DNA from: a virus
Virus record (IMG/VR): IMGVR_UViG_3300014806_000004
Length of the DNA: 64,000 nucleotides
Strand: one strand, 5' to 3'
In this document: positions 1-64,000 of the stretch, one piece after another
Layout of the letters: every line of letters starts with the position of its first letter
How positions within the stretch are numbered: the stretch's first letter is position 1
Made by a program: the position numbers and the translations under genes
The notes under the pieces: model-generated
Database searches by the model: none
Seen by the model: the letters and a program-made list of their open reading frames with translations, nothing else
What the model was told of the DNA's origin: nothing

Positions 1-191
1 TTCCTGATTTAAAAGTTTATTTATGGACTGGATACTTGTATGAAGATTTAAAAAATTCAACAGATACAGTTATTTAGAATATATTCCAATTAGTTGATGT
101 GCTAATTGATGGGCCATATATTGAACATGAAAGAGATATTACGGAACCTCTTAGAGGAAGCCGCAATCAAAAAATAATTTATCTAAAATGA
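1..191 (+). CDS. nrdG: Anaerobic ribonucleotide reductase activating protein, C-terminal part (5' end lies outside the window)
   Basis: The reading frame enters the window and ends ...LWTGYLYEDL...IDVLIDGPYIEHERDITEPLRGSRNQKIIYLK. This matches the NrdG C-terminal signature (vDGP...RGSsNQri). It contains one in-frame TAG and ends at TGA 189-191. Confidence 0.55.
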
Positions 192-730
192 ACTTTGTAA
201 AGAGTATTTTAGGAGGATTAATGATAGCAATAGCTAGCTATATCTACTTATCTGTTGGAGGTATAGTTGGAGCTATTATGTTTTCCATTGGCCTACTGAC
301 TATATTAAATATGTAGTTTAAATTATTTACAGGTTCAGTTGGTTATATCAAGAGCAAAAATGATATAAAAGATAACTTCATTATTTTAATAGGAAATATT
401 ATTGGGGCGTGCGGGATCTTAGTCTTTCCGCACGCAGCCGCTCTATCTCTAGTCTCTGCTAAGATCGCAATCCCACTATATTTAGTTTTCTTAAAGGGGA
501 TGGTTTGTGGTATATTTATATATTCGGCAGTATCCTCGTTTAAAAGAAATAAAGATTATATGGTGCCAGTCTGCGTAACAGGTTTTATATTATTCGGCGG
601 AGAACACTGTATCGCAGATCTTTGTTACACTTTGGCCGCAGGTGTGCTTTCTATTGATATAGTATTATTTTTAATAGTAGTTACAATAGGCAATGCTATT
701 GGTGCAATTATTGTTGACAGAATAAAATAA
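188..730 (+). CDS. Small 6-TM membrane protein with formate/nitrite-transporter-like motifs (LFTG, GEHCIADL)
   Basis: ATG 188 overlaps the nrdG stop (ATGA). Six hydrophobic segments are present, with motifs FSIGLLTIL..LFTG and GEHCIADLCY reminiscent of the FNT family. It is much shorter than a canonical FNT (about 180 aa), so the call is tentative. One in-frame TAG. Confidence 0.35.
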
Positions 731-766
731 TTATGATATTATATTAAAAGAAATGGAGGACTAGAT

Positions 767-1111
767 ATGACTTTATACGAGCTAAATCAAGCGGGATATG
801 CCTCCCTTCCAAAAATGACAAAGGCTGAATTAGAGAAAGCTAAAGGAAATATTATCACATTCTTAGATTCCAATGATTCTAGATATTATATGATGCTTAA
901 TCACGATAATAAATATTTTACTTTATTTACCTATGAAAACGATATAAATAAAAATAAAATGGCAAGCGAGATTATTTCTGTTTCTAAGACACTTGGAGAA
1001 ATCAAGGCAATAGAGATAAATGGAAATATTGTAGAAATTTGGATTTTACATGGAGAAAAATGTGATATGTATGCGTTCTTTGATTATACAAAAGGGGTGA
1101 TATAGGTATGA
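767..1111 (+). CDS. Hypothetical protein
   Basis: ORF with an upstream RBS. The apparent TAG stop at 1103 is followed two codons later by TGA, which overlaps the next ATG (gtATGAc) in typical translational-coupling geometry if TAG is read through. Confidence 0.4.
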
Positions 1112-1374
1112 CAAATGCTATTATTGTAAATTATGATCCATTTGCTATGGAATCTGCTGTATATGTTGTTGATGATGGACTACAAAAACAAATGAAAGTA
1201 TGCTCTGATATTAATGGATTAGCTGAAGCCCTTGTAGGAATTGCTTATGGAAATGGAATATATAGTATACAAGTTCATGCTCCTTTTGCAATAACAGGAG
1301 AAATCAATAAACTTGTAAATGATTTGGAAAAAAATATGTATTCAAATAGTAAAATTACAGTTGAGGGAATTTAA
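1108..1374 (+). CDS. Hypothetical protein
   Basis: Intact 88-aa ORF with a start overlapping the upstream stop and a TAA stop. Confidence 0.4.
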   Translation: MTNAIIVNYDPFAMESAVYVVDDGLQKQMKVCSDINGLAEALVGIAYGNGIYSIQVHAPFAITGEINKLVNDLEKNMYSNSKITVEGI

Positions 1375-1375
1375 T

Positions 1376-1618
1376 ATGTTTTATAATTTAAAGTCTACAA
1401 ATACTTATAGGGTGCCTACTGTAGAAGATGCTCTTAGATTGCGCAAATGGTTAGAAAAAACCTCGGTAGGAGAATTAACTTCATTTAAATACACTACTAA
1501 ATATATTAAGCAAAAAGGTGAAATAGTTGAAGAGTATCAACTCGTCACCGCTACTATTACTATTGACAACGAGAAAGAACCAGAAGGCATTATGCCAATT
1601 ACCATTACGGAGGAATAA
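1376..1618 (+). CDS. Hypothetical protein
   Basis: ATG at 1376 preceded by GAGGGAA. The longer ORF-track call 1319..1618 is an upstream extension. Confidence 0.4.
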   Translation: MFYNLKSTNTYRVPTVEDALRLRKWLEKTSVGELTSFKYTTKYIKQKGEIVEEYQLVTATITIDNEKEPEGIMPITITEE

Positions 1619-1619
1619 T

Positions 1620-2186
1620 ATGAGTGTATATTTTGAGAAAGTAAGTCGCTTTAGTGACATTGATCTACCTATTCCAACCCGCGCGACCGCCAATTCCGCA
1701 GGTTATGATTTCGTAGTCGCAGAGGATACAGTTCTACCTCCAATGAATTTTTTAACTTCTAAAATTCAAGACCATATTTTTGAAAAAGATAGTGACAAGG
1801 ATTTTTATGGATTTGTGAGCCCTTTTACTCTTGATGATATGGCTAATCTTACTAAAGAATTAAAGTCTAAGATTACTCTTGTATCAACAGGAATGAAATG
1901 TCATTTAAATCCTGGTCAATATCTTGAATTAAGTGTTCGTAGTTCCACTCCTCTTAAACATTGGATTATTTGCGGAAATAGCGTTGGTATTATTGATGCC
2001 GATTATTGTGATAATCCAGATAATGAAGGAGAGATCTTTTTCCAGCTTGTTAATTTATCTCCTTTTGCTATTCAGTTAAAGCGTGGAGATAAAATTGGAC
2101 AAGGAATTATTAAGAGTTATCAAATTACTGATGACGATAATGCAACTGGAGAAAGACTTGGTGGATTCGGAAGCACATCTAAATGA
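1620..2186 (+). CDS. dut: dUTP diphosphatase (dUTPase)
   Basis: The five dUTPase motifs are recognisable: SAGYDFV, GNSVGIIDADYCDN, GDKIGQGII and ERLGGFGSTSK at the C-terminus. RBS GGAGG lies upstream of ATG 1620. The ORF-track 1527 start is a spurious 5' extension. TGA stop. Confidence 0.75.
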   Translation: MSVYFEKVSRFSDIDLPIPTRATANSAGYDFVVAEDTVLPPMNFLTSKIQDHIFEKDSDKDFYGFVSPFTLDDMANLTKELKSKITLVSTGMKCHLNPGQYLELSVRSSTPLKHWIICGNSVGIIDADYCDNPDNEGEIFFQLVNLSPFAIQLKRGDKIGQGIIKSYQITDDDNATGERLGGFGSTSK

Positions 2187-2662
2187 GTAATCTATTATCA
2201 CTCGATTAGAGTTCGAAGATTACCGGGTATGCGGTCTTTGAAGATAATAGGTTAAAAACTTTTGGTAAATTTGCTGTTGAAGATAATAATATAGATACTA
2301 GATTAGTAAAAATAAGATAGAAGATTAAAGATCTTATTGAATAGTATCATATAGATGAAGTAGTTTTTGAAGATATATAGTAGTAGAATAATATTTCTAA
2401 TAATGTTTAGACTTTTAAGATTTTAGCAGAAGTATATGGGGTAGTTTCTGAATTACTAGAACAAGAAAAAATTCCCCATTCTTCTATTTTAGCAGTAACA
2501 TGGAAATCTTTATTGGGTATAAAAGGAAAAACTCGACCAGAGTAGAAAAAAAATGCTCAGAATTATGTTTTTTATAATTATGGGGAAAAACCCACACAGG
2601 ATGAAAGTGACGCTGTTTGTATCGGCCTTGCGCATATTAAATAGCATCAATGTGCTTGGTAA
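2183..2662 (+). CDS. RuvC-like Holliday junction resolvase with about 10 in-frame TAG codons
   Basis: ATG 2183 overlaps the dut stop (ATGA). Read through TAG, the protein has N-terminal LLSLDqSSKITGYAVFE (catalytic Asp) and C-terminal GEKPTQDESDAVCIGLAHIK (RuvC DExDA motif). About 6% of its codons are TAG. Confidence 0.6.
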
Positions 2663-2681
2663 TATTGGTCTAAATAAAAAA

Positions 2682-2734
2682 ATCCTCCTTTCTTAACTTT
2701 AAAATAATTTGAGAAGTTAAGAAAGGAGGATTTT
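2682..2734 (+). promoter_or_regulatory. 18-bp perfect stem-loop whose 3' arm contains the RBS of the downstream gene
   Basis: aaatcctcctttcttaact(14-nt loop)agttaagaaaggaggattt lies immediately before ATG 2735. It sequesters GAAAGGAGG and may also terminate the ruvC-like transcript. Confidence 0.5.
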
Positions 2735-3166
2735 ATGTTTGCTTTTATTACAGAACATATAGTAGAAATTCTTTTTGGTCTAATTTCCGCTGGAGCGTTG
2801 GCTTTTTGTAGATACTTATATAAATAGTTAATGGCATATAAAAAAATGTTATAGGAAAAAGAAAATAATGATATAGTAGAACTTATTGACGAAAAATTAA
2901 AACCAATAGTAGAAGATATTGAAGAATTAAGAACATATATACGGAAAATAGAAGATAAAGAAAGACAAGATTTAACATTAATTATAGCTTCATATAGATT
3001 CAGACTTGTTTAGCTATGTAAAATATATATAAAGCAAGGATATATGACTCAAGATTAGTATGATCAACTAACAGAATTTTACAAACTATATCATTCTTTA
3101 GGTGGTAATGGACAAGCTAAAGAATATTATGAGAAAACCATGGAGTTAGAAATTAGATCAGAATAA
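2735..3166 (+). CDS. Hypothetical membrane-anchored coiled-coil protein
   Basis: An N-terminal TM helix (ILFGLISAGALAF) is followed by a charged helical region. Four in-frame TAGs; TAA stop. Confidence 0.4.
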
Positions 3167-3172
3167 AAAAAA

Positions 3173-3196
3173 TGGGGAACTCACTTGAGTTCCCCA
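3173..3196. terminator. Bidirectional rho-independent terminator between convergent genes
   Basis: The hairpin ggggaactcacttgagttcccc is flanked by an A-run and a T-run. Confidence 0.6.
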
Positions 3197-3507
3197 TCCT
3201 TCTTTAAGCGATTAAAAATAGAATTAGTCATATTTATTATTTCCTAGCCATATGTAGCAATTAAATCAGCTAGTAATTCTTCTTGTTCGATAGACAATTC
3301 TATTCCATAACTAAACATTGCAGCGTGCGTTAACTCATGACATAAAACTTTTTTCATCATTAATGGAGATAATTCTCCATTAATATAAATACCTTTAGTT
3401 TCATTATCACAAGCTCCTATCGTTAACTATCCATCGCTTCTAATTAACATAGGATGAATTGGAGAAGTTAAAAATAATTTCCATCCTTCTCCATTAATAT
3501 TAAACAT
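3181..3507 (-). CDS. Small HExxH-motif protein (putative zinc metallopeptidase-like)
   Basis: The 108-aa ORF overlaps the upstream gene end and contains VLCHELTHAAM. Two in-frame TAGs. It is the last gene of the minus-strand late operon. Confidence 0.35.
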
Positions 3508-4114
3508 GGTTTAAAGAAGATATTTTTGTAGCAAGAGCAGAAATTTTCTTTTCTAATAATTGTCTTTCTTCTGGGCTTGCGTCATCAATCATTTCAACTA
3601 AATCTTCGCTTAATTCTTTCATGTATTTATCTAATTCTTTCATCTTTATTTCTTTATCTTTATGAAGCTCTTTTGATTCCATATACATCCGACGCATCAT
3701 AGGACTACGACCTTCGCGAGAATCTCTTAAATCCATTGGAAATTCTTTCTCGTTATAATATATTGGTCTATCTCCATAGTTTCTGCGGCTATCCTACATA
3801 TCTCCTCTATCTGATTCAGTATATCTCCCTTGAGAATCTCTTGAACGAGGATAGTACATTCTACCCCATTCATTTCTGTCCATATCTCTATCGGGTAAAT
3901 AATATGGAGGAGTGATTGGAATGTAATACTTTCTATGTTCTTCATCTTTCTCTTCCATTGCTTTTACAATAGAACAGTAGTACATTGCCTGCTCTAAATC
4001 TTTTATCATATCAATAGCTTCGCCTAATTCATGAGTGTCTACATTATGAATATCACTTAGCTATGATTGAACACACCCAATAAGAGTTTCTTTCATATGT
4101 TTAAGTCTTTCCAT
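3500..4114 (-). CDS. Hypothetical protein with a charged, Arg/Tyr/Pro-rich middle
   Basis: RBS AAGGGTGG precedes ATG 4114. The ORF fragments 3794..4009 and 3500..3736 are in the same frame and joined by TAG. Confidence 0.4.
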
Positions 4115-4116
4115 AA

Positions 4117-4539
4117 TTAAGCCACCCTTTCAATAATTAAATTTGCATTTTGGACGTCAATAGTCTGAGTAGAAACATTTTTTACTGCAATTTCAAAGCA
4201 ACATCCTCTTGGCACATCAATAAATATAGAACTTGCTACATTATTATAATCTCCTACCGCCGCCGGAGTAGAAATCATAGTAGTAGAAGCTACCCCTTCT
4301 CCATTGATAGCAATAGCTAAAGAAATTGGGCCTGCTGTTCCACCTGCGGCGATTGCAATATTACCGCTAAAATGAGCTTTATATCTAGCTCTGCATTGAG
4401 TAGATGTATTACCTTTTAGTGTTACTAGTCCACTTCCAACGCGATGTAGTAGGCTGTTGGAACAGCCTACTACCGCATCGGTAAAAAGGACATTTTGATT
4501 AGCTTGTACTGTTTGTACGGCATTCGCAATAATTTCCAT
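4117..4539 (-). CDS. Protein with a BclA C-terminal / C1q-like domain (fibre or receptor-binding module?)
   Basis: The 140-aa TAG-free ORF has a Gly/Ala-rich beta-sandwich-like sequence (IAIAAGGTAGPISLAIAINGEG...FIDVPRGCCFEIAVKN) resembling the BclA_C/C1q fold. Confidence 0.35.
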   Translation of the reverse strand: MEIIANAVQTVQANQNVLFTDAVVGCSNSLLHRVGSGLVTLKGNTSTQCRARYKAHFSGNIAIAAGGTAGPISLAIAINGEGVASTTMISTPAAVGDYNNVASSIFIDVPRGCCFEIAVKNVSTQTIDVQNANLIIERVA

Positions 4540-4567
4540 TGAACCAAATCTCTCCTTTTAATTTAAA

Positions 4568-5473
4568 TCAGCATCCGCAACTATTCATGCTATAGCAACA
4601 GTTGGGGTTTGGTACTACGTAAGCGGGAATTGGATTATCACGTCCTAATCTACGGATAAGCTCCGCAGTTTGAGCTTCTTGGTTAGCTGTAATAAAGTTA
4701 TTTTGAGCCTGTTGAGAAGCAGCGAGACGAAGAGCTTGATTCTCGTTTTGCAAATCAGAGATTTTCTCCTGGCAGAGATAATCAAGAATTGCACGAGTTC
4801 CAGCATTTTGGCTATCAATAATATCACGAGTATTATTGGCCATAGAAGTCTGAAGCGCATTAGTATTAGTCGCTAGATTGTAGTTAACGTCGGCAAAACC
4901 TCTCTCAATCTGATGACCAGTCTCGCAGCAGCAATCTGCAATTTGGCGAGAAATAGCATTTTGATTTGTGAGATTATCAAAACTTGCTTGCTGAATTGCA
5001 GATTTTGTATCACAGCAACAGTTAGAAAGCTGTGTAGCTAAAGCATTTTGACCCTGCATTAAAGCTACATTAGTACTATTGAAACCTTGCTGTGTCTGAT
5101 ATCCAAGATTGCATACTGCGTTGTCTACTCCATGGAAACCATTTGTTAAAGCATTATTTAAAGTATATGTGCTATCGCAGATTCCCTACTGGATAGAATT
5201 AATTCCAGACTGTAGATTTTGAAAAGCAAAACCTTCATTAATGTCCGCGCGGGTTGCCCAACCTTGACCAGAAGGAGAACCCAAACCATTACTGTTGGTT
5301 CCATATCCACCAAAACCGCCAAATCCATTTCCCCATCCAGAGAAGCAGAATAAGAATAGAATTATAATCCACCAAGCTCCTCCATCGTTCCAAATTCCGC
5401 CATTGTTACGATCATTGCCACCTGTAGCAGCAGCAATATCAGCTAAAGAGTATCCATTGTTAGAATTGAACAT
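4568..5473 (-). CDS. Hypothetical membrane protein with a Gly-rich N-terminus and CCC/CCxxC motifs
   Basis: Two ORF fragments are joined by TAG. It has a TM helix (WWIIILFLFCFSGW) and repeated CCC motifs. RBS AAAGGAGGAA. Confidence 0.35.
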
Positions 5474-5498
5474 TTAAGTTCCTCCTTTAAGAAAATTA

Positions 5499-6170
5499 TT
5501 AAAGGCCGAGCATTTTCTTAAAGTCAGCAAACTCCTTGTCATAATTTAATCCTCTTTGGGATAAAAGATTTCTAGCTATTTGTTCAATCTCTTCGGTTTT
5601 ATTCTATTTGGCAAGATCTAACAAATTAGCTCCAAACGGATTATTCCCCATCTAACTTTCTAATATATTTAGAGTTAGCTATTGAGGATTCTATCCATTC
5701 CTAATCATTTGAATTAACTACATTGGATTCATTTCATCGGCTCCTTAAAAATCTAATTTTGGCTTTGATTCCTGCTATTGCGCTGTAGGCTATTTATTTG
5801 CCTATGGCGCAATTTTTTCTTTTAATTGAGCAAGTACGGTTTCAAATTCTTCTCTAGTAACAAACTAAGAAGGATTGACAACTGTTTCAATCGGAATATT
5901 TTTTAATTCATAAACATTAAGTGTTGAAGTTCCATCTAAATTTATCTATTTTGTATATATTTTTTTATTAGCTAAATCAGGAAAGAAAAATACAGAACCA
6001 TCAAAGTCAATGCTAGTCGCCTTTACTTCTTCTATTGAAGAAACTGGGCGACCTTTAATTCCAATCTAGGGCTATTCCACATAAGGCATTCTTTGTTGCG
6101 GAGCATAAGGGATTGCCGCATACTAAGGCTGCTATTGTTGTGGTATATAGTATGGATAATTAACTGCCAT
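5499..6170 (-). CDS. Hypothetical protein with a Gln/Pro-rich N-terminus (about 14 TAG codons)
   Basis: RBS AAAGGAGG precedes ATG 6170. The N-terminus reads YIPQQ-TAG-QP-TAG-YAAIPYAPQQ, so TAG codons are embedded in a poly-Gln context. Confidence 0.35.
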
Positions 6171-6306
6171 AGTTTTACCTCCTTTAAAATATTCCCTTGG
6201 CCTTTCATTATTATATAAAATCTTGGCAAAGATAATTTTACTATTTTGCCAAAATTTTTGCCAATTTTAGTATAAAAATATAATGGGGCATAGTAACCCC
6301 ATTATA

Positions 6307-6696
6307 TCATGATGCTCTATTTTCATTAACCGCGGCTTCAATGAGATTAGTTAGGTAAGTATTTAAGTCGCCAGTTGTCTCAATAATATATTGTTTTGCA
6401 TCAGATGATAAGATCTCTAATACAGATTCCATAGTCTTATCAAATGCAATTTTTTGAGCCTCAGCATCAAAAGCACCTTGTTCTTTTAAGCTATTAACAT
6501 AAGTCTGATTTGTAGCTATTACACATTTAGTAATAGTATCAAATATCATAGTGGTGTATTTCTAAGCTGTTTCATTCTCTGTCTTAGAATTTAACTCATC
6601 TCGTTTAGCAGAGAGGAAATCTACGAGATATTTTGTTAAAATACCAAGCAGAGGAAGAATACAAAGCTAGAATATTTGAATAACAATTTCAGGCAT
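6307..6696 (-). CDS. Holin, LL-H family (Phage_holin_6_1-like)
   Basis: An N-terminal TM helix (ILPLLGILTKYLVDFL) is followed by a soluble domain ending LTNLIEAAVNE, which is the typical LL-H holin layout. RBS AAGGAGGAAT. Two in-frame TAGs. Confidence 0.5.
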
Positions 6697-6751
6697 ATTA
6701 ATTCCTCCTTTATACTATATATAAAACAATAGGAAGATAATTTAACTTTAT

Positions 6752-7467
<716 letters not shown>

Positions 7468-7483
7468 TTATTATATAATATAT

Positions 7484-7888
7484 TTATACTCTGTTAATAA
7501 CAACATCTGCCGCAGGCATAATAAAATATAAAGTATCTTCTGATCCAGCTCTAGTCATTTTGTTATTTTTGTCATCTGGATCAATATTTATTCCTAAATC
7601 ACTCTCCGCCGGTATAATAGAGCCATTAACAGTTTTAAATGTATAATTAGGCAACCTACCTACGCCGCCAGAAATTACAAACTCTCCTGGTTTAGCGGTT
7701 GACTAAAAATTTAAGTCGGTATTATCTGTAATTTTATATTCTTTTTGAGAAAAAACTTCACTTACTTTTTCTGCCATTTGCCGAAAAGTTGTTCCATCTG
7801 GAATATCAATTTCTTTATTTATAAGATTTGTCTTTAAAATATTTTTTGTTTCACTTAAATAATCTAATTTATCCGCGATAGTGCCCAT
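7484..7888 (-). CDS. Hypothetical tail-fibre-associated protein
   Basis: The ORF 7703..7888 is extended through a TAG. ATG 7888 overlaps the upstream stop (TAATG). Confidence 0.35.
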
Positions 7889-8070
7889 TAAATCACTTCC
7901 CCATTTATGCTATCTAATACAGCGCCAATGTCACCAATAGAAGCTAAAATTTTATTAAACTCTTGTTCCGTTCCAGAATATCCACCATCTTTAGCTGCGT
8001 CATAAGCGGATTTTCCATTTAATCCAGGCTATCCTATTCCAGCAACCTTTTTTCCATTTACTTTAATCAT
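7888..8070 (-). CDS. Small protein with the GKSAYD..GY.GTEQEF motif found at phage tail-fibre N-termini
   Basis: The 60-aa sequence is MIKVNGKKVAGIG-TAG-PGLNGKSAYDAAKDGGYSGTEQEFNKIL... Confidence 0.35.
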
Positions 8071-8175
8071 TTTATTTCAACTCCAATTCATTATATATTA
8101 CATAAATAAATACATAATCTCCATATAAGAAAGACTAATTATCTCGTCCAACCCTAAATGTTACCTAATTTTCAT

Positions 8176-8772
8176 TTATAGAAATATTGTCAATAATAAA
8201 TGACAGATCGGGAGCGTTAATAGCTGCTTTAGAAATGACCCCCACTAATTCTTAAATTTTGCTAAAATGCTACCATGTATCATTTGAACCCCATCTGAGG
8301 TTTCAGGATTAGGCTATGTTACTAATACAATTACAGCAGGTTCTTTTTCTACTGCAAAAGAAACAGTTCCATATGATGAAATTCCTCCTCCAGCCCTGAC
8401 TGAAGAATTAAATGCCTTTATTTTTAACCAACTCCCTGTTTCAATTTGGCTTATATTTTCTGCAATAGTTGAAAAACTATCGGTTGCCGCAGTTTCTACT
8501 CCCTTGTCAGTGACTGCGGTCGCTATTAGGGCTTTGCCCTCACTGACATCGGTAAAAAGCTCATCAATAGCAGATTGAACATTAGTGGCTTTCATGCTTG
8601 AAGTTTCATTATTATATTCTATTGATGATGCAGTAAGATTTTCATTATCTTCTTCATCAAATTCAATAGTATAAGGCCCTGATCCTAATGTTTCTCCCAT
8701 TTCCGCGCTACCGCCTCCTGGCACGGTAATAGCATTTTGGTTTTTAACCTATCCAGTTAAAATACATTCCAT
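8176..8772 (-). CDS. Tail-fibre-like protein (ATNVQSAIDEL motif)
   Basis: RBS GAAAGGAG. The motif MKATNVQSAIDELFTDV is a common N-terminal signature of phage tail-fibre and tailspike proteins. Three in-frame TAGs. Confidence 0.45.
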
Positions 8773-8892
8773 AGATATTTTCTCCTTTCATCTAAAACCT
8801 TTAAAAAAGTACACTTTACTGAACTTGGTCAACTATATATAATTTATCTACTCTTTCTTTCATATATATTTGAAAAGAGTAAGATACTCACT

Positions 8893-8924
8893 TTTGGGAA
8901 AAGGGTTTCTTACCCTTTTCCCAA
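8893..8924. terminator. Bidirectional rho-independent terminator
   Basis: The hairpin gggaaaagggtttcttacccttttccc has T-tracts on both sides. Confidence 0.55.
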
Positions 8925-9097
8925 TTTTTTGTTATCTAGACAGAAGAAGTATTTTTCCTGTTAAAAAGTGTACTTTTTCTCGGAAATTGTTAATGACTTT
9001 CTAAAAGACTGGAGCGAAGATCGCTTCCATCCTCGACCTTCTATCTAGTAATTTAGATTTGTTTATAGCAATAGCTAGATAGAAGGAGGTAAACAAT

Positions 9098-10855
9098 TTG
9101 CCTAAATGTATTTTAGCTGAGTAGGGTGAAAAAGGTGGAGGCTCTCTTTTTCTTGTAAAAATTGAAGTAACCACTCCCCCTAATAAAACAAGCTATCTTG
9201 CTGGTGACACATTTAATCCTGCTGGAATGGTAGTTACCGCATCTTACGGCATGGATGGTGTTATTGTAACAACAGCAGAAGTAACTGGATATCAAGTTAC
9301 TCCAAATCCTTTAACAGATGGGGTTACTGAAGTAACTATTACTTATTCAGAACTCGGTGAAACTTATCAAACTACCTAGAAGGTAACTGTTATTCATAAA
9401 CTTCTTAGTATTCAGGTTACTACTAACCCAACTAAGATGACCTATGAATATGGTGACACCCTTCAAACAACAGGAATGGTAGTTACAGCGAGTTACTCTG
9501 ATAGTAAAAGCGCGGCTGTTACAGGTTATACGTGCTCACCAACATCCTTAACTACAGTTGGCAGCTAGCAAATTACTGTTTCTTATACAGAGAATGAAGT
9601 AACTCAATCTGCGAAATTTACGGTAACTGTTGAGCGTAAATCTGTCGCTAAACCAACCTGGAAAAGTAATCTTACCTATACAGGTAATAGTCAATCAGTA
9701 AGTGGAACTTCTTATTGGAATAATTTCAATACCACTTATATGACGATTGGCGGAACTACTTCCGCTACTAATGCAGGAACTTATACAGCTACATTTACTC
9801 TAAAGAGCAATTATAGATGGGCTGATAAGACAACCGATAACCTTGATGTAAACTGGATTATTAATAAAGTCGCGGGTAGTTTAACTGTAAATCCAACTTC
9901 TGTTGCTCTTGATGGAGATAATTATAGTACTGGCGTTAAAGTTACTATTACTCGTGCGGGAGATGGAGCTATTAGCTATACTCCAACTAGCGTTACCGGT
10001 CTTACCCTCTCTTTAAGTGGTAATATTCTTACTATTAAAGGTGATGGCAGTACGGCTATTTCTTCTACTACGATTACTATTAAAGTCGCGGCCGGAACTA
10101 ACCATACTGCTCCAGGTAACAAGACTGTTACAGTAACAGCAAGCTATTGGGAGTGGGGTTCTGAAACTGCTACTGGTGATGCTAAGTGGTGGGCTGGATT
10201 AAAGACCTGGGCAGCTAAGGCCTCTTCCAGCGAAAGAAAGAAATGCGTAGGTAAAAAGAAACTCGTAAGTCTTTCTAGTGCGGTACTTGGCGCTAACGCC
10301 GCTACAATGATTTGTATTGGCGCTGATTAGGACGGAACTGGAACATTAACTTTCCAGACTGCGGGAACTTTACCTAATACTACAACATTTGGTAGTAACG
10401 CGTTATGGAATGGTTCAACCGCTCAATCCTTGTGCAATGACTTTGGTAATAGATGTAGCGCAACCGCTTCTATTAAATCTGTTACTAAGAAGACAAGCTC
10501 TGCTAGTAATGGTAATTAGAATAATACTGCGGATGTTCAAACAACTGCAAAATGTTGGCTACCTTCTGAATGTGAGATGGGATTTACTAGCTCTAACGGC
10601 TATGCTAGTTCTTATTAGGAGTGGACTGTTGGAGGAAGTTAGACAGCCTATAGTTACTATACAAGCAACTCTACTAGAGTTAAATACCAGATGAACGCCA
10701 ATGGTTCGTTGACGAATTCAACGATGCGGTATTGGGAACGGTCCCGTTACTACAACTACTCGACCTACGTTTGCCTTGTCGGCAACGATGGATCTGCGAA
10801 CCACTACTACTACTACAACAGCTACGGGCTGGCGCCGGCTTTCGTCATTGGATAA
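9098..10855 (+). CDS. DGR variable (target) protein: Ig-like (BIG-type) repeats plus a C-terminal lectin-like variable domain
   Basis: TTG start 7 nt after AGGAGGT. It has repeated Ig-like modules (TYEYGDTLQTTGMVVTASYSDS...VTGYT...VSYTE). About 7 in-frame TAGs. The last 35 codons form the variable repeat (VR) and end at TAA 10853. Confidence 0.75.
10739..10842 (+). repeat. DGR variable repeat (VR), in-frame at the 3' end of the target gene
   Basis: It is 104 bp long. It matches the TR at every position except 15, and at all 15 the TR base is A (VR has T, C or G). The GC-rich 3' end GGGCTGGCGCCGG is IMH-like. Confidence 0.85.
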
Positions 10856-10936
10856 TACAGCAAAATAACAATTCGGGACAGTTAAGATTAAATTATCCAA
10901 TAAAAAAATTATATATTCAAGTGAGGGAAATTTTAA

Positions 10937-11275
10937 ATGTCTGTAAAAGTAAAGGATAGACACCTATCAAAACAAGACTGTCTTTATAAAGCCCGTGAAT
11001 TGGTTGGCTACATTTTAGTCTTAACTCGTCCCAGAGAATTTGATAAGGATGGAAAACAAATCTGCAAACCTGGACTGCTTGGAGAGGGTCAACCTCTTCA
11101 AGCGTTCGGGTACGATATAATTAAATGCGGAAAGGGTATACACGCTTGCTGCTATGAGGCGTGTAAGATAAACTTAAAAGATAAAGAAACCCTTACAAAG
11201 AGAAATGAATATCACAATAAAGCGATTGAATATTGTGATAGTATATTTCGACAAATCGACCTATGTATTTATTAG
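10937..11275 (+). CDS. Accessory variability determinant (Avd)-like small protein
   Basis: The 112-aa basic ORF lies between the VR and TR, which is the canonical Avd position. There is no direct sequence match, so the call rests on context. Confidence 0.45.
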   Translation: MSVKVKDRHLSKQDCLYKARELVGYILVLTRPREFDKDGKQICKPGLLGEGQPLQAFGYDIIKCGKGIHACCYEACKINLKDKETLTKRNEYHNKAIEYCDSIFRQIDLCIY

Positions 11276-11461
11276 TATGCTCAAAACAGCAAAAAGAAAA
11301 GAAGATCTTTTGAACATCTAGCTAGATTGACTAAGAAAGTAAAAGAATCAATCCAAGATAGAAAAAATAGAGATAAACTTATAGTCGAGCATAGATATTC
11401 GGCTCCTAAAACTCATAGGAGAGGTCGATAATATTTTTCTGCGGTTAAGTTCTGTATCTTT

Positions 11462-11565
11462 CGGTCCCGTAACTACAACAACTCGAACAACGTTTGCAAT
11501 GTCAACAACGATGGATCTGCGAACAACAACAACTACAACAACAGCAACGGGCTGGCGCCGGATTA
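11462..11565 (+). repeat. DGR template repeat (TR)
   Basis: Non-coding and rich in AAC codons (cgtAACtacAACAACtcgAACAAC...). It is the adenine-containing partner of the VR and lies directly upstream of the RT gene. Confidence 0.85.
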
Positions 11566-11870
11566 GATGGAGCTATCATGTTGCGAGTTAAGCTGCGGAG
11601 CAGCGCAAACGAGCAACGCCTAAATAGTACCCCGGAGTATATTATTATCCATCTAATTAAGGTTTACTCTGGATTGCACCCACTATGTGGGGAAGAGATT
11701 GAGAGACCGTTAAAGAGCTTTGCTCTACAACTATCGAATAATATACTATAGGTAGATCTGCCTTTTCATCTAAGGAGAACTTAACCATTTCACTGAAAAA
11801 GTGGATAAAGTAAGACTGTAGACGTGGAGCTCGAGTAGCTACCACTATAGCTACATGATAAGGAGAAAGT

Positions 11871-13087
11871 ATGTCTGAAATAAACCAAGATACTGCTTTC
11901 GAGCGTTTTTGTAGTTTTGACGCTATGTATGATGCGTCTTATAAGGTATGTCGAAACATTCGATGGAAAGATAGTACAATTAATTTTGAAGAGAATAGGA
12001 TAGAAACAATTTTAAAAACAGAAGCTGATCTGCGAGCGTGTGAATACGAATAGCTTGTGTTTAGTTGTTTTTCGATAATCGAACGAGGCAAACCAAGAGA
12101 TATAAGAGCGTGTCATATCAACGACAGACTGGTACAAAATGCGTTATGTGAACAAGTTTTATTACCAGAATTAACTCCTAGATTTATCTACGATAATTGT
12201 GCGACTTTAAGAGGAAAAGGAATAGACTTTGCTTTAAAAAGAGTAAAGAAACACCTTCAACAAGCTCATAGGGAATATGGATTAGGAAAAGATTTTTATG
12301 GATTAAGAATTGATATTCAAAAATATTTTGATTCTATTGACCATAAATCTTTAAAGAAAGCAGCTAAACGTTTGATAAAAGATAAAAGAATTTATCAACT
12401 ATGCTGTTATTTAATAGATACATTTTCTTTTAAGCTAACAAAAGATTCCTCTCCCATACCAGGAAAAGATTATTATATTAGTAAACGGCACAAATACACG
12501 AGAATTAGTACCACTAATTTTAAGCCTGGCCGCAAATACTATGAATATGATAATAAAAGTCTTGGATTAGGAAGTCAAACATCACAATTATTCGCATTGC
12601 TAGCATTGAACGAAATTGACCACTTCATCAAAGAAGAGTTACATATTAAGTATTATGGTCGTTATATGGATGATTTATATTTATTCCACAATGACAGTCA
12701 ATACTTAGCCGAATGTGAAAAGAGAATAGAAGTTCGCTTAAATAAGCAAGGATTAAAGATGAATAAGAAAAAGACTACTATTACTAGAATCTCTCCTATT
12801 CACGCGGACGGCAAACGTCACGCTCCATTAAAATACTTAAAGTGGAACTTTTATCTCACAGACACTAATCATATAATACAAATTCCTTTTAAAAAGAAAG
12901 TGGCTCATTAGCGCAGAAAGTTAAAGAAAATGCAAGCGCTATGGCTAGAGGGTAAAATTTCAACAGATGAAATTTAGAAATCCTATCAAGGTTGGAGGGC
13001 ACATATTTCTAAAGGAACTTGTTTTTATATAATTCAAGATATGGACAATTATTTTCGTTCATTATTTAAAGGAGTTGAAATAAAGTA
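11871..13087 (+). CDS. DGR reverse transcriptase
   Basis: RBS AAGGAGAAAG. The N-terminus (SYKVCRNIRWKDSTINFEENRIETIL...ERGKPRDIRACHINDRLVQNAL) is typical of DGR RTs. It has LGLGSQTSQLFALLALNEID (DGR-type motif 4 with SQ) and YGRYMDDLYLF (YxDD). Three in-frame TAGs. TAA stop overlaps the next ATG. Confidence 0.85.
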
Positions 13088-13750
13088 ATGTATATTCTAT
13101 TAAATAGAGAGAATGTAGTAGTTGATATTCTTTCAGAAGCACGTTACATTAAACTGCAATCCTCAAATGGTATTGTCGTTGCCTGCGAGGAAGAAGAGGG
13201 AACTGGGGTTATCGGCTCAAATGGAGATACACATTATACTCTAATTAAAGCCGATGTATTAAATCAATCTAATGCTGTAAAAGTATTAGAGATAGAAACA
13301 ATTCCATCAGATGTTACTCCTAATTATTCAATATATAATCAAGAAGATGGAACATTCACTTCTGATTTAGATTAGGCAAAGTATGACAAACAAGAGGAAA
13401 ACAAGAAACTATTCGCAGAGTATCTTGCTACCCACCCACTAACTTGGGTTGATGGAAAAGAATATGGAATTACGTAGGAGGACCAATCTGAGATTAGCTT
13501 AAATCTCAATCAATATCAAGTCGCTCTCGCGGCTGAAGTAGAAAATCCTACGCTTGAGTGGCACGCTCGACACGAAGAATGTGTGCCATGGAATTTAGAG
13601 CAATTATCCGCTCTAAGTTTAGCTATTTCAAATGCGGTATATCCTAAATATCATTTAATGCAAGAATATAAAACTTAGATATTCGAAGCTGATTCAATAG
13701 ATAAATTAAAAGCTATTGAATTAAACTATGAAGATACCGACAGTGAGTAA
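13088..13750 (+). CDS. XkdW/DUF4376-like protein (family usually encoded beside tail-fibre genes)
   Basis: The sequence LATHPLTWVDGKEYGIT-TAG-EDQSEISLNLNQYQVAL...LEWHARHEECVPWNLEQL resembles PBSX XkdW-type proteins. Three in-frame TAGs. Confidence 0.4.
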
Positions 13751-14186
13751 AAATATAATTCTATTTGCAGTTGGAGGAACTCTATATTACGGTATAGAGT
13801 TCCTCTATAAAACTTTTATCAGCTTTGGAACTTGTCATTGGTCTATGTTCTTATTGGGCGGCTTATGCTTTTTATTAATAGGACTAATGAATGAGAACGC
13901 TCTTTGGGAAGAATCTATTCTTACTCAAGGAGTAAAAGGCTCTTTAATCATAACTGCTTTAGAATTAATCTTTGGTCTAGTATTAAATGTAAAACTAGGC
14001 TTAGGTATTTGGGATTATTCTCACGTTCCATTGAATTTTATGGGGTAGATTTGTTTACCATTCTCTATCGCCTGGTTCTTTTTAAGCCTTTTGGCAATAG
14101 TATTAGACGACTACCTAAGATGGAAATGGTTTGGAGAAGAAAAACCGCATTATCATTTATATAGTAAACCTCCTTGCGAGAAATAA
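13728..14186 (+). CDS. Membrane protein with a WDYSH motif (DUF1113 / putative-ABC-transporter-type-IV-like)
   Basis: Multi-TM protein with LGIWDYSHVPLNFMG. One in-frame TAG. It overlaps the upstream gene. Confidence 0.4.
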
Positions 14187-14189
14187 AAA

Positions 14190-14228
14190 ATGGGGAGAAC
14201 CTTTGAAATTAAGGTTCTCCCCATTTTT
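14190..14228. terminator. Bidirectional rho-independent terminator between convergent operons
   Basis: The hairpin ggggagaaccTTTGAAATTAAggttctcccc is flanked by an A-run and a T-run. Confidence 0.6.
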
Positions 14229-15011
14229 TTATTTTACATCAATGATAATAATAGCAATATCATTTGTTGGTTTTTCTTTTGTATAAAAGGTAATTCCAAC
14301 CCCAACTGATGCATCAGCGTGATCAATTTTACTATACTCTTTAAGATTAGAAGTATAACTAATAATAGGTGGCACATTACCTGCTTTTCCGCAAGTTAAA
14401 GAAGTATTGGAATAAGTATATGTATACATATCTTCATTTAATACCCAACCTGATGCAGAAAGAGTTGCTGGATAAGCTGCCGTAGTACTTCCACTAATCT
14501 AGTTATCTGTTTCCAATTTGCTATACACATCTAAATTAGTTCTCGCCCCTGCTGCATTAATTGCCCCGGTTCCACCAACTGAAATTGGAAGCGTTCCAAA
14601 TTGCGGAGCGCCCGCTGTAGCAGCAAATAAAGCGCCAGTTCCTTGCAATCCTGTTACACCATTCTCACTATTTCCGATAACAACCTAACCGGCCGCAATT
14701 TCAACCATCTTTACCGCATTAGTTCCATTACCAATTAATAAAGCATTTACAGTTAGACTATTATGTCCAGTTCCGCCCTGAGCTACAGTGGCAGTCATAT
14801 TTTTAAGAAAAATATCATCAATATCAATCTCAGTAATATCATTCTTTAGAACTTGAGCAGCATAGGCATTTACCTGCAAACGCCCACCTTCTTCATTACT
14901 AATATCAATAAAGAGATTTCCTTTATCTTCTGTGAAATAAGCGTATCCTTCATGAAGAGGTACACTATTCAAATTATCTTCTGGTCCTCGAAAAATCTTA
15001 AATAAAGCCAT
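14229..15011 (-). CDS. Tail fibre protein (XkdV-like N-terminus MALFKIFRG...)
   Basis: RBS AAAGGAGGG. The N-terminal MALFKIFRGPEDNLNSVPLHEGYAYFTEDKGNLFIDIS is the characteristic start of Firmicute phage tail-fibre proteins. Two in-frame TAGs. TAA stop. Confidence 0.55.
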
Positions 15012-15044
15012 TTTAGGCCCTCCTTTATACTCTCTAAATATAAA

Positions 15045-16955
15045 TTAAGGTATTAAATCACTAAAACTTCCCCAAGATAACAACTCTTTTATCTATTCGG
15101 CAGAATATGTCTATCTATCTTTATTTGTAATAGCTCCACCGATTAAAGTGTTGATATAATGAACGCTATAAGTTTTATTTGTTACCTCTCCACCATCTTC
15201 ATTATTATAATCATTATCAATAAGGTTAGCAATACCTCCGGTTAGTTGAACTCTTCCCCATACTCCATCGGCTGCTTTATAATACCAATAAGAAGTTTCC
15301 TAATTAGTCTCATATTCAACCCAAGTAATAGAGAAAATATCCTCTGCGCTGATTTCTCCATCGTAATTTTCTTCGATGTAATTTACGCCATTCTATAAAG
15401 AATCCTTAATTGTTTCAGTTTCGTTAATAGTGTAACTTTTAACTATTTTAAGAGCTTCTCCAACAGGACCTTTTAAGTTTCCTTTATTCTTAACCCATGT
15501 TCCATTAGAGCTTAATGAATAAATATCTCCTGTATCAGTATTTAAATACAAATCTCCTGTTTTAGCTCCATCAACAGTAACATTTAAAGATGTATCAGAA
15601 ACAGCTAATCCAGCAAATAATTTAGATCCTCTTGGAATCTAGAAATCAAGATTTACTGTATCAGAAGAAATAATCTTACTAGAGACAGATCCCTCTTCAT
15701 CAATTCCTATAAAATCAAAAGAAACTCCATATTTAACCGCGGATGGAAGCCCAAAGACAAGTTTCCAAGCGGTTTCTTCCGTATTAGTAAATTCTCTTAC
15801 TACAGTAGGTGCAGTTGGTTCATACCCGCTACCGCCATTTGTGTAAGGATCTAATTTTGTTACTTCTATTTCAGGCAATGGAGACTAAATACAAGCAACA
15901 TATTGGAAAGTGCAAGTTGTACCCGACTTCTTTGTTACCTTGTAAATAAAACCGGTCGGTGCATTAATATAATAATCACCAATATTATAATCTGCAAAAG
16001 TCTCATTCGTTTCTTCATAAATTCCAACAGTTCTTTCTCCTAATAGTTCACCATAATAAAACTTAATAGATTCTGGTAAACTAAATTTTAATACCGGAGA
16101 ATTAATATTAGTATTATCTATCTAAACTGATGGGTTTTCCTCTGGACCTACAATAATAGTCTCTGGATTTCCCATTACCTAGCTTTGAGGTAAAAAGAAA
16201 TTAATAACTGGATTATTTATATCATCAAAATTTATCTCAAAATATGGTGTTTCATTAGAATCAAGAACTGTTGTAGTTCCTTCCTATAATGATTGAGATA
16301 CAGGTAATTGGAATTTAATTGCCGGTCTATTTATAGAATAAGAACCAGACGTTTCTAAGGATACTGTAGGTTCCTCTCCAACATTTAATAATTCAACTAG
16401 CGCCGTTTCAATAACTTGTGATTGTGGCAAAGATAATTTTAAACTTGGATTATTTATATCTGTTGTATCTAATTTCACACTAGGATTTTTATTGCAATCT
16501 AGAACGGTTGTTTCACCTAATTGAATATTTTGACTCTAAGGTAACTAAAAAGTTAGCCACAATCTATCTAAATCTGTATTATCCCAAACTACATTTGGAT
16601 CTTTATCGGCATCAAGAACTTCCGTATCATGTAGGCTAATTCTTGGTGTATTTCCTGTCATGGAAGCCTGCATCTCATAGCTTAGGCCGCCCGCAGACCC
16701 ACTTCCATCTTTATCATTAAAAACTTTTTTCCAAAGGGTAGAGTTATAACTTTTACCATAATTCTATAAATCTTCATTCTTATAAATATCGTAATTTGCA
16801 TCACTTGGCAAACCATACGATACAATAACGAAATCTCCGGGGAAAATAGAAGATGTCCAACTCTTTGTTAAATCTCTATCCATCTAATATTTACTAGTAA
16901 AGATTTGCTTAATTTCAAAATCTATACCTTTAGGTCCTCCATAGAAACTCTCCAT
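15045..16955 (-). CDS. Structural (baseplate/fibre) protein with four tandem ~45-aa modules
   Basis: RBS AAGGAGGTG. It is 636 aa and contains repeated NNPSLKLSLPQSQVIE / NNPVINFFLPQS-TAG-VMG / NSPVLKFSLPESIKF modules. About 12 in-frame TAGs. Confidence 0.45.
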
Positions 16956-16969
16956 AGTTTGACACCTCC

Positions 16970-17560
16970 TTATACATAAATAAAGTCAATAATGACATTA
17001 TATAAATCCTAATAATTTTCTGGAGCATCAACATTATCAGGATTTGGTAATACATAAATGCCATTTACCCCCTGATTATATAAGCTTAATGCTGTCTAAT
17101 AAGCTTCTATATAAGCAGTCTAAATATTATTATATGCGTCCCAATAAGCCTTATATCCTTCTGGATCGGTATCTTGATCTGGCATATCTGGATTTTCTTT
17201 ATAAAATCTCTCCAAATCTTCACTTCTTTTTTTGTCTGCGGCTTGCATTCCCGCAGTTCCTTGTTCAATAGCCTACTGAGATGCTTCTTCGTCTTTTTCA
17301 TACTTTCTAGGTCTAATAAAATACATATTAGTAATAGCTATGTCATCATCTAGTTCATATATTCCAGTTCTACCAACCATAATAGTTTTTGATTCATTCA
17401 TAACTATCTTGGTCCCAGCAGGAGCCTATACTCCAACTTTATTAAATTGAGAGGCCCCCACTTGGACAACAATATCACTGAATATATTCTACCCACTAGA
17501 AACATAACTACCACTGTTGTTATCTATTACATTATAATATATTTGACCAACAGTTGGCAT
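16970..17560 (-). CDS. Hypothetical structural protein
   Basis: RBS AAGGAGGAGTAGGAG. 196 aa with 8 in-frame TAGs. Confidence 0.4.
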
Positions 17561-17576
17561 TATCTCCTACTCCTCC

Positions 17577-19481
17577 TTATACTCTTGTTAATACTTCCGT
17601 GGCTGTAATACTCATAGTTCCATTATATGAAAGAGGTAAAGTGAATTGAGTTATCTAATAATTTCCACTAAGTCCACTGTCTTTATCTTCAACATAAAGA
17701 ATATTATTTGGTTCCATATAATATTTTGGTAAACAAGTAATGGATATAGTTGTATTATAATTTAAATTCTAATACAACATTTCTCTAATTTTATCAAAAC
17801 AACTCGCATTTGTGGAGCTTATTGAAAATAAATTATAATACTCAGAAGTAAGAACAAAAAATCTCTAACCAATTCCTCTATATTCTGCTATCAAATCCTG
17901 GTCTAATCCTTCAATAAATATAATATCAGGAGCTTCTATATTATATACGGAAGTTATATCAGAACTATTAATTACTTTAGTCCTTCTACCTATCTCATTT
18001 ATTGAATATTTTCCAATTTCTGAACCGGTATCTATAAAATCTAGCCAATAGTTTAGATTTCCTGGATTATTAAATACATCTGGATTCCAATGATTATATT
18101 CATCCCATTTCCCATTTAGTGGATTATATAAATTGCGCCATTCGGCGATTAATTCAGAGTCATAATAATTATCATATACACTATTTGTTACTTGTGCGTT
18201 TAATGCTTTACGATATAATTCCTCTCTCCACTCATTGCACGGAGATCCAACTAATTCTACTTCATATCCTGATATTGAATAATCAGAAGATATATTATTA
18301 AAATCATATCTTATAATTAATCCCGTCTCTTTATCACTCACAGCCCACATATAATATCCTGCTAAGTCAATTATTGGTTTAGTATCAATAGCAAGATGAT
18401 ACCTAATATCAACTTCTATTCCAGATGTAGTGGTTCTCTTTCCCCAAACATAAAAATCATTTTTTATATTATCAAACTTTGGACTGCGGGTTATGGCTGT
18501 AGTAGTATCAAGATCGGTTAAAGAGTATAAAAACTTAGCATTATTATAGCTCTTTACATAATTTTCTGGAGATAACTCTGTTAAAGGACTTCCAGTATTA
18601 AGATAATTCTTTATCTCCTAAAAGATAAAGCGACCATCTATATCATAAAAATACTCAAAATTTCCAAGAACTTCAACTATTTTATCTAATAGAGTAGTTA
18701 CAGTATCTCCAGCATCTAAAATTAATTCTCCCGGATAAGTAAATTCAGTTTCTCTATATCCAGCATCCTATCCATAACTTATCATATGAGGAAAATCAGC
18801 GCTTGGAGAAAAGTCCATACTTTCATAATTATTGCTAAAATATATGGGTTTATCTCCTATATATTTAACTAACATCTTACAAGTTTCTTCTATGTCAGCA
18901 ATAATAATATTTGTTATAGCTTCTCCGCCCCAATGGTTGACTGCTTCATATATAATTTGAAAGATAGTTGGATATACAATTTCTATATCTCCATCTTTTT
19001 TCTATATATAACTTTCATGAAAGGTTATAGAGCCTGGAAACGTCCCTCCTGCGGTTCCATCAAGTAAACACATTTTATCTTTTCCACTTATAGAGATTGT
19101 CCATCCAGAAGTGGATCTTGCTACCGATGCGTTAGATAAAACAAATAATCCACAAGGAAACCAAATTATATCTCCATATCTTGCATAAGACTTTAACGGA
19201 TTATTATATCCAACAAAAACTTTAACCTTCTTGTTTATTGAAATCTCATTATCTATATTTTCAATATCGCTATTATTCTCATTAGCCAACATAGTTAGGT
19301 TAATTGTTCTACGAACAGAGGACGATCCATTAACACTTAAACTACCAGCAGTTATGTTGCCCTATATTTCTCTAATAGGTTTTTCATCAAAAGAAAGTAA
19401 AATAATTTTTGCGTAATGAGTTTTAATATTTAATTTATCAAGAGCTATAAGGAAATCCATATCATTTAAATAATCAAACAT
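17577..19481 (-). CDS. Tail/baseplate protein
   Basis: ATG 19481 overlaps the upstream TGA (ATGTTTGA). 634 aa with N-terminal LTMLANENN...KVKVFVGYNNPLKSYARYGDIIWFPCGLFVLSNASVARSTSGWTISISGKDKMCLLDG. About 9 in-frame TAGs. Confidence 0.45.
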
Positions 19482-22263
19482 AATACTATTCCACCTTCAT
19501 GCGCATTTGATTTGTTAAACATTTATAATTTATTACACAAAACTAAGCACTTTCTAAAGCTATATATTTAACCATATTATCTAATGGATTAAGAGTATAC
19601 CTTCCAGTTGAGCCAATCTTTATAATAGACGGATTACTTCCATCTGGACTAGAACTAATTAAAAGGGTAGTTCCTTCATCTGCCTCAATGTCAAGTAAAA
19701 CAATATCACTAAAAGTATAATAAATCTTGCCATCTGTCAACTATCCATCATCATTTAATTCAAAATGAGTATTGTATATAAGCTCAACTTGTTTCTATGT
19801 CTCTTCTTTTATTATCTCGTAAATATTAATGGTTTTATATAGATTAAAGGTTGTATTATCAACAATAGTATCTCCCTATTTATCCTTAACTAAAAACTTT
19901 TCCATATTTGGTGGAACATTACTAAATATACGATAAGTTTCACTGTTTCTATAATCGTAATCATAGAATTTTAAAACTCCATCTGTACCAGTAAAAATTC
20001 CAGAAATCTATCCCCAAATGCGAGAAGCATCAATAGCAGAAACGACTCCAACAGAAACGTCCTCAACCTAATTCAACTAGCAAACATAATTTACAATAAT
20101 AGGAACGCTAGATGCGGACAAAGATAAAGAATTTACATTTTCATTTAAATGATAAACTCTATTTGGAGCAACTAAAATTCTTGAACCATTAACATTAATT
20201 TCGATAGTCGCGGATTCAGGGCCATCAAGAGCGAGAATCAAATCTTTACATTCCTAAATCTGTCTATCATATTCAGAAGTATCCTCGTCATCTCCTGCGG
20301 CTTCAGATTTAAGAGCTTCTAATTCTAGTAATCGTGCAGTCAAATCTATTTTTGGATATTGCTCAATCTAAATATCTGTAACTTGAATTAAATTAAGTTT
20401 ATATCCTCCGCCTATACTAACTTCTTCCTGCTCTCTTATCTTCGCATATAAATCTATATTTCTACCATAAATTCCACTTAACTATCCGAAAGAATTTATT
20501 CTATCTTCACTAGCCAAACTTTCAAATTTACCAATATTTATTATATTAACTTCATTTAAATTTTCTATGGTATTCTCTAAAACTTCATACGCAGTAGCAG
20601 AAAAAGAGTAAATCATGCGGCCGACCGTATTATTCGGAGTCAAAGATACATTCAGCAAGCCTATAATTATATTTCCTTCGGTAGAAGATTTAAAGAGCTT
20701 ATAATTAAAATCATTTAAAAATTCTTCCACTTTTTCTCTAAATATTCTTTCAATAAAAATATTATCATTTGTTAAACTAGTTGAGATAGATAATTTATTT
20801 TCATCTGTAGAAACTTCAGAATAAGTTTCCTACTTCTCTTGACATTTCCCTCTGGTTACATTGTTTTTAATAAATTTGTCTTTGGGAATTACTAATTCAT
20901 TATTGTAATAAAGTCCATCATCTTTTAAAGAGAAAAATGTCTAATCTTCATCCATCTAAAAACTTATTAATCCAGAAATTGGAAACTCTGCATAATAAGC
21001 CTTACCATTCTAAACCAAATGAGGATATTTACTTCCTAAGGTATCTTGTTTACTTCTTAAAGTAGTATGTTTAAAGCTGGATAATGTCTAATTAAGAGAT
21101 AACTTTAACTATATATTATCCCTATAAATATAGCTATATTGGAAATCAACACTTCTACCTTGGTTACTTATATCATATACCTAAGAAGTCCGCAACCCTA
21201 CTGAATTTTCCTATTGTATGGCATATTTATATCTTATACCACTTTCAATAGCAAAATCAACATGAATAACTGAATCATTTAATACTTGATTAGAAAATTT
21301 AAGATATTTTAAATCTTCCCATATCTAATAATTACTTTTTTCAGAACTTCTTGTTATTACATAACTACCACTAAGTCCATTTTTAGCGGTACAAAATATT
21401 TTTATACAACCATTTTCTCGACAATATACATCATTATCCTCAACTCTAATAGACACTCCCTCTAAATCTCCCAAATAGGTCCTATTAACTGAAAAATTAT
21501 AAGGCTCTGATTCTCCTTCATATTCATTGATAGTAATAATAGAGTAGACTACTGTATAGCTTTTATTATTAGTTAATACGGTTTTAAATCTATAAGTATC
21601 GGTATTATTAATAGAACCATTGTGCTATAACCATCCAGATGTTTCAAGTAAATAATTAGGATCTTTAGAGGCTCCTTCATACAAATCAAATTTATATCTA
21701 TCTAATAATTCATTACTAGCAGAGCTAATATTAAAGCTTCCTATAAATAAAGGAGTAAGAGTTGCCTCTATTCTTTCAGTAGATATAACATCTTCTCGTT
21801 TAGCTTCATCGTTTTCTATTTTAATAATTGGTGTATCTATAGCCTTAATTATCATTACTGTAGACCATTCAGAAAAGGCTCCCGCATCTATCTGCTATTG
21901 TTTCCAAGTGGCAAATTCTGATAACGAAGTATACATTGGATTTATACCAAAACGCATTTGTACTTTGTATAAATAGCCTGGCTACCAAGATTCAGCCAAT
22001 TCGCTTCTATTAATTGATACAAAATATTGATTTCCTAAAGACCCTATCGCAGAAGGAGCTTTATAAATAGTTCCATCTGGATATTGGTCTGTATTTACAA
22101 TACTTTTATTATTAGACTAACGAACTAACCGCACTTGTACATGACCTATGTTATTAAAAGACGTAATTGACTATAGCGTAAAATTTATCTGATATACGTT
22201 CACGCTAGAAAGAAATGCTGGCTATGTACTCTACAAAGTAGGCGGATAAATACTAATTGGCAC
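19474..22263 (-). CDS. Large tail tip/baseplate protein (929 aa)
   Basis: GTG start 8 nt after AGGAGG. One frame runs continuously from 22263 to TGA 19474 and links the ORF-track fragments 21625..21855, 20482..20730 and 19543..19740, with about 25 TAGs. Confidence 0.45.
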
Positions 22264-22348
22264 AATTAACGCCTCCTTTTTCTCATCTAAAATATTTAAA
22301 AAATCTTATATCTTTTATAAATATAATTGGCCAAGAGGCTGACGAGTT

Positions 22349-22720
22349 TTACTCCTCATCAGCCTCCACCATAAAATATAGAGTATTCATAACTTTTAAA
22401 GGAATATCATACCCCTATAAAATATCAATAGAAAAAGTCGCTAATGGAACGCTAGTATTAACCGCCAATAAAGCATTTAATTCTTGATTAGCCGCTTCCC
22501 TTTTCTCCTCTGAAATCTAATAGGTTATATCATCAACTTTTTCTCCATATCTTTCAATAATCTTTTTTCGTTCGTTATAAATATCCTCAGCAATAGGAGA
22601 AAGAATTTTAAAATTTCTTATTACTGCATATGATACACTCGCGGGAAGAAGTGAGCAATCTTGTATTGTAGAATTTAAATTCTCAACTGCTTCCAAAATA
22701 TCCTTGTTTAACATTTTCAT
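22349..22720 (-). CDS. Hypothetical protein
   Basis: RBS AAAAGGAG. 123 aa with 2 in-frame TAGs. Confidence 0.35.
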
Positions 22721-22740
22721 AATTAAGACTCCTTTTTCTC

Positions 22741-23481
22741 TTATGGTGAAACCGCATCTGCTAAAGCTTCAAATAAAGCTGCACTAATCAAAGTTTTATC
22801 TGCGGTAACTCTTGAAGTCCCGCAAGCAGATGCCATAGAATTATAAACACTCGCAGTTATCCAATCACCACGAGAAACTTTTAAATTATTGTATGAAGAA
22901 TACTGATTTGACTAGTTTCTCCAACTTTTATATTTACCAACCTAGTCAGCTAACTAATTCCATTTGCTGGCTGTAGCATAATCTGCTATATAATCTCCAG
23001 GACTGCATCCAAAAGAAAAGCTAGTTGGTTGCGTATATACAGTTACACTATCAGATGCAGATCCTAAACTAACTGTTGTCCTAGACGTAGTTGGCCCAGT
23101 AGTTGTTGTTACATCTTCATATATTGGATTCCCATTTTCGTCTTTTCCTACTTCTTCTCTATGGGTAGACCATCGAGTTACAGTAGTAGTTTTCGTACAT
23201 CTAGCACTTAATGTACCTCTAACTGTGTTTGCCCTTCCCGCGGTTAAGCCAGTAAAATTATGAGTTGGTTCTTTTGAACTAGAGCTGCCTCCATCGCTAA
23301 AGCTCCAACTCCATACTGTATTGCTATAAGAAATAGTAGTTCTAGAACCATTTTTACTATCTCCAGTAGTGGTCGTTCCGGAATCACTTGGATACACCCA
23401 TCCTACCGCAGTACAACTTATTGAAGCATATCTCTATCCAACACTAGAGTAAGAAGGAGAATGTAAAGTTACAGAACCCAT
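22741..23481 (-). CDS. Hypothetical Ser/Thr-rich structural protein
   Basis: ATG 23481 after GGAGTTGATAGT. 246 aa with 4 in-frame TAGs. Confidence 0.4.
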
Positions 23482-23495
23482 ATACTATCAACTCC

Positions 23496-26400
23496 TTACG
23501 CAAATTGGGCATAGATACCGTGCTAATTTTCTTTAGAAACATTTACATTTAGACTTCCTCCAGTTATCCATATTCCGCCACCTTCTGTTCGTAGAGCTAT
23601 GTTTCTAGAAGATTTTAAAATAATACTATGATCTCCTCGTTCAGTAAGAATACCAATATTCTCAGTAGGACCATAATCATCTTCTCCTTCAACATATCCT
23701 AAAGTTCCCAGCTTATTTCTCCAACGATTATCTAAAAATATATCTACTTGATTCGTCTAAACTAAACCATTATATAGTCTTGTGGCACCATTTTCCAATC
23801 CGCTTTCACTGATGATCCAGCCACCAATCTCACCATTATCACAAGTCAAAGTAGTTGCATTAATATCTCCGCTAATATCTACATTGTCTGATTCAAAATC
23901 ATCACACACAATTCTACCATTTGAATATAGTGTAGTTCTTCCTCCAGAAATTCTATTTGAACTGATGATCCAGCCACCAATCTCACCATTATCTGCATAA
24001 ATTGAACCATTAATCGTTGCATTTTTACACTACATTTCTCCAGAGCTAGTAACATAAAAGTAAGAAGATCCAGAGAAAACTGGTCTATCTGCCGTACTGC
24101 TAGAACTAGCTCCTGCCCAAAAACGATAAGTACCAGAGCTCGCTATTCCAGTTCTATAATTATCACTAGTTAACTTATTAGAAGAAAGAATCCAACCTCC
24201 AATATTTCCCTATTTAGCAGTAATTAATCCGCCTTTAGAAACAGAAAATTTAGCACTTGATGCTGTAGCACTTCCTGCCCAAATAGCAAAATCATTATTA
24301 TTAGTAGGAGTAGAAGTATTGGTTGGAGATTGGCTATTTAATTCAACTCTCGTTGAGCCAGAGCCGCTATATAGTCTATTGGTTTCAATAGTCCAACCAT
24401 TAGATCCTGTTTTCGTTCCTCCAATTTTACCAGAAGAGGCGTAAATAGTCCCTGAAACTTCTGCATTGGTTGCTTTTACAGTTCCATTATATTTTACTGT
24501 AAAAGCTCCTCCGCCAATCTTTATAGCTTCGGTAGATCCATCTGCTTTAAGATCAGCAAGAGTAATAGTCATTCCATTAGAGGCATCCCCACCTTCTTCT
24601 GAAGAATTCCCTCCACCATAAATCTTCGCTGAAGTTCCATCAATAATAATCTATCCTCCACCACTTTTAGCTCCAAAAAACGCTGTTCCATTTTCCATTA
24701 AACCAAAAGTATTAACTCCAGCTTTATAACCATATAAACCTATTTTATCTTGAACACTATCTTTTCCCATAACTACACCAGTAAAACGATTAAAACTATC
24801 TTTCTCTCCTGCTCCAATCTATGGAGCTAAGATATACTAGCCATTTTCTTCATCAATTTGTAGCTATGTGCCATCCCATCCATTTATTAGCTCATTGCCA
24901 TATGTATCAAGATATAAAATAACGGGATGGTAGATATATTTTCCTTCATATTCACATTTTAATAAAGCAATACTATTATCTTCAAAAATAAAACTAGATG
25001 CAGGTTCAAGATAATAAAGATTATCTTTTTCTTCAACTGTTAAAATTTCTTTTACAAGAGAAGAAATATTGCGACTATAATCCTAATTATCAACAATAAA
25101 TTCAATGTTATTGCTATAAAAGGATGGATTAACACCAGACGCAGTATATTTAATATAAGAAGGAATGGAACTAATATCAATATTATTTAATTCATCATCA
25201 CTAAAATTAACAGCAACATCAATAGGATAATTACAGTAAATTTCATAGGCTCTATTATTCTTATTGTCATTTATAGTTACCTAAACTTTTACATATCCAC
25301 CTGTTGGATTTGAAATTAATTGTGTTGTACCACTTGCTATTTTGCGGTCATCATTTTCACCTTCCCGCAATTCAATATTAACACCAGTCCATTTATAAGA
25401 TAAGATGTAATTACCATTATTATTAATTAATTCTCCATCTTTATATACATAGCATCTTATAGGTAATTCATTTACCCAAGATTCATCTCTATAAACTAAT
25501 GGAGTTAATCCAGATAGTTTCAATCCAGTGTCAGGATCAAATGGTCTAATAGCACTTACATACGTAGTACCGTTCGTACCCTAATCACCATCTTTTAAGA
25601 ATAGAATTTCTTTTCGGAAAGAATATTCCTGCTCATCCATAGTGATTATACGAACTAAGATAGTATTATTGTTAAAATTAACTTTATATTTCTACTTAAT
25701 AGTATAATGTAAAATATTACTATTGTCAACCCAGAGATTTTCAATCATAGACTCACTAGGATTATATCTTGAATTAGTAATATCTTTTCCATCTGGACCA
25801 ATCCATTCTACTTTATAAGAAGTTCCTACTCCATCTTTCCAAGTTAAAACAACTTGAAGAGTGCGCTCTTTTTCAGCGTCTTCAATAGCTATATCTCCAT
25901 TTGCATCATATCTGAATGTATCTTCTCCATTATAGGTAATTGTTACATCTTCTTCAGAAGAGCTGTTTGTAACAAGATGTTCTAATACAGAGATAATCTC
26001 GATATGTTCTTTATTATAAACTCCACAAATAAAAGTGACAGAAGAGTACAATAACAAATTAGTAACTGTGATGGAATTTTGCTATAATCCAACTGCTGTA
26101 TAGCTTCCATCTGGATAAAGCATATACCAATCTCCAATAAGAACGGTGTTATCCGCATTGTTCTAAATTTGAATGATAATATCTTCTCCTACTGTTGTTT
26201 GTTTAAGCTAAAAATCATAGTTACTTGTTAAATTATATATTATTACTTCCGCACTCAATGTTACGCTATCATTATATATAACCACTAATTTATACTACTT
26301 CTAATGTTTCACTTGCTCAGCCTTAAGTGTCATCGTATTGCTCTCGGACGCTGTGACGGGAGCCCATCCTACACCACCATTTTTATCGTAAGAATCGCTA

Positions 26401-27410
26401 CCTAACAAAACACTTACATCTCGCTCAAACCACTTACATTTACAAGTTTGTTCATCTATTATATTATCACCCTAATAAATTAATCGACCAACTAAATCAA
26501 GAGAAGAGATCTCGTTGGTAAATGAATTTCCTTGCGGGGTCGAAATATCTAAATAATATAAATTATCTGTTAAATCTTTCTGTTCAACAAACTAAATCTC
26601 TATATCCTTTACAAAAATGTTAGGTACAGTTCTATTCTCTTTATCTGTAACTACACCAGATTCCACATAACGATCATAGACAAAATTTTCTTCAAATAAC
26701 TTAATCTATTTAAGTCCAGTTAAATAATTTTTTTGAGCCTTAATAACCACAGATTGCGGGCTGTAGACCTAAAAGCGATAGGGGTCTCCATTAAAAGAAC
26801 TTAAATCAAGCTTATAAGAAACTATATCTCCACTTTTTGTAAAGAACTATATATCTAAACCATAATTTCCTTTGGTGTGTTCACAATGGAAAGTAGTTAA
26901 GAAAGAGGCTTTTATTCTAATAAACTCATTGTTATTTGCATACTATTGGAATAGTCCATGATATCCTTCTTCATTACCACTATAAATAATCTACTAACTT
27001 AAATCACTATCTGCTGGTGCGCCTGCTACGACGCCCCTTTCCGCATCTTTGTCATAATCATACATTGTATCAAATGTTGGGCTTTTTTCTATTATTGAAT
27101 TAGAAAGTGACAGCATCTCTCCATATGATAATGATTGTTCATTTATCTTACAAACAATTCTTTTTCTTGCAGATAAATCATCCTGGGGAATAGTAACATA
27201 TACAGTATCCCCTACTTTATACTGCTTTTTTACATCATCCGCAAAAGCAGAAACTATATTTCCAGAATATTTAACTTTATACTCTCCGCTATCAAGATTA
27301 ACAATACTACTAATCTCTGCTGAAATAGTCTTATCATAAGTTAATTTTGATAGTGCTTTATCAACTAGAATATCTATCGTCTAAAAGATAGATTCAGAAG
27401 CAGTATTCAT
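23496..27410 (-). CDS. Large fibre-like tail protein (1304 aa) with GGW repeats
   Basis: RBS AAGGAGGA. The continuous frame links the ORF fragments 25692..26057, 25281..25523 and 24210..24572. Repeated motifs NGEIGGWIIS(S/E) / GNIGGWILSSN / GWTIETNRLYSG are typical of phage fibres. About 25 in-frame TAGs. It sits where Dit/Tal normally follow the tape measure gene. Confidence 0.5.
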
Positions 27411-27432
27411 TATTTATCCTCCTTTTTCTCAT

Positions 27433-27469
27433 AGGGATAATAGGGGAGGAAATCTCCCCTATTATCCCT
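27433..27469. terminator. Perfect palindromic hairpin overlapping the tape-measure stop
   Basis: agggataataggggaGGAAATctcccctattatccct. Confidence 0.5.
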
Positions 27470-30400
27470 TTCTTCTATTTGCCCATTGAGTAGCATCATC
27501 AGCCAAACTACGAATAGCATCTTGAATTTCATCAGAAGATGTCGCATTTGGGAACTCAACTCGCTCAATATTTATATACGGTTCAACTGTGTTATCTGCT
27601 GGAGTAATCTAAGTATTAGATCCTAATCTTGATGCCATAAGATTAGAAATAGATAGTGCATTTCCATCAAGCGCTTTCTCTATAGAAGCTATAAAACTAG
27701 GTTCAAAAGCTCTTATAGCAGAAACCGCCGCGAGAATATTTTTCGTATCTTCTTGATTTAAAACTAACTCTTTTTCGTGCAAGAAAGCTAATTTAGCATT
27801 ATCAAATTCTCCAGTATAACCTCCTGTATCAAATCCGCTTATTTGACTTTCTTTTAACCAGCCATATGCAGAATTATTAGACTATACATGAATCGGATAT
27901 GGTCTGCCTTTAGCTATATTAGTTATTTTAACTTTCTTGCCGGGCCCACGTCTACCTGCTGGATCTGTGCCATAAGAATCATGATAATAAGTTCCACCAG
28001 TATAAATGACTTCGTCTCCTACTTCTGGGATTCCATTGCCACTTCCAGCTCCTCCACTGGAAGATCCGCTATTACTATTGCTAGAGTTATTATCAGAAGA
28101 TTGATCTGAATTAGCGGGAGGTAAATCATCTTTATCTATTCCTCCAGCGCTTTCTATTGTATTTCCAGCTGCTCTAGCAGCCTCCTCAAGAGCCCTTATA
28201 TATTCTCTAACTGATTCAGCCATGTCTAAATATTCTTGACTTAAATCTTGAATAGTGCTTATCTATTCTAACATCTAAGTGACAGCTTTCGATCCTGCAT
28301 CAGAACATAAATCAGTAGAAGTTGAAACATCGTCAATATAATCTTTTAAATCATCAAGGCTTGTTCCAGTCTAATCAGCCACTCCAGAGACAGTAGTTTG
28401 ATAATCTTCCATTGCTTCACTTGCTTCGTCCATGGCTTTAGATAGAAAATCTTCAAAATTTCCAGCATTAGAAGTCATATTAGCAAGATCTTTTGCAAAA
28501 ACATTATCAAATAAATCAATAAGTTTTGTATTACTTCCAACTATATCTTGAATCTATTCATTATCGGATAATAACAAATCAATAATACTAGAGCCAGAGT
28601 TAGCTATAATATCCTGAATTTCTTGACTTGTAATTCCAGTTAGATCACTTACCTTATCTCCCGCAACAATAGCCATATCAATTAAGGCTTTATTACCGGC
28701 TTCGGTCATATCCTAAATAGCGATCTGTTTTTCGTTCTCTAGATCCTTAACCTTCTGCGTATAATAAGAATAGATTTCTTGCGCGCGGGCAGATCTTTCC
28801 TCATCAGTCAAGGTCATATCAGAATAAATCTCTTTTATTTTATTCTGACATTCCTGCCAAGTAGAAATAATTTCTCTAGTAACATCTTCAACCTATTGTT
28901 TAGCTATATTATACCATTCATTCTCTGCATCAAGTAAATTCTATTCCGCATCTGCTATCTAGCTCGCATCTGCGGTGTATTGATAATTCCAGTTACCTTG
29001 ACTATCTCTTACTAATCTAAGCTGATTCTTTGCATTTTGAGCATCTTCAAGAGCCATCTGGGCCTAAAGAACATTATACTTGGCTTCAAGAATTTCTAGA
29101 TCATATTCAGATAGAGTATTATTCTCTCTACGAATGTCAATTTCTTCTTGTAACTATTTCAACTAATCTTTCATTTTAGAATTAGTGGCTTTATCAATAT
29201 CCTATTGAAGTTTATTATACCAAGAAGATACTTCATATGCTTCATTTACTTTATCTAAATATCTATCTTCTTGCTCAATGTAATGATCGAACTTGTCTTG
29301 TAGCAAATCTAAGCCAACTCCGCCAGAAACCGCCTATCCAAATTCATATACGGCTCTTTCAATAGCCTAAGTATACATTTCTTGTGCAGTTTCCATAGCG
29401 GCTTGCGCGGAACTTAACATCGCCTATTGAGCTTCATTATATTCTTCTAATAATGCATCTCGATTAGCTTTTAAACCATCATATGCTGGATCTGTTTCAT
29501 CACCATCTAATGCATCTAACGCACTCTAGGCTTCTAAAAGTTCCTATTTAATGCCGTCGTACCACTATTTATTTAACTGCGCATTTGCTATTTGAGCTTT
29601 CATTGTTTCTTCGCTTACTTTTTGGAGCTATTCAAATCCTTCTTCGGTTTTATATGTAACCCCCTAAAGTGTATACAATTCTTTTATAAGTCCAAGAACT
29701 GATTCATTATGATCAAGTTGATCAGTAAATTCAGCGAATCTTTCAGATGCAGCGTCTAATGCATTTGGCAACATTTCTTCAAGACCCTCTACCCAATCAA
29801 GTAGAGCTTCTGCGGTAGAAATTATTTTACCCTATAAATCAGATATTTTACTTATAATTCCATCAATACTAGTCGCATCCGTTGCGTTAGCCAATTCTTC
29901 TTGATAACTTTTAAGTGTTTCTTCATAATCCTTGATTATTTTTATATTTTCGTTCACACTATTTTCATCAATACGAGCGACTTCAATACCATGAGTTAAT
30001 TCATCACCAAATGATTCTGCAATCTTTTTAGTTAATTCACGAACAGCATCTTTAGCATCTTTTATTTCTATTACAACTTCAAGTTTATATTCAATCTAAC
30101 TCAATCTATTGTCTGCGATGCTTCTCTCTAGTTCTTCCTATTCGTCCTTTACTTCTTGAATTTTGTCAAGAGTTTCTTCATATTGGGCGAGAGCATCCTA
30201 ACGAGCTTGAAATAATTCATCAGCAGCTTCCTTTTGTAACTGCCAACTATCATATTCTGCCTATCTAGCTTCCTATTCATCTTTAGTAAGATTACTAAAG
30301 GTAACTAAAAAAGCATTATAATCTGCCAAGAAATTATTATTATAATCATCTATTATAGATTGAAGAACACTTTGATAACCTTCAATTTCTCCATTTTCAT

Positions 30401-33400
30401 CAAAAATAAGAGAATTATTAAACAACCCTTGAAGATCTGCCTAGTCTTTTGTAAGATAAGTTTCAGCTTCATTAAGTAGTTTGTTATAATTAGCTTGCTA
30501 TTTCTCTAATTCTTGAAGTTCTCTCTAGTATGCTTGAAGTTTATTGGCGCCATAGGCTCTATCTATATTATTTCCAATATCATCTAATAAATCGTTCTAA
30601 TTCTCAATTTCGCGAGTTATTTCATGGTATCTATCTTCAATATCCTTTAGAGTCTTTTCATCTTCTTCGTCATACTTAGTGCCTTCATTATCTCCGCCAC
30701 TTGAACTTCCCTTTACTCCTTCTATAGCTCCATCAATAGAATCTAATAATTTGCTCTAGGCTATTTTTGCTGCTGCTATAGCCTCATTATACCCATCAAT
30801 ACTCCCCTAATAAATGGCCCTTAGCGCTTCTCCAACTGCCTAAGATTGCTTAGCTTCAAGTGCCTCACTAGCATCACCATAAATATTTAAATCGTCTGCG
30901 GTTACAGGTTCTACATCTAAATTTGCAGTTAAAGAATTTAAGAAATCATCAGCGTTACTCGTATCTATTGTTGTTGCAGCCGAACTATCAAAAGAAACAG
31001 CAGAAGTATCAAAATCTTGCTTAGTAACATTATCAGTTCCTATTTGAGATACTTGAATTCCAGTAGCATATGCCGCATCTCTAATTTTTTCAAGATTAGC
31101 AAGAACATTTTGAGTATTTAACTATACATTAGTACTCATGTTCTGCGCGCCCTAAGCAGAATACTCGCTAACATTAGTCCATAAAGTCTACTAATTTGTA
31201 TCTTGTGCGGTTAAACTATTGACCTAATCATCTAACATTTCTCCATTAGCAAGATTCTAAGCATTTACATATCCCGCTAATAAAGTTCTCTTCTGCTCAT
31301 CTGATAATTCGTTTATAGTTAATTCTCCAGAAGCTAGCTGATTAGCGATCTTAAGCGAAGCTTCAGCCTCTCCTCGTTTAGCCTCTAAAAGAGAAATAAG
31401 ATTTTGAAGCATATTAGATTTGGTATCAGCATCAACAGCTAATTGCCCCTAAGAACTATTATAAAATGCTTGATACATCTCATCTGTTAAAGCAAATGTA
31501 CCATCCCTTAATAGTTCCGCGTTAGCTATAAAACCTGGATAGATAGATTCAATAGCCTTAGCTGCTTCTCTACTAAAACTCCAAACTTGTTCTCCAGCTT
31601 CATTGGTAGTCTAGCTTACTCCATCAGAAATAGCATCGAATACACTTACAATTCCATCAACGGAATTTTCAATCTAATCTAATTGATTCTAAAAATTTAA
31701 TTCTGCATTTATTTGTAACTAAGCTGTGCTAGAATCTATATCATCCTATAAACTACTAATTAGCTACTCTGCTAAAGTTACAGTATCAATTTTATCTTGA
31801 GCTTCTTTTGTCCCATACTCAAATGCACTAGCTACGTTATCCGCAGTTTCGGTTTTAAAAGATTCCCAATCAAAATTTTCACCTAACAAATCCCAATCAA
31901 TCGTATAATTATCAAGATTAAATTCTTCTCCGCCATTTAAGCTACCTTGATAATCATTATACGCTTCTCGAACTTGTTCCCAAGCATAAACAACTTTTTC
32001 TGCACGTTCTAATTCAGAATCGCTATATTGATTTAAAATATCCTATTGCTCAGTTATTCTCTTTTTTGCTTCACTAATCTAATCTATTAATCCATTATTG
32101 ACAGCCTAATAGGACTCATTTATAATCCTCTATAAATAACTCTATTGTTCAACTAAAGTCATAGCAAGGAACTAATTAAAATCAATAATTCCTTTTTCTT
32201 GATTTCCCCAATCAACAGTTTTAGAAAGTGATTCTAATCCTTCTCGATCTAAATCTCTATCTCCAAGAGTTTCTAAGGCAGATTGTGCAGTAGTTAAAGA
32301 TTCTGTTGCGTTTTCAACTTCGGAAATAGCATCAGTATATTTTTTAGCACTGTCATAGGCATCCTAAAAAGTCTCCTATGTTAAAGCACCCCAATTTAAT
32401 AAATTTAATACAGAAGTATCATAATTTTCATCTGTAAAAATAGATTCAAGATTACTTTTTAATTCTTCATCATTGACTAATTCTTCAACCTCTAAAATTG
32501 CGTCATAAATATCTTTAAAGCCACTAATATCAGGATTCAGAGAAGTAGATACTAAATCATTGATTATATCGTTTAATTCTTCGCCTTCATACCCAGCAGA
32601 AGTGAGCGCCTCTGTAACTTCGTTAACCCAAATTTTATACTACGCTAAACTTGATACTTGATCATCGGTAATAGTCTAATTATTAAACTCTCCAAGCTAT
32701 ACCCGAATAGTATTTATACTCTCTTTAGTTTCTTTATATTGAGTGACAACCTCTTCCATTTTATCTCGCCACTCAACAGCAGCATTGTAAAGTCCAGATG
32801 CTCCTCTTTCCGAAACAGTCATGCTATTATTCATCAAATTAATAGCATTATTTAATTGATCATAAAAATTAATTAATTCTTCTGTATTATTTGGGTCTAT
32901 AGAAAAAGCTAAGTTTCTTCTTCCGCCAATTACATTGTCATTCCAACTACTATATAAAGCGTCCACATTATTGAGAAGAATATTAGATGCAGTATCTTCT
33001 TCGGTGCCATTCCAAAAATCATTAAAACCAGTAAAAGACCCCTCATAATTTCCACCAAAATATACGTGGCCCACGCCTTCTCTCGCGGTTTCAAGAATGA
33101 GAGTTTCATTCGCACGTAACGCTTCTTCTTGGGACTACAAAGTTTCCTAAAGTTCTCTTCTTTGAGCTTCTTGAGCAGCTTTTAAAACACTATTATAATC
33201 TTCATACTATCCACTTAGTCTAGCTAATGCACTGCCTTCTAAATCATACGCTTCAGCCAACTAACGAGTTAAATCATCTAACTCTTCTTTTCCATCCCCA
33301 GTTTCTTGATAAGTAGATAAGGCATTTTGAGTAGATTGAATTAACTCTCTATTCGCTTGTGCTTCTTCTTTTTTTGCATTTGCCGCATCAATAGAGGCCT

Positions 33401-36188
33401 AAGCAGCAGCCAAGGTTGCTTCATGCTATGCTTTTATAGCACTTGTTATTGCAGTAATCGCTATTATTGCTACCATAATTGCAGCAGTTAAGATGCCGGA
33501 AGCCATAGCGGCTTTCTGCTTCGCCATAGCAAGCTATTCTGTCGCTAAAGCCTCTACTGATGTTGCCGCGGCGTCCGCCGCTGCTGCAACAGCATGAGCA
33601 GTAGTTAACATATTTAAAGTTTTATAAACAGAAATAATAGAGGGTAGTAACATACCAAGAGAAGTAAACAAAGCTACAATTCTTTCAGTTGAAGTCATAT
33701 CTTCATCAGAAAAAATTCTTCCAATGCTCTAAAAAGCATTCATAATCATAGTTAAACTAGAAAGAGAACTTCCAACCTAAACCAATATTGTAGCCCAATC
33801 TCTCGTTGGTATTAATGCTTTTGTAATTACACTAGGGAACTTCGCTAACAATTCCTAATATCGAGCCTCTTGTTCAGTTGTTCTTGCAGTAACAGACTCC
33901 AATTTTGTTAATTCATTAATATAAGAAGTAACTACTCTTGGATCGGCTCCCATAGTCTATAAAATAGTCCCAAGTTCACGAATTTGCAATTTTGCATTTT
34001 GAGACTAATTTTTTAACCCCTCTAATTGCTAAGTCAGCCATTCAATCTAAGCATAATTATGTTCTTTGCCCGTAACACTAGATAATAAATTACGAAGGCT
34101 GTCTCTAGTCGCAGTTCCAGCGCTTTCAAGTTTTTTAAATTCTTGATACACTGTATCAAGTTTTGTAGATTGCTAAATTAAACTAGTTAACTAAGTAGTA
34201 ACATCATTATAAATTTTATCAAGGTTACTATTAGCTCTTATATTTAACTAAATTTGATTACTTTTATTTCTACTATTAAATTTATTTATTTCTGCTTTAA
34301 CTTCTTCTTGCCAGCCATCTTTTATTCCTATATTAAAATAAATAGTATCTCTAAGATTTAATACATTTTCCCTAGACTAAATCTACTACTAAGAATATGT
34401 CTTTAACTAATCTTGCAAAATACTTAATTTTAACTGTTCTGTCTAAATTAATCTACGACCATTAGCATCCATCGCGTCGTAGTTACTATTTATTTGGCCC
34501 TATATATTAGCCTAGTCAACCATAATATTAAAAAGATTTTTTTCAGCCTAAGACATAGAGTTTGTTAAGCCTAATTGAGTTGCTATCTCAGCCGCTGATG
34601 CCTACAAATTTCTCGCTCTATTCTACTCTAATCCAGATAGAACTTTTATATTAGCCACCATAGAACGCATTGATTCAGCAATCTTATTTCCATAAATCCC
34701 ATTAATCAACAAAGCGGTACTAGCTAAAATACCATTTAACCCTCCCATTGCATCAATGGCGTCTGCAATACCAGATAAAAATGGAGTTAAGACATTATCT
34801 GCATTTATATACAAATCTGGATTTATGACACTATCATAAATATCCTCAGCAGATGCTTTTACTCTATCTCTAGCAGCTTCCCAAGATTCAGCATAAATAT
34901 CTGCCTGTTCCTAAAGAGATCCCTCTGCTCCATAAGCACTAGCTAAATTCTCCTAAAAGAAATCCCAATTATCCATAAGTGTAATAAGACGAGTATATTG
35001 GCGAACTCCGGCTACGGTCTAAGCCAAAGCAATCTACTAGTCATTAGATAAGGTCTCCCATTTTGAACCCATTTCATCAAGTAAGGTATCCATAGTTTTA
35101 ATCTCACCATTAACATCAAAAATATCAATACCCACTTTTTCAAGAGCTTTAGAATATTTATTTAATGTAGTGCCATCATCGAGAGTTTCTCCAAGATTTA
35201 AGCCTTGGATACGAGCAAATAAAGTTCTAAATGCTGTACCTACTGTATTAGCAGACTCACGTGTCGTAGCAGTGACAGTAGCAAGAGCAGAAGCAGCATA
35301 TTCGTAACTTAATCCAACTGTATCTGCTACAGAGGCAAATTGTTGGATACCTTCTGAAATTTCATCAGAGCTAGACGCTGTATCGGCGCCTAAACGCACC
35401 ATTACATCAGCATAATATTCAAGACTCTTACTTCCATCATAGAAGTTGTTCCAAACTGCGGTCAGCTGATCCGAAGCGGTCTATGCACTAATTCCTGCGG
35501 CATTAGCCATTTTAATAGTAGTTTCAGTTCTATCTAAAACTTCCTATTCAGTAAGACCCTATTGATAATAAATCAAAGCAGCATCACTATATTCAACAGT
35601 AGTTGTACTTAATGCTTTTGCTGCTTCATTTGCCTATTGAGCAAATTTAGCCATGTCTTCCGCAGAATTTTCAGTAACTATACGAATATTTGTTAATGAT
35701 TCATTTAGATCTTGTGCATACCCATAAGCTGATTCTATGGTTCCCACAAAACTATTTAACGCGGTGGAGGTAATCTGCCATCTCATAGTATTTTTCATAG
35801 TAATCCATAACTAATCAAATATTTTGCCAGTGCGCAATGCTGGAAGCTCCGCTTTTTGAATCGCTGTTGCTACATTTAAAAAAGCCTTTTGCCCCTCGGT
35901 ACCAATCGAAATTAACGAGTTGGCATAATCTTTAAGAGTTCTTCCGCTAGATTTTAAACTATTTTCAAAAGCTACTAAATCTAACTTTCCAGTCCCTTGA
36001 TTAAATGCCTAATGCATATAAGTAGATAACTCTAGCGCAGACTAAGAAGCTTGTCGCAATTCTGCTGTAACTTTAGAACCGGCACTGATTTTATTTAAAG
36101 ATTGAACTGCCTCGTTTACTGCTCTGTAAAGTTCAGCAGTATCAACATCAAACCCAATCTAATAATTTAATCTTCTATTATTAGCCAC
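27462..36188 (-). CDS. Tail tape measure protein (2908 aa)
   Basis: GTG start 9 nt after AAGGAGG. One frame (top coordinate congruent to 2 mod 3) links the ORF fragments 35037..35402, 34623..34814, 32697..33074 and 27882..28223. The N-terminal region has the TP901/phage TMP signature (DTVGLSYEYAASALATVTATTRESANTVGTAFRTLFARIQG...) followed by long coiled-coil sequence. Every internal stop I checked is TAG. Confidence 0.85.
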
Positions 36189-36223
36189 AATCCTTTTCCT
36201 CCTTTATCACCCATAAAACAAAT

Positions 36224-36256
36224 AAGGCTCTTGAGAATTATATCTCAAGAGCCTTT
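36224..36256. terminator. Hairpin between the chaperone gene and the tape-measure gene
   Basis: aaggctcttgagaATTATATctcaagagcctt. Confidence 0.4.
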
Positions 36257-36293
36257 TAATTCTCTATCTAATTTGTAAATTATATTAGATTTA

Positions 36294-36833
36294 TTAATCT
36301 TTTCCAACCACATCTTTAATTACTGATAAAGTTTCAAGATTCTCACCATTTTTAATTTTTTCCATTATATCAGTAATATATGTATCTAATCCAGAAGCAT
36401 TTTTATTCATCATTTGGATAATGCCTGCGGCAGAGTTATTATATCTTGCTATATCGCTTAAAGTATCTCTAACTAAGTCTTCAATAAAAGACAATTCATC
36501 TACTGGAATAGCACTTCTAACTGCATCAATAACACCATTAGTCTCTAGTGTATCATAAGTTTTGGCAATATTTTCATGCACATCTTCTTGCTCAAAAACA
36601 ATTCCACCATACCATCTGCAAATAGCAATAGCAAAATAAGTTTCTACTCTTACCGGACTAAAACACCCAGTCATCTCATCTATCGCTAAATCTGCGACAA
36701 AAGTAATAAGATTTGTTTTATCTGCAATCGGAAGATAATTAACCACAGATAAAATCTTATCTTCTCCAATTTTTACTTCTGTATATTTAATTTTAGGCTC
36801 CAAACCCAAATCTTTAAAAGTAATTTCACTCAT
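36294..36833 (-). CDS. Putative tail assembly chaperone (position immediately upstream of the tape-measure gene)
   Basis: 179-aa acidic TAG-free ORF with no direct homology call. The assignment rests on the conserved chaperone-then-TMP gene order. Confidence 0.45.
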   Translation of the reverse strand: MSEITFKDLGLEPKIKYTEVKIGEDKILSVVNYLPIADKTNLITFVADLAIDEMTGCFSPVRVETYFAIAICRWYGGIVFEQEDVHENIAKTYDTLETNGVIDAVRSAIPVDELSFIEDLVRDTLSDIARYNNSAAGIIQMMNKNASGLDTYITDIMEKIKNGENLETLSVIKDVVGKD

Positions 36834-36898
36834 TGTAAAAACTCCTTTATCTCATTTATATTTTTATTATACTAGAAAAATTAACTATTGTCAAGTTT

Positions 36899-38341
36899 TT
36901 AATATGCGTATTTAGACAATATATTATTGTTTAATGTAGCAGAAATTATTATTTTACTTATAACTTCATTAACTATATTACTACGAGTTAAAGCGTCTAA
37001 TACATTTGGACCAGTATTTCCATACCACTTATTACCAGTAGAATTTTCTCCCCCAATAGAAACTATTTCATGACCGCTATTGCGAACTATGTCATCACAA
37101 ATATTATTTATAATACGCTAAATAGAAAAAACTTTACCATTAACAATAAGTAACTGACCAAGATGTCCTTTAGAAGAAGCTAGACCGCCAGAAGAAACCC
37201 ATTCATTAAAAAATGAGGCGGCTACCGATGCACGAATATTATTAAAAGATTCTTCAAAATCTGATCCAGTGAATCTATGAGCAATCATATTATAAGCAAG
37301 ATATTTTTCTGGCTAACCAGAAAAATAATCCCCTACATTCATATTTGAAAAAACCTAAATTCTATTTGCAGATTTCTTTTTATTCTACCACTTTGCATTA
37401 ACATTAGCACTAATTTCTATATTAAATACTTGATTACCCTTAGTTACTGACAAATTAAAAACATCATTATTAAAAACTTTAACAGCACCTCTACTTCCAT
37501 TGTCAGAAGTAGTATTCTATCCTCTATCAACCCACTTTAATTTTCCACCAGACTACTTAATAGCAGTATCTAATATACTATCCGCAGTATTAATTCCAAT
37601 AGATATACCTTCTGCGACTATAGCTTGACTAATCTAATTTCCAATAACTTTTCTAAAAATATATGATATTGTATTAGCAAAAGATCTAGAGTTTACACTT
37701 CCACCTTCATTTAATCTTGAAACCGCTCTACTCAACGAATCTATTACTTCTTTCGCTACATTGATATCCCCATCTTCAATGGACATAACATAGTGCTACT
37801 AAGAATTATCTATCTAAAAACTAGTACCAATTAGCGATCTTCCTATCTAGGTTAAAGCATCAAGAACACTGACATTTATCATATTGGCTTTCATAAGAGC
37901 CTATATCAATAATCTAAAAAAATCATTAACTCTTTTTATATCAGGTGCCCCATTAGCCAACAAATTATTAAAATTGCCAGCCTATTGTAATATAGTATTA
38001 TAATTCTCAAAATTTACCTATCCACCGGCTAATTCAATTCCTTCATTGATACCTGCCGCGATCTAATCAAGAGTAGAATCCAATAAGGTACCAATCTATA
38101 AATCACTCAAAACTCTTAACCCACTCGCGGCAACTGGACCTTTAGACCGCATCTATTCTTGAATTGATACAATCTAAGTCTCAATTCCCGCAGTCTTCAT
38201 TTTACTCATTGCCTCTTGATACTATCCACTAAAGAGAATATTTGCGGATTCTACATCTCCATATTCTCTTAAATGACTACTATGATAAACAATATAATTT
38301 AAAGACCAACGCTATACATAATCATAAATATTAACATCCAT
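36899..38341 (-). CDS. Hypothetical structural protein (480 aa)
   Basis: RBS AAGGAGATATAGGAG then ATG 38341. The frame was verified against TAA 36899. About 25 in-frame TAGs. Confidence 0.35.
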
Positions 38342-38400
38342 ACTCCTATATCTCCTTATAAAAAGAAAAAGGGAGGACTTTATTAAGTCCTCCCTTAAAA

Positions 38401-39792
38401 TTAAATGGTGTCATCGCTAACAGAGACTAACTTATTGCGCATTTTTGCGCCAGAATAAGTGCTTGTGCTTTCTGCAAAACTGAGCTTATTATTAATAGTA
38501 TAACTCTTCTCAAAGTCTCCGTTAATCTTAGTAATCTTAGCTGTAATAGGAGTTGTATTACTCTCCTTAGTAAGAATTACTAATAGGCCATCTGCCAATT
38601 CTGCGCCATCTACGGTTTGAGTCTTTGTATTGCCCTCAATACTGTCATCAGTAGAGAAGTATTTCTCATATGCTGGGTTAGTTGTTACTACAGTATACTT
38701 GGTACTATCGCTCTCTACTGGAATTTGGAGGCTAATTTGTGCGGCTTCTGGAATTGTATCTCCATAAGCCTCAGTATCATAAGCCTTTCCTGTTACAATA
38801 CCAGTTACATCAAGTTCCGCCTCTGTGGCACTGTTAGAAACAAAATTTACAGTTACATCAGCAGCTTCACTCTCATAAGTACCAACATTCTCAGAGCATG
38901 GCTCACGAGAGCCTTCGGTTTCCCCAGTTTCATCAGTAATTACCTGAATAGCGGCAAGAACTTTATGAGTTTGATCAAACTTAGTGTAGTCTGGGAAAGC
39001 GTCCATTGTGAATGTAAAGGTAGATGGATCACCGTTAGCAGCCATGCTGAATGTGAAGTTACTCTGAACCTTACAGTTAGGAATAATAAATTCAGCAGGC
39101 ATATCTACGCCATCGCTCTCACGGCGGAATAGAGTAGAAGCTTCAAGATAATAGTTTCCACCAAACTTATCAGCGGTAATCTCAATCATCTGGGCGCCAC
39201 CAGTGCGCTTTACATAATAGTCAACTAAAACGATAGTACCAGATGGGAGCACTCCCGCATGAGAATAACAAGTTAAAGTTGATTTTCCGTCCTCTGTATA
39301 AGAAACAGAAACAGGAATGCATGGTTCAGCATTAACTTGACCATCATCTCCTAATACCATTACAAAAATGTCAGCAGAACGATGATACATTTCATTTTCA
39401 TGATCTGCAAATCCATTCCAGCAAGCTTTATCAGGAATTACGATAGTGTTAGCTGTTTCAACTTCTACCTGAGAAGTTTGATGAACGTAAATTGGAGCTT
39501 CTTTTGTTGCATCAAGCAGACCTGCACCAGAAAGAATAGAGAAGCTCTCTGGAGAAAGTAAAGCATCTTCCATTGTAAATGTTAGAGTACGCTCACCTTC
39601 CCAAGCAATCAATCTAGTATATCCACGTCCGCCCTGTGCGTATACAGTTGTTGCAGCACCTTCAAGAGTAGAGGTTCTTAAAGTGTCAAAGTACAAAACT
39701 GGTTCATTTTTATAGAACTTACGATTACCTAAAGTCTGATAGCTTTTGGCACGAAGTACTACATCGCAAATCTCACGAATACCAAAACGCAT
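38401..39792 (-). CDS. Major tail (tube) protein candidate with a C-terminal Ig-like extension
   Basis: 463-aa TAG-free ORF with RBS AAGGAGGAAT. It sits between the neck genes and the chaperone/TMP. The N-terminal MRFGIREICDVVL resembles siphovirus major tail proteins, and the C-terminal Thr-rich beta region looks Ig-like. Confidence 0.5.
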   Translation of the reverse strand: MRFGIREICDVVLRAKSYQTLGNRKFYKNEPVLYFDTLRTSTLEGAATTVYAQGGRGYTRLIAWEGERTLTFTMEDALLSPESFSILSGAGLLDATKEAPIYVHQTSQVEVETANTIVIPDKACWNGFADHENEMYHRSADIFVMVLGDDGQVNAEPCIPVSVSYTEDGKSTLTCYSHAGVLPSGTIVLVDYYVKRTGGAQMIEITADKFGGNYYLEASTLFRRESDGVDMPAEFIIPNCKVQSNFTFSMAANGDPSTFTFTMDAFPDYTKFDQTHKVLAAIQVITDETGETEGSREPCSENVGTYESEAADVTVNFVSNSATEAELDVTGIVTGKAYDTEAYGDTIPEAAQISLQIPVESDSTKYTVVTTNPAYEKYFSTDDSIEGNTKTQTVDGAELADGLLVILTKESNTTPITAKITKINGDFEKSYTINNKLSFAESTSTYSGAKMRNKLVSVSDDTI

Positions 39793-39806
39793 GAGCTAAT
39801 TCCTCC

Positions 39807-40532
39807 TTAATTTTTAGGATGTATATCTCGCATCCATGATTCAACTGGTTTATCTGGTTTGCCGCCCGCAAGACGAACCCGCAAGTCAACATCCCATTCA
39901 ATAAACGCATTATATCTTTCCATCAAATCAAATATCTAAAACATATTTAGATTTAAGCAATCCTCTAAACTCATTGTATTAGATCCGATTGTCAAGATAG
40001 ATATATAGCGTGTTAGAACACTCTCATTATTTCCTTTGCTTTTGATTTCTGCTACTTTTCGTCTACCGCGCATTAACTTTTCAGCAATTTCTTTAGCTCG
40101 GTCATTAGCTGGATTATAGATAACATTATTTCCCTAAAATAGACTGTTTACACACAAAATCTCTTTTAGTACGCTTTGAAAAATATCAAAGTTATTATCA
40201 TCTATTAACAAAGGCTAATTTTCTCCTTGCTTAGTTAAAATTATTGAATTTCTAGTTATTACTGGTATATAACCAGGAAATAATAATGTAAGTAGCATAA
40301 TAACAGCATTTTTTTTATCTTTATCCTGTGACTATTCTAACACCTTCATCAATACTTGAAAATTAGTTAATGATGATAAAAGAGTTTCGTCCTATATTAA
40401 TGATTCTTTATCTAAACATAAATATTGAACTGCCATAAAAAATTTTGTCTCTCCCATAAGAGCTATCTCTTTAATGACGGGAACGTGAATAGTAAGTTGT
40501 AATTCAGGAATGGGAATATCAATCCCGGCCAT
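39807..40532 (-). CDS. Hypothetical neck/tail-completion protein
   Basis: 241 aa with a verified frame and 6 in-frame TAGs. Its stop overlaps the RBS of the major tail protein gene. Confidence 0.35.
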
Positions 40533-40548
40533 TAAAGCTAGTCTATAA

Positions 40549-41085
40549 TCAAGCAAGCGGATTTACCTTATCTTCATTTCCGCGAATAGCAAGATATGTT
40601 AGAGACAAACCAGCAAATTCTTCATCATATATATATGGCGTAGCTGATACAAATTCTAGCTCTCCTATACCCGTTAAATGAGTTCCATCAAGCATTGAAT
40701 CTATCTCTCCCGCGATTCGATAAGGCCGTAAATCATAATCTCCCAAATCCCAATTATCATAATGACAAATAATATCAATACCAAATGTATTATCTCTATA
40801 TTCAGGATTTGTAGAATTTCTAACCATAGTGCCATAGATCAATCTTAAATAAGATTTTTCTGGTCTATCAACCTTTATCTTAGGAACAGCAGAAATCTAC
40901 TTAGTATCAATCATTTCCTTTATCATATCTCCTGTAACGGTCGGTTTACTTTTCCAATCTCTAGTATTATAAGTTAATAATTTCAAAACATTCTAATTAG
41001 AAAGTATTCTTTCCATAATCAGAGAAGCATCTTTCTACATACCTAACAAACTAGATTTAGGATACTCATAAGTATTTTTTTTCAT
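40549..41085 (-). CDS. Hypothetical neck protein
   Basis: ATG 41085. The ORF fragment 40549..40842 is extended 5' through 3 TAGs. TGA stop. Confidence 0.35.
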
Positions 41086-41100
41086 TTCAATTCACTCTCC

Positions 41101-42075
41101 TTAAAATAAAGATTCTACTACAATAACTTTTTCCAGTACAGTATTATCCTTCTTCCATACTAGAGTGAATTGACCATGAGTAGTTTTATTCCACACCAAC
41201 TAAACAGATTTATTTCCATTTGGACATAAAGTTACAGGAACATTCTTTTCCAATATTGACCAAGCTCCATTAGCTTCTTCTACAGAATAAGATTCTTCTA
41301 TCATTGGTTTAATAAAAGTCTCTCCCATAATCCCGCTATTTGGAGTAGGATCTTCTGGTTCGAATATTAAACCATCTTTCATACTATTTTCTATATCATC
41401 AGTATCTCTATTTATATAATCTTCTTCTGCACTCACTTCAATTACATTCTTCATACTTATATCATCTGGAGCCTAAACTTTCCAACATCTTCCAGCGAAC
41501 AAAAATTCACTATATCTATCAAAAGCATGAATAGTTTTTTCATTTCTTGGCATAAGTATGTTTAAGCTAAGATTAGGTTTATCCAATCTTTCTTGATTCT
41601 TCTAAATAGACTCGATTTGGGTTTCAACTGGACCTCGAATCGCAGCCCAAGTCTAACACCAATTCCCTTCCTAATCTTTAAACTTAATTCTATATCTACA
41701 ACGTCTTATTTCCCCTCTAAAATAAGCGTCCTCAGTTATTTCTTCAAGATAAATTATCCAATGAGTGCCAGTTTTTTTCCACTCAAAGACATCTCCAGGC
41801 GCATATTGATTAATATGATCTATGGAGATTATCTTATCATCATAGTCCTGTTTCACTTTATCTGGATTAATAAGCGCACGACACATAGGATAAATATTCA
41901 TATCTGGATCAACAGCATCTAACGTTGCATCTAAAACCTAGGTTGACTTCTAGACTAATTGAACAGTACAGGCTTGATAAGAATATAATAATGCTTTCTA
42001 AAGAGTTCTCCATTTATCTTTGATCATTCTATCTTCCTAGTGAATACCACCCTACCATTCAAATCTTTTTCGCAT
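41101..42075 (-). CDS. Hypothetical head-tail joining module protein (324 aa)
   Basis: It joins the ORF fragments 41671..41901 and 41200..41454 in the same frame. About 10 in-frame TAGs. Confidence 0.35.
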
Positions 42076-42079
42076 TAAT

Positions 42080-42388
42080 TCAAGATTCGTCATCTCTAAT
42101 CACCTACGCCAACAAATCAATACATCTAAAGACTGTTTTTCGATAAATCATAAAATCATTACAGACATTTGAAGATAACCCTTCCAGTTTAGACAATAAA
42201 ATAAGTCCCTCAACTCTATCTTTATACATTTTAACTAATCCACTAATTTCTTCTGTTATTACATTCAAATGATTTACCCAGTCTTCATTATTCTCTCTCA
42301 TTGGAATTAACTTCCATAACTAATTAATCAATCTCTTTAAATCCTACTCTTTTGTTTCTAATGGGAAATTAATATCATATTTATCCAT
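42080..42388 (-). CDS. Hypothetical protein
   Basis: ATG overlaps the connector stop (ATGGATAAATATG). 102 aa with 3 TAGs, ending at TGA. Confidence 0.3.
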
Positions 42389-42923
42389 CAAAAACACTCA
42401 TCTCTCTTAATGTTGACCAGTTTGATTTATAAGAGCCTTGATTATCAATTAGTTTTCTTCTTTTATAGAGACGCTGCATATGATGACTTTGACGTTCTGC
42501 TTCCTTTTTCAACTCTATTAATTTGGCTAAATGATTGGCCTAGGAAGTCATTTTAAAATCTGTTCCAGAATATTTCATTCTCGTCTATTCTATTGAAGCC
42601 ACCTGGCGTTGTAACCAAGTATTATACATTAGAATAGCAAGAATATTTATTTCTTCTGTCGTTAAATGTGCAGAAAAGGCTGGAATAATAGTTGCTATTC
42701 CAGTCTCTTCATCATTATTTTCTATATTGGTAAAACTGTATAATGGAAAACGAGGGAACTCAAAACCAGGAAGTGCATCCATTAGGATGTTATACAAATC
42801 TTTTTCAGTATCTTCCTATGTCCATTCCATATACATATCATCAGTAATCTTACCAAAAAATCTATCATAAATTTCTTCAAAGGGGGTCGGATCGCCCTAA
42901 ATTGGATATTTCTTATTATCCAT
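42381..42923 (-). CDS. Head-tail connector (gp6-like) candidate
   Basis: 180 aa that includes the ORF fragment 42585..42797. The C-terminal region reads ...EAERQSHHMQRLYKRRKLIDN. Four in-frame TAGs. Confidence 0.4.
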
Positions 42924-42942
42924 GGCTATAACCTCCCTTATA

Positions 42943-43476
42943 TCAATCAGAAATAGCTACTCTGCGTTTTGGAGCATCCTCACTTGTAGTTGACACTCTT
43001 CTTACAGGTTTCTCTTCCTTAGGATTCTTTTTATCATCTGCTGTTAATTCTAATGCTTTAGTAACATTAAATCCTAATTGTTTTTCCAAAGCATCTCTTT
43101 TAGACATATCATTTAAGGGAAGAGAAATAGCATGGGATTTAATCAGATCTTTGGTGCCTTCTGGAGCAAAATCAAGAGCATCCTTAAATTCATCTAAAGA
43201 ACACGTATTCATCCAAGAATCAATCTCTTCTTCTTTCATCCAATACTCTGGTTCAACCCTACCATTAATAAGATATTCAACAATCTCTCTATCATCCACA
43301 AGCAAGTAATTATAAATTAATTTGCGGCCTCCAGGTGTTTGTACTAGCTTTTCTAGTTCAGATACTTCAAGTTCCTTGTGTTCTCCAGGGTAAAACATAC
43401 GGCGCACGCCCAATTCAGGCAATCTATATACAACACGACCTGCGCTCTTATTATAAACAGTGCAACTATTTTTCAT
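42943..43476 (-). CDS. Hypothetical head protein (TAG-free)
   Basis: Intact 177-aa ORF ending at TGA, with an RBS upstream. Confidence 0.4.
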   Translation of the reverse strand: MKNSCTVYNKSAGRVVYRLPELGVRRMFYPGEHKELEVSELEKLVQTPGGRKLIYNYLLVDDREIVEYLINGRVEPEYWMKEEEIDSWMNTCSLDEFKDALDFAPEGTKDLIKSHAISLPLNDMSKRDALEKQLGFNVTKALELTADDKKNPKEEKPVRRVSTTSEDAPKRRVAISD

Positions 43477-43540
43477 AATTTTTATCTCCTTTTTCTCAAT
43501 AAATAAAAGGGGATAGGGATATTTCCCTATCCCCTGTCAA

Positions 43541-44593
43541 TTAACCATTATTTGGATTTGGGTTAGTATTATCAAGCTCGCCTTGAAGTTCAGTATCAAC
43601 ATAAGAAAAGATGTTATTCGCCATCATTACACCGACACCAACCTTACGGTAAACCTGAATATCACGAGACCAGTCGTCATTATCATCGCGTTCGCGCACG
43701 TGGGTAGTACCTTCAAAAGCAACTTTTACAGGACGGCTCTCAGCTCCACCAGGAATAATCCAAGCATAACCTGGATCAATCATCTTTTTGGAGTTAGTCT
43801 CATCCTCAAGAGTTTGAGGTAGAATTACCACTCTAGTTCCCTTGTAATTTGCAAGATAACCAGTTCCCCAATACTGATCTCTCATATTGTCAGAAATCCA
43901 AGCATCATTGTCTGGAATCATTTTTACTGCAAACTCACGAGTGCAATAAATAGTTGGTTGACCATAAGCAGTAGCAGTATTTACAAGATAATCCATAGTT
44001 GGTTCGTCAAAACCAGCAACAGCACAACGGTTTGCTGCGGGAAGCTGATTGATAGAACCCATAAGAGCTTGAGCAATCTCTCTATAAATAAGCTCTTGCA
44101 TACCCTCTGTTACAATTTGAGTAAGTTCTGCAAAGTTTACTCTTCCATCAAGGAACTCCTCAAATCCGATACGAGCAGCTCCACCAATGGCGCTTGTTCC
44201 AACTTCGAAGCTCTCAGAACCAAGCTTAAAGGTCTCATACACACCAGCAAGCCCCACACGAGTAATGAATTGCTTAGCGCGAGTAAGTCCAGTTCTACGA
44301 GTAAATACAGGCTTGTCGCCTTGTGCGAAAGTTCTAATCTCAGCAAAATTGCCATAAGAATTGAGTAAACGATTAGGAACAACTTCATCCATAGTCTGCT
44401 CAATTAAAGAGAATAGAGTATTTTTATTTTCTCTATAAAGTTCATCTGTGCCAACAAATTCATTTAGCTCATTACGCAAAGTAGTATTTAAAGCGTCATA
44501 GCTAAAAGACTCTCCTTGATAGCTATAGGTACCAGAAGGATTTGCATTAGCGACAGTTTTCATTAAACTAAGTAAATTAGCTTTATCTAACAT
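43541..44593 (-). CDS. Major capsid protein candidate
   Basis: Intact 350-aa TAG-free ORF with RBS GGAGTGAAGAAG. It lies directly downstream of the scaffold-like gene. Its composition and size fit an HK97-fold capsid protein. No family-level match was made by eye. Confidence 0.5.
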   Translation of the reverse strand: MLDKANLLSLMKTVANANPSGTYSYQGESFSYDALNTTLRNELNEFVGTDELYRENKNTLFSLIEQTMDEVVPNRLLNSYGNFAEIRTFAQGDKPVFTRRTGLTRAKQFITRVGLAGVYETFKLGSESFEVGTSAIGGAARIGFEEFLDGRVNFAELTQIVTEGMQELIYREIAQALMGSINQLPAANRCAVAGFDEPTMDYLVNTATAYGQPTIYCTREFAVKMIPDNDAWISDNMRDQYWGTGYLANYKGTRVVILPQTLEDETNSKKMIDPGYAWIIPGGAESRPVKVAFEGTTHVRERDDNDDWSRDIQVYRKVGVGVMMANNIFSYVDTELQGELDNTNPNPNNG

Positions 44594-44612
44594 TCTTCTT
44601 CACTCCTTCCAA

Positions 44613-45302
44613 TTAACCTACACGCTGTACTTTTACACCAGGTTGAAGATCTGGCATAGTATACACTTTTACTACTGCAAAGATAGGATCTAAATCTCCA
44701 CCTTTAGCAGAAGTTTCAGTATCTTTAGTTAAATATCCATCAGTATCAATCTTTAGACGATCGCCTACTGCAAGCTCTCCGGCATTAGCTTTAATGGTAT
44801 TAGTAGTCCAAATATCACCAATACTAATCTTAATTACGCGAGGTACCATTTTAGTTCCTTCTGGCATCAATGCAGGATAAGTAAATGTCTCCATATTTTT
44901 CTTATATGCTACATCACTACCTTCGCGTACAGCTTCTCCGGTATAATCACTTATTGTAGCAAGTGTAGAAACTGTTTGTCCAATTGGACTATATACACGA
45001 GCATTATAATTATCCTTAATCATAGCAAAATCAGCATCAGTTTCGCGATCTCTATAAATCTTTACTTCATTAAATACCATCATCCAGGCGCCAGAAGTAG
45101 CTTCCGTACTAAAATCGCATACGCCTTTTGCATAATCATACTTTACAAATTGACCGTTCTCAAGAATCTCAATAGCGCTAGCTGCGGGAAGCTGAGCATA
45201 TACTTGACCATTTCTTGGAGCGGAAAGATGGTTTGGCTCCACTTGACCATATCCATACTGGACAAAAGTGGCATTACCTAATCTTTTAGAACTCTTAGCC
45301 AT
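44613..45302 (-). CDS. Capsid-associated protein (second capsid or decoration protein?)
   Basis: Intact 229-aa TAG-free ORF with RBS AAGGAGGAT. It lies between the scaffold and capsid-protein candidates. Confidence 0.4.
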   Translation of the reverse strand: MAKSSKRLGNATFVQYGYGQVEPNHLSAPRNGQVYAQLPAASAIEILENGQFVKYDYAKGVCDFSTEATSGAWMMVFNEVKIYRDRETDADFAMIKDNYNARVYSPIGQTVSTLATISDYTGEAVREGSDVAYKKNMETFTYPALMPEGTKMVPRVIKISIGDIWTTNTIKANAGELAVGDRLKIDTDGYLTKDTETSAKGGDLDPIFAVVKVYTMPDLQPGVKVQRVG

Positions 45303-45315
45303 TCTTTAATCCTCC

Positions 45316-46545
45316 TTAAATACTGCTTTTAGCAGTTTCACGAATTGCTTTTACCCAATCAGGAACGTTGTCAGTTTCTGGATTATTTAAATTAAAAAGT
45401 CCCTTTGGGGTATTATCTTCTTCTTTATGCTTTTCTTCAAGATTGAAATTTACTTTATTTCTAACACAAAGAATAGATAATTTAGCTTCAATATCATCTA
45501 AAGAATAAGTATCAATATGCTCAGCGACATCTTTCTTATCCTCATCACTTAACATATAGAAACTATCAATCATTTGTTGTTTACTTTGACGTTCAGCATT
45601 AAGTTTAAATTCTCTTAGTGCTGTAACTTCATTATCTAGATTAGTTTTTTCTTGCTCAAGAGCAGAATATTTAGTCTCTAAATCGGTAAACTTTGTAAGT
45701 AACTCTGTATATTCTGTTACTTCTTCAAGATTATACTTCTTACCTTGAGGAGTATCCTTTTTCTTTTCTTTTTCTCCCTCTGGGGCTGGAGCAGGATTTT
45801 CAGAAGTCTTTTTCTTCTTATCCTCTTCGGGATTTGGAGTATTTTTCTCGAAATCAGTAGGTACTTTCTTCTCATTCTCCATAGGTTCTTGAGAGCCTCC
45901 TTTATTTAAAGTTTCTTTTAATTGATCCATCATAGAATACATCATAGTTTTAAGTTTCTAAAACTCTTGATTATTCTCTAAAGAAAATTGAGAACTAAAT
46001 TGAGCTCCCTCGAAACAAGGCTCAACATTTTCTCCGAGAACACATAATTTCTCAATCAATGCCTCATTGTAGATAAAGATTCTTTCATTTGTTTTATCAT
46101 CTTTTGTCCAAAATCCTGATTGATTTTCTTCATTCAATTCCATAGAATGGTTATTGCCATTCTCCAGGATTCTTTTAGATTCTGGATAAACGCTAGTCCA
46201 AATGTATACATCTGTCACAAGATATTCTCTTTCTACGCCTTCATCATTGAACTTCTAAAACCATACATTTGCATTTGTAGGAACAAATCCATATGGTCTT
46301 GTGGTATCAACAATAGCAAACTTACCATCTCGAACAATAATTTCTCTGTTGTGGCCTTCAAAATCATTTATTTCATGATTAAAATATCCAACAATAGGAC
46401 TTCCTGGTAGTTTACGTCCCATTTCCGCGGCCACTTCTTTGGTAATTACAGTATGGTTGCGGTTAGGTTGCTACCCAACATAGCAAACTTTGCAGACACC
46501 TTTACTAACTAGAGGAGAAATCTAAGTGTTCTAAATATATTCCAT
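45316..46545 (-). CDS. Scaffolding protein candidate: N-terminal globular domain plus acidic coiled-coil C-terminus
   Basis: ATG 46545 is in frame with the ORF fragments 45958..46218 and 45316..45945. Six in-frame TAGs. The C-terminal 200 aa are charged and helical (KEKKKDTPQGKKYNLEEVTEYTELLTKFTDLETKYSALEQEK...). Confidence 0.5.
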
Positions 46546-46589
46546 CGTATTTAAAATGGGAACACTAATATGCAAGTTCAATCCCTCCT

Positions 46590-48215
46590 TTATGACGAAC
46601 TTTCTTGATTAGCTATTGTCTTATCTGACTTTTCGCCATCTTCTTTTTTGGGCCTGCCGGCTCCATTAGTATTAGTTGAACTTGTCTACTTATTCTAAGA
46701 ATTAGTTTTAGATGACTAATTATTATTACCCAAATCTTTTCCGCTTCTGGTATTAGAACTCATAGGTGGAATCATAATTTCTGCCAAATTCAATACTTCG
46801 TTCTCAAATGTTAATGTAGCTAATATGCTCGATTGAGAGTGACCTAAAGCAATCTGTGGCAACATCTTAGAATAACCCAGTTGAGCGTGCTCTTTATATA
46901 ATTTAGATAACTCTTTATAATTAAACTAGGTAGTTTCTAACATTTCCGCTCTAAACTCATAATGATTTTTGCGATTAAATTTCTCTACTACTCGATTTAA
47001 TAAATCTGTAAACATAAGAGGAATATCTCTTACGCTAGATTCATCTGTCAAAATAGAATTTGTAACTGCAATATTGCCATCTGCATTAAACAAATTATGA
47101 GTTACACCTGAGTTATTATAAACTGTACGTTCAACTTTTTCTAAATCGTCTGTCGTTGTATTAGAATTATTATCTTTTGTATCAATTTTTTCAATATCTG
47201 CAAAAGTTGTTAATACATCTACACCAATAGCTCGTTTTAACATAGTTACAGCATTATTATGAATATCCCTTGCTTCATCAACATCAAAAATCAAATCTCC
47301 ATTTTTATCAAGAGGCAACTTCTAAATAATAATTTTTAATAATTGTTGCATTGTCTTTTGACGATCTAATTCTTGCGCTTGATCCAAATCAATAATAGAA
47401 GGAATAACCCCAGATAGAAAAGGAAATTCATTATCATTTAGACTAAACTTTACAGAAATACTAGGATCTAGTGGATACCATACAGTAGTATCACCTGGAT
47501 AATCCCCTTTTAATTTTCCCTGTTTATAAAGAATATATGCCTTTTGAATATCCTGTGGAAAAATCTTTAATATCTAGATTTTATATTGCGGATTGGCAAA
47601 ATAAGTGTCAAAAAACTAAAGATTTAATTCTACTATTGGATTAGGGCCCTAGAAATATCTACTTCTGCAATATGAAGCTGGTAATTTCTAAATTGCAAAT
47701 CTATCTCCAAAATCAACAATTACACCATAATAAGCTCCTTCTTTAATAATATCTAATGATATATTTCCAAGCATTCTCTTCACACTAGATTTATCAAGGT
47801 AAAGCAAGACCTTTGAAAAATCTTTTAATAACTTATCTTTATCTTTCTACGCATCTACTGTGTATGGAGTAATATACCAATCAAATCTATATAAGAAGGC
47901 TAAATATTTACATAATCTATAATAAATACCGCTACTTTCATAAAAGTAATTAGAAATCTCTCTTAAAGTCTTGTAATCATGTTTATAAATAGCATTTAAT
48001 ACAAACTTTTTATCTCCATAATTTCTATTTATCTTTTTATATGTACCTAGATTAATAAGCGCATCATCCACAGACCGTAATCCAACTCGCATTTTTGCAT
48101 AATCAACAGTATCATAATTCAAAAAATCTTCTTCCTATTGATAACGAGTAATAATACCTCGATCTAATAGATCAAAACCTTTAGCTCTTATTTCTTCCTA
48201 TCGACGTTTTAACAA
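46590..48215 (-). CDS. Portal protein
   Basis: TTG start after GGAGGTG. 541 aa including the ORF fragments 47847..48122 and 46926..47318. The size, the position after terL and the acidic C-terminus fit a portal. About 16 in-frame TAGs. Confidence 0.75.
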
Positions 48216-48232
48216 AATATCACCTCCAGGTG

Positions 48233-48589
48233 TTAATATCCAGCTTTACTCATTAAATAATCATAAGAGATGATATTTTCCTCCGTATAGGGAACTTCAA
48301 TGAGGGTAATACCTTTTAATGCACAAAATCTACGCTTTTGATTATCATTATATTTCTATTGGTATAATCCTCTATTTCCACCAAATTTACTAACAGCCTA
48401 ATAATGCTATTTACCCTGATACTCAATTAAAAAATCAAGATTTCCATCATCATCAAAAACAGCAAAATCAAAACGAAGTGGCCTGCCACTTGGTGCTTTC
48501 AGCCCAGGAAACTCATACTCTTCTTTAAAGTTCATGCCATTTTGCTCTAATATCTCATGAATTTTAATTTCTCCACGACTAGCCTTCAT
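48233..48589 (-). CDS. Small PD-(D/E)xK endonuclease-like protein (DUF559/Vsr-like); candidate homing endonuclease
   Basis: It reads LRFDFAVFDDDGNLDFLIEYQGK-TAG-HY...DNQKRRFCALKGITLIEVPY. It is inserted between terL and the portal gene. Three in-frame TAGs. Confidence 0.45.
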
Positions 48590-48592
48590 ATC

Positions 48593-50338
48593 TTACACCT
48601 CACTCATAAACATAAAATCTGAAAATCTTCTACTTTTACGCTTGCGTTTACTATCTTCTTCCTATTTAATATAATATAATCCATATTCAAGCGCAGAGAA
48701 TTTATCTTTGGGCACAGACTTATTTGCCTGTTTTAAAATAATATTTACACCCTCATTTTCTTCTCGCAAATTTAGCATTTCTTCTCTTAATATAGAAGTT
48801 AAAGTGAATGGTTTTAAATATTCTGCCCGCTCTTCTGGTTTCATGGCTTGACCTTTCTTGGTACCAAGTAATTTATTTCTAGCAACTTTTTCGTCGATTA
48901 AAAATCTTAACTTTCCAGCCCGCAACTATGTCTAAACATTGCTATGGGCTTCGGTATTAATTGGCGCATTTGCCTTAATTTCATAAATAGCATCATATTC
49001 TGTATTATCTGTTCTAAATCGTTTATATTCTCCATCTTCATCATTAGCTACACCAAAATCAGGAAAAACTTCATTGGTATCTGGCACTATTTGTGGTTTA
49101 ACCATATAATCCATCAATCCAGCACCAAGTCCATTACCGTCAATAACAATAATTTTAGCTTTATAATCATAATATAATCTTTTTAGCTTAATTGCCTAAT
49201 CTTCAAAATGTTCATCATCCATAGTATATATATTAACAAGAGACTTAATCGCTGGTCCTTGAGACTGAGGGGTTACTTTAAATACACATACAACAGATTG
49301 ACATTTCTTTCTTCCTACATCAACAGAAAGAACATAATATGCTTGAGCAGAAGAGCGCCCAGAAGATTCATATTCAGGCTAAAGCAATTTTCTACTTCTA
49401 TCAAAAGCATCACCATTAAAGAAGGCATCTTCTACGGTGCCACTCCATTTAGATTCATACTCTCTATCAAATGATGCTTCATTAAATGTACCATCTTGTT
49501 TTAACTCCTATACAAAGTTGCGGGATTGCAATCCCACTAGCACAGGAATTCTCCATGTTCCGCCCATTACAATACTCTTTTCGGGTTCTAGTATCATGCG
49601 CACTAGCAAAGTAATCAACTTATTATATGGGAATGTGTTTTTCCACCCCGCAGTAGTTACATAAATCTAAGATTTATTAAGTGTTTCTTCTTCATGAACA
49701 GATCCGTCTAAACATCTTCTATCAACGTTCATTAGAGGGATTAAAACTTCATTTAAAATATCTCCATCTACACCAACGCACTCCTCAATTAATCCTCCAT
49801 GTCTACGCTTACCACGAGAAGATTCTCTAGCCGCGACGTTGTCAAAATAAGATCCATTTTTGAAGATATACTTACAATAATCTTTTCCTTCCTAAGTCTT
49901 ACCTCTTCGCCAATCAATCTCTCTCTAAAGTGCGGGAATCGCATTACAAATTTCCTAGACTTTTTCTTTTGCAATACCTGCTGCCTATTCTTTTCCGCCA
50001 GAAGTAATGAATAGCTTACATCCAGGATATAATATACATCTACACATAAGTACCATTACTGATAAGAATGACTTAGAATAAGCACGGGGAAATACCATGT
50101 ATACATACTTATATCTCATGGCCGCCCGCAAGAAAATTCTCTAATAAAAATAGAAATTAATTTCTTTTTTTCTTGTTTCATCTCCACCGGTCTACAAAAA
50201 GTCAATAAACATATCTGGATATTCTCTCCAAAAAGCTATATACTATCTTGCTGCTGGAATTATCGCACGAACTCTTTCTTCGGAAAGGCCAATTTTCTTA
50301 TTATTATTTGAAAGGTTTAATAAATCTTTTAATGCCAT
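48593..50338 (-). CDS. terL: Terminase large subunit
   Basis: 581 aa. It has the ATPase motif (...KSqIYVTTAGWKNTF) and a nuclease domain (IIVIDGNGLGAGLMDY...). It joins the ORF fragments 48932..49117 and 48662..48925. About 13 in-frame TAGs. TAA stop. Confidence 0.85.
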
Positions 50339-50341
50339 ATA

Positions 50342-51511
50342 TTAAACCTCCTTTAATATATTATTTAACATTTCCTCATCTTTATCTCTTTCCGACTCTT
50401 TCATATCTTCATACTCTTGATAATCTTCTTCTGTTAATTCTGAATGCTCGTAATTAAATAAATCTTCATCCTCATCGCTATCTTCAACATCAATATTTGC
50501 CTCGCGTTCTCTGTCTTTAACTATTTCTCTTAACGAAGCTTCGATCATATTACCAAGATTCATTTCCTCTGTAACTAGAGTATGAGTATATTGCTGTAAA
50601 TCCTAAAGAGTTCTATCTACTTTATCTTGGGGCCCTTCCGTATAATATCTAGGAATAAAACCCTCTCTTTCGCAAAGGGCTACTAATTCACCTATTGAAT
50701 CTACAAATTCACCGGATTCGCCTTTGTTCTAAGCAGCCGTAAATTTGCCGCTTTTCATTAAACTATCATAGGCTTTTTGCATCTTCTAAAAGCCATCAAT
50801 ATCTCCAGCATCAATTAACTAATTTGCTTTTAAACTAGCTTTACATACCATAATAAGAGTATCTTTATGACCTGCTCCTTGAATATCATAAGAACTCATC
50901 ATATCATTGTAAAGCTGCTCCATTCTTACTCTTTCTTCCCAAGAATATCCGCGGCCCCATTTAAGACGTAATACTAATTTATCTTCTTCGGTTAGCTAAT
51001 CACCAAAATCATCATCTTCCTCTGGATCTTCATATTCTGGAGTTCCTACAGGGGCCTAAACATCCTCTAATTCTTTTGGTTTTGGAGGAGTTCTATCAAT
51101 AGACAACTGCTCTTGAATTTCATCTTCTGTAAATCCTTGAGCCTTCATATTAAGAACTTTTTTATCAATGGAATCTTTCTCTAGCGTTTCTGTATCTGCC
51201 CAAGTGTATTTATTCCATTGCTTTAATTTCATTTTAGATAAATAGCGTCCAATAATAGTTAATCCAGTAACTTTCTTTGGATCTTTTCCATATTTTCCCA
51301 ATAAACCATTCCATTCTTCTTTAATATATGGAACGTCAATCTCCTATAAAATCCATTTATAAGTTTCTGGATCCCAGTTATCTACGTGCATAGTAAGACA
51401 CTTTTTACAAATATCCATCTTTCCATCTGGAGGATACTTCTCTAAATTTTTTGATGTATAAAACTATGTATCATCCATAGTTTTACCACATTTTTTACAA
51501 TAATGGCTCAT
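50342..51511 (-). CDS. Putative small terminase / DNA-packaging protein with an N-terminal zinc ribbon and acidic C-terminus
   Basis: 389 aa immediately upstream of terL. It has CKKCG...DICKKC and the ORF fragments 51056..51301 and 50342..50563 in one frame. Seven in-frame TAGs. Confidence 0.35.
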
Positions 51512-51517
51512 TTATAA

Positions 51518-52564
51518 TCAACCTCTTTTCTTATTGCGACAGCGCTTACAGATACTATACAAATTATCCTTACTTGTCTTATTCTTTGAAAAGAATTGAT
51601 TATGGGCTGGCTTTAATTGCCCACACTTAGAACATTTTTTCATTGGGTATCCTTTTTGTTTATACTACCAACGTAAAAAATCTTCTAAAGCCTCTTCCGC
51701 AATGAGTTTAGGAATCTTATTTCTCCATAGGCTAGAAATATATTCAACGCTATATGTTTTACCAAACTCATTTTTTAATATTTCCTATATTTCGTTATTC
51801 TACTTTTTATCAATTTTGAGTTCAACAATTCGTAAATAGATTGGAAAGTCTTTGAGAGCTTTATCACATATTTCTTCAAATGATTGAATTAAATACCATG
51901 TATCTCCCTCAAACTAATCATAACTATCCTCTTTTAATTTTGAATAATTGCATAAAATAGCAGAAACAACATTGGCGTCCATTAGCGAAATACCCTTTAC
52001 CACTACCTCCTGTCCATTAAGATAACTCTAATCATCAAGAGGAATATGAGTTCTTACGGATCTCGTTAATTTACATGGTATAATAGGTTTCTAATATGCT
52101 TGCTTAATGATATACTAATCTTTTCGCATCTCTATTAATGCTTTTTTCATCATATATGCCTATTTTGTCCCAGCAGCGCGTTTTAAAGCGCCCTCCCAGA
52201 CATTAATGGTTTCTCTCAACTATTTTAAACATGGTATAGTATCTAAATCTTTCTGTGTAATAGAAATCTTTGGCTAAAATATAACATTTTTATTTTCTGA
52301 CATTAAACCATAAATGCCATCCTCGCCATTTTCCATCTATGACACAAGCCCTTCGAAAGAACATTCTCTTTTATTAACAGTAGCCATTCTATTATCTGTT
52401 AATATATTCTTTTCTTTCTTCTCTTGCTTTTCCATACATAGAACTAAATAATCTGCTAATATTTCTAAATAACTCGGAGTAAGATCCGGATTTTCTTCGA
52501 TTATTTTTTCGACAAGCGCTTTTCGCTCTTCTGGAGACTCAATAGTATAATCTAATTTTATCAT
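51518..52564 (-). CDS. Hypothetical first gene of the late operon (C-terminal zinc ribbon)
   Basis: ATG 52564 after AAAGGAGATGACAG. 348 aa with about 14 TAGs. The C-terminus reads CSKCGQLKPAHNQFF...YSICKRCRNKKRG. TGA stop. Confidence 0.35.
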
Positions 52565-52686
52565 ACTGTCATCTCCTTTTATACTCATATAATAACAAAA
52601 AAATACTAGATTGTCAAATCTTATTTGATTAATTAAAATTATAATGCTATAATATAAATAGAAAATAGTAGGAGGAATATAAAGAA

Positions 52687-53028
52687 ATGTTCTTCGATGA
52701 ACCTTACAATGCACTACCAAAAAACGCATAGTATTATTTTAATATTTTAATTGTATGTATCGCTGTATCTCCATAGTATGCCCAAGAGACATTTCAATAG
52801 AACATTATTAATATGTGGGATATATAGGGAATTACAGACGGGAGACCTTATGCTGTCCATATTTATACAACACATCATATAAATAAAGATTTTTAGTACG
52901 AATTATAGTGCTTACCTCATTAGGTGTTAGAAGTAGACAGCGAATAGGGTATATCTTTTTATGATATGATAGATTATTATACTGATGATCCATGGAGGCT
53001 AGAACCAGAGAATGACGAAATAGATTAA
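52687..53028 (+). CDS. TAG-dense small ORF (113 codons, 9 of them TAG) overlapping the folD start
   Basis: A strong RBS TAGGAGGAA lies 7 nt before ATG 52687. The frame stays open to TAA 53026 only if TAG is sense. Whether it is a real gene is uncertain. Confidence 0.3.
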
Positions 53029-53800
53029 TATAAAAGAGTATTTTAAACAAGAGATAGAGAAATTGCTGGTTGATAGATCTGCAATTCCTTCTCTCATGAT
53101 TATCGACGCGACGGCCTAGGATCCCGCAAATCAAATTTATATTCGTAATAAAATAAAAGACTTTAATGCTCTTGGTTGGAAAGCAGAAGTATTTAGAGCT
53201 AATAGTTCAGTAGAATTAAAGTTATTTTTAGACCATGCGAAAGATTGGGATGCTGTAATAGTCCAAATGCCAATAGCAGACGGGATTGATTTCAATTATA
53301 ATCAAATACCTGTTTCTAAAGATGCAGATGGATTAAATCCAATGAGTAATATTACTCCAGCAACAGTAAGAGGAATTATAGATTATTTGGATAAATGTGG
53401 CTTTAACTACGAAGGTAAATCTGCTGTTGTTTTGGGAAGAAGCGATATTGTAGGAAAGCCAATGGCTAAAGCTCTTCTAGATAGAAATATGACCGTATCA
53501 ATGTGTCACAGTAAAACAGATATAAACACAAAACTCTATTTAACAAGACAAGCGGATTTAATTATCTCTGCGGTAGGAAAATTTAGCTTAACAAGAGAAG
53601 CCTGTCCTAATGCTATTGTTATAGATGTTGGTATTCGTAGAAATGAAGCAGGAATTATTCTTGGAGACTTTGTAGAAATTGATGAAATTGCAAGTAAAAA
53701 TAAGGTATGGTCAACTCCTGTCCCCGGAGGAGTAGGTCTATTAACAAGATTGGGGTTGATGAAAAATTGTTTATAGTTAGCGAAACAGGCACAAAGATAA
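53012..53800 (+). CDS. folD: Bifunctional methylene-THF dehydrogenase/cyclohydrolase
   Basis: It has DATA-TAG-DPANQIYIRNK (compare E. coli VGSNPASQIYVASK), DAVIVQMPIADG, KDADGLNP, GRSDIVGKPMAKALL and TPVPGGVGLLT. Two internal TAGs, plus an apparent TAG stop at 53774 followed 8 codons later by a TAATG overlap with the next gene. Confidence 0.75.
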
Positions 53801-54147
53801 TGAAATTTTCGGAAGATTTTGACAAATATGCTAAAGATATATTGCATATTCAAAACCCCTTTAAAAAATGGTTTAGAAGGTTGGATGAGGCCATCTCTAT
53901 TAGTGATGGAACTATAACTGTGGATGTAGACACCTCAAATCAAATAGATAGAGAAACAAAAGTAAACAGAGAAGAATGGATTAAGTTAAGAGATAGGTAT
54001 GTCGCAGAGAGAATACTGCGGGAACTTGGGTATGAAGTTCTATTAACCTCGTCTTATTTCGAATACTATCCTGATGCTATTCCTTGTGAAGGGGCTTCAG
54101 GGCAATGTACAATAGACTGTAGAATGAATGGATGTAAATATGAGTAA
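53800..54147 (+). CDS. Hypothetical protein with a Cys-rich C-terminus
   Basis: The ATG overlaps the TAA of the read-through folD. Confidence 0.4.
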   Translation: MKFSEDFDKYAKDILHIQNPFKKWFRRLDEAISISDGTITVDVDTSNQIDRETKVNREEWIKLRDRYVAERILRELGYEVLLTSSYFEYYPDAIPCEGASGQCTIDCRMNGCKYE

Positions 54148-54148
54148 A

Positions 54149-54328
54149 ATGTGTCCTTGCATTGATTATTGTTATAATAGATTCGGTCGGTAGTACACAC
54201 CAGACTGCGACAATACTTGCGATTATGCAATTAAAGTTAAAGAAAATAAAATGCTTAAAGAATATTTAAAGAGATTAGCGGCGGAAACAAATAGTTTACA
54301 CACTTTATTTGAAGATTGGGATAATTAA
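54149..54328 (+). CDS. Small Cys-rich protein (one TAG)
   Basis: MCPCIDYCYNRFGR-TAG-YTPDCDNTCDYAIK... Confidence 0.3.
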
Positions 54329-54372
54329 ATTATCCACTTCTGCCCAACCGCACGGAAGAAAGGAAACTGCAA

Positions 54373-55230
54373 ATGAAACGAGAAGAGCTCAAACAACACG
54401 CGCAATCGCATTACGCAGACATTAAAGTGAGACTCAAGGAAGATACAGATCGCGCAATTATAAACTCTGAAATTTTTGGCCCCAATCTTCCTTTTCCGCT
54501 AAAACCGCAAGAAACCTACCATAATACCTTTTATCTTAAAGACCAAGATAGCGTATCCTGTCTATTTGGTTTAACCGATCGGAGCAAGACCGCAATCTTA
54601 AATTATGCAAGCTATAAACATCCAGGTGGTTACTTCCTTGGAGGCAGCTCTGCACAAGAAGAGGCATTGTGTCACGAAAGCAACCTTTATCCTATTCTTC
54701 TTGCTTTTGATGATACTTATTACGCATGGAATAGACAGAGACTAAATCGAGCCCTATATCTTGATAGAGCTATCTATACTCCTGATGTAGTATTTGAAAA
54801 AGACAATGGTAGAAAATTAGCTGATGTAATTACTTGTGCTTCTCCTAATTATAGAACAGCACATACTTATCAGCAAGTTCCTCTTTCTCTAAACAATAGG
54901 ATAATGGAAGAGAGAATTAATTTTATGTATCGGATTGCCGAGGCTAAGGGAGTGGAAAATTTAATCGCGGGAGCCTGGGGCTGTGGTGTTTTTATGCAAG
55001 ATCCATCAACGGTCGCCACCTTGCTCGTAAGCGCAGCCCGCAATTATAATATTCCAAATATTTATTTTGCAATTCCCGCAATTTTAGAATTTTCTTGGAG
55101 GTTTTGGAAAAATGTTCAAGCAATTAATTATCGCAAGACGAGATTTAAATATGTCTCCAGGGAAACTTGCCGCACAAGTTTCCCATGCTTCTATTGCTTT
55201 TCTTTTGGAAAAGTTATATTGGGGAAGTAA
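54373..55230 (+). CDS. Macrodomain protein of the bacterial PARG-like (DUF2263/TIGR02452) type
   Basis: NYASYKHPGGYFLGGSSAQEEALCHESNLY fits the PARG signature GGG-x6-8-QEE. GAWGCGVFMQDPSTVA is also present. The 3' 119 nt overlap the next gene in another frame. Confidence 0.5.
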   Translation: MKREELKQHAQSHYADIKVRLKEDTDRAIINSEIFGPNLPFPLKPQETYHNTFYLKDQDSVSCLFGLTDRSKTAILNYASYKHPGGYFLGGSSAQEEALCHESNLYPILLAFDDTYYAWNRQRLNRALYLDRAIYTPDVVFEKDNGRKLADVITCASPNYRTAHTYQQVPLSLNNRIMEERINFMYRIAEAKGVENLIAGAWGCGVFMQDPSTVATLLVSAARNYNIPNIYFAIPAILEFSWRFWKNVQAINYRKTRFKYVSRETCRTSFPCFYCFSFGKVILGK

Positions 55231-55549
55231 AGAAGTTGTTAAAGAAAGAGACGGTCTTATGTATCATATAGGAATAAGCCTCGATAGAGACTTATTCCAT
55301 AACTGGATAGCGGAAGCGGAGACCAAAGTAGTTTGTAGAGCGAAGAATAAGAATGATTTGCTAAAAGCTGTTGCAATGGCTAAAGAATTAGGATGGGAAG
55401 AGAATAAAGACTACTGGCTTATTTATGATGCTTGTAGGACGGAGTTAGAGCGTGAAGGCCCGGAAGGGACTTTGACGTGTATTGGATTTAGGCCAATGGA
55501 GGCGGAAGAAATTGATAAAATTGGGAAGAAGTATCAGCTTTATAATTAA
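55112..55549 (+). CDS. pth2: Peptidyl-tRNA hydrolase, PTH2 family
   Basis: It has LIIARRDLNMSPGKLAAQVSHASIAF (Pth2 catalytic region), ...KVVCRAKN..LL.AVAMAKELG and LIYDACRTELE..GTLTCIGFRP. Confidence 0.6.
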   Translation: MFKQLIIARRDLNMSPGKLAAQVSHASIAFLLEKLYWGSKEVVKERDGLMYHIGISLDRDLFHNWIAEAETKVVCRAKNKNDLLKAVAMAKELGWEENKDYWLIYDACRTELEREGPEGTLTCIGFRPMEAEEIDKIGKKYQLYN

Positions 55550-55712
55550 CATAATATTAATCGTATTGTTGTTAACTGCTTGCGGAAAGGAGAACGATCG
55601 TTATCCAAGGCTAGAGTATATTCCTACAATGTGGAGATCTGATGCGACTAATATTAAACTAGAGGATGGATATAATTTGATTTTTAATTTTGAAGCAACC
55701 GACGATGGATAA
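55512..55712 (+). CDS. Putative small lipoprotein
   Basis: Signal peptide with lipobox LLLTAC|GK. The start codon is uncertain (in-frame TTG candidates at 55482, 55512 and 55521). It overlaps the pth2 3' end. Confidence 0.3.
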   Translation: MIKLGRSISFIINIILIVLLLTACGKENDRYPRLEYIPTMWRSDATNIKLEDGYNLIFNFEATDDG

Positions 55713-55727
55713 GATGCGGAGAGAAGA

Positions 55728-55752
55728 AGTGAGTTCTTCTCTCTTTTTCGTT
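55728..55752 (+). terminator. Rho-independent terminator
   Basis: ggagagaagaaGTGAGttcttctctc followed by TTTTT. Confidence 0.55.
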
Positions 55753-55955
55753 ATTGAGATTGAAAAGTCGATTTAGATTTTGAAATGGCGTGGCAGAACG
55801 ATTTTACAAAAAAATTTCCAGTTTTTCCCAAAATACACGCCCCTCTTTCACATGGTAAAGTATTGAAGTGTAGTTGGCCTCTTTCACTCGTTAAAGTACG
55901 AAAGCAAGAAAGCACGCCCCTAAAGGAATACGCGCGCGTAAAGGGTTTATGCAAA

Positions 55956-55986
55956 CTGCACAACAAGATGTTATTTATTTTGTGCA
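55956..55986. promoter_or_regulatory. Palindromic operator pair TGCACAA-N16-TTGTGCAA
   Basis: The same inverted pair recurs at 59088-59119, 62216-62247, 63827-63857 and 63863-63903, with degenerate copies at 57655-57686 and 61059-61091. Confidence 0.5.
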
Positions 55987-56113
55987 AAAGAGAGAGAAAG
56001 AAATTTCAAAAAAACTATTGACAAGTGAGCATTTTGGTGGTAAACTGGACTTGTCCAGTAGGACAGAGACAAAAGCACGGCACTTTGAAAATTAAAAAAT
56101 TTCAAAAAAGGTA

Positions 56114-56142
56114 TTGACAAACTGCTAAAGGTTTGATACAAT
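56114..56142 (+). promoter_or_regulatory. Sigma-70-type promoter (TTGACA-17-TGaTACAAT). A second similar promoter lies at 56019, each preceded by an A-tract
   Basis: aaatttcaaaaaaggtaTTGACAaactgctaaaggtttgaTACAAT. The upstream copy is aaatttcaaaaaaactaTTGACAagtg. Confidence 0.5.
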
Positions 56143-56195
56143 ACAGACAGAACAAAAGAGAACCACATCACAAAAAGAAAGGGAGTCAAAAGAGT

Positions 56196-56570
56196 ATGAA
56201 AAAGATTGATTTTACCAATGAAGATCGAGCCATTATTATGGAGTATATGGCGGCTAAGATGGCTAAGTCTGCGGCGGAGGCGGCGGAGAAAGCAGCTAAG
56301 GCTAAGGCTAAAAAGCTATTCTCCAGATTAGGTAAGGCTTTTAAGGCTACGGACAAAACAAGTTATCTATATGGCACGGTACAAATGCAGGGTAAGGCGA
56401 AAGCGGTGGTATATAAAGAAACTACCGCAAAAGGAACGGTTGACTGGAAAGCCTATGCTATGGCATTAGGCGGGACAAAGGCCGAAGCAGAGCAATTCCG
56501 CAGACCTTCCGATGTTCGTACCTCTTTTGATTGGGCGACAAAGACCCAAGAAGAAGAAATTAGAGGATAA
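56196..56570 (+). CDS. Hypothetical basic Ala/Lys-rich protein
   Basis: RBS AAGGGAG, ATG 56196. It lies downstream of the tandem promoters. Confidence 0.4.
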   Translation: MKKIDFTNEDRAIIMEYMAAKMAKSAAEAAEKAAKAKAKKLFSRLGKAFKATDKTSYLYGTVQMQGKAKAVVYKETTAKGTVDWKAYAMALGGTKAEAEQFRRPSDVRTSFDWATKTQEEEIRG

Positions 56571-56574
56571 CAGT

Positions 56575-56610
56575 TTATAAACCCTGCCTTGCAAAACACA
56601 AGGCAAGGCA
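56575..56610 (+). terminator. Rho-independent terminator
   Basis: aaccctgccttgcAAAACACAAggcaaggcagggtt. Confidence 0.6.
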
Positions 56611-56644
56611 GGGTTATAATAATTAAAAGAAAGGGGCATACTAT

Positions 56645-56791
56645 ATGTATCAGTTACAAGTTTTAGCCAATGAGAAAATGCGCTATTATGAACCATTCAC
56701 CCTTTCAATGGCAAGATGGAAAGCCAGTCACGAGATAGTCAATCCTAATCATTGGATTGTGGATTTATCCAGTGGAGAAATCGTAGATTAA
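56645..56791 (+). CDS. Hypothetical small protein (48 aa)
   Basis: RBS AAAGGGG precedes ATG 56645. Confidence 0.3.
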   Translation: MYQLQVLANEKMRYYEPFTLSMARWKASHEIVNPNHWIVDLSSGEIVD

Positions 56792-56837
56792 AAAGAAGCT
56801 GACCTAACGGCTATACGGGGAGAAAGGATAAAAGACT

Positions 56838-57140
56838 ATGAACAATTATATTAAGTGGTTCGTTGGGCCTACTTTTAGAAAGCGTGAATTTATTAAACTT
56901 TTGCGGTATAAGATGAATGTGCGTTCCGCAGAGGTAGAGGACGGCATCATCTTAGACCTGGATGCTTTTAATGCCATGCGAGTGGCCTATATGCCACACT
57001 GGGCTTATATCAATAGAAAGTTTATCAATAGTAATCTGCATACCAGAATTGCAAGCGAAGACGAATATAAGGTTGCTATGATCGGAGATACAATCGGCAC
57101 TGAATGGGTTAAAGAACAGGAGGCAAAGAAATGGAAATGA
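56838..57140 (+). CDS. Hypothetical protein
   Basis: Intact ORF with RBS AAAGGATAAAAG. Confidence 0.4.
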   Translation: MNNYIKWFVGPTFRKREFIKLLRYKMNVRSAEVEDGIILDLDAFNAMRVAYMPHWAYINRKFINSNLHTRIASEDEYKVAMIGDTIGTEWVKEQEAKKWK

Positions 57141-57283
57141 GAATTATTAAGCGGATAGGAGGCGGCATTTGTGCCGCTCTCCTACTCTGGACAGTTCTTA
57201 GTTGGGCTGATATAGTGGCGGATAACTGTGAGCCAAACCCACAGCACAGCGAATATAATATGTTCGTTCTCATGACTAAATAA
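57137..57283 (+). CDS. Small membrane protein (48 aa)
   Basis: ATGA overlap with the upstream stop, plus a hydrophobic helix GGGICAALLLWTVLSW. Confidence 0.3.
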   Translation: MRIIKRIGGGICAALLLWTVLSWADIVADNCEPNPQHSEYNMFVLMTK

Positions 57284-57296
57284 TAGGAGAAAAAAA

Positions 57297-57530
57297 ATGT
57301 ATAGAGGGACTTATATCGACGCCATGGGCCGCAAGCGCAGAGAGATGGGATATTTCAGTCTTAATAAGCCCACTCTGAATAAACTCCATATACCAGTAAT
57401 TGTCCAAGCGAGAGATAAGACAAGTGCGGCGAATAAAATCAATAGGAAATATAAGTTGCGTATAAGTCCCAGCAATCTGCGGGAGGTGCCGATGGGCACG
57501 GGCTATCTCATGGAAACCATGGAGCTGTAA
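57297..57530 (+). CDS. Hypothetical protein
   Basis: RBS GGAG precedes the ORF, which is followed by the terminator at 57545-57576. Confidence 0.4.
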   Translation: MYRGTYIDAMGRKRREMGYFSLNKPTLNKLHIPVIVQARDKTSAANKINRKYKLRISPSNLREVPMGTGYLMETMEL

Positions 57531-57544
57531 AGGAATAATACTTG

Positions 57545-57576
57545 ACTGGCAATCTGCACAAAGATTGCCAGTCATT
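57545..57576 (+). terminator. Rho-independent terminator
   Basis: tgactggcaatcTGCACAAAGgattgccagtca followed by TTTTT. Confidence 0.55.
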
Positions 57577-57798
57577 TTTATGCACTTTTCCATATTGACT
57601 TTTCGCCGGGCCGCCAGCGTGCGCCGCGGCCCGAATTTTTATTTATTCGGCAATTTCAACAATTATATGACCGAAAGTCTGTGCAATTCGACGAAAGTTT
57701 TTCTCCCGAAATTACTTGACATTCCTCTTGTCATGTGTTATTATATACTTGTCCAGAGGGGCAAGGTCACAAAAAGAATTTGAAAGGAAGTAAAAGAA

Positions 57799-58038
57799 AT
57801 GACTTTGAAAATGATTGCAGGTCTGCTTTCTCCGCTCGCAGAAGATACCATGTTCTTTGACGGGAAAGGGGTCGAAATTATCAATGAGAATACCCAAGCT
57901 CATTACCATGAGCTACCTGATCACAAGATAACCCTGGGAGGAGACGTCATTGAGGCGTCTAAGGAATGGGTGCTGGGACTTCCGGTAACTGGTATTCAAG
58001 CAAGAGGCAACAATCTAATCATTTATGTAGATGGTTAA
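57799..58038 (+). CDS. Hypothetical protein
   Basis: Promoter TTGACA(57715)-17-TATTAT lies upstream. The ORF is followed by the hairpin gggagtggaggCCACAAAcctccactccc (58047-58078). Confidence 0.4.
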   Translation: MTLKMIAGLLSPLAEDTMFFDGKGVEIINENTQAHYHELPDHKITLGGDVIEASKEWVLGLPVTGIQARGNNLIIYVDG

Positions 58039-58100
58039 GAAAACTTGCGGGAGTGGAGGCCACAAACCTCCACTCCCCATGATAAAAAGGAGGAATAAAT

Positions 58101-58316
58101 ATGATTGCTGTTATTAAATTTGAAAGTGTAGAAAAATCTGCGGAGTTTGGAGACACAATTTGTAATATGGCTGGTTGGTGTTTGAATCATCCTCTTAATT
58201 CCAATGTTACCGGCTGTGTTCGTACTCTTGATTTTAATACCGGCGATAAACAAGATAGAGCCTTATATAATTATCTGCTAAAAATTGGAGCTTTCGAGGA
58301 GGTGGAACTAAAGTGA
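58101..58316 (+). CDS. Hypothetical protein
   Basis: RBS AAAGGAGG precedes ATG 58101. Confidence 0.4.
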   Translation: MIAVIKFESVEKSAEFGDTICNMAGWCLNHPLNSNVTGCVRTLDFNTGDKQDRALYNYLLKIGAFEEVELK

Positions 58317-58724
58317 GTATTGAGCGTTTACCGCATACATATCCTATCGGTTCCACTGTTTGGACAAATAAGGGATATGGCACAGTTCTACTTCACATTG
58401 GTAAATACCATCTGGTTTGGTTACAGAGATTAGGGCTGGCGTAATGCCGGCCCTATTGATTTTTTCAAAAAAATATATTATAATAATTATAGAAAAATAA
58501 AGAAAGGAGTTTTTCTAATGACCTTAGAAGTGCTGTGAAAGCACTCGCGGTTATTTTGGAGTTCTGTTTGAACTAGGATTCTTGTAAAAATTGTCCTATG
58601 TCTCAGTTCTGCCAGAAAATGCCTTGCGAGTGGTAAATGTTCCTTCCGATTGTTCTAAATCGGCGATTCCCGTGATGGAGTCGTTTTTCGCACGAGCCTA
58701 GGTCACTAGAATTTATTTATCAAA

Positions 58725-58958
58725 ATGCAAGAAACTACTTTCTCTCGCAAATTGGATTCAAGTGGTAGAATTATGATTCCGATTCGTTTGCGTGAACAAA
58801 TGGGACTTACTTCCGGTTAGGAATACTATTTCACTACTATGGTAAAAGATGGCAGAAAATACATCTGCATTGACTGCGGGTCGGTTAATTCTTCGCTTGA
58901 AGAAGCTATGAAAATTATCCAAGCAAACGGATTAAAGATTGTTGAAAATGCCGATTAA
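58725..58958 (+). CDS. AbrB/MazE-type (SpoVT_AbrB domain) small DNA-binding protein with one in-frame TAG
   Basis: KLDSSGRIMIPIRLREQMGLTSG-TAG-EYYF is the swapped-hairpin AbrB N-domain. It is preceded by a ~170-nt hairpin-rich leader. Confidence 0.45.
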
Positions 58959-59230
58959 CTTCTCAAAAGAAAGGGAGTTGTTGGTATGCAGAAATTAATG
59001 ACCTCCTGAAATTCAGGAGGTTCTTTTTTTATTCGTTCGCCCGGCCGTGCACCACAGGCGCGGCCGGATTTTTTATCAAGAGGCAATTTGCACAATTTTA
59101 GGCTCGAATTGTTGTGCAATCTGACGGAAGATTTTTTCCCAAAATTGCTTGACTTTCTATCTGTTATCTGTTATACTTGTATCATCAAGAGGGGAGAACA
59201 AAAGCCCTCGAAACAAAAGGAGAATGAGTT

Positions 59231-59464
59231 ATGTATCTGGTAATGGCTGACAGTAGAGAAAAGATTATCGGCGTTTCTGATACTGAAACTGGCGCACGCC
59301 ATGCGGGATGGGACTGGCTCAAGGCCCAGTATTCCGAAAGCGAGTGGAGCCAAATTCTGGAAGATATGGACTATGAGAATGAAGGGGACTTGCGGCATGA
59401 CCTTCTCATGGGCGCATATTGGGAAGATTTCGATATGGAGATTATCGAGGTTAAGAGGGTATAA
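59231..59464 (+). CDS. Hypothetical acidic protein
   Basis: Promoter TTGACT(59149)-17-TATACT lies upstream, with RBS AAAGGAG. Confidence 0.4.
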   Translation: MYLVMADSREKIIGVSDTETGARHAGWDWLKAQYSESEWSQILEDMDYENEGDLRHDLLMGAYWEDFDMEIIEVKRV

Positions 59465-59493
59465 ACCCTCTTAACCAGAAAAGGAGTATATAT

Positions 59494-59646
59494 ATGACTA
59501 CCTTCACAATGATTGTTTTGATTGCGTTTGTGGCCTGCCTTGCATGGCAGTTAATGGCGGCTGCTCAAAAAGGCTGTATTCGGCTTGAAATCATGTTTGC
59601 CGCAGAAATTCTAATGTTCGCATATTTGGCAAAAAATTTGATGTAA
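59494..59646 (+). CDS. Small membrane protein (50 aa)
   Basis: RBS AAGGAG and a single TM helix. Confidence 0.3.
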   Translation: MTTFTMIVLIAFVACLAWQLMAAAQKGCIRLEIMFAAEILMFAYLAKNLM

Positions 59647-59730
59647 AGGGTTGACAAACCGCTTAAACAGTGGTATAATCAATAATGTAAAGAGAAGGAA
59701 AACTCATTAAACCAGAAAGGAAATATTGCT

Positions 59731-59961
59731 ATGTATAGAATGACTGAGCAGGATAGACAGGGGATTATTCTTCTGCATAAGACCATGGAGGAGTTCTGCC
59801 CAGGAGAAGCAGCACAGGCAATGCTCCAGTCTTTGGGGAAATTCCTGCGGATCGGCATGTGTACTCCCGATGACGCGGCCGATATTATCAAGGGTATTTT
59901 CGATGAGGAAGCCGATAAGGCGGTTGATGAAATGACTATGATGGATTTACTTTCCTTGTAA
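59731..59961 (+). CDS. Hypothetical protein
   Basis: Promoter TTGACA-17-TGgTATAAT (59655-59685) lies upstream, with RBS GAAAGGAAA. Confidence 0.4.
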   Translation: MYRMTEQDRQGIILLHKTMEEFCPGEAAQAMLQSLGKFLRIGMCTPDDAADIIKGIFDEEADKAVDEMTMMDLLSL

Positions 59962-60055
59962 AAAGGGGTTGACAAATTGCCCCTTCTGTGGTACAATAAG
60001 ACTATGGAAGGGGCAGCCCCAAAAATAAATTAAAATAAGAAAGGGAGTTTTAGAA

Positions 60056-60454
60056 ATGCGTGTTACTAAGAGGATTGAAGCCTATATCAATGACGAGGTC
60101 AACAAGATTGCGAACGCCAAGCGAGAGGAAATCCGAGCCAAGTATGCGGGAGCTATGAAAGAGTTTGAGGATTTTATCGAGGAAGGCCGGAAAGAGATTG
60201 GGGCGCTGAATACAAAGATTATTGAGCGCGCCACGGCAAAGGGATATAAGCTCCGCCGCTATTATGACCCGGAGTGCGCCAAGTCAAATATGTGCAGTCT
60301 TTACAACCCCATCAATCAAACGATGGATGAAGAGCTGTCCACTGTGACAAAGTGGGTAGAGGAAAATGCAAGTCTGATTTGTGTCAAGCTGGAAATGGGC
60401 GGCGATATGAAAACTCTGTCTACTCTGCTGGACGAACTGCGGAAATCGCTTTAA
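60056..60454 (+). CDS. Hypothetical protein
   Basis: Promoter TTGACA-TGgTACAAT (59967-59997) lies upstream, with RBS AAGGGAG. Confidence 0.4.
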   Translation: MRVTKRIEAYINDEVNKIANAKREEIRAKYAGAMKEFEDFIEEGRKEIGALNTKIIERATAKGYKLRRYYDPECAKSNMCSLYNPINQTMDEELSTVTKWVEENASLICVKLEMGGDMKTLSTLLDELRKSL

Positions 60455-60509
60455 GGAAAGGAGGCGCGGGAGTATAGGACTTGTATTCTATGCTCCCGCG
60501 ATAAAAAAA

Positions 60510-60968
60510 ATGAGAGCTGTTGGTATTGTTCGACATATTGATGACCTAGGGCGTATTGTTATTCCTAGAGAAATTCGTAGGAGTATGCGAATTAGAGAAG
60601 GCGACCCTATGGAAATTTTTCTTGATGGCGACTGTATAGCCTTCAAGAAATATTCTCCACTATCTTTTTTCGTTGACCATGCCCACGAAATGCGAAATGC
60701 CCTTTCTGTTAATCACATTTCCGCGGCGATCTTCGATTCAGATAAACTTTTAAGCGGGCCTAGTTCTTTCAAAATTTCTATACCACCAGATGAATGGAGT
60801 AATATCAGCCAACCTGCGACAGCGTGGAAATCTATGTTTATTACTCCCATTTTTTCTGATGGGGGACAAATTGGATTCATTTGTTACAAAAATCTGCACA
60901 ATGATGAATCTATTCACGAAATGGTTAAATTAGTCGCAAGGTATTTTTCAAATATGGCTGAAAGATAA
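60510..60968 (+). CDS. SpoVT/AbrB-family transcriptional regulator (AbrB N-domain plus a C-terminal GAF-like domain)
   Basis: MRAVGIVRHIDDLGRIVIPREIRRSMRIREGDPMEIFLDGDCIAFKKY is the AbrB N-domain, and the ~100-aa C-terminus is arranged as in SpoVT. Confidence 0.6.
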   Translation: MRAVGIVRHIDDLGRIVIPREIRRSMRIREGDPMEIFLDGDCIAFKKYSPLSFFVDHAHEMRNALSVNHISAAIFDSDKLLSGPSSFKISIPPDEWSNISQPATAWKSMFITPIFSDGGQIGFICYKNLHNDESIHEMVKLVARYFSNMAER

Positions 60969-61155
60969 AAGAAGGGCTTCGGCCCTTCTTTTTTTATACA
61001 CTAAAAATTCGACGGCGCGCTGACGCACGCGGCGCGCCGAGTTTTCTTATTTGTAAGTTCTATACAATTTTTGTCTTGAAATCTTGTGCAATTTGCCATC
61101 TTGCAATTATCCTTAAATTATGGTATTATTAGTACAGAAAAAGGAGGGGTACTAA

Positions 61156-61404
61156 ATGAAACCTTCAAAGTTTATTCAGCCCAATGAATACTTAACCGTG
61201 GCTGAAATTTATCGTAGACAATTCGGGCATACTACTACCCCGGTTAATTATGAGATTTATATACGAACTGTGCTTTTACAAGACCCTCTGATCTATATAG
61301 ATTATATGTCAATGCCTTATAAGGTATATCGGCGTAAAACTTTTTTTGAAAAACTTGTTGACAAGGTGTGCAATGAGTGGTATAATAAAACAAAAGGAGA
61401 TTGA
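61156..61404 (+). CDS. Hypothetical protein
   Basis: Promoter TTGCAA-17-TGgTATTAT lies upstream, with RBS AAAGGAGGGG. Confidence 0.4.
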   Translation: MKPSKFIQPNEYLTVAEIYRRQFGHTTTPVNYEIYIRTVLLQDPLIYIDYMSMPYKVYRRKTFFEKLVDKVCNEWYNKTKGD

Positions 61405-61410
61405 TATACA

Positions 61411-61872
61411 ATGACTAAAAAAATGCTCTGCTTTGACATGGATGGAACTATCGCGGACTTGTATGCAGTCCCTAATTGGCTCGAAAAACTCCGCAATGGA
61501 GACCCTACCCCATTCCGAGACGCGGCCCCTATGTGGGACATGGAAGCCCTCCGAAATGCGCTTCTAAAAGCAATCAATAACGGATGGGAAATTAGAGTAA
61601 TTACATGGCTACCACCTGAAAGCACTCCCGAATATAAGAAAGCAGTCACAGCCGCAAAAAAGGAATGGCTTGCAAGGTATAAATTTCCGGCCCATAAATG
61701 TCATTGTGTGGCATACGGAACGACCAAAGCCAAATGTGTATTCCGTAGTTTCTATGAACCGCCGTTTATCCTTTTTGATGATAATGATAAAATTAGGCAC
61801 GGTTGGCATTTAGGAGATACAATAAATCCAGGAGAGACAGACATAATCGAATATATCAACAATCTAAACTGA
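61411..61872 (+). CDS. HAD-superfamily 5'(3')-deoxyribonucleotidase-like protein
   Basis: MLCFDMDGTIADLY is HAD motif I (DxDGT), and FILFDDNDK is a motif-IV-like segment, as in NT5C-type phage nucleotidases. Confidence 0.5.
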   Translation: MTKKMLCFDMDGTIADLYAVPNWLEKLRNGDPTPFRDAAPMWDMEALRNALLKAINNGWEIRVITWLPPESTPEYKKAVTAAKKEWLARYKFPAHKCHCVAYGTTKAKCVFRSFYEPPFILFDDNDKIRHGWHLGDTINPGETDIIEYINNLN

Positions 61873-61918
61873 GTAAGAGGGCGGGGTTAAAATCCCCGCC
61901 CCGCAAAGAAAGGGAGTT

Positions 61919-62119
61919 TTGCAAATGGAAATTCGGAAAGTTAGTAGGCTTGTTCTCGGTTCGATAGAGAAAAAAGCCTTGAGAGATGCGTCAATCCTCA
62001 TAAGCCAGATTAGCAGGAATATGGAAGATAATGAAATTGATGATAACTTTCCTGTCTCTCTTGATGATCTGGTATATGGAATAGATGAACTAATCAACAG
62101 GGAATATATTGGATATTAA
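61919..62119 (+). CDS. Hypothetical protein
   Basis: It is flanked by terminators at 61882-61905 and 62125-62155. Confidence 0.35.
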   Translation: MQMEIRKVSRLVLGSIEKKALRDASILISQISRNMEDNEIDDNFPVSLDDLVYGIDELINREYIGY

Positions 62120-62513
62120 AAATACCCCTCTCAATAATGAGAGGGGTATTTTTTTATTGTCATTTGAGCGGCCCGCGCTTGGGCGGTGCGGGCCGAATTT
62201 TTTTCTTTGTAAATGTTGCACAATTTTGGCGGCAAAAAGTTGTGCAATTTGCCATCTTGTAATTCTCCCAAAAGTATGGTATTATTATCATGTCAGGAGG
62301 GAAGGGCCAAGAAATCAAGAGGTCGCGAACTCTTAGAAAGTAAAGGAAGAAAATGGGTATTTGTGTTATAAGTCGAGCGAACGCCTTTGGAATAGGCCAT
62401 TCCATCGTCCAGTAGCTTGCAATAAATCGCAACAAAATTTCCTTTTCCTCTTGACACCAAGCCTTAAATGTGCTATAATAATACCATCAAGAGAAGAAAG
62501 GACTTGATAGATT

Positions 62514-63338
62514 ATGATTGATAAACGCAGACATTATGTGCTGGTGGTTGACACTGAAACCGCCAACACACTAACCGAAACCGTTCCCGCTGAAATCGGG
62601 GAGGATGGGGAGATTATCACTCCTGAGCGTGTCCGCATGGATATGTCAAATGTACTGGTATATGACTGCGGTTGGGCTGTAGTAGACACCAAGGGCAATA
62701 TTTACGAAACTGCAAGTTTTGTAAATCGGGACATTTTCAATGACGAGCGGGATTTAATGCGGACGGCCTATTATAATTGGAAAATCCCCCGCTATGTTGA
62801 GGAATTGCGGGCCGGCACTCGTAAGATGGCTACAACCTATGAAATCCGGCAGGCTATGCTTGATACTATCGAGCGATACGGCATTAAAGAGGTGGCTGCT
62901 TATAATGCCCGGTTTGACGATAACGCTCTGCGGGTCACTCAACGATGGGTCACTTGCTCTAAGTTTCGCTACTGGTTCCCGTTTGACAGTGTGGAAATTT
63001 GGGACATTATGAAGATGACACAAGATGTTATCTGCAATATGCCCACTTATAAGAAATTCTGTCAGGAAAACGGATATGTCCAAGCCAATGGCGTTCCTCG
63101 TAAGACTGCGGAAATCGTGTGGCGGTTTATTTCTGGCAATACCGATTTTGAAGAAAGTCATACGGGGCTTGAGGATGTTCTCATTGAGGCGGAAATCATG
63201 TGGTATTGTATGCGTCAGCATAAGCCCATGAGAAAGGCCCTGTATGAGAATAAGAGAGAGTTTCCACCTATGACAGATTTTCAGCGTCAACTTTCCGCAA
63301 GTATGCGTTCAATTCCAACTATCCGGGTAGGGGCTTAA
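62514..63338 (+). CDS. DEDDh 3'-5' exonuclease (DnaQ/KapD-like)
   Basis: VVDTETA is Exo I, YNARFDDNAL is Exo II and HTGLEDVLIEAEI is Exo III (H-x4-D). Confidence 0.65.
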   Translation: MIDKRRHYVLVVDTETANTLTETVPAEIGEDGEIITPERVRMDMSNVLVYDCGWAVVDTKGNIYETASFVNRDIFNDERDLMRTAYYNWKIPRYVEELRAGTRKMATTYEIRQAMLDTIERYGIKEVAAYNARFDDNALRVTQRWVTCSKFRYWFPFDSVEIWDIMKMTQDVICNMPTYKKFCQENGYVQANGVPRKTAEIVWRFISGNTDFEESHTGLEDVLIEAEIMWYCMRQHKPMRKALYENKREFPPMTDFQRQLSASMRSIPTIRVGA

Positions 63339-63365
63339 AGCCCCGCCCGGCAGAAAGGAAATAAT

Positions 63366-63557
63366 ATGTCTCAAGTTCATTGTATGCGGTGGAGTTGCCC
63401 GCATTATGCCGAGGAAGGCATGGACCCAGAACAAATCTATGATACTATCTGTCCAGATTTTGACACGGAATCACTTTGTTGCTCTTTGGGTGAGCCATGG
63501 TTCGACTGTGACGAATATCAGAGACAATATGGAGTTGATGATTTCGAGGAGGAATAA
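63366..63557 (+). CDS. Hypothetical Cys-rich acidic protein
   Basis: RBS AAAGGAAATAAT precedes ATG 63366. Confidence 0.35.
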   Translation: MSQVHCMRWSCPHYAEEGMDPEQIYDTICPDFDTESLCCSLGEPWFDCDEYQRQYGVDDFEEE

Positions 63558-63558
63558 A

Positions 63559-63741
63559 ATGGTAACAAAAACTGTATATACCTCTTCTCTGTGTGCAGAT
63601 GCCGTTTACATGGCAATTCAAATTATTGAGCGTATGGGATGGTGTCATGATGATATTGACGAAGATGGAAATATGCTGGTAAATGTTCCCATTGAGGATG
63701 AACACCTGTTTGATTTTCTGGATAACTGTATTTTCTGTTAA
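63559..63741 (+). CDS. Hypothetical protein (60 aa)
   Basis: It is coupled to the upstream gene and followed by the terminator gaagggcttcggcccttc. Confidence 0.35.
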   Translation: MVTKTVYTSSLCADAVYMAIQIIERMGWCHDDIDEDGNMLVNVPIEDEHLFDFLDNCIFC

Positions 63742-63760
63742 GAAGGGCTTCGGCCCTTCT
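63742..63760 (+). terminator. Rho-independent terminator; an identical copy is at 60971-60989
   Basis: gaagggcttcggcccttc followed by TTTTTTTATAC in both copies. Confidence 0.6.
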
Positions 63761-64000
63761 TTTTTTATACAAAATTTGAGCGGGTCGCGCAGGAACGGCG
63801 CGACCCGAGTTTTTCTTTGTAAATTCTGCACAAAAATTTCAGCCCCGTTTTGTGCAAAATTCTGCACAAAAACTTTCTCCCAAAATTCTGATTTCTTGTG
63901 CAATTTGACGCTTGCAATCTGCTTTTGCTTGTGGTAAAATACATTCAGAAAGTGAGAGAGACGAACGGCAGACAGCGACAGCGAATTTCTTAAAAATCTT

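Follow-up and report, generated by a model that had tools for sequence, protein, structure and literature searches.

A heavily recoded lineage of siphovirus-like phages in which TAG most likely encodes glutamine

Introduction

Reading of TAG as glutamine (code 15) has been published for phages, including relatives of the phage described here (PMC10607447; 10.1101/2021.08.26.457843; PMC9523058). Babkin et al. 2023 (PMC10607447) described phAss-1 (OQ749652; NCBI 'Caudoviricetes code 15 clade') and the proposed genus Phassvirus, human-gut, siphovirus-like phages with ~135 kb genomes and a tape measure protein of ~3,000 aa, whose members share 80-86% nucleotide identity. TAG is read as Gln in the TerL, portal, tape measure and tail-fibre genes of the phAss-1 group, the genomes encode large tRNA sets with tRNA-Sup(CTA) and without a dedicated synthetase, and the wider monophyletic group takes in Enterococcus phage EF1 (PMC10607447). 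Borges et al. (bioRxiv 10.1101/2021.08.26.457843) described recoded gut phage clades, among them Lak, crAss-like, Garnet, Agate and Topaz, and detected a suppressor tRNA in about 40% of TAG-recoded genomes. For crAss-like phages, metaproteomic data have confirmed code 15 (Peters et al. 2022, PMC9523058).

Here we analysed a 64-kb stretch of viral DNA, referred to as the window, for which an original prediction made from the sequence had proposed that TAG is a sense codon. The window is very probably ~64 kb of a large gut-type tailed phage, siphovirus-like and roughly 120-160 kb in size, using code 15, in which TAG encodes Gln and only TAA and TGA terminate.

Results

TAG is a sense codon in most of the window

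Under the standard code 61 ORFs in the window reach 100 aa or more, with a maximum of 464 aa; once TAG is treated as sense, the longest ORF spans 2,913 codons from stop to stop. The lengthening was specific to TAG, there being no comparable gain with TGA or TAA as sense, and a run of 2,913 codons free of TAA and TGA has a chance probability of ~10^-67 at the window's composition. A gene map built with TAA and TGA as the only stops comprised 76 ORFs with 362 in-frame TAGs, 355 of which lie left of 54.33 kb, on both strands. The density per gene spans 0-7.1% and is typically 2-3%. Within the late module (14,229-52,729) coding coverage was 96.7%, and neighbouring ORFs are mostly separated by gaps of 3-65 nt or overlap shortly. 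The absence of gene ends other than TAA or TGA, also part of the prediction, is built into such a map; independent support comes from this tight tiling and from the uniform spread of TAG positions along the genes (KS p=0.09).

Homology detected by tblastn runs unbroken through the TAGs of TerL, portal, tape measure and nine other proteins, instead of breaking off at them. Together with the TAG-specific ORF gain and the tiling, this confirmed TAG as a sense codon in the first stretch listed below. Each of the 11 TAG coordinates given in the prediction coincides with an in-frame TAG or lies no more than 3 nt from one. Its interval of 3181-53800 was too narrow on the left, since TAG-bearing genes begin from ~188 and RuvC too lies left of 3181, and its extension to the whole phage holds for 188..54328, the rightmost 10 kb being TAG-free. 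The statement that the minus strand of 14.2-36.2 kb has no ORF longer than ~120 aa was incorrect, the longest standard-code ORF there being 250 aa. The main features of the recoded part are as follows.

188..54328, both strands: stretch in which TAG is read as sense (355 in-frame TAGs, spread over 46 of 54 ORFs; coverage 94%)
2183..2662, plus strand: RuvC-like resolvase (159 aa; 9 TAGs, 5.7%; Pfam RuvC)
6307..6696, minus strand: holin (129 aa; 2 TAGs, 1.6%; phrog_13712 holin, 2.9e-33)
6748..7371, minus strand: small serine recombinase/resolvase (6 TAGs; Pfam Resolvase; an 11-residue motif)
11871..13088, plus strand: reverse transcriptase of a DGR (3 TAGs; Pfam RVT_1; TR/VR pair)
27462..36017, minus strand: tape measure protein (2,851 aa, counted from the first ATG; 98 in-frame TAGs, 3.4%)
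38401..39792, minus strand: virion structural protein, by position the probable major tail protein (463 aa; phrog_2729; 0 TAG, P=3.3e-4)
43541..44593, minus strand: predicted major capsid protein, HK97 fold (350 aa; 0 TAG, 13 Gln codons, binomial P=1.7e-4)
44613..45302, minus strand: head-module protein, role unassigned (229 aa; 0 TAG, P=4.7e-3)
46590..48092, minus strand: portal protein (500 aa; 10 TAGs)
48593..50338, minus strand: large terminase, TerL (581 aa; 14 in-frame TAGs)
52985..53800, plus strand: FolD-like methylene-THF dehydrogenase/cyclohydrolase (4 TAGs; Pfam THF_DHG_CYH_C, 2.9e-38; PDB FolD, 2e-37)

The proteins named in the prediction were largely recovered under this reading: the 581-aa TerL, the RVT_1 reverse transcriptase, RuvC, the resolvase and FolD were verified, as was the portal by tblastn, and the tape measure protein is indeed a giant TAG-bearing ORF, although of 2,851 aa and not 2908. 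TerL gave a one-piece tblastn match to standard-code phages over 93% of its length, all 10 portal TAGs were crossed by matches to the portal genes of VRE9_4 and KKP_3916, and many tape measure TAGs lay within matches to the corresponding genes of VRE9_4, Geobacillus E3 and KKP_3916. The serine recombinase has a non-ATG start near 7371, from the upstream translation. A local copy of Pfam gave no match for TerL, portal or capsid protein and a PDB sequence search none for the capsid or tail proteins, so identification of the capsid protein required structure prediction; its AlphaFold model matched phage capsids and encapsulins in Foldseek with a probability of 1.00. An Rfam gathering scan of the 64-kb window returned no match.

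TAG most likely encodes glutamine

The prediction had proposed aligning homologues and tabulating the residue opposite TAG. Across 109 TAG sites and 233 aligned cells from standard-code homologues, the commonest partner was Gln (22.7% vs 5.1% background, a 4.45-fold enrichment), followed by K and E, and the partner profile was that found opposite genuine CAA/CAG Gln codons; Trp occurred in 2 of the 233 cells and was not enriched. Six standard-code TerL proteins have an invariant Gln opposite TAG. Among 76 TerL relatives from IMG/VR, the codons opposite the window's 14 TAGs were CAA (402), TAG (203) and CAG (170), then AAA (59), and four of these columns contained exclusively CAA, CAG or TAG. 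Five independent assemblies keep all 14 TAGs, and the TerL count varies from 0 to 14 among the relatives. FolD alignments with PDB entries were uninformative on the residue because the FolD TAGs sit at variable positions. The alignments thus bore out the proposal that TAG most likely encodes Gln.

The CUA-anticodon tRNA that the prediction suggested searching for is absent from the 64-kb window, in which ARAGORN found no tRNA, and was found in relatives. No suppressor tRNA was detected in the 10-kb flanks of TerL from 50 relatives or in the 10-20 kb beyond either window end, but all five near-identical relatives (contigs with TerL 98-99.8% identical) carry a tRNA(CUA) ~35 kb past the window's right end, accompanied by about 30 other tRNAs. 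It has a U1-U72 mismatch and G73, and it matches the phage tRNA-Gln(UUG) exactly at acceptor positions 2-6, a Gln-like acceptor stem that fits the proposed residue. Compared with the phage's own tRNAs, however, it is overall slightly nearer tRNA-Trp(CCA) than tRNA-Gln, and sequence comparison therefore does not fix the amino acid with which it is charged. Two further candidates for the decoder were rejected: a 117-nt tRNA-like gene adjoining the Gln tRNAs contains no CTA, and an AT-rich tRNA of 74 nt, with a loop of 8 nt, lacks a CUA anticodon. Relatives additionally encode a tmRNA, as well as unusual tRNA-like genes whose anticodon arms are enlarged.

The similarity to tRNA-Trp(CCA), the ARAGORN label 'Pyl' (which follows from the anticodon alone), the second rank of K and E among the TAG partners and a 91-nt tRNA(CUA) with a long extra arm in more distant relatives would all suit a TAG that is sense but specifies another residue (e.g. 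Trp, Glu, Lys, Leu or pyrrolysine) or is translated ambiguously. We regard this as very unlikely given the Gln-type TerL columns, the invariant Gln of the six standard-code proteins, the Gln-like partner profile and the lack of Trp enrichment. Moreover, adding TAG to CAA and CAG restores a normal Gln content (see below), and tRNA-Trp-derived amber suppressors receive Gln in E. coli, according to work cited in 10.1101/2021.08.26.457843.

The right-hand 10 kb is free of TAG

54373..64000, plus strand: code-neutral putative early region (GC 0.41; small genes, six consensus sigma-70 promoters, GC-rich hairpin terminators)
55112..55549, plus strand: PTH2-type peptidyl-tRNA hydrolase (Pfam PTH2, 1.2e-22), within this region

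The rightmost 10 kb uses TAG neither as sense nor for termination. The region lacks any plausible in-frame TAG and retains CAG codons (20), and none of its ~25 plausible plus-strand genes ends in TAG, compared with about 15% of long ORFs in standard-code relatives (roughly P=0.015). As its genes contain no TAG, they read identically under either code. The six promoters are TTGACA-17-TATAAT sites, and in relatives the TAG-free block extends ~13 kb further. A link between the PTH2 enzyme and recoding is only a guess.

A promoter-rich block without TAG as codon or stop is expected for entry into a standard-code cell, and thereby speaks against a host that itself reads TAG as Gln, with no switch of code during infection. 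Among the genes annotated, no RF2 or other release factor, no aminoacyl-tRNA synthetase and no RF1 inhibitor was recognised, and the lack of an RF1-directed factor leaves some room for such a host; nevertheless we consider it highly improbable, as the phage lineage has its own tRNA(CUA), close relatives without TerL TAGs use TAG as a stop, and published recoded phages and prophages live in standard-code hosts (10.1101/2021.08.26.457843).

TAG is the main Gln codon of late genes but is avoided in abundant proteins

The late genes (12,404 codons) contain 277 TAG, 231 CAA and 60 CAG codons, so that TAG makes up 49% of Gln-type codons, and the three together give a frequency of 4.6%, a normal level for Gln. 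TAG density is 2-3.4% in late structural, packaging and lysis genes and about 0.1-1% in middle genes. The division into early and late genes by code is approximate, given 6 TAGs in the serine recombinase and 1-2 in each replication gene. Three structural genes expected to carry several TAGs have none, including that of the major capsid protein. That the major capsid and probable major tail proteins are TAG-free suggests that TAG is decoded more slowly or more leakily than CAA and CAG, and 98 TAGs within one gene require a read-through of about 97-99% or more per codon.

The fragmentation of genes under the standard code, which affects the GenBank annotation of the related phAss-1 likewise, could be taken to mean that the TAGs are true stops, in a decaying prophage with nonsense mutations or in genes expressed as fragments. 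This is extremely improbable: all 355 interruptions are TAG and never TAA or TGA, frameshifts are absent, TAGs are spread evenly along genes with conservation carrying on past them, and TAG positions are common to independent assemblies and swapped with CAA/CAG in relatives. Equally remote is an artefact of systematic C-to-T miscalling, in which deamination or a modified base, for example, made CAG appear as TAG. The change is a single transition, and late-gene CAG is rare. The process should, however, also have produced in-frame TAA from CAA (0 in the 12,404 late-gene codons), identical TAGs recur across several contigs and samples that are independent, and CAG persists in the right-hand 10 kb of this very molecule.

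Discussion

Taking TAG as a Gln codon used after entry into a standard-code cell, we propose the following course of infection. Host RNA polymerase and host translation would first express the TAG-free block of small genes. A phage tRNA set, presumably encoded beyond the window, would then be made, including the tRNA with anticodon CUA, whose acceptor end resembles that of phage tRNA-Gln, and the host Gln-charging pathway would charge it, allowing TAG to be read through. Middle genes with sparse TAG, and then the TAG-rich late structural, packaging and lysis genes, would thereby become readable. The timing of the code switch, the charging of tRNA(CUA) with Gln and the fate of host RF1 are inferred.

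Beyond such a timing switch, TAG could conceivably act as a dosage dial, serving as the main Gln codon in low-copy genes and being excluded from proteins needed in hundreds of copies. The contrast between low-copy virion and enzyme genes, in which TAG accounts for up to 98 codons per gene, and the capsid and probable major tail genes points in this direction, but the reading is tentative and on balance doubtful. If this were true, host RF1 would have to be almost completely neutralised by some further factor, and translation-related phage genes (PTH2 in the window; tmRNA and tRNA-like genes in relatives) might contribute.

The family is abundant in public metagenomes (>7,400 capsid homologues; 279 TerL relatives in IMG/VR). 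Its series of 0-14 TerL TAGs, together with a member using TAG as the main Gln codon, makes it a good natural system for studying the stepwise capture of a stop codon and how competition from RF1 is overcome, although the principle itself is established already. A practical consequence is that standard-code annotation shatters the genes of this genome, as in the GenBank record of phAss-1.

The novelty implied by the prediction did not hold for the recoding as such, code 15 phages having been published; the phage is a new, heavily recoded lineage, and its type of recoding and broad phage group are already described. With phAss-1 it shares a long tape measure gene, TAG read as Gln in the same gene types and, judging by its near-identical relatives, a large tRNA set including CUA. 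The two TerL proteins are homologous over their full length with 44% identity, and megablast of 18 kb of the window against GenBank phages gave no match; the phage thus belongs to a genus-level lineage other than that of phAss-1, and lacks the high nucleotide identity to phAss-1 that defines Phassvirus. In phAss-1 28% of ORFs are reported to contain TAG, compared with 46 of 54 here, and Phassvirus genomes have two or three tRNA(CUA) genes where the present phage's relatives have one.

The standard-code relatives are Enterococcus phages VRE9_4, H1 and EF1, Geobacillus virus E3 and Alicyclobacillus phage KKP_3916, with TerL proteins 48-50% identical to that of the window and the same order of packaging, head, tail and tape measure genes, but, unlike the present phage, 0 in-frame TAGs. 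Crass-like phages share the reading of TAG as Gln, established there at the peptide level and here from sequence, and belong to an unrelated order (Crassvirales, podovirus-like, with Bacteroidota hosts). The clades of Borges et al. resemble the present phage in low GC, TAG read as Gln, a suppressor tRNA (here in near-identical relatives), code-compatible early genes with recoded structural and lysis genes, and standard-code close relatives, recoding shifting over short distances (here 0-14 TerL TAGs). Of the features of the two-code model, host-type promoters and a block readable under both codes are present at 54.4-64 kb, whereas an integrase avoiding recoded stops and lysis genes with the strongest enrichment are not: Garnet and Topaz integrases avoid TAG and the present recombinase has 6, and the holin, at 1.6%, lies below the late-gene mean. 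The most conspicuous bias here is that the capsid protein and the probable major tail protein are devoid of TAG.

TAG is a sense codon in most of the window

Under the standard code, 61 ORFs in the window (GC 0.347) reach 100 aa or more, with a maximum of 464 aa. Reading TAG as sense raised the longest ORF to 2,913 codons, a run free of TAA and TGA for which P is ~10^-67 at window composition, and no gain of such size was obtained when TGA or TAA was instead set as sense in the window. The gene map built with TAA and TGA as stops comprises 76 ORFs covering 96.7% of 14,229-52,729 and 94% of 188-54,328, with adjacent genes mostly 3-65 nt apart or slightly overlapping. It holds 362 in-frame TAGs, 355 of which lie left of 54.33 kb in 46 of the 54 ORFs there, spread evenly along the genes without clustering near the ends (KS p=0.09).

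The original prediction of sense TAG is real and its interpretation correct: each of the 11 TAG coordinates it listed coincides with an in-frame TAG or misses one by at most 3 nt. Its recoded interval, 3181-53800, starts too far right, since TAG-bearing genes begin near 188 and RuvC (9 TAGs) lies outside; better limits are about 188 and 54,328, beyond which, on the right, lies a TAG-free block. Two of its figures also needed revision, as the tape measure protein given as 2908 aa has 2,851 aa counted from the first ATG, and minus-strand ORFs in 14.2-36.2 kb, said not to exceed ~120 aa, reach 250 aa under the standard code.

Genes and elements of the window
188-730 and 1620-2186, left part of the window: formate/nitrite-transporter-like protein and dUTPase (the latter by Pfam), each with 0-2 TAGs
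2183-2662: RuvC (Pfam)
Serine recombinase (Pfam)
FolD (Pfam; also PDB matches)
6307-6696: holin (phrog_13712)
9227-10855: DGR target gene, Big_3 and C-terminal DUF6273
10739-10841: DGR variable repeat
11462-11564: DGR template repeat
11871-13088: DGR reverse transcriptase (Pfam RVT_1)
38401-39792: virion structural protein (phrog_2729), TAG-free (P=3.3e-4)
43541-44593: major capsid protein, TAG-free (P=1.7e-4)
44613-45302: structural gene, TAG-free (P=4.7e-3)
48593-50338: TerL, a single unbroken tblastn alignment spanning 93% of the protein
54.4-64 kb, + strand: PARG-like macro domain protein, PTH2 peptidyl-tRNA hydrolase, AbrB/MazE-like protein
54.4-64 kb, + strand: putative exonuclease, annotated from sequence (family search without match)

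Packaging, head, tail and tape measure genes follow one another as they do in standard-code relatives. By tblastn, TerL is 50% identical to those of Enterococcus phages VRE9_4 and H1 and 48% to those of Geobacillus virus E3 and Alicyclobacillus phage KKP_3916, with further matches to SPbeta-like YonF proteins and to phAss-1 (44%). The structural model of the 43541-44593 product (pLDDT 67), which Foldseek matched to many phage capsids with probability 1.00, identifies it as the major capsid protein with an HK97 fold; judged by position, the 38401-39792 product is probably the major tail protein. The retroelement (9227-13088) is complete, and all 14 differences between its template and variable repeats fall at template adenines.

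TAG most likely encodes glutamine

All window proteins were translated with X at TAG, which scores neutrally, and then served as tblastn queries against six standard-code phage loci. Gln was the commonest partner of TAG (22.7% versus 5.1% background, 4.45-fold; 109 TAG sites, 233 aligned cells), followed by K and E, and the partner profile was the same as that of genuine CAA/CAG Gln codons in the same alignments. TerL TAG positions 66, 118, 224 and 381 face a Gln that is invariant or nearly so in the six standard-code proteins. IMG/VR yielded 279 TerL relatives, and in a codon alignment of 76 of them the 14 TerL TAGs of the window are faced by CAA (402), TAG (203) and CAG (170), the next codon being AAA (59); four columns hold CAA, CAG or TAG exclusively. 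The suggestion that TAG is likely Gln is thus borne out by both the protein-level enrichment and these columns. All 14 TAGs recur in five independent contigs whose TerL is 98-99.8% identical, which excludes an assembly or base-calling artefact.

Recoding is graded within the family, the TerL TAG count in the 76 relatives ranging from 0 to 14, with the window at the maximum. Among the TerL loci of these relatives (L012-L091), at least 10 at ~70% identity have no TAG, most have 1-11, and 14 occur only in the window's immediate group. Replication genes, which in relatives lie left of the window, carry 1-2 TAGs each. One such locus (L119, 1-10000), as assigned by reading translations, encodes a RecD-like helicase, a PHP-domain DNA polymerase of 1,293 aa and the NrdD/NrdG anaerobic ribonucleotide reductase, with 0-2 TAGs per gene.

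TAG use differs among genes

The late module (12,404 codons) contains 277 TAG, 231 CAA and 60 CAG codons, so that TAG accounts for 49% of Gln-type codons, and their total, 4.6%, is a normal Gln content. The tape measure gene alone has 98 TAGs, and a full-length yield of 5-37% would require ~97-99% read-through per codon; reassignment must therefore be close to complete late in infection. Three structural genes lack TAG, where several would be predicted from their CAA/CAG counts. Such avoidance in proteins made in high copy number would point to some remaining cost of TAG decoding.

From 54.4 kb to the window end, GC rises to 0.41 and the genes are small and on the + strand. None of them has a plausible in-frame TAG, and TAG terminates 0 of about 25, compared with about 15% of long ORFs in standard-code relatives. 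Six of the 11 strong TTGACA-17-TATAAT matches in the window lie in this block, as do GC-rich hairpin terminators, and in relatives the block runs on for ~13 kb. It is readable under either code ("code-neutral") and is presumed to be expressed early. TAG load accordingly rises with presumed class, from none in early through few in middle to many in late genes, a timing that promoters and gene content point to. On this model, the TAG-free block and the tRNA(CUA) would be expressed first, TAG would then cease to terminate, and the late proteins would be made last.

Between the small + strand genes, 56100-63860 carries repeated regulatory units. These combine six TTGACA-17-T(A/G)TAAT promoters, of which several have a -10 element extended by TG, with TTGTGCAA/TTGCACAA palindromes and with GC-rich hairpins that precede T runs, among which one of 32 nt occurs in two identical copies, at 60969 and 63740. 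At 54373-55549, the microbial PARG-like gene (285 aa) overlaps the following PTH2 gene by 118 nt, and the tail of its ORF has a non-coding look, so that either its end or the PTH2 start may be misplaced.

Relatives encode a tRNA(CUA)

A scan of the 64 kb found no tRNA and no Rfam match, and the decoder was sought by walking IMG/VR contigs with near-identical TerL past the right end of the window. About 13 kb beyond that end, some 30 tRNAs form an array that also holds a tmRNA, followed by tail-fibre-like genes containing TAGs and then by a small cluster, Ser(UGA)-tRNA(CUA)-Leu(CAA)-Cys(GCA), present in 5/5 close relatives and three shorter contigs. The tRNA(CUA) of close relatives is 76 nt long, with U1 and U72 unpaired, G73, and the CCA end encoded in the gene. 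Its acceptor positions 2-6 are identical to those of the phage tRNA-Gln(UUG), and its best overall match among phage tRNAs is tRNA-Trp(CCA); given what has been published on amber suppressors, either origin fits Gln charging (10.1101/2021.08.26.457843). More distant relatives (TerL ~84%) have a 91-nt tRNA(CUA) with a 20-nt extra arm. Among the genes that were annotated, neither a release factor nor a synthetase turned up.

Other RNA genes were seen in these contigs. The tmRNA (L174 2025-2340, L173 9990-10310, L172 3902-4222, L181 3692-4007) scores up to 114.6 bits in Rfam, with tag peptide DNDYFENYLAA. Directly after tRNA-Gln(UUG) and tRNA-Gln(CUG) lies a 117-nt tRNA-like gene (L174 4894-5010; L172 1418-1534, minus strand; Rfam tRNA 49.8 bits; missed by ARAGORN), whose anticodon arm has a 55-nt insertion containing two hairpins, one with loop UCUUUAAC; CUA is absent from the gene. 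In an AT-rich 74-nt tRNA-like gene (L165 15661-15734, L169 17348-17421), the acceptor end is Gln-like (U1, G73); ARAGORN assigns the gene to Leu(CAA) in some relatives, where its anticodon loop has 8 nt, and to Ser(UGA) in one other, although neither assignment suits a short-arm tRNA. The more distant relative IMGVR_UViG_3300000301_000012 has a tRNA with anticodon UUA (L182 20069-20143), which would read TAA.

Comparison with known recoded phages

TAG-to-Gln recoding is a known principle. A survey of many phage clades set out the same life-cycle model (10.1101/2021.08.26.457843), proteomics has confirmed the recoding in crAss-like phages (PMC9523058), and it has been described for phAss-1 and its relatives, among them Enterococcus phage EF1 (PMC10607447). 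In NCBI, phAss-1 is placed in the 'Caudoviricetes code 15 clade'. The present phage belongs to this broad phAss-1/EF1 group; on sequence comparison it is not a Phassvirus, because its TerL is 44% identical to that of phAss-1 and a nucleotide match is absent. What is new is another, heavily recoded phage, not a phenomenon. It departs from the published model (10.1101/2021.08.26.457843) in some details: its recombinase carries 6 TAGs, its holin is not especially TAG-rich, and its clearest bias is that the capsid protein and the probable tail protein avoid TAG.

What the first reader, a model, noticed from the sequence alone, without database searches (positions are those of the whole stretch)
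9098..13087. Complete diversity-generating retroelement whose RT and target both need TAG read-through
A 104-bp template repeat (11462-11565) and an in-frame 104-bp variable repeat at the 3' end of an Ig-like-domain gene (10739-10842) match at every position except 15. At all 15 mismatches the TR base is A, and no non-A position differs. This is adenine-specific mutagenesis. The TR is built of AAC codons, and the corresponding VR codons are TAC/CAC/GGC/CTT.

The cassette has canonical order: target, Avd-like ORF, TR, then an RT with DGR-type motif 4 (QTSQ) and YMDD. The RT has 3 in-frame TAGs and the target about 7, so this DGR can only be expressed in the recoded translation state.

The target is on the opposite strand to the tail operon, and its VR C-terminus reads NHYYYYNSYGLAPAFVIG (a lectin-like variable surface).
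Basis: seen in the sequence. Interest (0 to 1): 0.85.

Follow-up and report, generated by a model that had tools for sequence, protein, structure and literature searches.

The report
Active hypermutation cassette in recoded phage
This is a real, complete and evidently still active diversity-generating retroelement that rewrites the tip of a phage surface protein, in a gut phage that reads the TAG stop codon as glutamine; both features are already known from other phages, so it is a good new example rather than a new kind of system.

Summary
A template repeat (TR, 11462-11561) and a variable repeat (VR, 10739-10838) at the 3' end of an Ig-like/C-type-lectin gene differ at 13 positions, all TR adenines (P=2e-7). 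In 26 related phage contigs, TR/VR mismatches are 511 at adenines against 11 elsewhere. Twelve genomes with identical TRs all have different VRs, and private non-A TR changes are copied into the cognate VR, so the element is active. The RT is closest to the Bordetella DGR RT and has LGSQTSQ and YMDD. The Avd-position ORF is a basic four-helix bundle with no detectable sequence match to Avd. The TR flanks and the 300-nt spacer form a covarying RNA matching the published DGR RNA elements. TAG is read as Gln across the phage, and the RT (3 TAG), Avd-like gene (1) and target (7) all need read-through. However, a non-recoded relative carries the same cassette, so recoding looks lineage-wide and incidental. 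Relatives also carry a second, TAG-free target just outside the window. Amber codons in DGR RT genes (Zeta crAss-like phages) and paired DUF6273 targets are already published. Verdict: new member of a known kind.

The parts
8894..8924 (+). Hairpin plus T-run (terminator-like) that bounds the + strand island on its upstream side
   Evidence: 13-bp stem with 6 GC pairs, followed by TTTTTTGT
9098..10855 (+). DGR target gene 1 (585 aa; TTG start 9 nt after AAGGAGG). It has two Big_3 Ig-like domains, further beta-rich repeats and a C-terminal DUF6273 / C-type-lectin-fold domain. It carries 7 in-frame TAG codons (9122, 9377, 9566, 10328, 10517, 10616, 10640).
   Evidence: (Big_3 5e-12; DUF6273 1e-10, 42.1 bits against a cut-off of 23.5)
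10739..10838 (+). Variable repeat VR1 (100-nt core), in frame, encoding RSRYYNYSTYVCLVGNDGSANHYYYYNSYGLAP
   Evidence: 13 mismatches to the TR, all at TR adenines; hypervariable between 98%-identical genomes.
10826..10838 (+). GC-rich run GGGCTGGCGCCGG at the 3' end of VR1 (the matching TR copy is 11549-11561). It is IMH-like and marks the 3' limit of information transfer.
   Evidence: homology ends here in all relatives. The flanking VR sequence CTTTCGT against TR ATTAGAT is a fixed difference.
10937..11431 (+). Avd-position accessory gene (164 aa, pI 9.7, 1 in-frame TAG at 11273). Predicted as a four-helix bundle with an inserted beta-hairpin.
   Evidence: pLDDT 89; top fold match 2rld, 23S rRNA IVP family, E=0.09. 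No Pfam or PDB sequence match.
11444..11453 (+). 5' strand of the distal RNA duplex (GUUAAGUUCU), just upstream of the TR. It pairs with 11776-11785 and is cPRT-stop-like.
   Evidence: 10 bp, 4 pairs with compensatory changes
11462..11561 (+). Template repeat (TR), non-coding, with 35 adenines in 14 AAC, 1 AAT and 5 single-A codons
   Evidence: conserved between relatives while the VRs differ
11563..11571 (+). Template-side strand of the proposed template:primer duplex (UUAGAUGGA), immediately 3' of the TR. It pairs with 11765-11773.
   Evidence: 9 bp, 99% of cells paired, nearly invariant, 1 compensatory pair. It starts one base after the TR/VR homology ends.
11580..11617 (+). Stem-loop just downstream of the TR (5+3+5 bp with two internal loops and a GGA/GAA loop). 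This is the position of the Avd-binding stem-loop in described DGR RNAs.
   Evidence: 10 of 13 pairs with compensatory changes
11632..11672 (+). Hairpin (11632-11637 with 11667-11672) whose loop holds a second CAUCUAA motif (11650-11656)
   Evidence: Absent in L024/L025.
11765..11785 (+). Spacer segment that pairs with both flanks of the TR. Bases 11765-11773 (UUUCAUCUAA region) form the primer-side strand, with A11773 the candidate priming nucleotide. GG follows, then 11776-11785 is the 3' strand of the distal duplex.
   Evidence: The priming role is inferred by analogy with the Bordetella TR:Sp duplex.
11789..11805 (+). Stem-loop next to the distal duplex, followed by A-rich sequence
   Evidence: 4 of 6 pairs compensatory. 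It matches the 'stem-loop followed by adenosines' of the cPRT stop element.
11817..11855 (+). Covarying hairpin immediately upstream of the RT ribosome-binding site
   Evidence: 7 of 12 pairs compensatory
11871..13088 (+). DGR reverse transcriptase (405 aa) with motif 4 LGSQTSQ and YMDD. It has 3 in-frame TAG codons (12051, 12909, 12975).
   Evidence: RVT_1 1e-16; phrog_1423 4e-84; best PDB match is the Bordetella bRT 8ub7, 1e-14, with motif 4 aligned
13088..14186 (+). Two further + strand ORFs in the same island: 220 aa with a weak DUF4376 match, and a 153-aa predicted membrane protein. Whether they belong to the DGR is unknown.
   Evidence: Both contain in-frame TAG.
14185..14229 (+). Strong, symmetric (probably bidirectional) terminator-like hairpin that closes the + strand island
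   Evidence: 19-bp stem flanked by an A-run and a T-run

Best explanation
This is a canonical, currently active diversity-generating retroelement (DGR) in a gut phage of roughly 100-150 kb, probably infecting Clostridia, that reads TAG as glutamine in its late genes. How it most likely works: an RNA covering the 3' end of the Avd-like gene, the TR and the 300-nt spacer folds so that one spacer segment (11765-11785) pairs with both flanks of the TR. The RT and the basic four-helix-bundle accessory protein bind this RNA. cDNA synthesis is self-primed at about A11773, opposite the first base past the TR, and copies the TR faithfully except at adenines. The cDNA then replaces VR1 (10739-10838), with the 3' limit set by the GC run 10826-10838. 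This randomises 15 AAY codons and 5 single-A codons (about 1e20 possible proteins, none with a stop codon) on the C-type-lectin tip of an Ig-domain protein that is probably a receptor-binding or adhesin protein of the virion. In relatives the same TR also feeds a second, remote, TAG-free target about 7 kb beyond the window's end. Because the RT, the Avd-like protein and target 1 contain in-frame TAGs, they can only be made once TAG is decoded as Gln. I read this as a by-product of the phage-wide recoding of late genes, not as a DGR-specific device. Shown by the data: the repeats, the adenine specificity, VR turnover between genomes, TR-to-VR concerted change, the RT type, the lectin fold, RNA covariation, and the TAG=Gln equivalence. 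Inferred: the priming site, the role of the Avd-like protein, the virion location of the target, and late timing.
Against: No suppressor tRNA is present in the window, and none was found in the fetched parts of the closest relatives' genomes. The accessory protein has no detectable sequence similarity to Avd, and its fold match is weak (E=0.09). No DGR-specific RT HMM was available; the NCBIfam hits were all below cut-off and to other RT classes. Two close relatives (L028/L029) have a 1-nt insertion in an A-run of the RT, which is either a frameshift or an assembly error. Activity is inferred from differences between genomes, not from read-level variation or from experiment.
Confidence: 0.88

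Rival explanations
1. The in-frame TAGs are a dedicated regulatory lock on the DGR. Recoding was selected in these genes so that mutagenic reverse transcription happens only after the code switch, late in infection or only in a permissive host, protecting the genome from untimely or off-target mutagenesis.
For: All three protein genes of the cassette carry TAG. The first RT TAG is at codon 61, upstream of all catalytic motifs, and the first target TAG is at codon 9. TAG at RT alignment columns 60 and 361 is shared by many relatives. The second target is TAG-free, so enzyme and one substrate gene are under different translational control. Recoding as a late-gene timer has been proposed for such phages.
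Against: Relative L026 carries the same cassette, has no TAG in its RT and shows no recoding in the region. TAG number in the RT varies from 0 to 8 between relatives, at shifting positions. The TAG share of Gln codons is lower in the RT (0.17) and the Avd-like gene (0.12) than in tail genes (0.5-0.77). That pattern fits passive spread of TAG through late genes.
Confidence: 0.2
2. The cassette is a decaying relic. The A-specific differences record past activity, and the TAG codons are genuine stops that now truncate the RT and the target.
For: Under the standard code every cassette gene is broken. No suppressor tRNA was found in the window or in the closest relatives. L028/L029 carry an extra base in the RT.
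Against: Sequence downstream of each TAG stays in frame and conserved, with the catalytic motifs intact, and TAG alternates with CAA/CAG in relatives. The whole structural module is recoded in the same way. Genomes 98% identical differ 15-fold more in the VR than elsewhere, and only at TR-A sites, and a private TR change is copied into the VR. That requires recent retrohoming.
Confidence: 0.03
3. The two repeats are an ordinary duplication, or are kept similar by gene conversion, and have nothing to do with reverse transcription.
For: Direct repeats of about 100 nt can arise by duplication.
Against: 511 mismatches at adenines against 11 elsewhere across 26 pairs, always with A on the non-coding copy. 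An adjacent DGR-type RT. A second VR matching the same TR with the same asymmetry.
Confidence: 0.01

Closest known systems
Bordetella phage BPP-1 DGR (mtd-avd-TR-brt)
   Same: Same gene order. Adenine-specific TR-to-VR transfer. VR at the 3' end of a C-type-lectin-fold receptor-binding-type protein. A GC-rich 3' boundary. An RT with the (I/L)GxxxSQ motif that is the best PDB match. [quoted passage not shown]
   Different: The accessory protein is not recognisably Avd by sequence, is longer (164 aa) and has a beta-hairpin insert and 8 Cys. The RT has an insert of about 50 aa before motif 4. The spacer is about 300 nt rather than about 140 nt. The target is Ig-like repeats plus DUF6273 rather than Mtd. 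All genes contain in-frame TAG. Relatives have a second, remote target.
[quoted passage not shown]
   Same: A DGR in a TAG-recoded gut phage. In-frame TAG in the RT gene. The GxxxSQ motif. Tail-fibre-type targets with a C-terminal C-type-lectin domain and, in some, Ig-like domains.
   Different: A different phage lineage. The terminase here is closest to large Firmicutes phages and Phass-1, not Crassvirales. According to that paper most Zeta cassettes lack an Avd gene. Here an accessory gene is present, and the target and accessory genes are also recoded.
Two-target DUF6273 DGRs of gut Firmicutes phages (nd4/nd12 'tentaclin' phages, PMC10743442; Faecalibacterium prophages Lelie/CP11, PMC11792537)
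   Same: One TR serves a large multi-domain Ig-containing target and a small single-domain DUF6273 / C-lectin target, with the VR at the C-terminal end of DUF6273. The same arrangement is seen here: target 1 in the window and VR2 in relatives.
   Different: Tentaclins have the lectin domain at the N-terminus followed by Ig domains; here the order is Ig then lectin. Those papers do not mention stop-codon recoding (the term searches found none). The small target here is about 56 kb from the cassette.
Phass-1 / Phassvirus TAG-to-Gln recoded gut phages (PMC10607447)
   Same: About 135 kb, a human gut source, TAG recoded to Gln mainly in structural genes, tRNA-CUA suppressors, a predicted Clostridia host, and 44% TerL identity.
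   Different: No DGR is mentioned for Phass-1. The relationship is only distant.

Membership tests
Diversity-generating retroelement (DGR) | A TR/VR pair whose differences are confined to adenines of the TR | tested here: met
   13 of 13 in the window; 511 against 11 across 26 relatives
Diversity-generating retroelement (DGR) | An adjacent RT of the DGR type: motif 4 (I/L/V)GxxxSQ and YxDD | tested here: met
   LGSQTSQ and YMDD are present. The best PDB match is the Bordetella bRT at 1e-14 with motif 4 aligned. No DGR-clade HMM was available, and other RT families score far below their cut-offs.
Diversity-generating retroelement (DGR) | VR within the C-terminal part of a target ORF, displayed on a C-type-lectin (or Ig) fold | tested here: met
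   [not shown]
Diversity-generating retroelement (DGR) | Ongoing retrohoming: the VR varies while the TR is conserved, and TR changes propagate to the VR | tested here: met
   The comparison is between genomes; read-level data were not available.
Diversity-generating retroelement (DGR) | A structured TR-flanking RNA (template:primer duplex, stem-loop 3' of the TR, distal duplex) | tested here: met
   Covariation above both controls. The correspondence to the published elements rests on position and topology; the function was not tested.
Diversity-generating retroelement (DGR) | Adenine-mutagenic cDNA synthesis by the RT-accessory-RNA complex | not testable with these tools
   Requires biochemistry or cDNA sequencing
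Avd (accessory variability determinant; Pfam PF05635, 23S rRNA IVP four-helix bundle) | Sequence membership of PF05635 | tested here: not met
   No Pfam hit for the protein or for its most distant relatives. No PDB Avd was hit by the family profile. Only 28 representatives were found in 1.84 billion proteins.
Avd (accessory variability determinant; Pfam PF05635, 23S rRNA IVP four-helix bundle) | A small basic four-helix bundle encoded between the target and the TR | tested here: met
   AF2 pLDDT 89, four helices. pI 9.7. The top Foldseek hit 2rld is from the S23/23S-IVP family, but E=0.09. Pentamer formation and RT binding were not testable.
TAG-to-Gln recoded phage (genetic code 15) | Long conserved ORFs interrupted only by TAG, with TAG aligned to Gln in homologues | tested here: met
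TAG-to-Gln recoded phage (genetic code 15) | A phage-encoded suppressor tRNA with anticodon CUA | tested here: inconclusive
   None in the window. Present in relatives L145/L146, the latter from the same contig as DGR locus L007. Not found in the fetched parts of the closest relatives, whose genomes were not fully retrievable.
Crassvirales (Zeta crAss-like phages) | crAss-type terminase and structural module | tested here: not met
   The best TerL matches are Enterococcus, Geobacillus and Alicyclobacillus phages and Phass-1; no crAss-like record appears among the listed top hits.
Tentaclins | [quoted passage not shown] | tested here: not met
   The domain order is reversed here: Big_3 at residues 109-178 and earlier, DUF6273 at 433-584, VR at the 3' end.
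Pfam DUF6273 | A score above the gathering threshold | tested here: met
   Target 1 scores 42.1 bits against a cut-off of 23.5. The small VR2 protein of relatives is not detected, although it shares the ...VC.V...G.A...GLAPAF motif.

The most novel reading that the evidence does not exclude
The code switch may act as a gate on hypermutation. The RT, its divergent non-Avd-family accessory protein and the fibre-like target can be made only once TAG is read as Gln, whereas the second, remote target is TAG-free. The phage would then confine mutagenic reverse transcription to the late, suppressor-active phase while expressing one diversified lectin under the standard code. This would be the first case in which genetic-code recoding controls a targeted mutagenesis system, with an accessory protein family that replaces canonical Avd.
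Probability: 0.2. Interest if true: 0.6.

Novelty: new member of a known kind. Interest (0 to 1): 0.35.

Why it matters
DGRs are the main known mechanism of targeted protein hypermutation in microbes, and standard gene callers and DGR finders miss them in recoded phages because the RT is broken into fragments. This locus is a clean, evidently active example outside the crAss-like phages. It has many natural variants: 26 full TR/VR pairs, and 12 distinct VRs on one TR. Its RNA covaries and supports the generality of the RNA architecture solved for the Bordetella element, including a concrete predicted priming site. Its accessory protein is undetectable as Avd by sequence, which is useful for widening DGR search models. 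The non-recoded relative with the same cassette gives a natural control for asking whether recoding changes when, or whether, diversification happens.

Tried and rejected
1. Nucleotide searches of the deposited-phage collection found nothing useful: one 97-nt hit for the cassette and no match for 24 kb of the structural module.
2. Rfam at gathering thresholds gave no hit anywhere in the window.
3. Pfam, PHROGs, NCBIfam and a PDB profile search gave no annotation for the accessory ORF. A profile search of 1.84 billion representatives reached only 28 proteins, and none of the distant ones checked is recognisable as Avd.
The models are therefore of database proteins: P0001 (99% identical) for the accessory protein and P0093 (60% identical) for the target domain.
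6. A scan of the window for further VR copies found none on either strand.
7. I looked for a conserved hairpin or cruciform downstream of the VR. The TTGGATAAT/ATTATCCAA inverted repeat in the window is not conserved in relatives, so I dropped it.
8. Sigma-70-type promoter matches were no more frequent than in shuffled sequence, so no promoter is proposed.
9. I hunted for the suppressor tRNA by walking out from both ends of the window in related contigs, using 5 of the viral-collection scans. This found a large tRNA array, and a CUA tRNA only in the more distant relatives. Stored-data limits stopped the walk.
10. I considered and rejected a crAss-like identity for the phage and tentaclin membership for the target.
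Full report
OBSERVATION. It is a gap-free direct repeat with offset 723, VR at 10739 and TR at 11462. With 37 adenines in 104 nt, the chance that all 15 fall on adenines is 2e-8. Comparison with relatives refines this. The two 3'-most mismatches (10839 C vs A, 10842 T vs A) are identical in every related genome, down to 65% RT identity. There the VR always reads GCTTTCGT (codons for the invariant ...APAF... motif) and the TR always reads GATTAGAT. They therefore lie outside the tract that is transferred. The diversified core is 100 nt (VR 10739-10838, TR 11462-11561), with 13 mismatches, all at adenines (35 A; P=2e-7). The VR is in frame, and the TR consists of 14 AAC, 1 AAT and five single-A codons. 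No substitution at these adenines can create a stop codon, and about 1e20 protein variants are possible.

THE PHAGE AND ITS CODE. Reading TAG as sense raises the content of ORFs of at least 100 codons from 9,938 to 26,251 codons and produces a 2,913-codon ORF with 100 in-frame TAGs. Reading TGA as sense does far less. PHROG matches identify portal, terminase, tail and tail-fibre genes on the minus strand. The terminase is 50% identical to those of large Enterococcus phages (VRE9_4, H1, EF1), 48% to Geobacillus E3 and 44% to the TAG-recoded gut phage Phass-1. This is therefore not a crAss-like phage. Relatives are binned with Oscillospiraceae, Eubacterium and other Clostridia MAGs, which is only a weak pointer to the host. 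In an alignment of 34 RT genes, 22 columns contain TAG in at least one sequence. The other residues in those columns are mostly Gln, and exclusively Gln in the conserved columns. In a few relatives, one of the glutamine codons of the GxxxSQ motif is TAG. The accessory ORF's single TAG also stands opposite Gln in most homologues. TAG accounts for 50-77% of Gln codons in tail genes, 39% in the target, 17% in the RT and 12% in the accessory gene. It accounts for 0% in four capsid-region genes and in the + strand early-type genes at 54-64 kb.

THE PROTEINS. The RT (11871-13088, 405 aa) matches RVT_1 and phrog_1423. Among all PDB sequences its best match is the Bordetella phage DGR RT (8ub7, E=1e-14), with bRT IGSLTSQLFAN aligned to LGSQTSQLFAL and YMDD conserved. 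NCBIfam models for group II intron, retron and DRT reverse transcriptases all score far below their cut-offs.

The ORF in the Avd position (10937-11431, 164 aa) has 91 close homologues, none annotated. It is predicted with pLDDT 89 as a four-helix bundle with an inserted beta-hairpin and is basic (pI 9.7). Its best structural neighbour is 2rld, a member of the 23S rRNA IVP family to which Avd belongs, but only at E=0.09. No sequence method links it to Avd. I call it Avd-like in role, not a member of that family.

ACTIVITY. Thirty-three related loci were recovered from phage contigs of 50-148 kb. Every one with both repeats shows the same asymmetry. Over 26 full-length pairs there are 511 mismatches at TR adenines and 11 elsewhere, six of them in the most divergent locus. 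Twelve genomes share an identical TR, and all twelve have different VRs. The window and its 98%-identical relatives L002 and L028 differ at 20% of VR positions but at 1.3% of the rest of the cassette. All VR differences are at TR-adenine positions except 10828, where L002 carries the same G-to-A change in its TR (window equivalent 11551). Private non-A TR variants in L003, L027 and L032 are likewise mirrored in their own VRs. This concerted change, combined with adenine-restricted divergence, is what ongoing retrohoming predicts and what a relic does not.

A SECOND TARGET. In relatives, about 8.4 kb downstream of the exonuclease gene (window 62508-63338), and so about 7 kb past the window's end, lies a gene of about 180-200 aa that ends ...YVC.V...GSA.......GLAPAFILDKN. 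Its last 82 nt of homology match TR positions 19-100 with 17-18 mismatches, all at adenines. It differs between close relatives, and it carries each genome's private TR variants. It has no in-frame TAG and no detectable Pfam domain. A large plus a small DUF6273 target served by one TR has been described for gut Firmicutes phages (PMC10743442, PMC11792537).

THE RNA. The TR-to-RT spacer and the 20 nt upstream of the TR are conserved and covary. Of 56 proposed pairs, 27 show compensatory changes, against 10.3+-1.9 in column shuffles (0 of 500 reach 27) and 3-6 when partners are slid by 1-3 columns; 96% of cells are paired (first pass). The elements are as follows.
- (i) A 9-bp duplex between 11563-11571, which begins one base after the TR/VR homology ends, and 11765-11773.
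- (ii) A 10-bp duplex between 11444-11453, just upstream of the TR, and 11776-11785. It abuts (i), so the TR is looped out between two adjacent helices.
- (iii) A 13-bp interrupted stem-loop at 11580-11617, immediately 3' of the TR.
- (iv) A stem-loop at 11789-11805 followed by A-rich sequence.
- (v) Hairpins at 11632-11672 and 11817-11855.

[quoted passage not shown] By that analogy I infer A11773 as the priming nucleotide and G11561/A11562 as the first templated base, which matches the observed boundary of homology. This inference is not tested.

RECODING AND THE DGR. The first RT TAG is at codon 61, before all catalytic motifs, and the first target TAG is at codon 9. I do not think this is a DGR-specific device, for three reasons. 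Relative L026 (65% RT identity) has the same cassette, with 21 of 22 mismatches at TR adenines, yet has no TAG in its RT and shows no sign of recoding in 13 kb. The TAG count in the RT ranges from 0 to 8 among relatives. The cassette is also less recoded than the tail genes. The likely consequence, expression only in the suppressor-active late phase, follows from the published model for recoded phages and is inferred, not shown.

The decoding agent is unresolved for this lineage. There is no tRNA in the window. Relatives at about 68-78% identity encode a CUA-anticodon tRNA with a Gln-like D-arm. The closest relatives show an array of at least 27 tRNAs (plus a tmRNA in one) without a recognisable CUA tRNA in the parts I could retrieve.

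COMPARISON AND NOVELTY. The element works like the Bordetella BPP-1 DGR and passes every DGR membership feature that could be tested. The exception is sequence membership of the accessory protein in the Avd family. Amber codons inside DGR RT genes have been reported for seven Zeta crAss-like phages (PMC12386605). DUF6273 lectin targets, including large/small pairs, have been reported in Faecalibacterium and other gut phages. The papers on Phass-1 and on the gemstone clades of recoded phages do not mention DGRs. New here are the lineage, the divergent accessory family, the recoding of all three cassette genes alongside a TAG-free second target, a non-recoded sister cassette, and covariation support for the DGR RNA architecture. 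That makes it a new member of a known kind, of moderate interest.

Noticed in passing
Outside the window: L086:18014-18616 (also L084, L087-L090). The equivalent window coordinate would be about 70.9 kb.: A second DGR target. A small (about 180-200 aa) protein ending ...GLAPAFILDKN has an 82-nt VR2 that matches TR positions 19-100 with 17-18 mismatches, all at adenines. It varies between close relatives and has no in-frame TAG.
   Followed up: yes
window 36294-36851, 38401-39813, 43541-44599, 44613-45305 (all on the - strand): Four capsid-region genes, including the phrog_2729 virion structural protein and a likely major capsid protein, contain no TAG at all. Neighbouring tail, portal and terminase genes encode 30-77% of their glutamines with TAG. 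Recoding therefore spares what are probably the most highly expressed structural genes.
   Followed up: partly
window 27462-36203 (- strand): A single 2,913-codon ORF with 100 in-frame TAG codons in the tail module. Its function was not examined.
   Followed up: no
window 8772 (- strand start) and 9098 (+ strand start): The DGR target and the divergently transcribed neighbouring ORF (8176-8787, fibre-like) both begin with the motif x(K/E)CILxxQ. Several DUF6273 target homologues elsewhere do too (MSLKCILQGQ, MSVKCILTGQ). It may be a shared virion-docking N-terminus.
   Followed up: partly
L139:15515-20321, L141, L147-L149 (relatives, beyond the window's right end): A large tRNA array (at least 27 genes, including Gln-UUG and Gln-CUG) and, in L149:2025-2340, a tmRNA gene with tag peptide DNDYFENYLAA.
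   Followed up: partly
L139:16750-17300: A tRNA-Asp(GUC) that is intact in L141 is split in L139/L140 by an insertion of about 480 nt after the anticodon, which looks like an intron, possibly carrying an ORF. ARAGORN does not call it.
   Followed up: no
L145:19124-19214 and L146:19064-19154: The amber-suppressor candidate (anticodon CUA) is 91 nt long, with an insertion of about 19 nt after the anticodon stem and a Gln-like D-arm.
   Followed up: partly
L028:6482-6484 and L029 (window equivalent 12352): The RT gene of two 98%-identical relatives has AAAAAAAAG where the window has AAAGAAAG, that is one extra base. This is either a frameshift or a homopolymer assembly error.
   Followed up: partly
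L026 (contig IMGVR_UViG_3300045988_145614): A relative with 65% RT identity carries the same target-accessory-TR-RT cassette but shows no TAG recoding in 13 kb. This is a natural standard-code counterpart.
   Followed up: partly
window 11650-11656 and 11767-11773: The motif CAUCUAA occurs twice in the spacer RNA, and both copies could pair with UUAGAUG just 3' of the TR. L024/L025 lack the first copy. Alternative RNA conformers are possible.
   Followed up: no
[not shown]
   Followed up: no
window 8894-8924 and 14185-14229: Two strong hairpin-plus-T-run elements bracket the + strand island (target, accessory gene, TR, RT and two more ORFs), which is inserted between minus-strand tail-fibre-type genes.
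   Followed up: partly

Follow-up and report, generated by a model that had tools for sequence, protein, structure and literature searches.

A single 2,908-codon tape measure protein gene with 100 in-frame TAG codons in a phage with an SPbeta-like virion module

Results

A single reading frame encodes the tape measure protein

The gene examined here lies in a 64,000-nt stretch of viral DNA (IMG/VR record IMGVR_UViG_3300014806_000004), referred to below as the window, and it is very probably a single tape measure protein (TMP) gene of an uncultured, siphovirus-type gut phage that carries an SPbeta-like virion module, reads TAG as Gln in its late genes, and uses the TMP as a tail ruler. The coding sequence is an unbroken minus-strand frame with 2,908 sense codons; read from 36188 to 27462, this frame contains 100 in-frame TAGs, no TAA and no TGA before a terminal TAA, and the corresponding plus strand is riddled with stops. 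Given the base composition of the window, the probability of finding neither TAA nor TGA across 2,908 codons is p ~1e-73. Across the whole window, ORFs of 150 aa or longer account for 16 kb of DNA, and for 58 kb once TAG is taken as sense. Translation would start at a GTG (36186-36188, minus strand) placed downstream of a ribosome-binding site (Table 1), and this start and the N-terminal peptide are kept both in a 49%-identical ortholog (L004) and in a near-identical contig (L003; 98.7% identity), in which the TMP again has 2,908 codons, 101 of them TAG. A preliminary description of this DNA had proposed a continuous GTG-initiated frame, to be checked for internal TAA or TGA codons and for a split into two genes. 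The frame was borne out on the minus strand, and the recoded TAGs, described there as dozens, number exactly 100. BLASTP also argues for one gene, aligning the protein collinearly with the TMP of Enterococcus phage VRE9_3, itself a single ORF (aa 43-1039 with 48-1040, and aa 1098-2906 with 951-2673). The hairpin 5' of the gene is terminator-like and could attenuate transcription; the one over the stop codon is labelled terminator-like by the scan for the plus strand only.

Table 1. Positions of the TMP gene, its predicted segments and its neighbours in the window
Feature	Coordinates	Strand	Details
Tail tube protein, 463 aa	38401..39792	-	0 TAG; YomU_Tube / phrog_2729, with C-terminal extension
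Terminator-like hairpin after tube gene	38369-38396		hairpin scan
480-aa protein, function unassigned	36899..38341	-	20 TAG; position between tube and TMP kept
179-aa protein, phrog_30570	36294..36833	-	0 TAG; directly 5' of TMP
G+C-rich hairpin (13 bp) then T-run	36224..36255	-	between 179-aa gene and TMP start
Ribosome-binding site AGGAGG	36198..36203	-	9 nt 5' of TMP GTG
TMP CDS	27462..36188	-	GTG start; 2,908 sense codons including 100 TAG (as Gln); TAA stop
TP901-family TMP core	34710..35744	-	aa 149-493 by TIGR01760; PF10145, aa 187-394
Hydrophobic, transmembrane-like segments	33447..33797	-	aa 798-820, 837-855, 896-914
Proline-poor helical ruler core	28146..33341	-	aa 950-2681; 11/3 periodicity of aromatic and charged residues
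Gly/Ser/Asn-rich linker	28035..28145	-	aa 2682-2718
Small beta-rich domain, predicted	27831..28034	-	aa 2719-2786
Conserved C-terminal module	27465..27830	-	aa 2787-2908; motifs DTGGYTGEF and LAFLHEKELVLN
Perfect hairpin (17 bp), palindromic stem, over TMP stop codon	27433..27469	.	hairpin scan
1,304-aa protein	23496..27410	-	26 TAG; directly 3' of TMP

Domain architecture

The TP901-type N-domain proposed earlier was recovered by two profiles. TIGR01760 scored 132 bits, its cutoff being 28.8 (profile positions 6-342 of 349), and PF10145 matched along its entire length (positions 1-201 of 201; E 2e-29, 103 bits against a cutoff of 33.2). Both scores exceed the curated cut-offs and, by these profiles, place the protein in the TP901 family of TMPs; in addition, it matched 11 PHROG TMP families (best 1e-58). 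The layout runs from a conserved N-terminal segment through the TP901 core and two to three hydrophobic segments (aa 798-914) into ~1,700 residues of proline-poor helical sequence, and closes with a Gly/Ser linker, the predicted beta-rich domain and the C-terminal module. Proline occurs 0-3 times per 200 aa up to aa 2600, and most 200-aa stretches have their strongest periodic signal at 3.45-3.7. The only coherent long-range signal, seen for aromatic and charged residues, is 11/3 (hendecad-like; p<0.004 for aromatic residues). The preliminary description had spoken of heptads, which fits the local periodicity of 3.5-3.65 in most 200-aa stretches but is imprecise for the long-range repeat. A long proline-poor helical body with 11-residue-type periodicity and hydrophobic segments, as predicted here, is typical of the TMP class; the TMP of phage TP901-1 is largely alpha-helical, with an 11/18-residue periodicity, hydrophobic regions and essential N- and C-termini (PMC5099701).

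The beta-rich domain was found in 15 of the 120 closest clusters, with a weak, sub-threshold GW match and a pLDDT of 56-71, while the C-terminal module is common to VRE9_3 and to every relative inspected. Searches with Pfam and NCBIfam detected no enzymatic or globular domain outside the TP901 core, and no lytic (peptidoglycan hydrolase) domain in the TMP, also when the C-terminal region was searched at E<=10. By the same Pfam and NCBIfam result, the protein was not assigned to the TMPs with a built-in peptidoglycan hydrolase (SLT/M23-bearing, e.g., YomI).

Length, proposed ruler role and predicted tail

By analogy with lambda gpH and the TP901-1 TMP, a few extended copies of the TMP would lie within the tail tube, the C-terminus would nucleate the tail-tip initiator complex, and the tube protein would polymerise on the TMP up to its N-terminus, setting tail length at ~0.145-0.15 nm per residue. 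During infection the TMP would be ejected, and its hydrophobic segments may assist formation of the DNA channel. At 0.15 nm per residue, 2908 residues correspond to 436 nm. With the 0.145 nm/aa calibrated on TP901-1 (PMC5099701) and ~127 residues taken as non-contributing, the estimate is 403 nm, while the ratio for the Lactococcus 949-group (480 nm/3280 aa, or 0.146 nm/aa, which combines the PhiL47 tail with the AM4 TMP) yields 426 nm. From the length of the TMP we predict a tail of ~390-436 nm.

A tail longer than 400 nm, near the upper end for siphoviruses, had been anticipated; a value of ~400 nm is reasonable, but the upper end was overstated, as the PhiL47 tail is 480 nm, tails measured in the 949-group are 470-480 nm (PMC3888941), and Thermus phage P23-45 has a TMP of 5,002 aa and a tail of 800 nm (bioRxiv 10.1101/2022.12.01.518664). 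Nor does the label 'exceptionally long' hold for the protein itself. Besides P23-45, equal or longer TMPs are known in related phages, some of them recoded in the same way: 3,280 aa in AM4, 3,149-3,209 aa in the published TAG-recoded phAss-1 group (PMC10607447) and up to 3,618 aa among database relatives, which form many clusters, mostly of 2,780-2,960 aa (median 2,844 aa; 5th-95th percentile 2,790-2,935). The TMP belongs to a known group, in which it is ordinary. In relatives of near-equal total length, ~aa 1030-1815, the first part of the ruler core, is replaced by unrelated sequence, and the longer relatives have a duplicated module of ~200 aa. Conservation of total length despite exchange of the central sequence is as would be expected of a ruler.

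We consider it unlikely that only part of the protein acts as the ruler, the rest being a cargo or ejection segment, in which case the tail would fall clearly short of 0.15 nm x 2,908. There is a precedent in P23-45, where the N-terminus of the TMP is an RNA polymerase (bioRxiv 10.1101/2022.12.01.518664), and in the present protein the last ~230 residues, comprising the linker, the beta-rich domain and the C-terminal module, have no extended helix, and a conserved domain, presumably extended in a full-length ruler, makes up the N-terminal 500 aa. Set against this are the lack of any Pfam or NCBIfam enzymatic or globular domain beyond the TP901 core, the near absence of proline to ~aa 2600 with helical periodicity throughout, the conserved total length, and the fact that the 949-group value of 0.146 nm/aa refers to the entire protein.

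TAG as a glutamine codon

In ortholog comparisons the TAGs behave as Gln. Opposite the TAGs of the window TMP, the L004 ortholog has Gln (17), TAG (14) and Glu (12), with a reciprocal pattern for the TAGs of L004; the TAG at codon 10 aligns with Gln, and the substitution spectrum of TAG (Q, E, A, N, K) is that of true CAA/CAG Gln codons. All genes terminate with TAA or TGA, and the counts of in-frame TAG are 100 for the TMP, 14 for TerL, 12 for the portal gene and 27 for a 929-aa tail protein. The pattern corresponds to TAG-to-Gln recoding (translation table 15). Since TAG makes up 49% of Gln-type codons in the TMP gene, inside the 0.4-0.77 of most neighbouring late genes, the TMP is not specially targeted and its TAG density is typical. 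Most minus-strand late genes have TAG, whereas the plus-strand genes inspected at 54-64 kb, in an early-type region with consensus sigma-70-like promoters, are TAG-free (PARG-like, AbrB/SpoVT-like, HAD-like and DnaQ-like exonuclease genes). Early/replication genes thus appear readable in the standard code, and recoding belongs to the late genes, which fits the published model (bioRxiv 10.1101/2021.08.26.457843).

That TAG specifies another amino acid, e.g., pyrrolysine or tyrosine, so that 100 positions of the protein would differ, is very improbable. It could draw on the lack of a Gln-type suppressor tRNA in the regions searched for this lineage (window, left flank and tRNA array), on the 'Pyl' label that ARAGORN gives CUA tRNAs by default, and on the Tyr found in some relatives at one TAG, codon 2769. 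Yet the commonest partner of TAG is Gln or TAG itself, the spectrum fits genuine Gln codons and not Tyr, Trp or Leu, and the related phAss-1 phages encode Gln-type tRNA-Sup(CUA), typed as Gln by tRNAscan-SE (PMC10607447).

Decoding and a probable late-gene lock

A search for a CUA-anticodon tRNA over all but ~60 kb of the genome gave none; it covered the window, the 10 kb to its left, and an array of at least 27 tRNAs ~15 kb to the right of the window, as seen in near-identical contigs. As a positive control, ARAGORN does detect the phAss-1 suppressor tRNAs. Recoded phages without a detectable suppressor tRNA have been reported (PMC10607447; bioRxiv 10.1101/2021.08.26.457843).

With its first TAG at codon 10, the gene would yield no meaningful product until TAG is decoded, and because of this the TMP would be locked, as are most neighbouring late genes, to the late, recoded phase. 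The yield of full-length TMP would equal the per-codon read-through raised to the power of 100, so that a yield of 50% needs at least 99.3% at each TAG, which implies nearly complete TAG reassignment in late infection rather than leaky suppression. The preliminary description had stated that any failure of suppression truncates the ruler. This is literally true but misleading, as the gene is not specially targeted and the C-terminus would be lost: in TP901-1, tails do not form without the C-terminal segment (PMC5099701), and for that reason premature termination would likely give no tail rather than a shorter one.

We regard as doubtful a further reading in which TAG, with an unconventional decoder, provides graded control of yield beyond the on/off late-gene lock. 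The capsid and tail tube proteins, which have the highest copy numbers in the virion, contain no TAG at all in this phage and in a 49%-diverged relative, and in low-copy proteins such as the TMP, TAG accounts for about half of Gln codons. If control were graded, the 100 TAGs would automatically hold the TMP far below the tube protein; the virion probably contains 3-6 copies of the TMP and roughly 600 of the tube protein. The decoder might then be a non-canonical RNA, such as a 116-120-nt tRNA-like gene that adjoins the two tRNA-Gln genes, or decoding might depend on inactivation of host RF1, since the tRNA array lacks a canonical CUA tRNA.

Genomic context and tail type

The genes around the TMP, all on the minus strand, are ordered as a YomU-type tube protein, the 480-aa protein, the 179-aa protein, the TMP and the 1,304-aa protein. 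By position, the 179-aa protein is a candidate tail assembly chaperone and the 1,304-aa protein a presumed distal tail or tail-tip component, which would place the TMP between tube/chaperone and distal-tail genes in a late structural operon. The order matches that of VRE9_3 (phrog_31155, 6123, 4051, 2729 ... 30570 ... TMP) and that of SPbeta (yonB ... yomW, yomV, yomU ... yomI). The L003 contig, 98.7% identical across 28.6 kb and with a tube protein identical to that of the window at 460/463 positions, has precomputed Pfam matches to YonB, YomW, YomV and YomU_Tube (PF27364, PF27256, PF27211 (weak) and PF27173). These matches, in the SPbeta order, indicate an SPbeta-like virion module; the tube and capsid proteins show no more than marginal similarity to SPbeta in pairwise BLASTP (E ~1e-3), so the relationship is one at profile level.

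Siphovirus morphology is suggested by the same module. A myovirus-type phage with a contractile tail is highly unlikely to be the source of this TMP: myovirus TMPs likewise set tail length, and the unassigned 480-aa protein lies between the tube and TMP genes, but no tail sheath family appeared among the PHROG matches of the 18 module proteins scanned, the tube protein is of the YomU type found in the siphovirus SPbeta, the TMP-matched 949-group relatives have measured non-contractile tails (PMC3888941), and such long TMPs are deemed typical of siphovirus morphology in the phAss-1 study (PMC10607447).

Comparison with known phages

Full-length orthologs of the TMP are known at 41-99% identity. 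Among annotated phages, the best tblastn match is to the Enterococcus phages VRE9_1-4, H1, EF1 and EF5 (phrog_34405), which have genomes of about 134-142 kb, the same upstream gene order, and TMPs in the standard code with no in-frame TAG; the closest cultured relative, the VRE9_3 TMP (2,673 aa), is 235 aa shorter and ~20% identical. The phAss-1 group ('Caudoviricetes code 15 clade', proposed Phassvirus; Babkin et al. 2023, PMC10607447) consists of uncultured human-gut phages of 133-138 kb whose relatives include the non-recoded phage EF1. Like the window phage, they use TAG for Gln in virion genes including those for the TMP, TerL and portal (PMC10607447). The TMP cores are 38.6% identical over aa 134-428; the window phage has an estimated genome of ~147 kb and a TMP that is 240-300 aa shorter, and in its lineage no suppressor gene was detected at the place where phAss-1 carries tRNA-Sup(CUA) genes beside tRNA-Leu(UAA). 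Compared by megablast with 50,697 phage records, phAss-1 included, a 20-kb query gave no match. Membership of Phassvirus (at least ~80% nucleotide identity plus synteny) was rejected on the missing megablast match and the 38.6% protein identity of the TMP core, and by these comparisons the window phage is a lineage distinct from phAss-1.

More distant counterparts share parts of the protein. YomI of SPbeta (Spbetavirus, Bacillus subtilis) has 2,285 aa, 620 aa fewer, in the standard code, and has in common with the window TMP the TP901-type core, the conserved C-terminus and a syntenic virion module; in some SPbeta-type records the YomI-type gene is annotated as a (lytic) transglycosylase, whereas the window TMP has no detected lytic domain. 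In the 949-group (Audreyjarvisvirus), similarity is detectable in the TP901-type N-terminal region only (aa 12-519, 23.5% identity); these phages have the standard code, genomes of ~130 kb and a very long non-contractile tail, their tail/TMP ratio supports the ruler estimate, and the AM4 TMP is longer than that of the window. The founding member of TIGR01760, the TP901-1 TMP (Mahony et al. 2016, PMC5099701), is one third as long (937 aa), and experiments have established that it sets tail length, at 0.145 nm/aa.

In the standard code the TMP region breaks into 101 fragments, the longest of ~148 codons, and GenBank annotates the equivalent phAss-1 region as many small 'hypothetical proteins', but a reading of the region as a run of short ORFs, as a decayed pseudogene or as more than one gene in place of one protein is effectively refuted by the complete lack of TAA and TGA, by the frame, start and length kept in relatives with TAGs at other positions, and by collinearity with uninterrupted standard-code TMPs.

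Discussion

Current understanding is unchanged by this TMP. The practical consequence concerns annotation: a common gut phage has its largest gene split into ~100 pieces when genes are called in the standard code, the GenBank phAss-1 record has suffered the same damage, and even code-aware public gene calls leave the N-terminus of the TMP short by 57-130 residues. Cultured members of the large-phage group infect Bacillota. For the group as a whole, the protein adds a data point for TMPs of 2,800-3,600 aa being the norm in these widespread large phages, with tails that would measure ~400-500 nm, and its relatives keep the total length of the TMP while exchanging the central sequence. The 100 TAGs provide a quantitative bound: decoding must exceed ~99% at each of them, an argument for full reassignment of TAG in late infection.

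A single frame with TAG as sense encodes the tape measure protein

The region previously assigned to a tail tape measure protein (TMP) was confirmed as a single GTG-initiated frame of 2,908 sense codons on the minus strand when TAG is read as sense (see table), with AGGAGG located 9 nt 5′ of the GTG. The preliminary description had allowed for a TAA or TGA missed inside the region; none is present in the frame, an absence with a chance probability of about 1e-73 over 2,908 codons at the base composition of the window. Recoded TAGs do occur in the frame, as described, with an exact count of 100 in place of 'dozens'. A plus-strand reading of the same interval was rejected, stops being found throughout the frame, and the GC skew of the window places the genes from about 14 to 52 kb on the minus strand. 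With TAG as sense, the DNA contained in ORFs of 150 aa or more across the whole window rises from 16 kb to 58 kb, and a complete late module is resolved with PHROGs, comprising a sigma-factor-like protein, TerL, portal, capsid, tail tube, TMP and distal tail proteins.

When 20 kb of the window was compared with phage records by megablast, close relatives were absent. Among annotated phages, the standard-code Enterococcus phage VRE9_3 is the closest; its TMP is one uninterrupted ORF of 2,673 aa. The window TMP is collinear with it (aa 43-1039 with aa 48-1040, and aa 1098-2906 with aa 951-2673), and MANN forms the first residues of both. The alternative of two separate genes is opposed by this collinearity and by the window TMP gene itself, in which neither an internal start nor a second N-domain was detected. 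The same GTG and 2,908 codons, with 101 TAGs, recur in L003, a 98.7%-identical metagenomic contig, and the ortholog in a second contig, L004, keeps the start peptide VAKRLNYQVGF 5′ of the Met chosen by the public gene call. A contig with 98.7% identity is present in SRR10499726. The region is a genuine, single and correctly delimited TMP gene. Public gene calls, even where code-aware, started the TMP at an internal Met (M58 in the database relative P0001; the equivalent of M131 in P0013), so that 57-130 N-terminal residues are lacking and the conserved GTG-initiated N-terminus is missed. In the GenBank record of the TAG-recoded gut phage phAss-1, the TMP region is annotated as numerous small hypothetical proteins.

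TAG is used like a glutamine codon

TAG decoding was tested by aligning the window TMP with that of L004 (2,729 aligned positions, 48.7% identity). Opposite the window TAGs, L004 has Gln at 17 positions, TAG at 14 and Glu at 12, and opposite the L004 TAGs the window has TAG (14), Gln (12) and Glu (9); genuine CAA/CAG codons are opposed by Gln (31), Lys (17), TAG (12) and Glu (10). The substitution spectrum of TAG is thus that of CAA/CAG and differs from those of Tyr, Trp and Leu, which supports, at the level of sequence comparison, the reading of TAG as Gln. The same assignment has been published for related phAss-1 phages (PMC10607447). The VRE9_3 alignment, at about 20% identity, was uninformative for the residue.

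TAG makes up 100 of the 206 Gln-type codons of the TMP (49%; 0.4-0.77 in most neighbouring late genes), and the TAGs are distributed evenly (KS p=0.32) from codon 10 onwards. Full-length yield is the 100th power of the decoding efficiency: efficiencies of 95%, 99% and 99.5% would give yields of 0.6%, 37% and 61%. TAG decoding must therefore be near complete, in line with the published model of a code switch late in infection (bioRxiv 10.1101/2021.08.26.457843). For the TP901-1 TMP, the final 60 residues are indispensable, and tails are absent from a mutant carrying an additional deletion in the C-terminal region (PMC5099701). A prematurely terminated product of the window gene would be devoid of its C-terminal module, so that failed decoding would be expected to prevent tail initiation rather than to give the truncated ruler that had been a concern. 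The stops of the window genes are all TAA or TGA. As RF2 recognises both of these codons, the phage would not need host RF1.

Five late genes, namely those for the major capsid and tail tube proteins and three others (positions in the table, in the same order), contain no TAG; they carry 13, 12, 8, 2 and 2 Gln codons, where TAG accounts for 40-77% of the Gln-type codons of neighbouring genes. The capsid and tube genes of L004 (1180-2226 and 5973-7355) are likewise without TAG, and in L004 the gene that separates tube and TMP contains 22 TAGs. This distribution suggests that TAG is selected against in the highest-copy proteins.

Search for the TAG decoder

No tRNA genes were found in the window, and no Rfam family scored above threshold there. 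An array of at least 27 tRNA genes starts about 15 kb to the right of the window (about 15-25 kb beyond position 64000) in contigs near-identical to its right flank (L034, L046, L047 and L050). The array includes tRNA-Gln(UUG) and tRNA-Gln(CUG), a full-length ROOL RNA between these two (RF03087, 350 bits) and a phage-encoded tmRNA (RF00023, tag DNDYFENHLAA). A CUA-anticodon tRNA was not found in the window, in 10 kb to its left or in the right-flank array, in a search that covered all but about 60 kb of the estimated 147-kb genome; as a positive control, ARAGORN detected the two phAss-1 suppressors, beside tRNA-Leu(UAA).

Beside the Gln tRNAs lies a tRNA-like gene of 116-120 nt that ARAGORN missed (L047 9685-9804; L050 6982-7097; RF00005, 51 bits). 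Its acceptor, D and T arms are normal, about 47 nt forming two hairpins replace the anticodon arm, and the loop sequence differs between L047 and L050. Considered as a possible interrupted suppressor, it proved to have no conserved CUA loop.

Architecture of the TMP

The proposed TP901-type N-domain was borne out by a TIGR01760 (tape_meas_TP901) match of 132 bits at aa 149-493 (cutoff 28.8) and a PF10145 match at aa 187-394; the N-terminal 500 aa also have matches to 11 PHROG TMP families, including two whose profiles are 2,625 and 2,675 positions long. Hydrophobic segments are located at aa 798-820, 837-855 and 896-914, and there is almost no proline up to about aa 2600. The Q/A/E/L-rich sequence had been described as heptads. 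Helical periodicity of 3.45-3.7 is indeed present in most 200-aa windows, but the only phase-coherent signal of the core is at 11/3 (aromatic residues p<0.004, charged residues p=0.04) and not at 3.5. This agrees with the 11/18-residue periodicity reported for TMPs (PMC5099701), so that 'hendecad-like' describes the sequence more accurately. No internal repeats were detected when 120-aa pieces of the TMP were searched against its full length by BLASTP, which gave only three weak off-diagonal matches.

The small, predicted beta-rich domain near the C-terminus is restricted to 15 clusters among the nearest 120 and gave a sub-threshold GW-domain match (E 0.14). In an AlphaFold2 model of the C-terminal 236 aa of the 99%-identical P0001, mean pLDDT was 43, which is insufficient for searching by fold, and the local pLDDT of this domain in the low-confidence model was 56-71. 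Pfam and NCBIfam profile searches detected no lytic domain in the TMP.

Genomic setting and virion type

The gene order 5′ of the TMP agrees with VRE9_3 and with the B. subtilis phage SPbeta. Precomputed Pfam matches of L003 comprise YonD_N, YonB, YomW, YomV_2nd (weak) and YomU_Tube, the last on a 463-aa protein identical to that of the window at 460 of 463 positions. BLASTP of window proteins against SPbeta YomU and YonB was marginal, so the relationship to SPbeta is remote. The tail tube protein had no match among PDB sequences (phmmer), and a PHROG scan of 18 module proteins returned no match to a sheath family. The best reading of the phage is a TAG-to-Gln recoded, SPbeta-like gut siphovirus with a putative siphovirus-type tail. 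The two terminator-like hairpins of the tail module would be compatible with expression that falls step by step along the genes 3′ of them; together with the sigma-70-type promoter match, they could reflect transcriptional tuning of tail-gene stoichiometry.

Elsewhere in the window, the reverse transcriptase (PF00078) of a diversity-generating retroelement adjoins a Big_3/DUF6273 protein, and the 103-nt TR shares 86% identity with the target gene at its 3′ end, with 14 of 14 mismatches on TR adenines. The early-type module has a G+C content of about 41% (versus 33%) and repeated G+C-rich terminator hairpins.

Features of the TMP and of the surrounding window (nucleotide positions unless marked aa)
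Feature	Position	Strand	Remarks
TMP CDS	27462-36188	-	GTG start at 36188; TAA at 27462-27464
Gly/Ser linker	TMP aa 2682-2718		C-terminal end
Small beta-rich domain	TMP aa 2719-2786		C-terminal end
Conserved C-terminal module	TMP aa 2787-2908		motifs DTGGYTGEF and LAFLHEKELVLN
Terminator-like hairpin	36224-36255	-	directly 5′ of TMP start
Terminator-like hairpin	38369-38396	-	directly 3′ of tail tube gene
Sigma-70-type promoter match	36866-36894	-	12/12 consensus; between 480-aa and 179-aa genes
TAG-free late genes	43541-44593, 38401-39792, 44613-45302, 42943-43476, 36294-36833	-
Sigma-factor-like protein (phrog_5767)	51518-52729	-	C-terminal zinc-finger/HNH-like region; heads late module
FolD (methylene-THF dehydrogenase/cyclohydrolase)	52985-53800	+	4 TAGs
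Serine recombinase	6748-7419	-	6 TAGs
Diversity-generating retroelement, complete	9059-13088	+	target gene 9059-10855, VR 10739-10841, TR 11462-11564, RT 11871-13088
Early-type module	54000-64000	+	small TAG-free genes; PARG-like, AbrB/SpoVT-like, HAD nucleotidase-like, DnaQ-like exonuclease
Promoters of early-type module	56108, 59645, 59963, 61352		four, near-consensus TTGACA-17-TGnTAtAAT
Terminator hairpins of early-type module	60969, 63740		identical 32-nt pair

Predicted tail length and comparison with relatives

Tail length was calibrated in four ways. At 0.15 nm per residue the prediction is 436 nm (2908 x 0.15); with the TP901-1 relation it is 403 nm, from (2908-127) x 0.145 (PMC5099701); the 949 group gives 426 nm, by combining the 480-nm tail of PhiL47 (PMC3888941) with the 3,280-aa TMP of AM4, two different phages; and about 390 nm results if only the approximately 2,650 helical residues are counted. 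These calibrations predict a tail of 390-436 nm. Such a tail would be long but shorter than the measured tails of cultured phages, and its placement near the upper end for siphoviruses is overstated beside the 470-480 nm of the 949 group (PMC3888941) or the 800 nm of Thermus phage P23-45, whose TMP has 5,002 aa (bioRxiv 10.1101/2022.12.01.518664). Our literature search found no electron microscopy for the Enterococcus VRE9/EF1 group or Enterocloster phage PMBT10.

A protein search with the TMP returned 6,782 matches at E<=1e-10. Lengths in the 120 best clusters range from 2,643 to 3,618 aa (median 2,844; 5th-95th percentile 2,790-2,935); single clusters hold 569-894 member sequences, with 569 in the 90% cluster of the nearest TMP, and the contigs carrying TMP clusters reach 149 kb, several relatives' TMPs lying on contigs of 144-149 kb. 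The TMPs of phAss-1 and two relatives, all TAG-recoded gut phages, have 3,149, 3,150 and 3,209 aa (PMC10607447), that of the cultured Lactococcus phage AM4 has 3,280 aa, and SPbeta YomI has 2,285 aa. The TMP is not unusual in length within its lineage and is exceeded by those of AM4 and P23-45; the description 'exceptionally long' is not supported.

Among the related database proteins, P0011 (2,841 aa) matches the window TMP at aa 61-1030 (49%) and 1815-2907 (90.5%) with no detectable match between, and P0041 (3,370 aa) and P0048 (3,618 aa) each match aa ~1850-2050 twice. The replaced middle of P0011 and the twice-matched module of P0041 and P0048 show that length is kept despite sequence replacement, and that it grows by module duplication. 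Conserved length together with growth by duplication is the pattern that a ruler under length selection would show.

Follow-up and report, generated by a model that had tools for sequence, protein, structure and literature searches.

Capsid, tail-tube and other late genes of a recoded siphophage lack the reassigned TAG codon, in line with selection for efficient translation

The window analyzed here, a stretch of 64,000 nucleotides from IMG/VR virus record IMGVR_UViG_3300014806_000004, belongs to a large siphophage of the phAss-1/SPbeta-like group, as indicated by homologous capsid and tail proteins and a shared order of the head module. Within its late operon, five genes on the minus strand (encoding proteins of 179, 463, 177, 350 and 229 aa) have no in-frame TAG and are intact open reading frames under the standard code. 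We consider that this pattern is probably due to efficiency selection against a suppressor-dependent codon in the genes with the highest expression, with a separate cause for the 179-aa gene. The case is well supported, and the phenomenon has so far been mentioned only in passing. Ranking the five products as the most abundant virion proteins, as was proposed in an initial sequence-only reading, draws on the general stoichiometry of tailed phages.

Reading TAG as sense increases the summed length of open reading frames of at least 100 aa from 30.0 kb under the standard code to 79.1 kb, against only 44.3 kb when TGA is read as sense. It also exposes a 38-kb operon on a single strand, in which in-frame TAG interrupts conserved genes. 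At 104/128 (81%) of the TAG positions in the window, lineage B has TAG, CAA or CAG, and in more distant lineages the substitution spectrum at TAG sites is that of CAA/CAG sites. As judged from these alignments, TAG is Gln in this phage. A suppressor tRNA(CUA) was looked for within the window and not found there; contigs 97-99.6% identical to the window lineage encode a Gln-type tRNA(CUA), orthologous to the suppressor of phAss-1:

L227, 10433-10507, and L229, 8212-8286: suppressor tRNA(CUA), 75-76 nt, with a U1-U72 mismatch and G73

Code-15 recoding (TAG to Gln) with a partition into early and late genes has been described for gut phages (Yutin et al., 2021, PMC7886860; Borges et al., bioRxiv 10.1101/2021.08.26.457843; Peters et al., 2022, PMC9523058), and peptide mass spectrometry is the approach to Gln at UAG in proteins (PMC9523058). 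The window resembles these phages in the restoration of full-length late genes by in-frame TAG, the alignment of TAG with Gln and the phage tRNA(CUA), as well as in having a standard-code-compatible, presumably early block next to recoded structural genes. The late genes and signals that are relevant here, all on the minus strand, are the following:

14229-52729: late (virion) operon of 26 genes, 21 of them TAG-bearing at about 52% of Gln codons; the order of TerS, TerL, portal and tape measure is assigned by synteny with phAss-1
36294-36833: 179-aa acidic protein, just upstream of the tape-measure gene, TAG-free, matching phrog_30570
36899-38341: 480-aa gene between the tube and 179-aa genes, with the highest TAG load of the operon (20 TAG, 77% of Gln codons)
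38369-38396: terminator-like hairpin directly 3' of the tail-tube gene, 12-bp stem followed by a T-run
38401-39792: major tail (tube) protein, 463 aa, with an N-terminal tube domain and C-terminal beta domains, TAG-free
39807-42977: five head-tail connector (neck) genes between TAG-free blocks, 26 TAG
42943-43476: 177-aa protein, downstream of the capsid gene, TAG-free in the window, under weaker constraint
43508-43535: terminator-like hairpin directly 3' of the capsid stop codon, 12-bp stem with seven GC pairs, then a T-run
43541-44593: major capsid protein, 350 aa, TAG-free, homologous to annotated major capsid proteins of Bacillus phages and phAss-1
44613-45302: 229-aa all-beta protein, just upstream of the capsid gene, TAG-free and codon-optimized
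45316-46545: scaffold-like protein, 409 aa, with a Lys/Glu-rich coiled-coil C-terminal half and intermediate TAG use

Exact counts agree with the sequence-only reading on the five genes: their 1,398 codons include 37 Gln codons (24 CAA and 13 CAG) and no TAG. The run of about 1,400 sense codons that it described is correct in number, but is not consecutive, as the 480-aa gene and the neck genes split it into three blocks. Its estimate of one TAG per 30-50 codons for the flanking genes also fits, since the remaining 21 late genes have 277 TAG in 11,006 codons, or 1 per 40 (range 0.8-4.2%), and the two extremes it named are indeed TAG-rich:

2183-2662: RuvC-like gene, 9 TAG in 159 codons
52687-53028: small open reading frame, 8 TAG in 113 codons, with a third-position substitution bias as in real coding sequence

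TAG accounts for 52% of the Gln codons in the 21 genes, which do not differ significantly from one another in this respect (chi-square 24.2, df 20, p = 0.23). With TAG/Gln uniform in these genes and zero in the other five, the distribution of TAG in the late operon is truly two-class.

The probability of zero TAG in all five genes is 3e-16 at the per-codon rate, 1.4e-12 when conditioned on Gln codons and 1.7e-12 under a beta-binomial fit. Given Gln content, the proposal that the bimodality is unlikely by chance thus holds for the set, and also singly, within the window, for the 463-aa (1.4e-4), 350-aa (6.9e-5) and 229-aa (2.7e-3) genes. It does not hold singly for the 179-aa and 177-aa genes: with just two Gln codons per gene, either one gives P = 0.23 within the window, and significance is reached only when relatives are pooled. 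Apart from chance or a low Gln content, recent acquisition from a standard-code phage could be envisaged, as the five genes are somewhat GC-richer and the window is mosaic elsewhere. However, orthologs of the TAG-free genes are present in all lineages, diverge in step with their neighbors and lack TAG in those lineages as well, and the codon usage of the five genes is closest to that of other late genes. Together with the joint probability, this makes chance, composition or acquisition an extremely improbable explanation.

The gene set was picked on the window first and then replicated in other lineages, for which nine lineage representatives were compared (capsid identity 52-100%). The TAG-free state of the set recurs in eight further lineages, and each representative shows a TAG deficit (Fisher p from 5e-13 to 0.04). 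As TAG turnover is fast, with only 4-17% of the TAG positions of the window being TAG in lineages C-H, these deficits are largely independent. Capsid and tube genes of related phages do not carry TAG freely, a comparison that the sequence-only reading had called for: TAG/Gln is 0/121 over the lineages for the capsid gene (37.2 expected; 0/13 in the window) and 0/65 for the tube gene (23 expected). The capsid protein is 52% identical to that of phAss-1 and 36% to that of Enterococcus phage EF1, and the 463-aa protein has a tail-tube fold. The 229-aa gene has 0/8 in the window and 1/85 over the nine lineage representatives (25.5 expected); its product may be an auxiliary or decoration protein of the capsid, and its AlphaFold model is of low confidence (pLDDT 49). 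For the 177-aa gene, with 0/2 in the window, the pooled count is 4/47 (13.7 expected), and P = 4e-4 overstates independence because the representatives are related; its TAGs in relatives are three in L012 and one in L022. The scaffold-like gene is intermediate, at 0.29 in the window and 16/121 over the lineages (38.3 expected). Protein conservation of the TAG-free genes is not above that of the TAG-bearing TerL or portal. Near-identical strains are polymorphic for two independent CAG-to-TAG changes in the capsid gene (codon 240 or 313), which argues that TAG is tolerated there without accumulating, as expected for a slightly deleterious codon. A hairpin is found at the same place after the capsid gene, with another sequence, in 8/10 lineage representatives, and after the tube gene in lineages A, B, F and G; in both cases the structure is conserved and the sequence is not.

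Translational selection on synonymous codons acts in highly expressed genes, including the structural genes of phages. To score codon bias, preferences were learnt on other lineages with Gln codons left out. Clostridia are the suspected hosts of the phAss-1 group (PMC10607447). The same shifts are observed in all eight lineages, with CGT, GCT, GGT/GGC, CTT, NNC, AAG, GAG and CAG going up and ATA, AGA, CGA, TTA, GGA and TCA going down, and their sign is identical in 7/7 further lineages for CGT, AAG, GAG, CAG, TTC and AAC (up) and for the same six codons (down). Four of the five TAG-free genes, the exception being the 179-aa gene, show this signature of translational selection. When the lineages are pooled, no codon is avoided more strongly than TAG (observed/expected 0.03); next come CGA (0.13), AGG (0.14), CGG (0.16) and ATA (0.18). 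The top ranks of the score go to the capsid, tube, 229-aa and scaffold-like/177-aa genes; the values are -0.006 for the capsid gene (the highest), -0.13 for the 229-aa gene, -0.18 for the 177-aa gene, -0.18 for the scaffold-like gene (second tier) and -0.28 for the 179-aa gene. Among TAG-bearing genes it correlates negatively with TAG/Gln (rho = -0.57, p = 0.0065). As in translational selection generally, the strongest bias is in capsid and tail genes, CGT, GCT, GGT and C-ending two-fold codons are preferred, and ATA, AGA/AGG, CGA/CGG and GGG are avoided. In contrast to the general case, the most avoided "synonymous" codon of the window is a reassigned stop, the misreading of which ends the protein instead of slowing its synthesis.

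These observations are consistent with a cost that depends on expression. TAG would be decoded as Gln via the phage tRNA(CUA) and be nearly neutral in ordinary late genes, where AT-biased mutation (CAG to TAG) has probably raised it to about half of the Gln codons. Each TAG would still carry a cost, as the single suppressor tRNA presumably competes with host release factor 1 and some ribosomes would terminate, leading to wasted synthesis and truncated subunits. A point against this account is that the tape-measure gene, for a product of 2,851 aa, tolerates 98 TAG, which implies efficient suppression and only a low cost of each TAG. If this cost grows with protein output, selection would act on it only in genes whose products number in the hundreds in each particle. 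Those affected would be the capsid, tail-tube and 229-aa genes and, more weakly, the 177-aa and scaffold-like genes, from which TAG would be purged along with the poor codons ATA, AGA/AGG, CGA/CGG, TCA and GGG. The idea that selection keeps high-expression genes independent of suppression, put forward in the sequence-only reading, is backed by four independent lines of evidence, namely the replication over lineages, the codon bias, the capsid and tube identities and the conserved terminators; it does not extend to the 179-aa gene, which likely has another cause.

The second idea of that reading, that TAG load is a timing or dosage gate for the other genes, is not supported. Under it, TAG would be actively enriched in low-copy late genes as a throttle, and the TAG-free genes would merely be ungated. 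The 480-aa family, for which a family search gave no match, and the 241-aa family (39807-40532, a neck gene) are TAG-enriched over lineages (68/123 vs. 45.6 expected and 47 vs. 29.9 expected, respectively); both flank the tube gene, and selection enriching or depleting recoded stops by gene family has been proposed (Borges et al., bioRxiv 10.1101/2021.08.26.457843). However, TAG/Gln is homogeneous over the 21 genes regardless of expected copy number, TAG is spread evenly along genes without a significantly early first occurrence, and the +4 base after TAG equals background. The TAG:CAG ratio of 5.9 matches the synonymous first-position T:C ratios in Leu codons (TTG:CTG 9.5, TTA:CTA 5.5), so TAG resembles a nearly neutral codon shaped by AT pressure. 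Its frequency in ordinary late genes is about that predicted from AT bias for a neutral codon, a deliberate gate is unnecessary, and we regard one as highly doubtful.

Closer to selection for efficiency is the possibility that truncated fragments of self-polymerizing proteins (capsid, tube, decoration and scaffold) co-assemble and spoil particles. The depleted set corresponds to proteins known or suspected to polymerize, with the scaffold-like protein intermediate, and low-copy oligomers (portal, TerL and neck proteins) use TAG without restriction. Nevertheless, portal and neck proteins assemble too and are undepleted, and the parallel avoidance of ATA, AGA, CGA and further codons is expected from translational selection and not from poisoning alone. 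Although sequence alone cannot tell such poisoning from the efficiency explanation, we judge it unlikely as the main cause.

The 179-aa gene differs from the other four, being TAG-free (0/2 in the window and 0/28 over lineages, 6.6 expected, with P = 3e-4 pooled over the same related representatives) without codon optimization. It is bordered on the minus strand by its own signals:

36866-36894: sigma-70 promoter directly upstream of the 179-aa gene, perfect consensus TTGACA-17-TATAAT (12/12 matches)
36224-36255: terminator-like hairpin after the 179-aa gene, 13-bp stem

A consensus or near-consensus promoter is kept before the gene in lineages A, B, C, D, F and G, and the hairpin is conserved in every lineage that has the gene. 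A sigma-70-type promoter and an intrinsic terminator of its own, between late genes, give it the make-up of a moron-like gene, and its expression may be independent of late transcription. Its conserved place before the tape-measure gene is more in keeping with a tail assembly chaperone than with an accessory gene. The lack of TAG in the 179-aa gene probably has a second reason, as the promoter is of host type and expression perhaps occurs without the suppressor, like that of a TAG-free block on the other strand:

53707-63741, plus strand: block of 18 small open reading frames, compatible with the standard code, 2,148 codons

No TAG, as sense or as stop, was found in the 2,148 codons of this block, which has a GC content of 0.40-0.43 and a codon usage unlike that of either late class. 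The block fits the published early/late model (bioRxiv 10.1101/2021.08.26.457843) and presumably consists of early genes.

A timing constraint, in which genes are translated before or without the suppressor tRNA and any TAG is a true stop, is the usual explanation for TAG-free early genes. For the 179-aa gene alone, with its perfect and conserved promoter, own terminator and lack of codon optimization, it is better than efficiency selection, and the TAG-free plus-strand block (53.7-64 kb) matches the same model. Extending it to the TAG-free late genes as a whole seems unlikely to us, as no promoter-like site of their own is present at the capsid, tube and 229-aa genes, which have TAG-rich neighbors on the same strand at 13-65 nt. 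Moreover, the codon usage of the TAG-free late genes is nearer to that of other late genes (r = 0.80) than to that of the early block (r = 0.67), the capsid TAGs of near-identical strains would be lethal if read without suppressor, and the depletion in the scaffold-like gene is graded and not absolute. For these genes, efficiency selection remains the preferred explanation.

Published analyses of code-15 phages have split the genome into an early (standard) and a late (recoded) part and searched for families enriched in the recoded codon. In the window, the split lies within one late operon, tracks the expected protein abundance and is conserved across lineages, with graded TAG use (capsid = tube < 229-aa < 177-aa < scaffold-like < rest). 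The closest published genome is that of phAss-1 (proposed Phassvirus group; Babkin et al., 2023, PMC10607447; OQ749652), with 52% identity in the capsid protein. It shares the order of the head-module genes, a very long tape-measure gene (about 3,000 aa in the group), TAG as Gln and an orthologous 75-nt tRNA(CUA). It belongs to a different lineage, however, with a different genome arrangement and a lighter TAG load (21% of Gln codons vs. 52% in the window, in the genes compared), and a megablast search gave no match, indicating that they are not of the same genus. The supplementary table of that study (PMC10607447) lists no suppressor TAG for the capsid gene, its two neighbors or the tube ortholog (there "tail fiber protein"), on which the paper (PMC10607447) makes no comment. 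For an amber-reassigned crAss-like phage it was noted that the major capsid gene "shows no alternative codon usage", and pressure for efficient translation was suggested (bioRxiv 10.64898/2026.08.21.746148). That report (bioRxiv 10.64898/2026.08.21.746148) concerns one gene in one genome of an unrelated podophage order, without statistics, a comparison of relatives or other abundant proteins. The TAG-free capsid/tube pattern is not universal among recoded phages, since for crAss-like phages a tail-tube family was reported to be preferentially recoded, opposite to the tube gene of the window (Borges et al., bioRxiv 10.1101/2021.08.26.457843), and in-frame stops in the capsid gene were used among the markers of recoding (Yutin et al., PMC7886860).

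As a rather unlikely extension, the TAG-free set may form a conserved expression tier that is independent of the suppressor, in which capsid, decoration-like and tube proteins could be translated at full speed in either state of the code switch. The low-copy parts that initiate or complete the particle (terminase, portal, neck, tape measure, baseplate and fibers) would need the single tRNA(CUA), and the suppressor supply would act as a translational checkpoint coupling the completion of infectious particles to the code switch. The most sensitive sensors of this checkpoint would be the two TAG-rich genes (480 and 241 aa) on either side of the tube gene.

Regulation of late and lysis genes is the leading idea on why phages reassign stop codons. 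The locus described here provides an internal, conserved readout of the cost of a reassigned codon: TAG accounts for about half of the Gln codons in ordinary late genes, yet is kept from the proteins presumably made most heavily in every lineage examined. This suggests that reading a reassigned stop is still costly and that the proteins made in the largest amounts cannot afford it. The pattern argues that suppression is imperfect even in heavily recoded phages, and that ordinary translational selection, and not dedicated regulation, accounts for part of the way in which recoded codons are distributed. Standard-code gene callers recover the TAG-free capsid and tube genes intact, which biases marker-gene surveys. 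The per-gene ratio TAG/(TAG+CAA+CAG) could serve as a sequence-only proxy of expression rank in uncultured recoded phages.

Under the standard code, the open reading frames of at least 100 aa in the window (GC content 34.7%) total 30 kb. With TAG read as sense they sum to 79 kb and expose a 38-kb operon on the - strand (14229-52729); reading TGA as sense gives no such gain and no such operon. TAG, CAA or CAG is aligned opposite 81% of the window TAG positions in the nearest sister lineage (lineage B), and in more distant lineages the replacement spectrum is the same at TAG sites as at CAA/CAG sites, so TAG encodes glutamine in this phage. No close DNA match to the window was found among deposited phages. 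At 43541-44593 the window encodes a capsid-like protein that shares 52% identity with its counterpart in the closest published genome, phAss-1 (OQ749652), a TAG-to-Gln phage carrying tRNA(CUA) genes (PMC10607447), compared with 36% for large Enterococcus siphophages and 22-24% for annotated Bacillus phage major capsid proteins. The window is a mosaic relative to its closest contigs (sites 52687-53028 and 62514-63338, compared with contigs L002/L186 and L181): its capsid protein matches that of L002 at 100% identity, yet the ORF at 52687 shows just 73% DNA identity to the same contig, and the exonuclease-like protein shares 97% identity with a lineage-B-like contig vs 90% with the L002 contig.

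Late genes that deviate in TAG use, with TAG/Gln counts in orthologues pooled over nine lineage representatives (the representatives are related, so pooled P values are to be read accordingly)
36294-36833, - strand, 179-aa gene: 0 in-frame TAG in the window; pooled 0/28, expected 6.6
36899-38341, - strand, 480-aa gene, enriched: pooled 68/123, expected 45.6
38401-39792, - strand, 463-aa gene (tail tube): 0 in-frame TAG in the window; pooled 0/65, expected 23.2
39807-40532, - strand, 241-aa gene, enriched: pooled 47/99, expected 29.9
42943-43476, - strand, 177-aa gene: 0 in-frame TAG in the window; pooled 4/47, expected 13.7
43541-44593, - strand, 350-aa gene (capsid): 0 in-frame TAG in the window; pooled 0/121, expected 37.2
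44613-45302, - strand, 229-aa gene: 0 in-frame TAG in the window; pooled 1/85, expected 25.5
45316-46545, scaffold-like gene: pooled 16/121, expected 38.3

The five TAG-free genes sum to 1,398 codons, and every one of their 37 glutamine codons is CAA or CAG. The remaining 21 operon genes hold 277 TAG in 11,006 codons (one per 40), or 52% of their glutamine codons, a share that is homogeneous among them (chi-square 24.2, df 20, p = 0.23). Computed from the per-codon rate, the probability that the five genes lack TAG by chance is 3e-16; conditioned on their glutamine codons it is 1.4e-12, with a beta-binomial fit of the same order; the proposal of the sequence-only reading that these genes are TAG-free for reasons other than chance is thus borne out, with exact counts. 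Contrary to what had been stated, the TAG-free codons are not consecutive: between them lie the 480-aa gene, with 20 TAG, and five neck genes, with 26. Nor is each gene notable by itself: the joint deficit stands, but the zero counts of the 179- and 177-aa genes are unremarkable within the window (P = 0.23 each) because each has two glutamine codons. At the other extreme, the RuvC-like gene (2183-2662; 9 TAG in 159 codons) and the ORF at 52687-53028 (8 TAG in 113 codons, with a coding-type substitution pattern) are as exceptional as had been noted.

Searching viral contigs with the capsid protein as query yielded 30 loci (identities 100, 97, 79, 75, 65, 64 and 55%), all of them TAG-recoded to a varying degree. 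Orthologues were mapped for every late gene, counting TAG in aligned parts only, and the five-gene set picked on the window was then applied to the relatives. Their orthologues do not use TAG freely: the deficit is present in every lineage representative (Fisher p 5e-13 to 0.04). As only 4-17% of the window TAG positions are also TAG in lineages C-H, most TAG sites have been placed anew in each lineage, which makes the repeated deficits near-independent. Chance and horizontal acquisition of the TAG-free genes are both rejected on the window statistics together with the orthologue mapping and counts. Protein conservation does not account for the pattern either, as TerL and portal are equally or more conserved, yet carry TAG. 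The 480- and 241-aa genes lie on either side of the tail-tube gene and have an excess of TAG in every lineage possessing them; no family was matched by the 480-aa protein.

It could be argued that the capsid gene must be readable without a suppressor. This is opposed by strains with a capsid protein 99-100% identical to that of the window, in which two independent CAG-to-TAG changes occur in the capsid gene, at codon 240 (contig L003) and codon 313 (L004/L005); in their genes these strains depart from the window at only 2-3.5% of codons. Few events were seen for the CAG-to-TAG share among within-species polymorphisms. TAG is thus viable in the capsid gene but does not persist over longer divergence, and so behaves as a slightly deleterious codon and not as a lethal stop, although the numbers are small.

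Codon usage and transcript signals would point independently to high expression. The deficit is accompanied by a wider codon shift, which sets the five genes apart from the other operon genes in one direction in all eight lineages. CGT, GCT, GGT/GGC, CTT, C-ending two-fold codons, AAG, GAG and CAG are raised, and ATA, AGA, CGA, TTA, GGA/GGG and TCA are lowered. With all lineages pooled, no codon is avoided as strongly as TAG (observed/expected 0.03); CGA (0.13), AGG (0.14), CGG (0.16) and ATA (0.18) come next. A codon-bias score trained on lineages C-H with glutamine codons excluded, and applied to the window genes, ranks the capsid (-0.006), tube (-0.033) and 229-aa (-0.13) genes highest, followed by the scaffold-like and 177-aa genes (both -0.18); the remaining late genes score -0.21 to -0.40, mostly near -0.30, including the 179-aa gene (-0.28). 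Among TAG-bearing genes TAG/Gln falls as the score rises (rho = -0.57, p = 0.0065).

The strongest three terminator-like hairpins of 36-46.7 kb lie directly 3' of the capsid, tube and 179-aa genes, and hairpins of different sequence are present at the same sites in most lineages. In the lineages compared there is none 3' of the portal, neck, 229-aa or 177-aa genes, and TerL is followed by one in lineage F only. Such hairpins would be expected to make the message 5' of them relatively more abundant or more stable. The strength of Shine-Dalgarno sites does not distinguish the two classes, since strong ones also precede many TAG-bearing genes.

The sequence-only reading had further proposed that TAG load acts as a dosage or timing gate. 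In ordinary late genes TAG:CAG is 5.9, which can be set against the first-position T:C ratios of synonymous leucine codons (TTG:CTG 9.5, TTA:CTA 5.5). By this yardstick the neutral expectation is ~64% TAG among glutamine codons vs the 52% found; for the five genes it predicts 68%, and none is observed. TAG positions are uniform along genes, with no significant tendency for the first one to come early, and the base that follows TAG (+4) matches background. These results lend the gate no support and make a deliberate gate unnecessary for the TAG-rich genes, though the two enriched families (480 and 241 aa) would leave it a little room.

A second TAG-free class is found on the + strand, where a block of 18 small ORFs (53707-63741; 2,148 codons) uses TAG neither as sense nor as stop (12 TAA, 6 TGA). 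Its GC content is higher (0.40-0.43), and the TAG trinucleotide occurs there at half its expected frequency over all frames (99 vs 209). This fits the published early/late model of recoded phages. The codon usage of the block is distinct from both late classes, and the idea that the TAG-free late genes share it was rejected (RSCU r 0.80 with other late genes, 0.67 with early genes). The 179-aa gene is a separate case. It shows no codon optimisation, has a conserved terminator of its own and is preceded by a perfect TTGACA-17-TATAAT promoter, kept in six lineages, 32 nt upstream of the start codon and ~20 nt upstream of the ribosome-binding site. Judged by these features, it probably belongs with the early-block class and not with the capsid group. 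The location of the gene, immediately 5' of that for the tape measure, is suggestive of a tail assembly chaperone, a label for which no supporting family match was obtained.

Sequence and profile searches of Pfam (in a copy without PF27173), NCBIfam and PDB gave no match for the five TAG-free proteins, and PHROGs returned solely unknown function or 'virion structural protein'. For the 229-aa protein, the AlphaFold model (pLDDT 49) was too poor for a structure search. Database homologues of the tube protein (38401-39792, - strand) bear the precomputed Pfam domain PF27173; this family is very large, with at least 8,000 candidates, essentially all passing, and homologues abound in public gut data.

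The window holds no tRNA, and the 10 kb to its left no suppressor tRNA. On same-lineage contigs an array of 26-28 tRNAs begins ~16 kb past the right end of the window; it has Gln(UUG) and Gln(CUG) and no CUA anticodon. A small cluster, Ser(UGA)-tRNA(CUA)-Leu(CAA)-Cys(GCA), lies 6 kb beyond this main array on metagenome contigs 97-99.6% identical to the same-lineage contigs. Its tRNA(CUA) (75-76 nt) is orthologous to the phAss-1 suppressor and has an unpaired 1-72 position and G73, which are marks of glutamine tRNAs in E. coli. A tRNA-like gene with a 42-44 nt insertion in the anticodon arm (L221 18101-18217; L224 10916-11034; L225 from 17558) was weighed as a possible suppressor. Common to lineages A (that of the window) and B, it lies in the array directly 3' of tRNA-Gln(CUG) and matches the Rfam tRNA model at 50 bits; ARAGORN missed it or, with introns allowed, gave inconsistent anticodons. 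A sister clade (~80% dUTPase identity) has a different tRNA(CUA) of 91 nt with a long extra arm (L082 2965-3055; L080 7911-8001; L048 4235-4325), located between tRNA-Asp and tRNA-Ala of the homologous array. The window lineage is empty there, gave no match to the longer sister-clade pattern, and has its 75-nt suppressor elsewhere. Besides tRNAs, the array of the window lineage has a tmRNA gene (tag peptide DNDYFENYLAA), and that of lineage B a full-length ROOL RNA (350 bits) between two tRNA-Gln genes (tmRNA/ROOL loci: L224 10054-10649 and 7487-7802; L222 14695-15010; L221 15413-15733). In some strains tRNA-Asp is split by a ~470-nt ORF-bearing insertion (L208 18216-19079), which may be an intron or homing element; in others it is intact (compare L212 6901-6977).

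The window also carries a complete diversity-generating retroelement (DGR; 9227-13088, + strand) and a recombinase gene that may bear on phage lifestyle or an invertible segment.

Other elements in the window
6748-7224, - strand, serine recombinase / DNA invertase gene (phrog_125, E = 9e-31; 5 in-frame TAG)
9227-10855, + strand, DGR target gene, 542 aa, with Ig-like repeats
10739-10841, DGR variable repeat
10937-11431, + strand, small DGR accessory gene
11462-11564, DGR template repeat
11871-13088, + strand, DGR reverse transcriptase (phrog_1423, E = 4e-84)

The two repeats differ at 14 of 103 positions, every one at a template adenine, and in-frame TAG is present in all three DGR genes.

Recoded and standard codons have been compared per gene family before, in an analysis aimed at enrichment only, which reported lysis genes and a tail-tube family of crAss-like phages as enriched (Borges et al., bioRxiv 10.1101/2021.08.26.457843). 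TerL, capsid and portal genes with in-frame stops have served as recoding markers (Yutin et al., PMC7886860), so the absence of TAG from capsid genes does not hold generally. For one crAss-like phage, a 2026 preprint described a capsid gene without alternative codon usage and suggested that efficient translation is the reason (bioRxiv 10.64898/2026.08.21.746148). The supplementary table for phAss-1 has the same genes without TAG, on which the paper makes no comment (PMC10607447). What our analysis adds to this work is the statistics, the cross-lineage replication, the graded series, the link to codon bias and the neutral yardstick. TAG behaves as a near-neutral glutamine codon, raised to high frequency by AT pressure. 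Each TAG would keep a small probability of termination, because a single suppressor tRNA must presumably compete with release factor 1. Since the tape-measure gene tolerates 98 TAG, suppression must be efficient and the cost per codon small. Where polymerising proteins are truncated, their fragments may raise this cost further, a contribution that sequence alone does not separate from the effect on efficiency. The cost of TAG would be visible to selection only for genes made at hundreds of copies per particle, and from these TAG would be purged along with other poor codons, graded by expected abundance.
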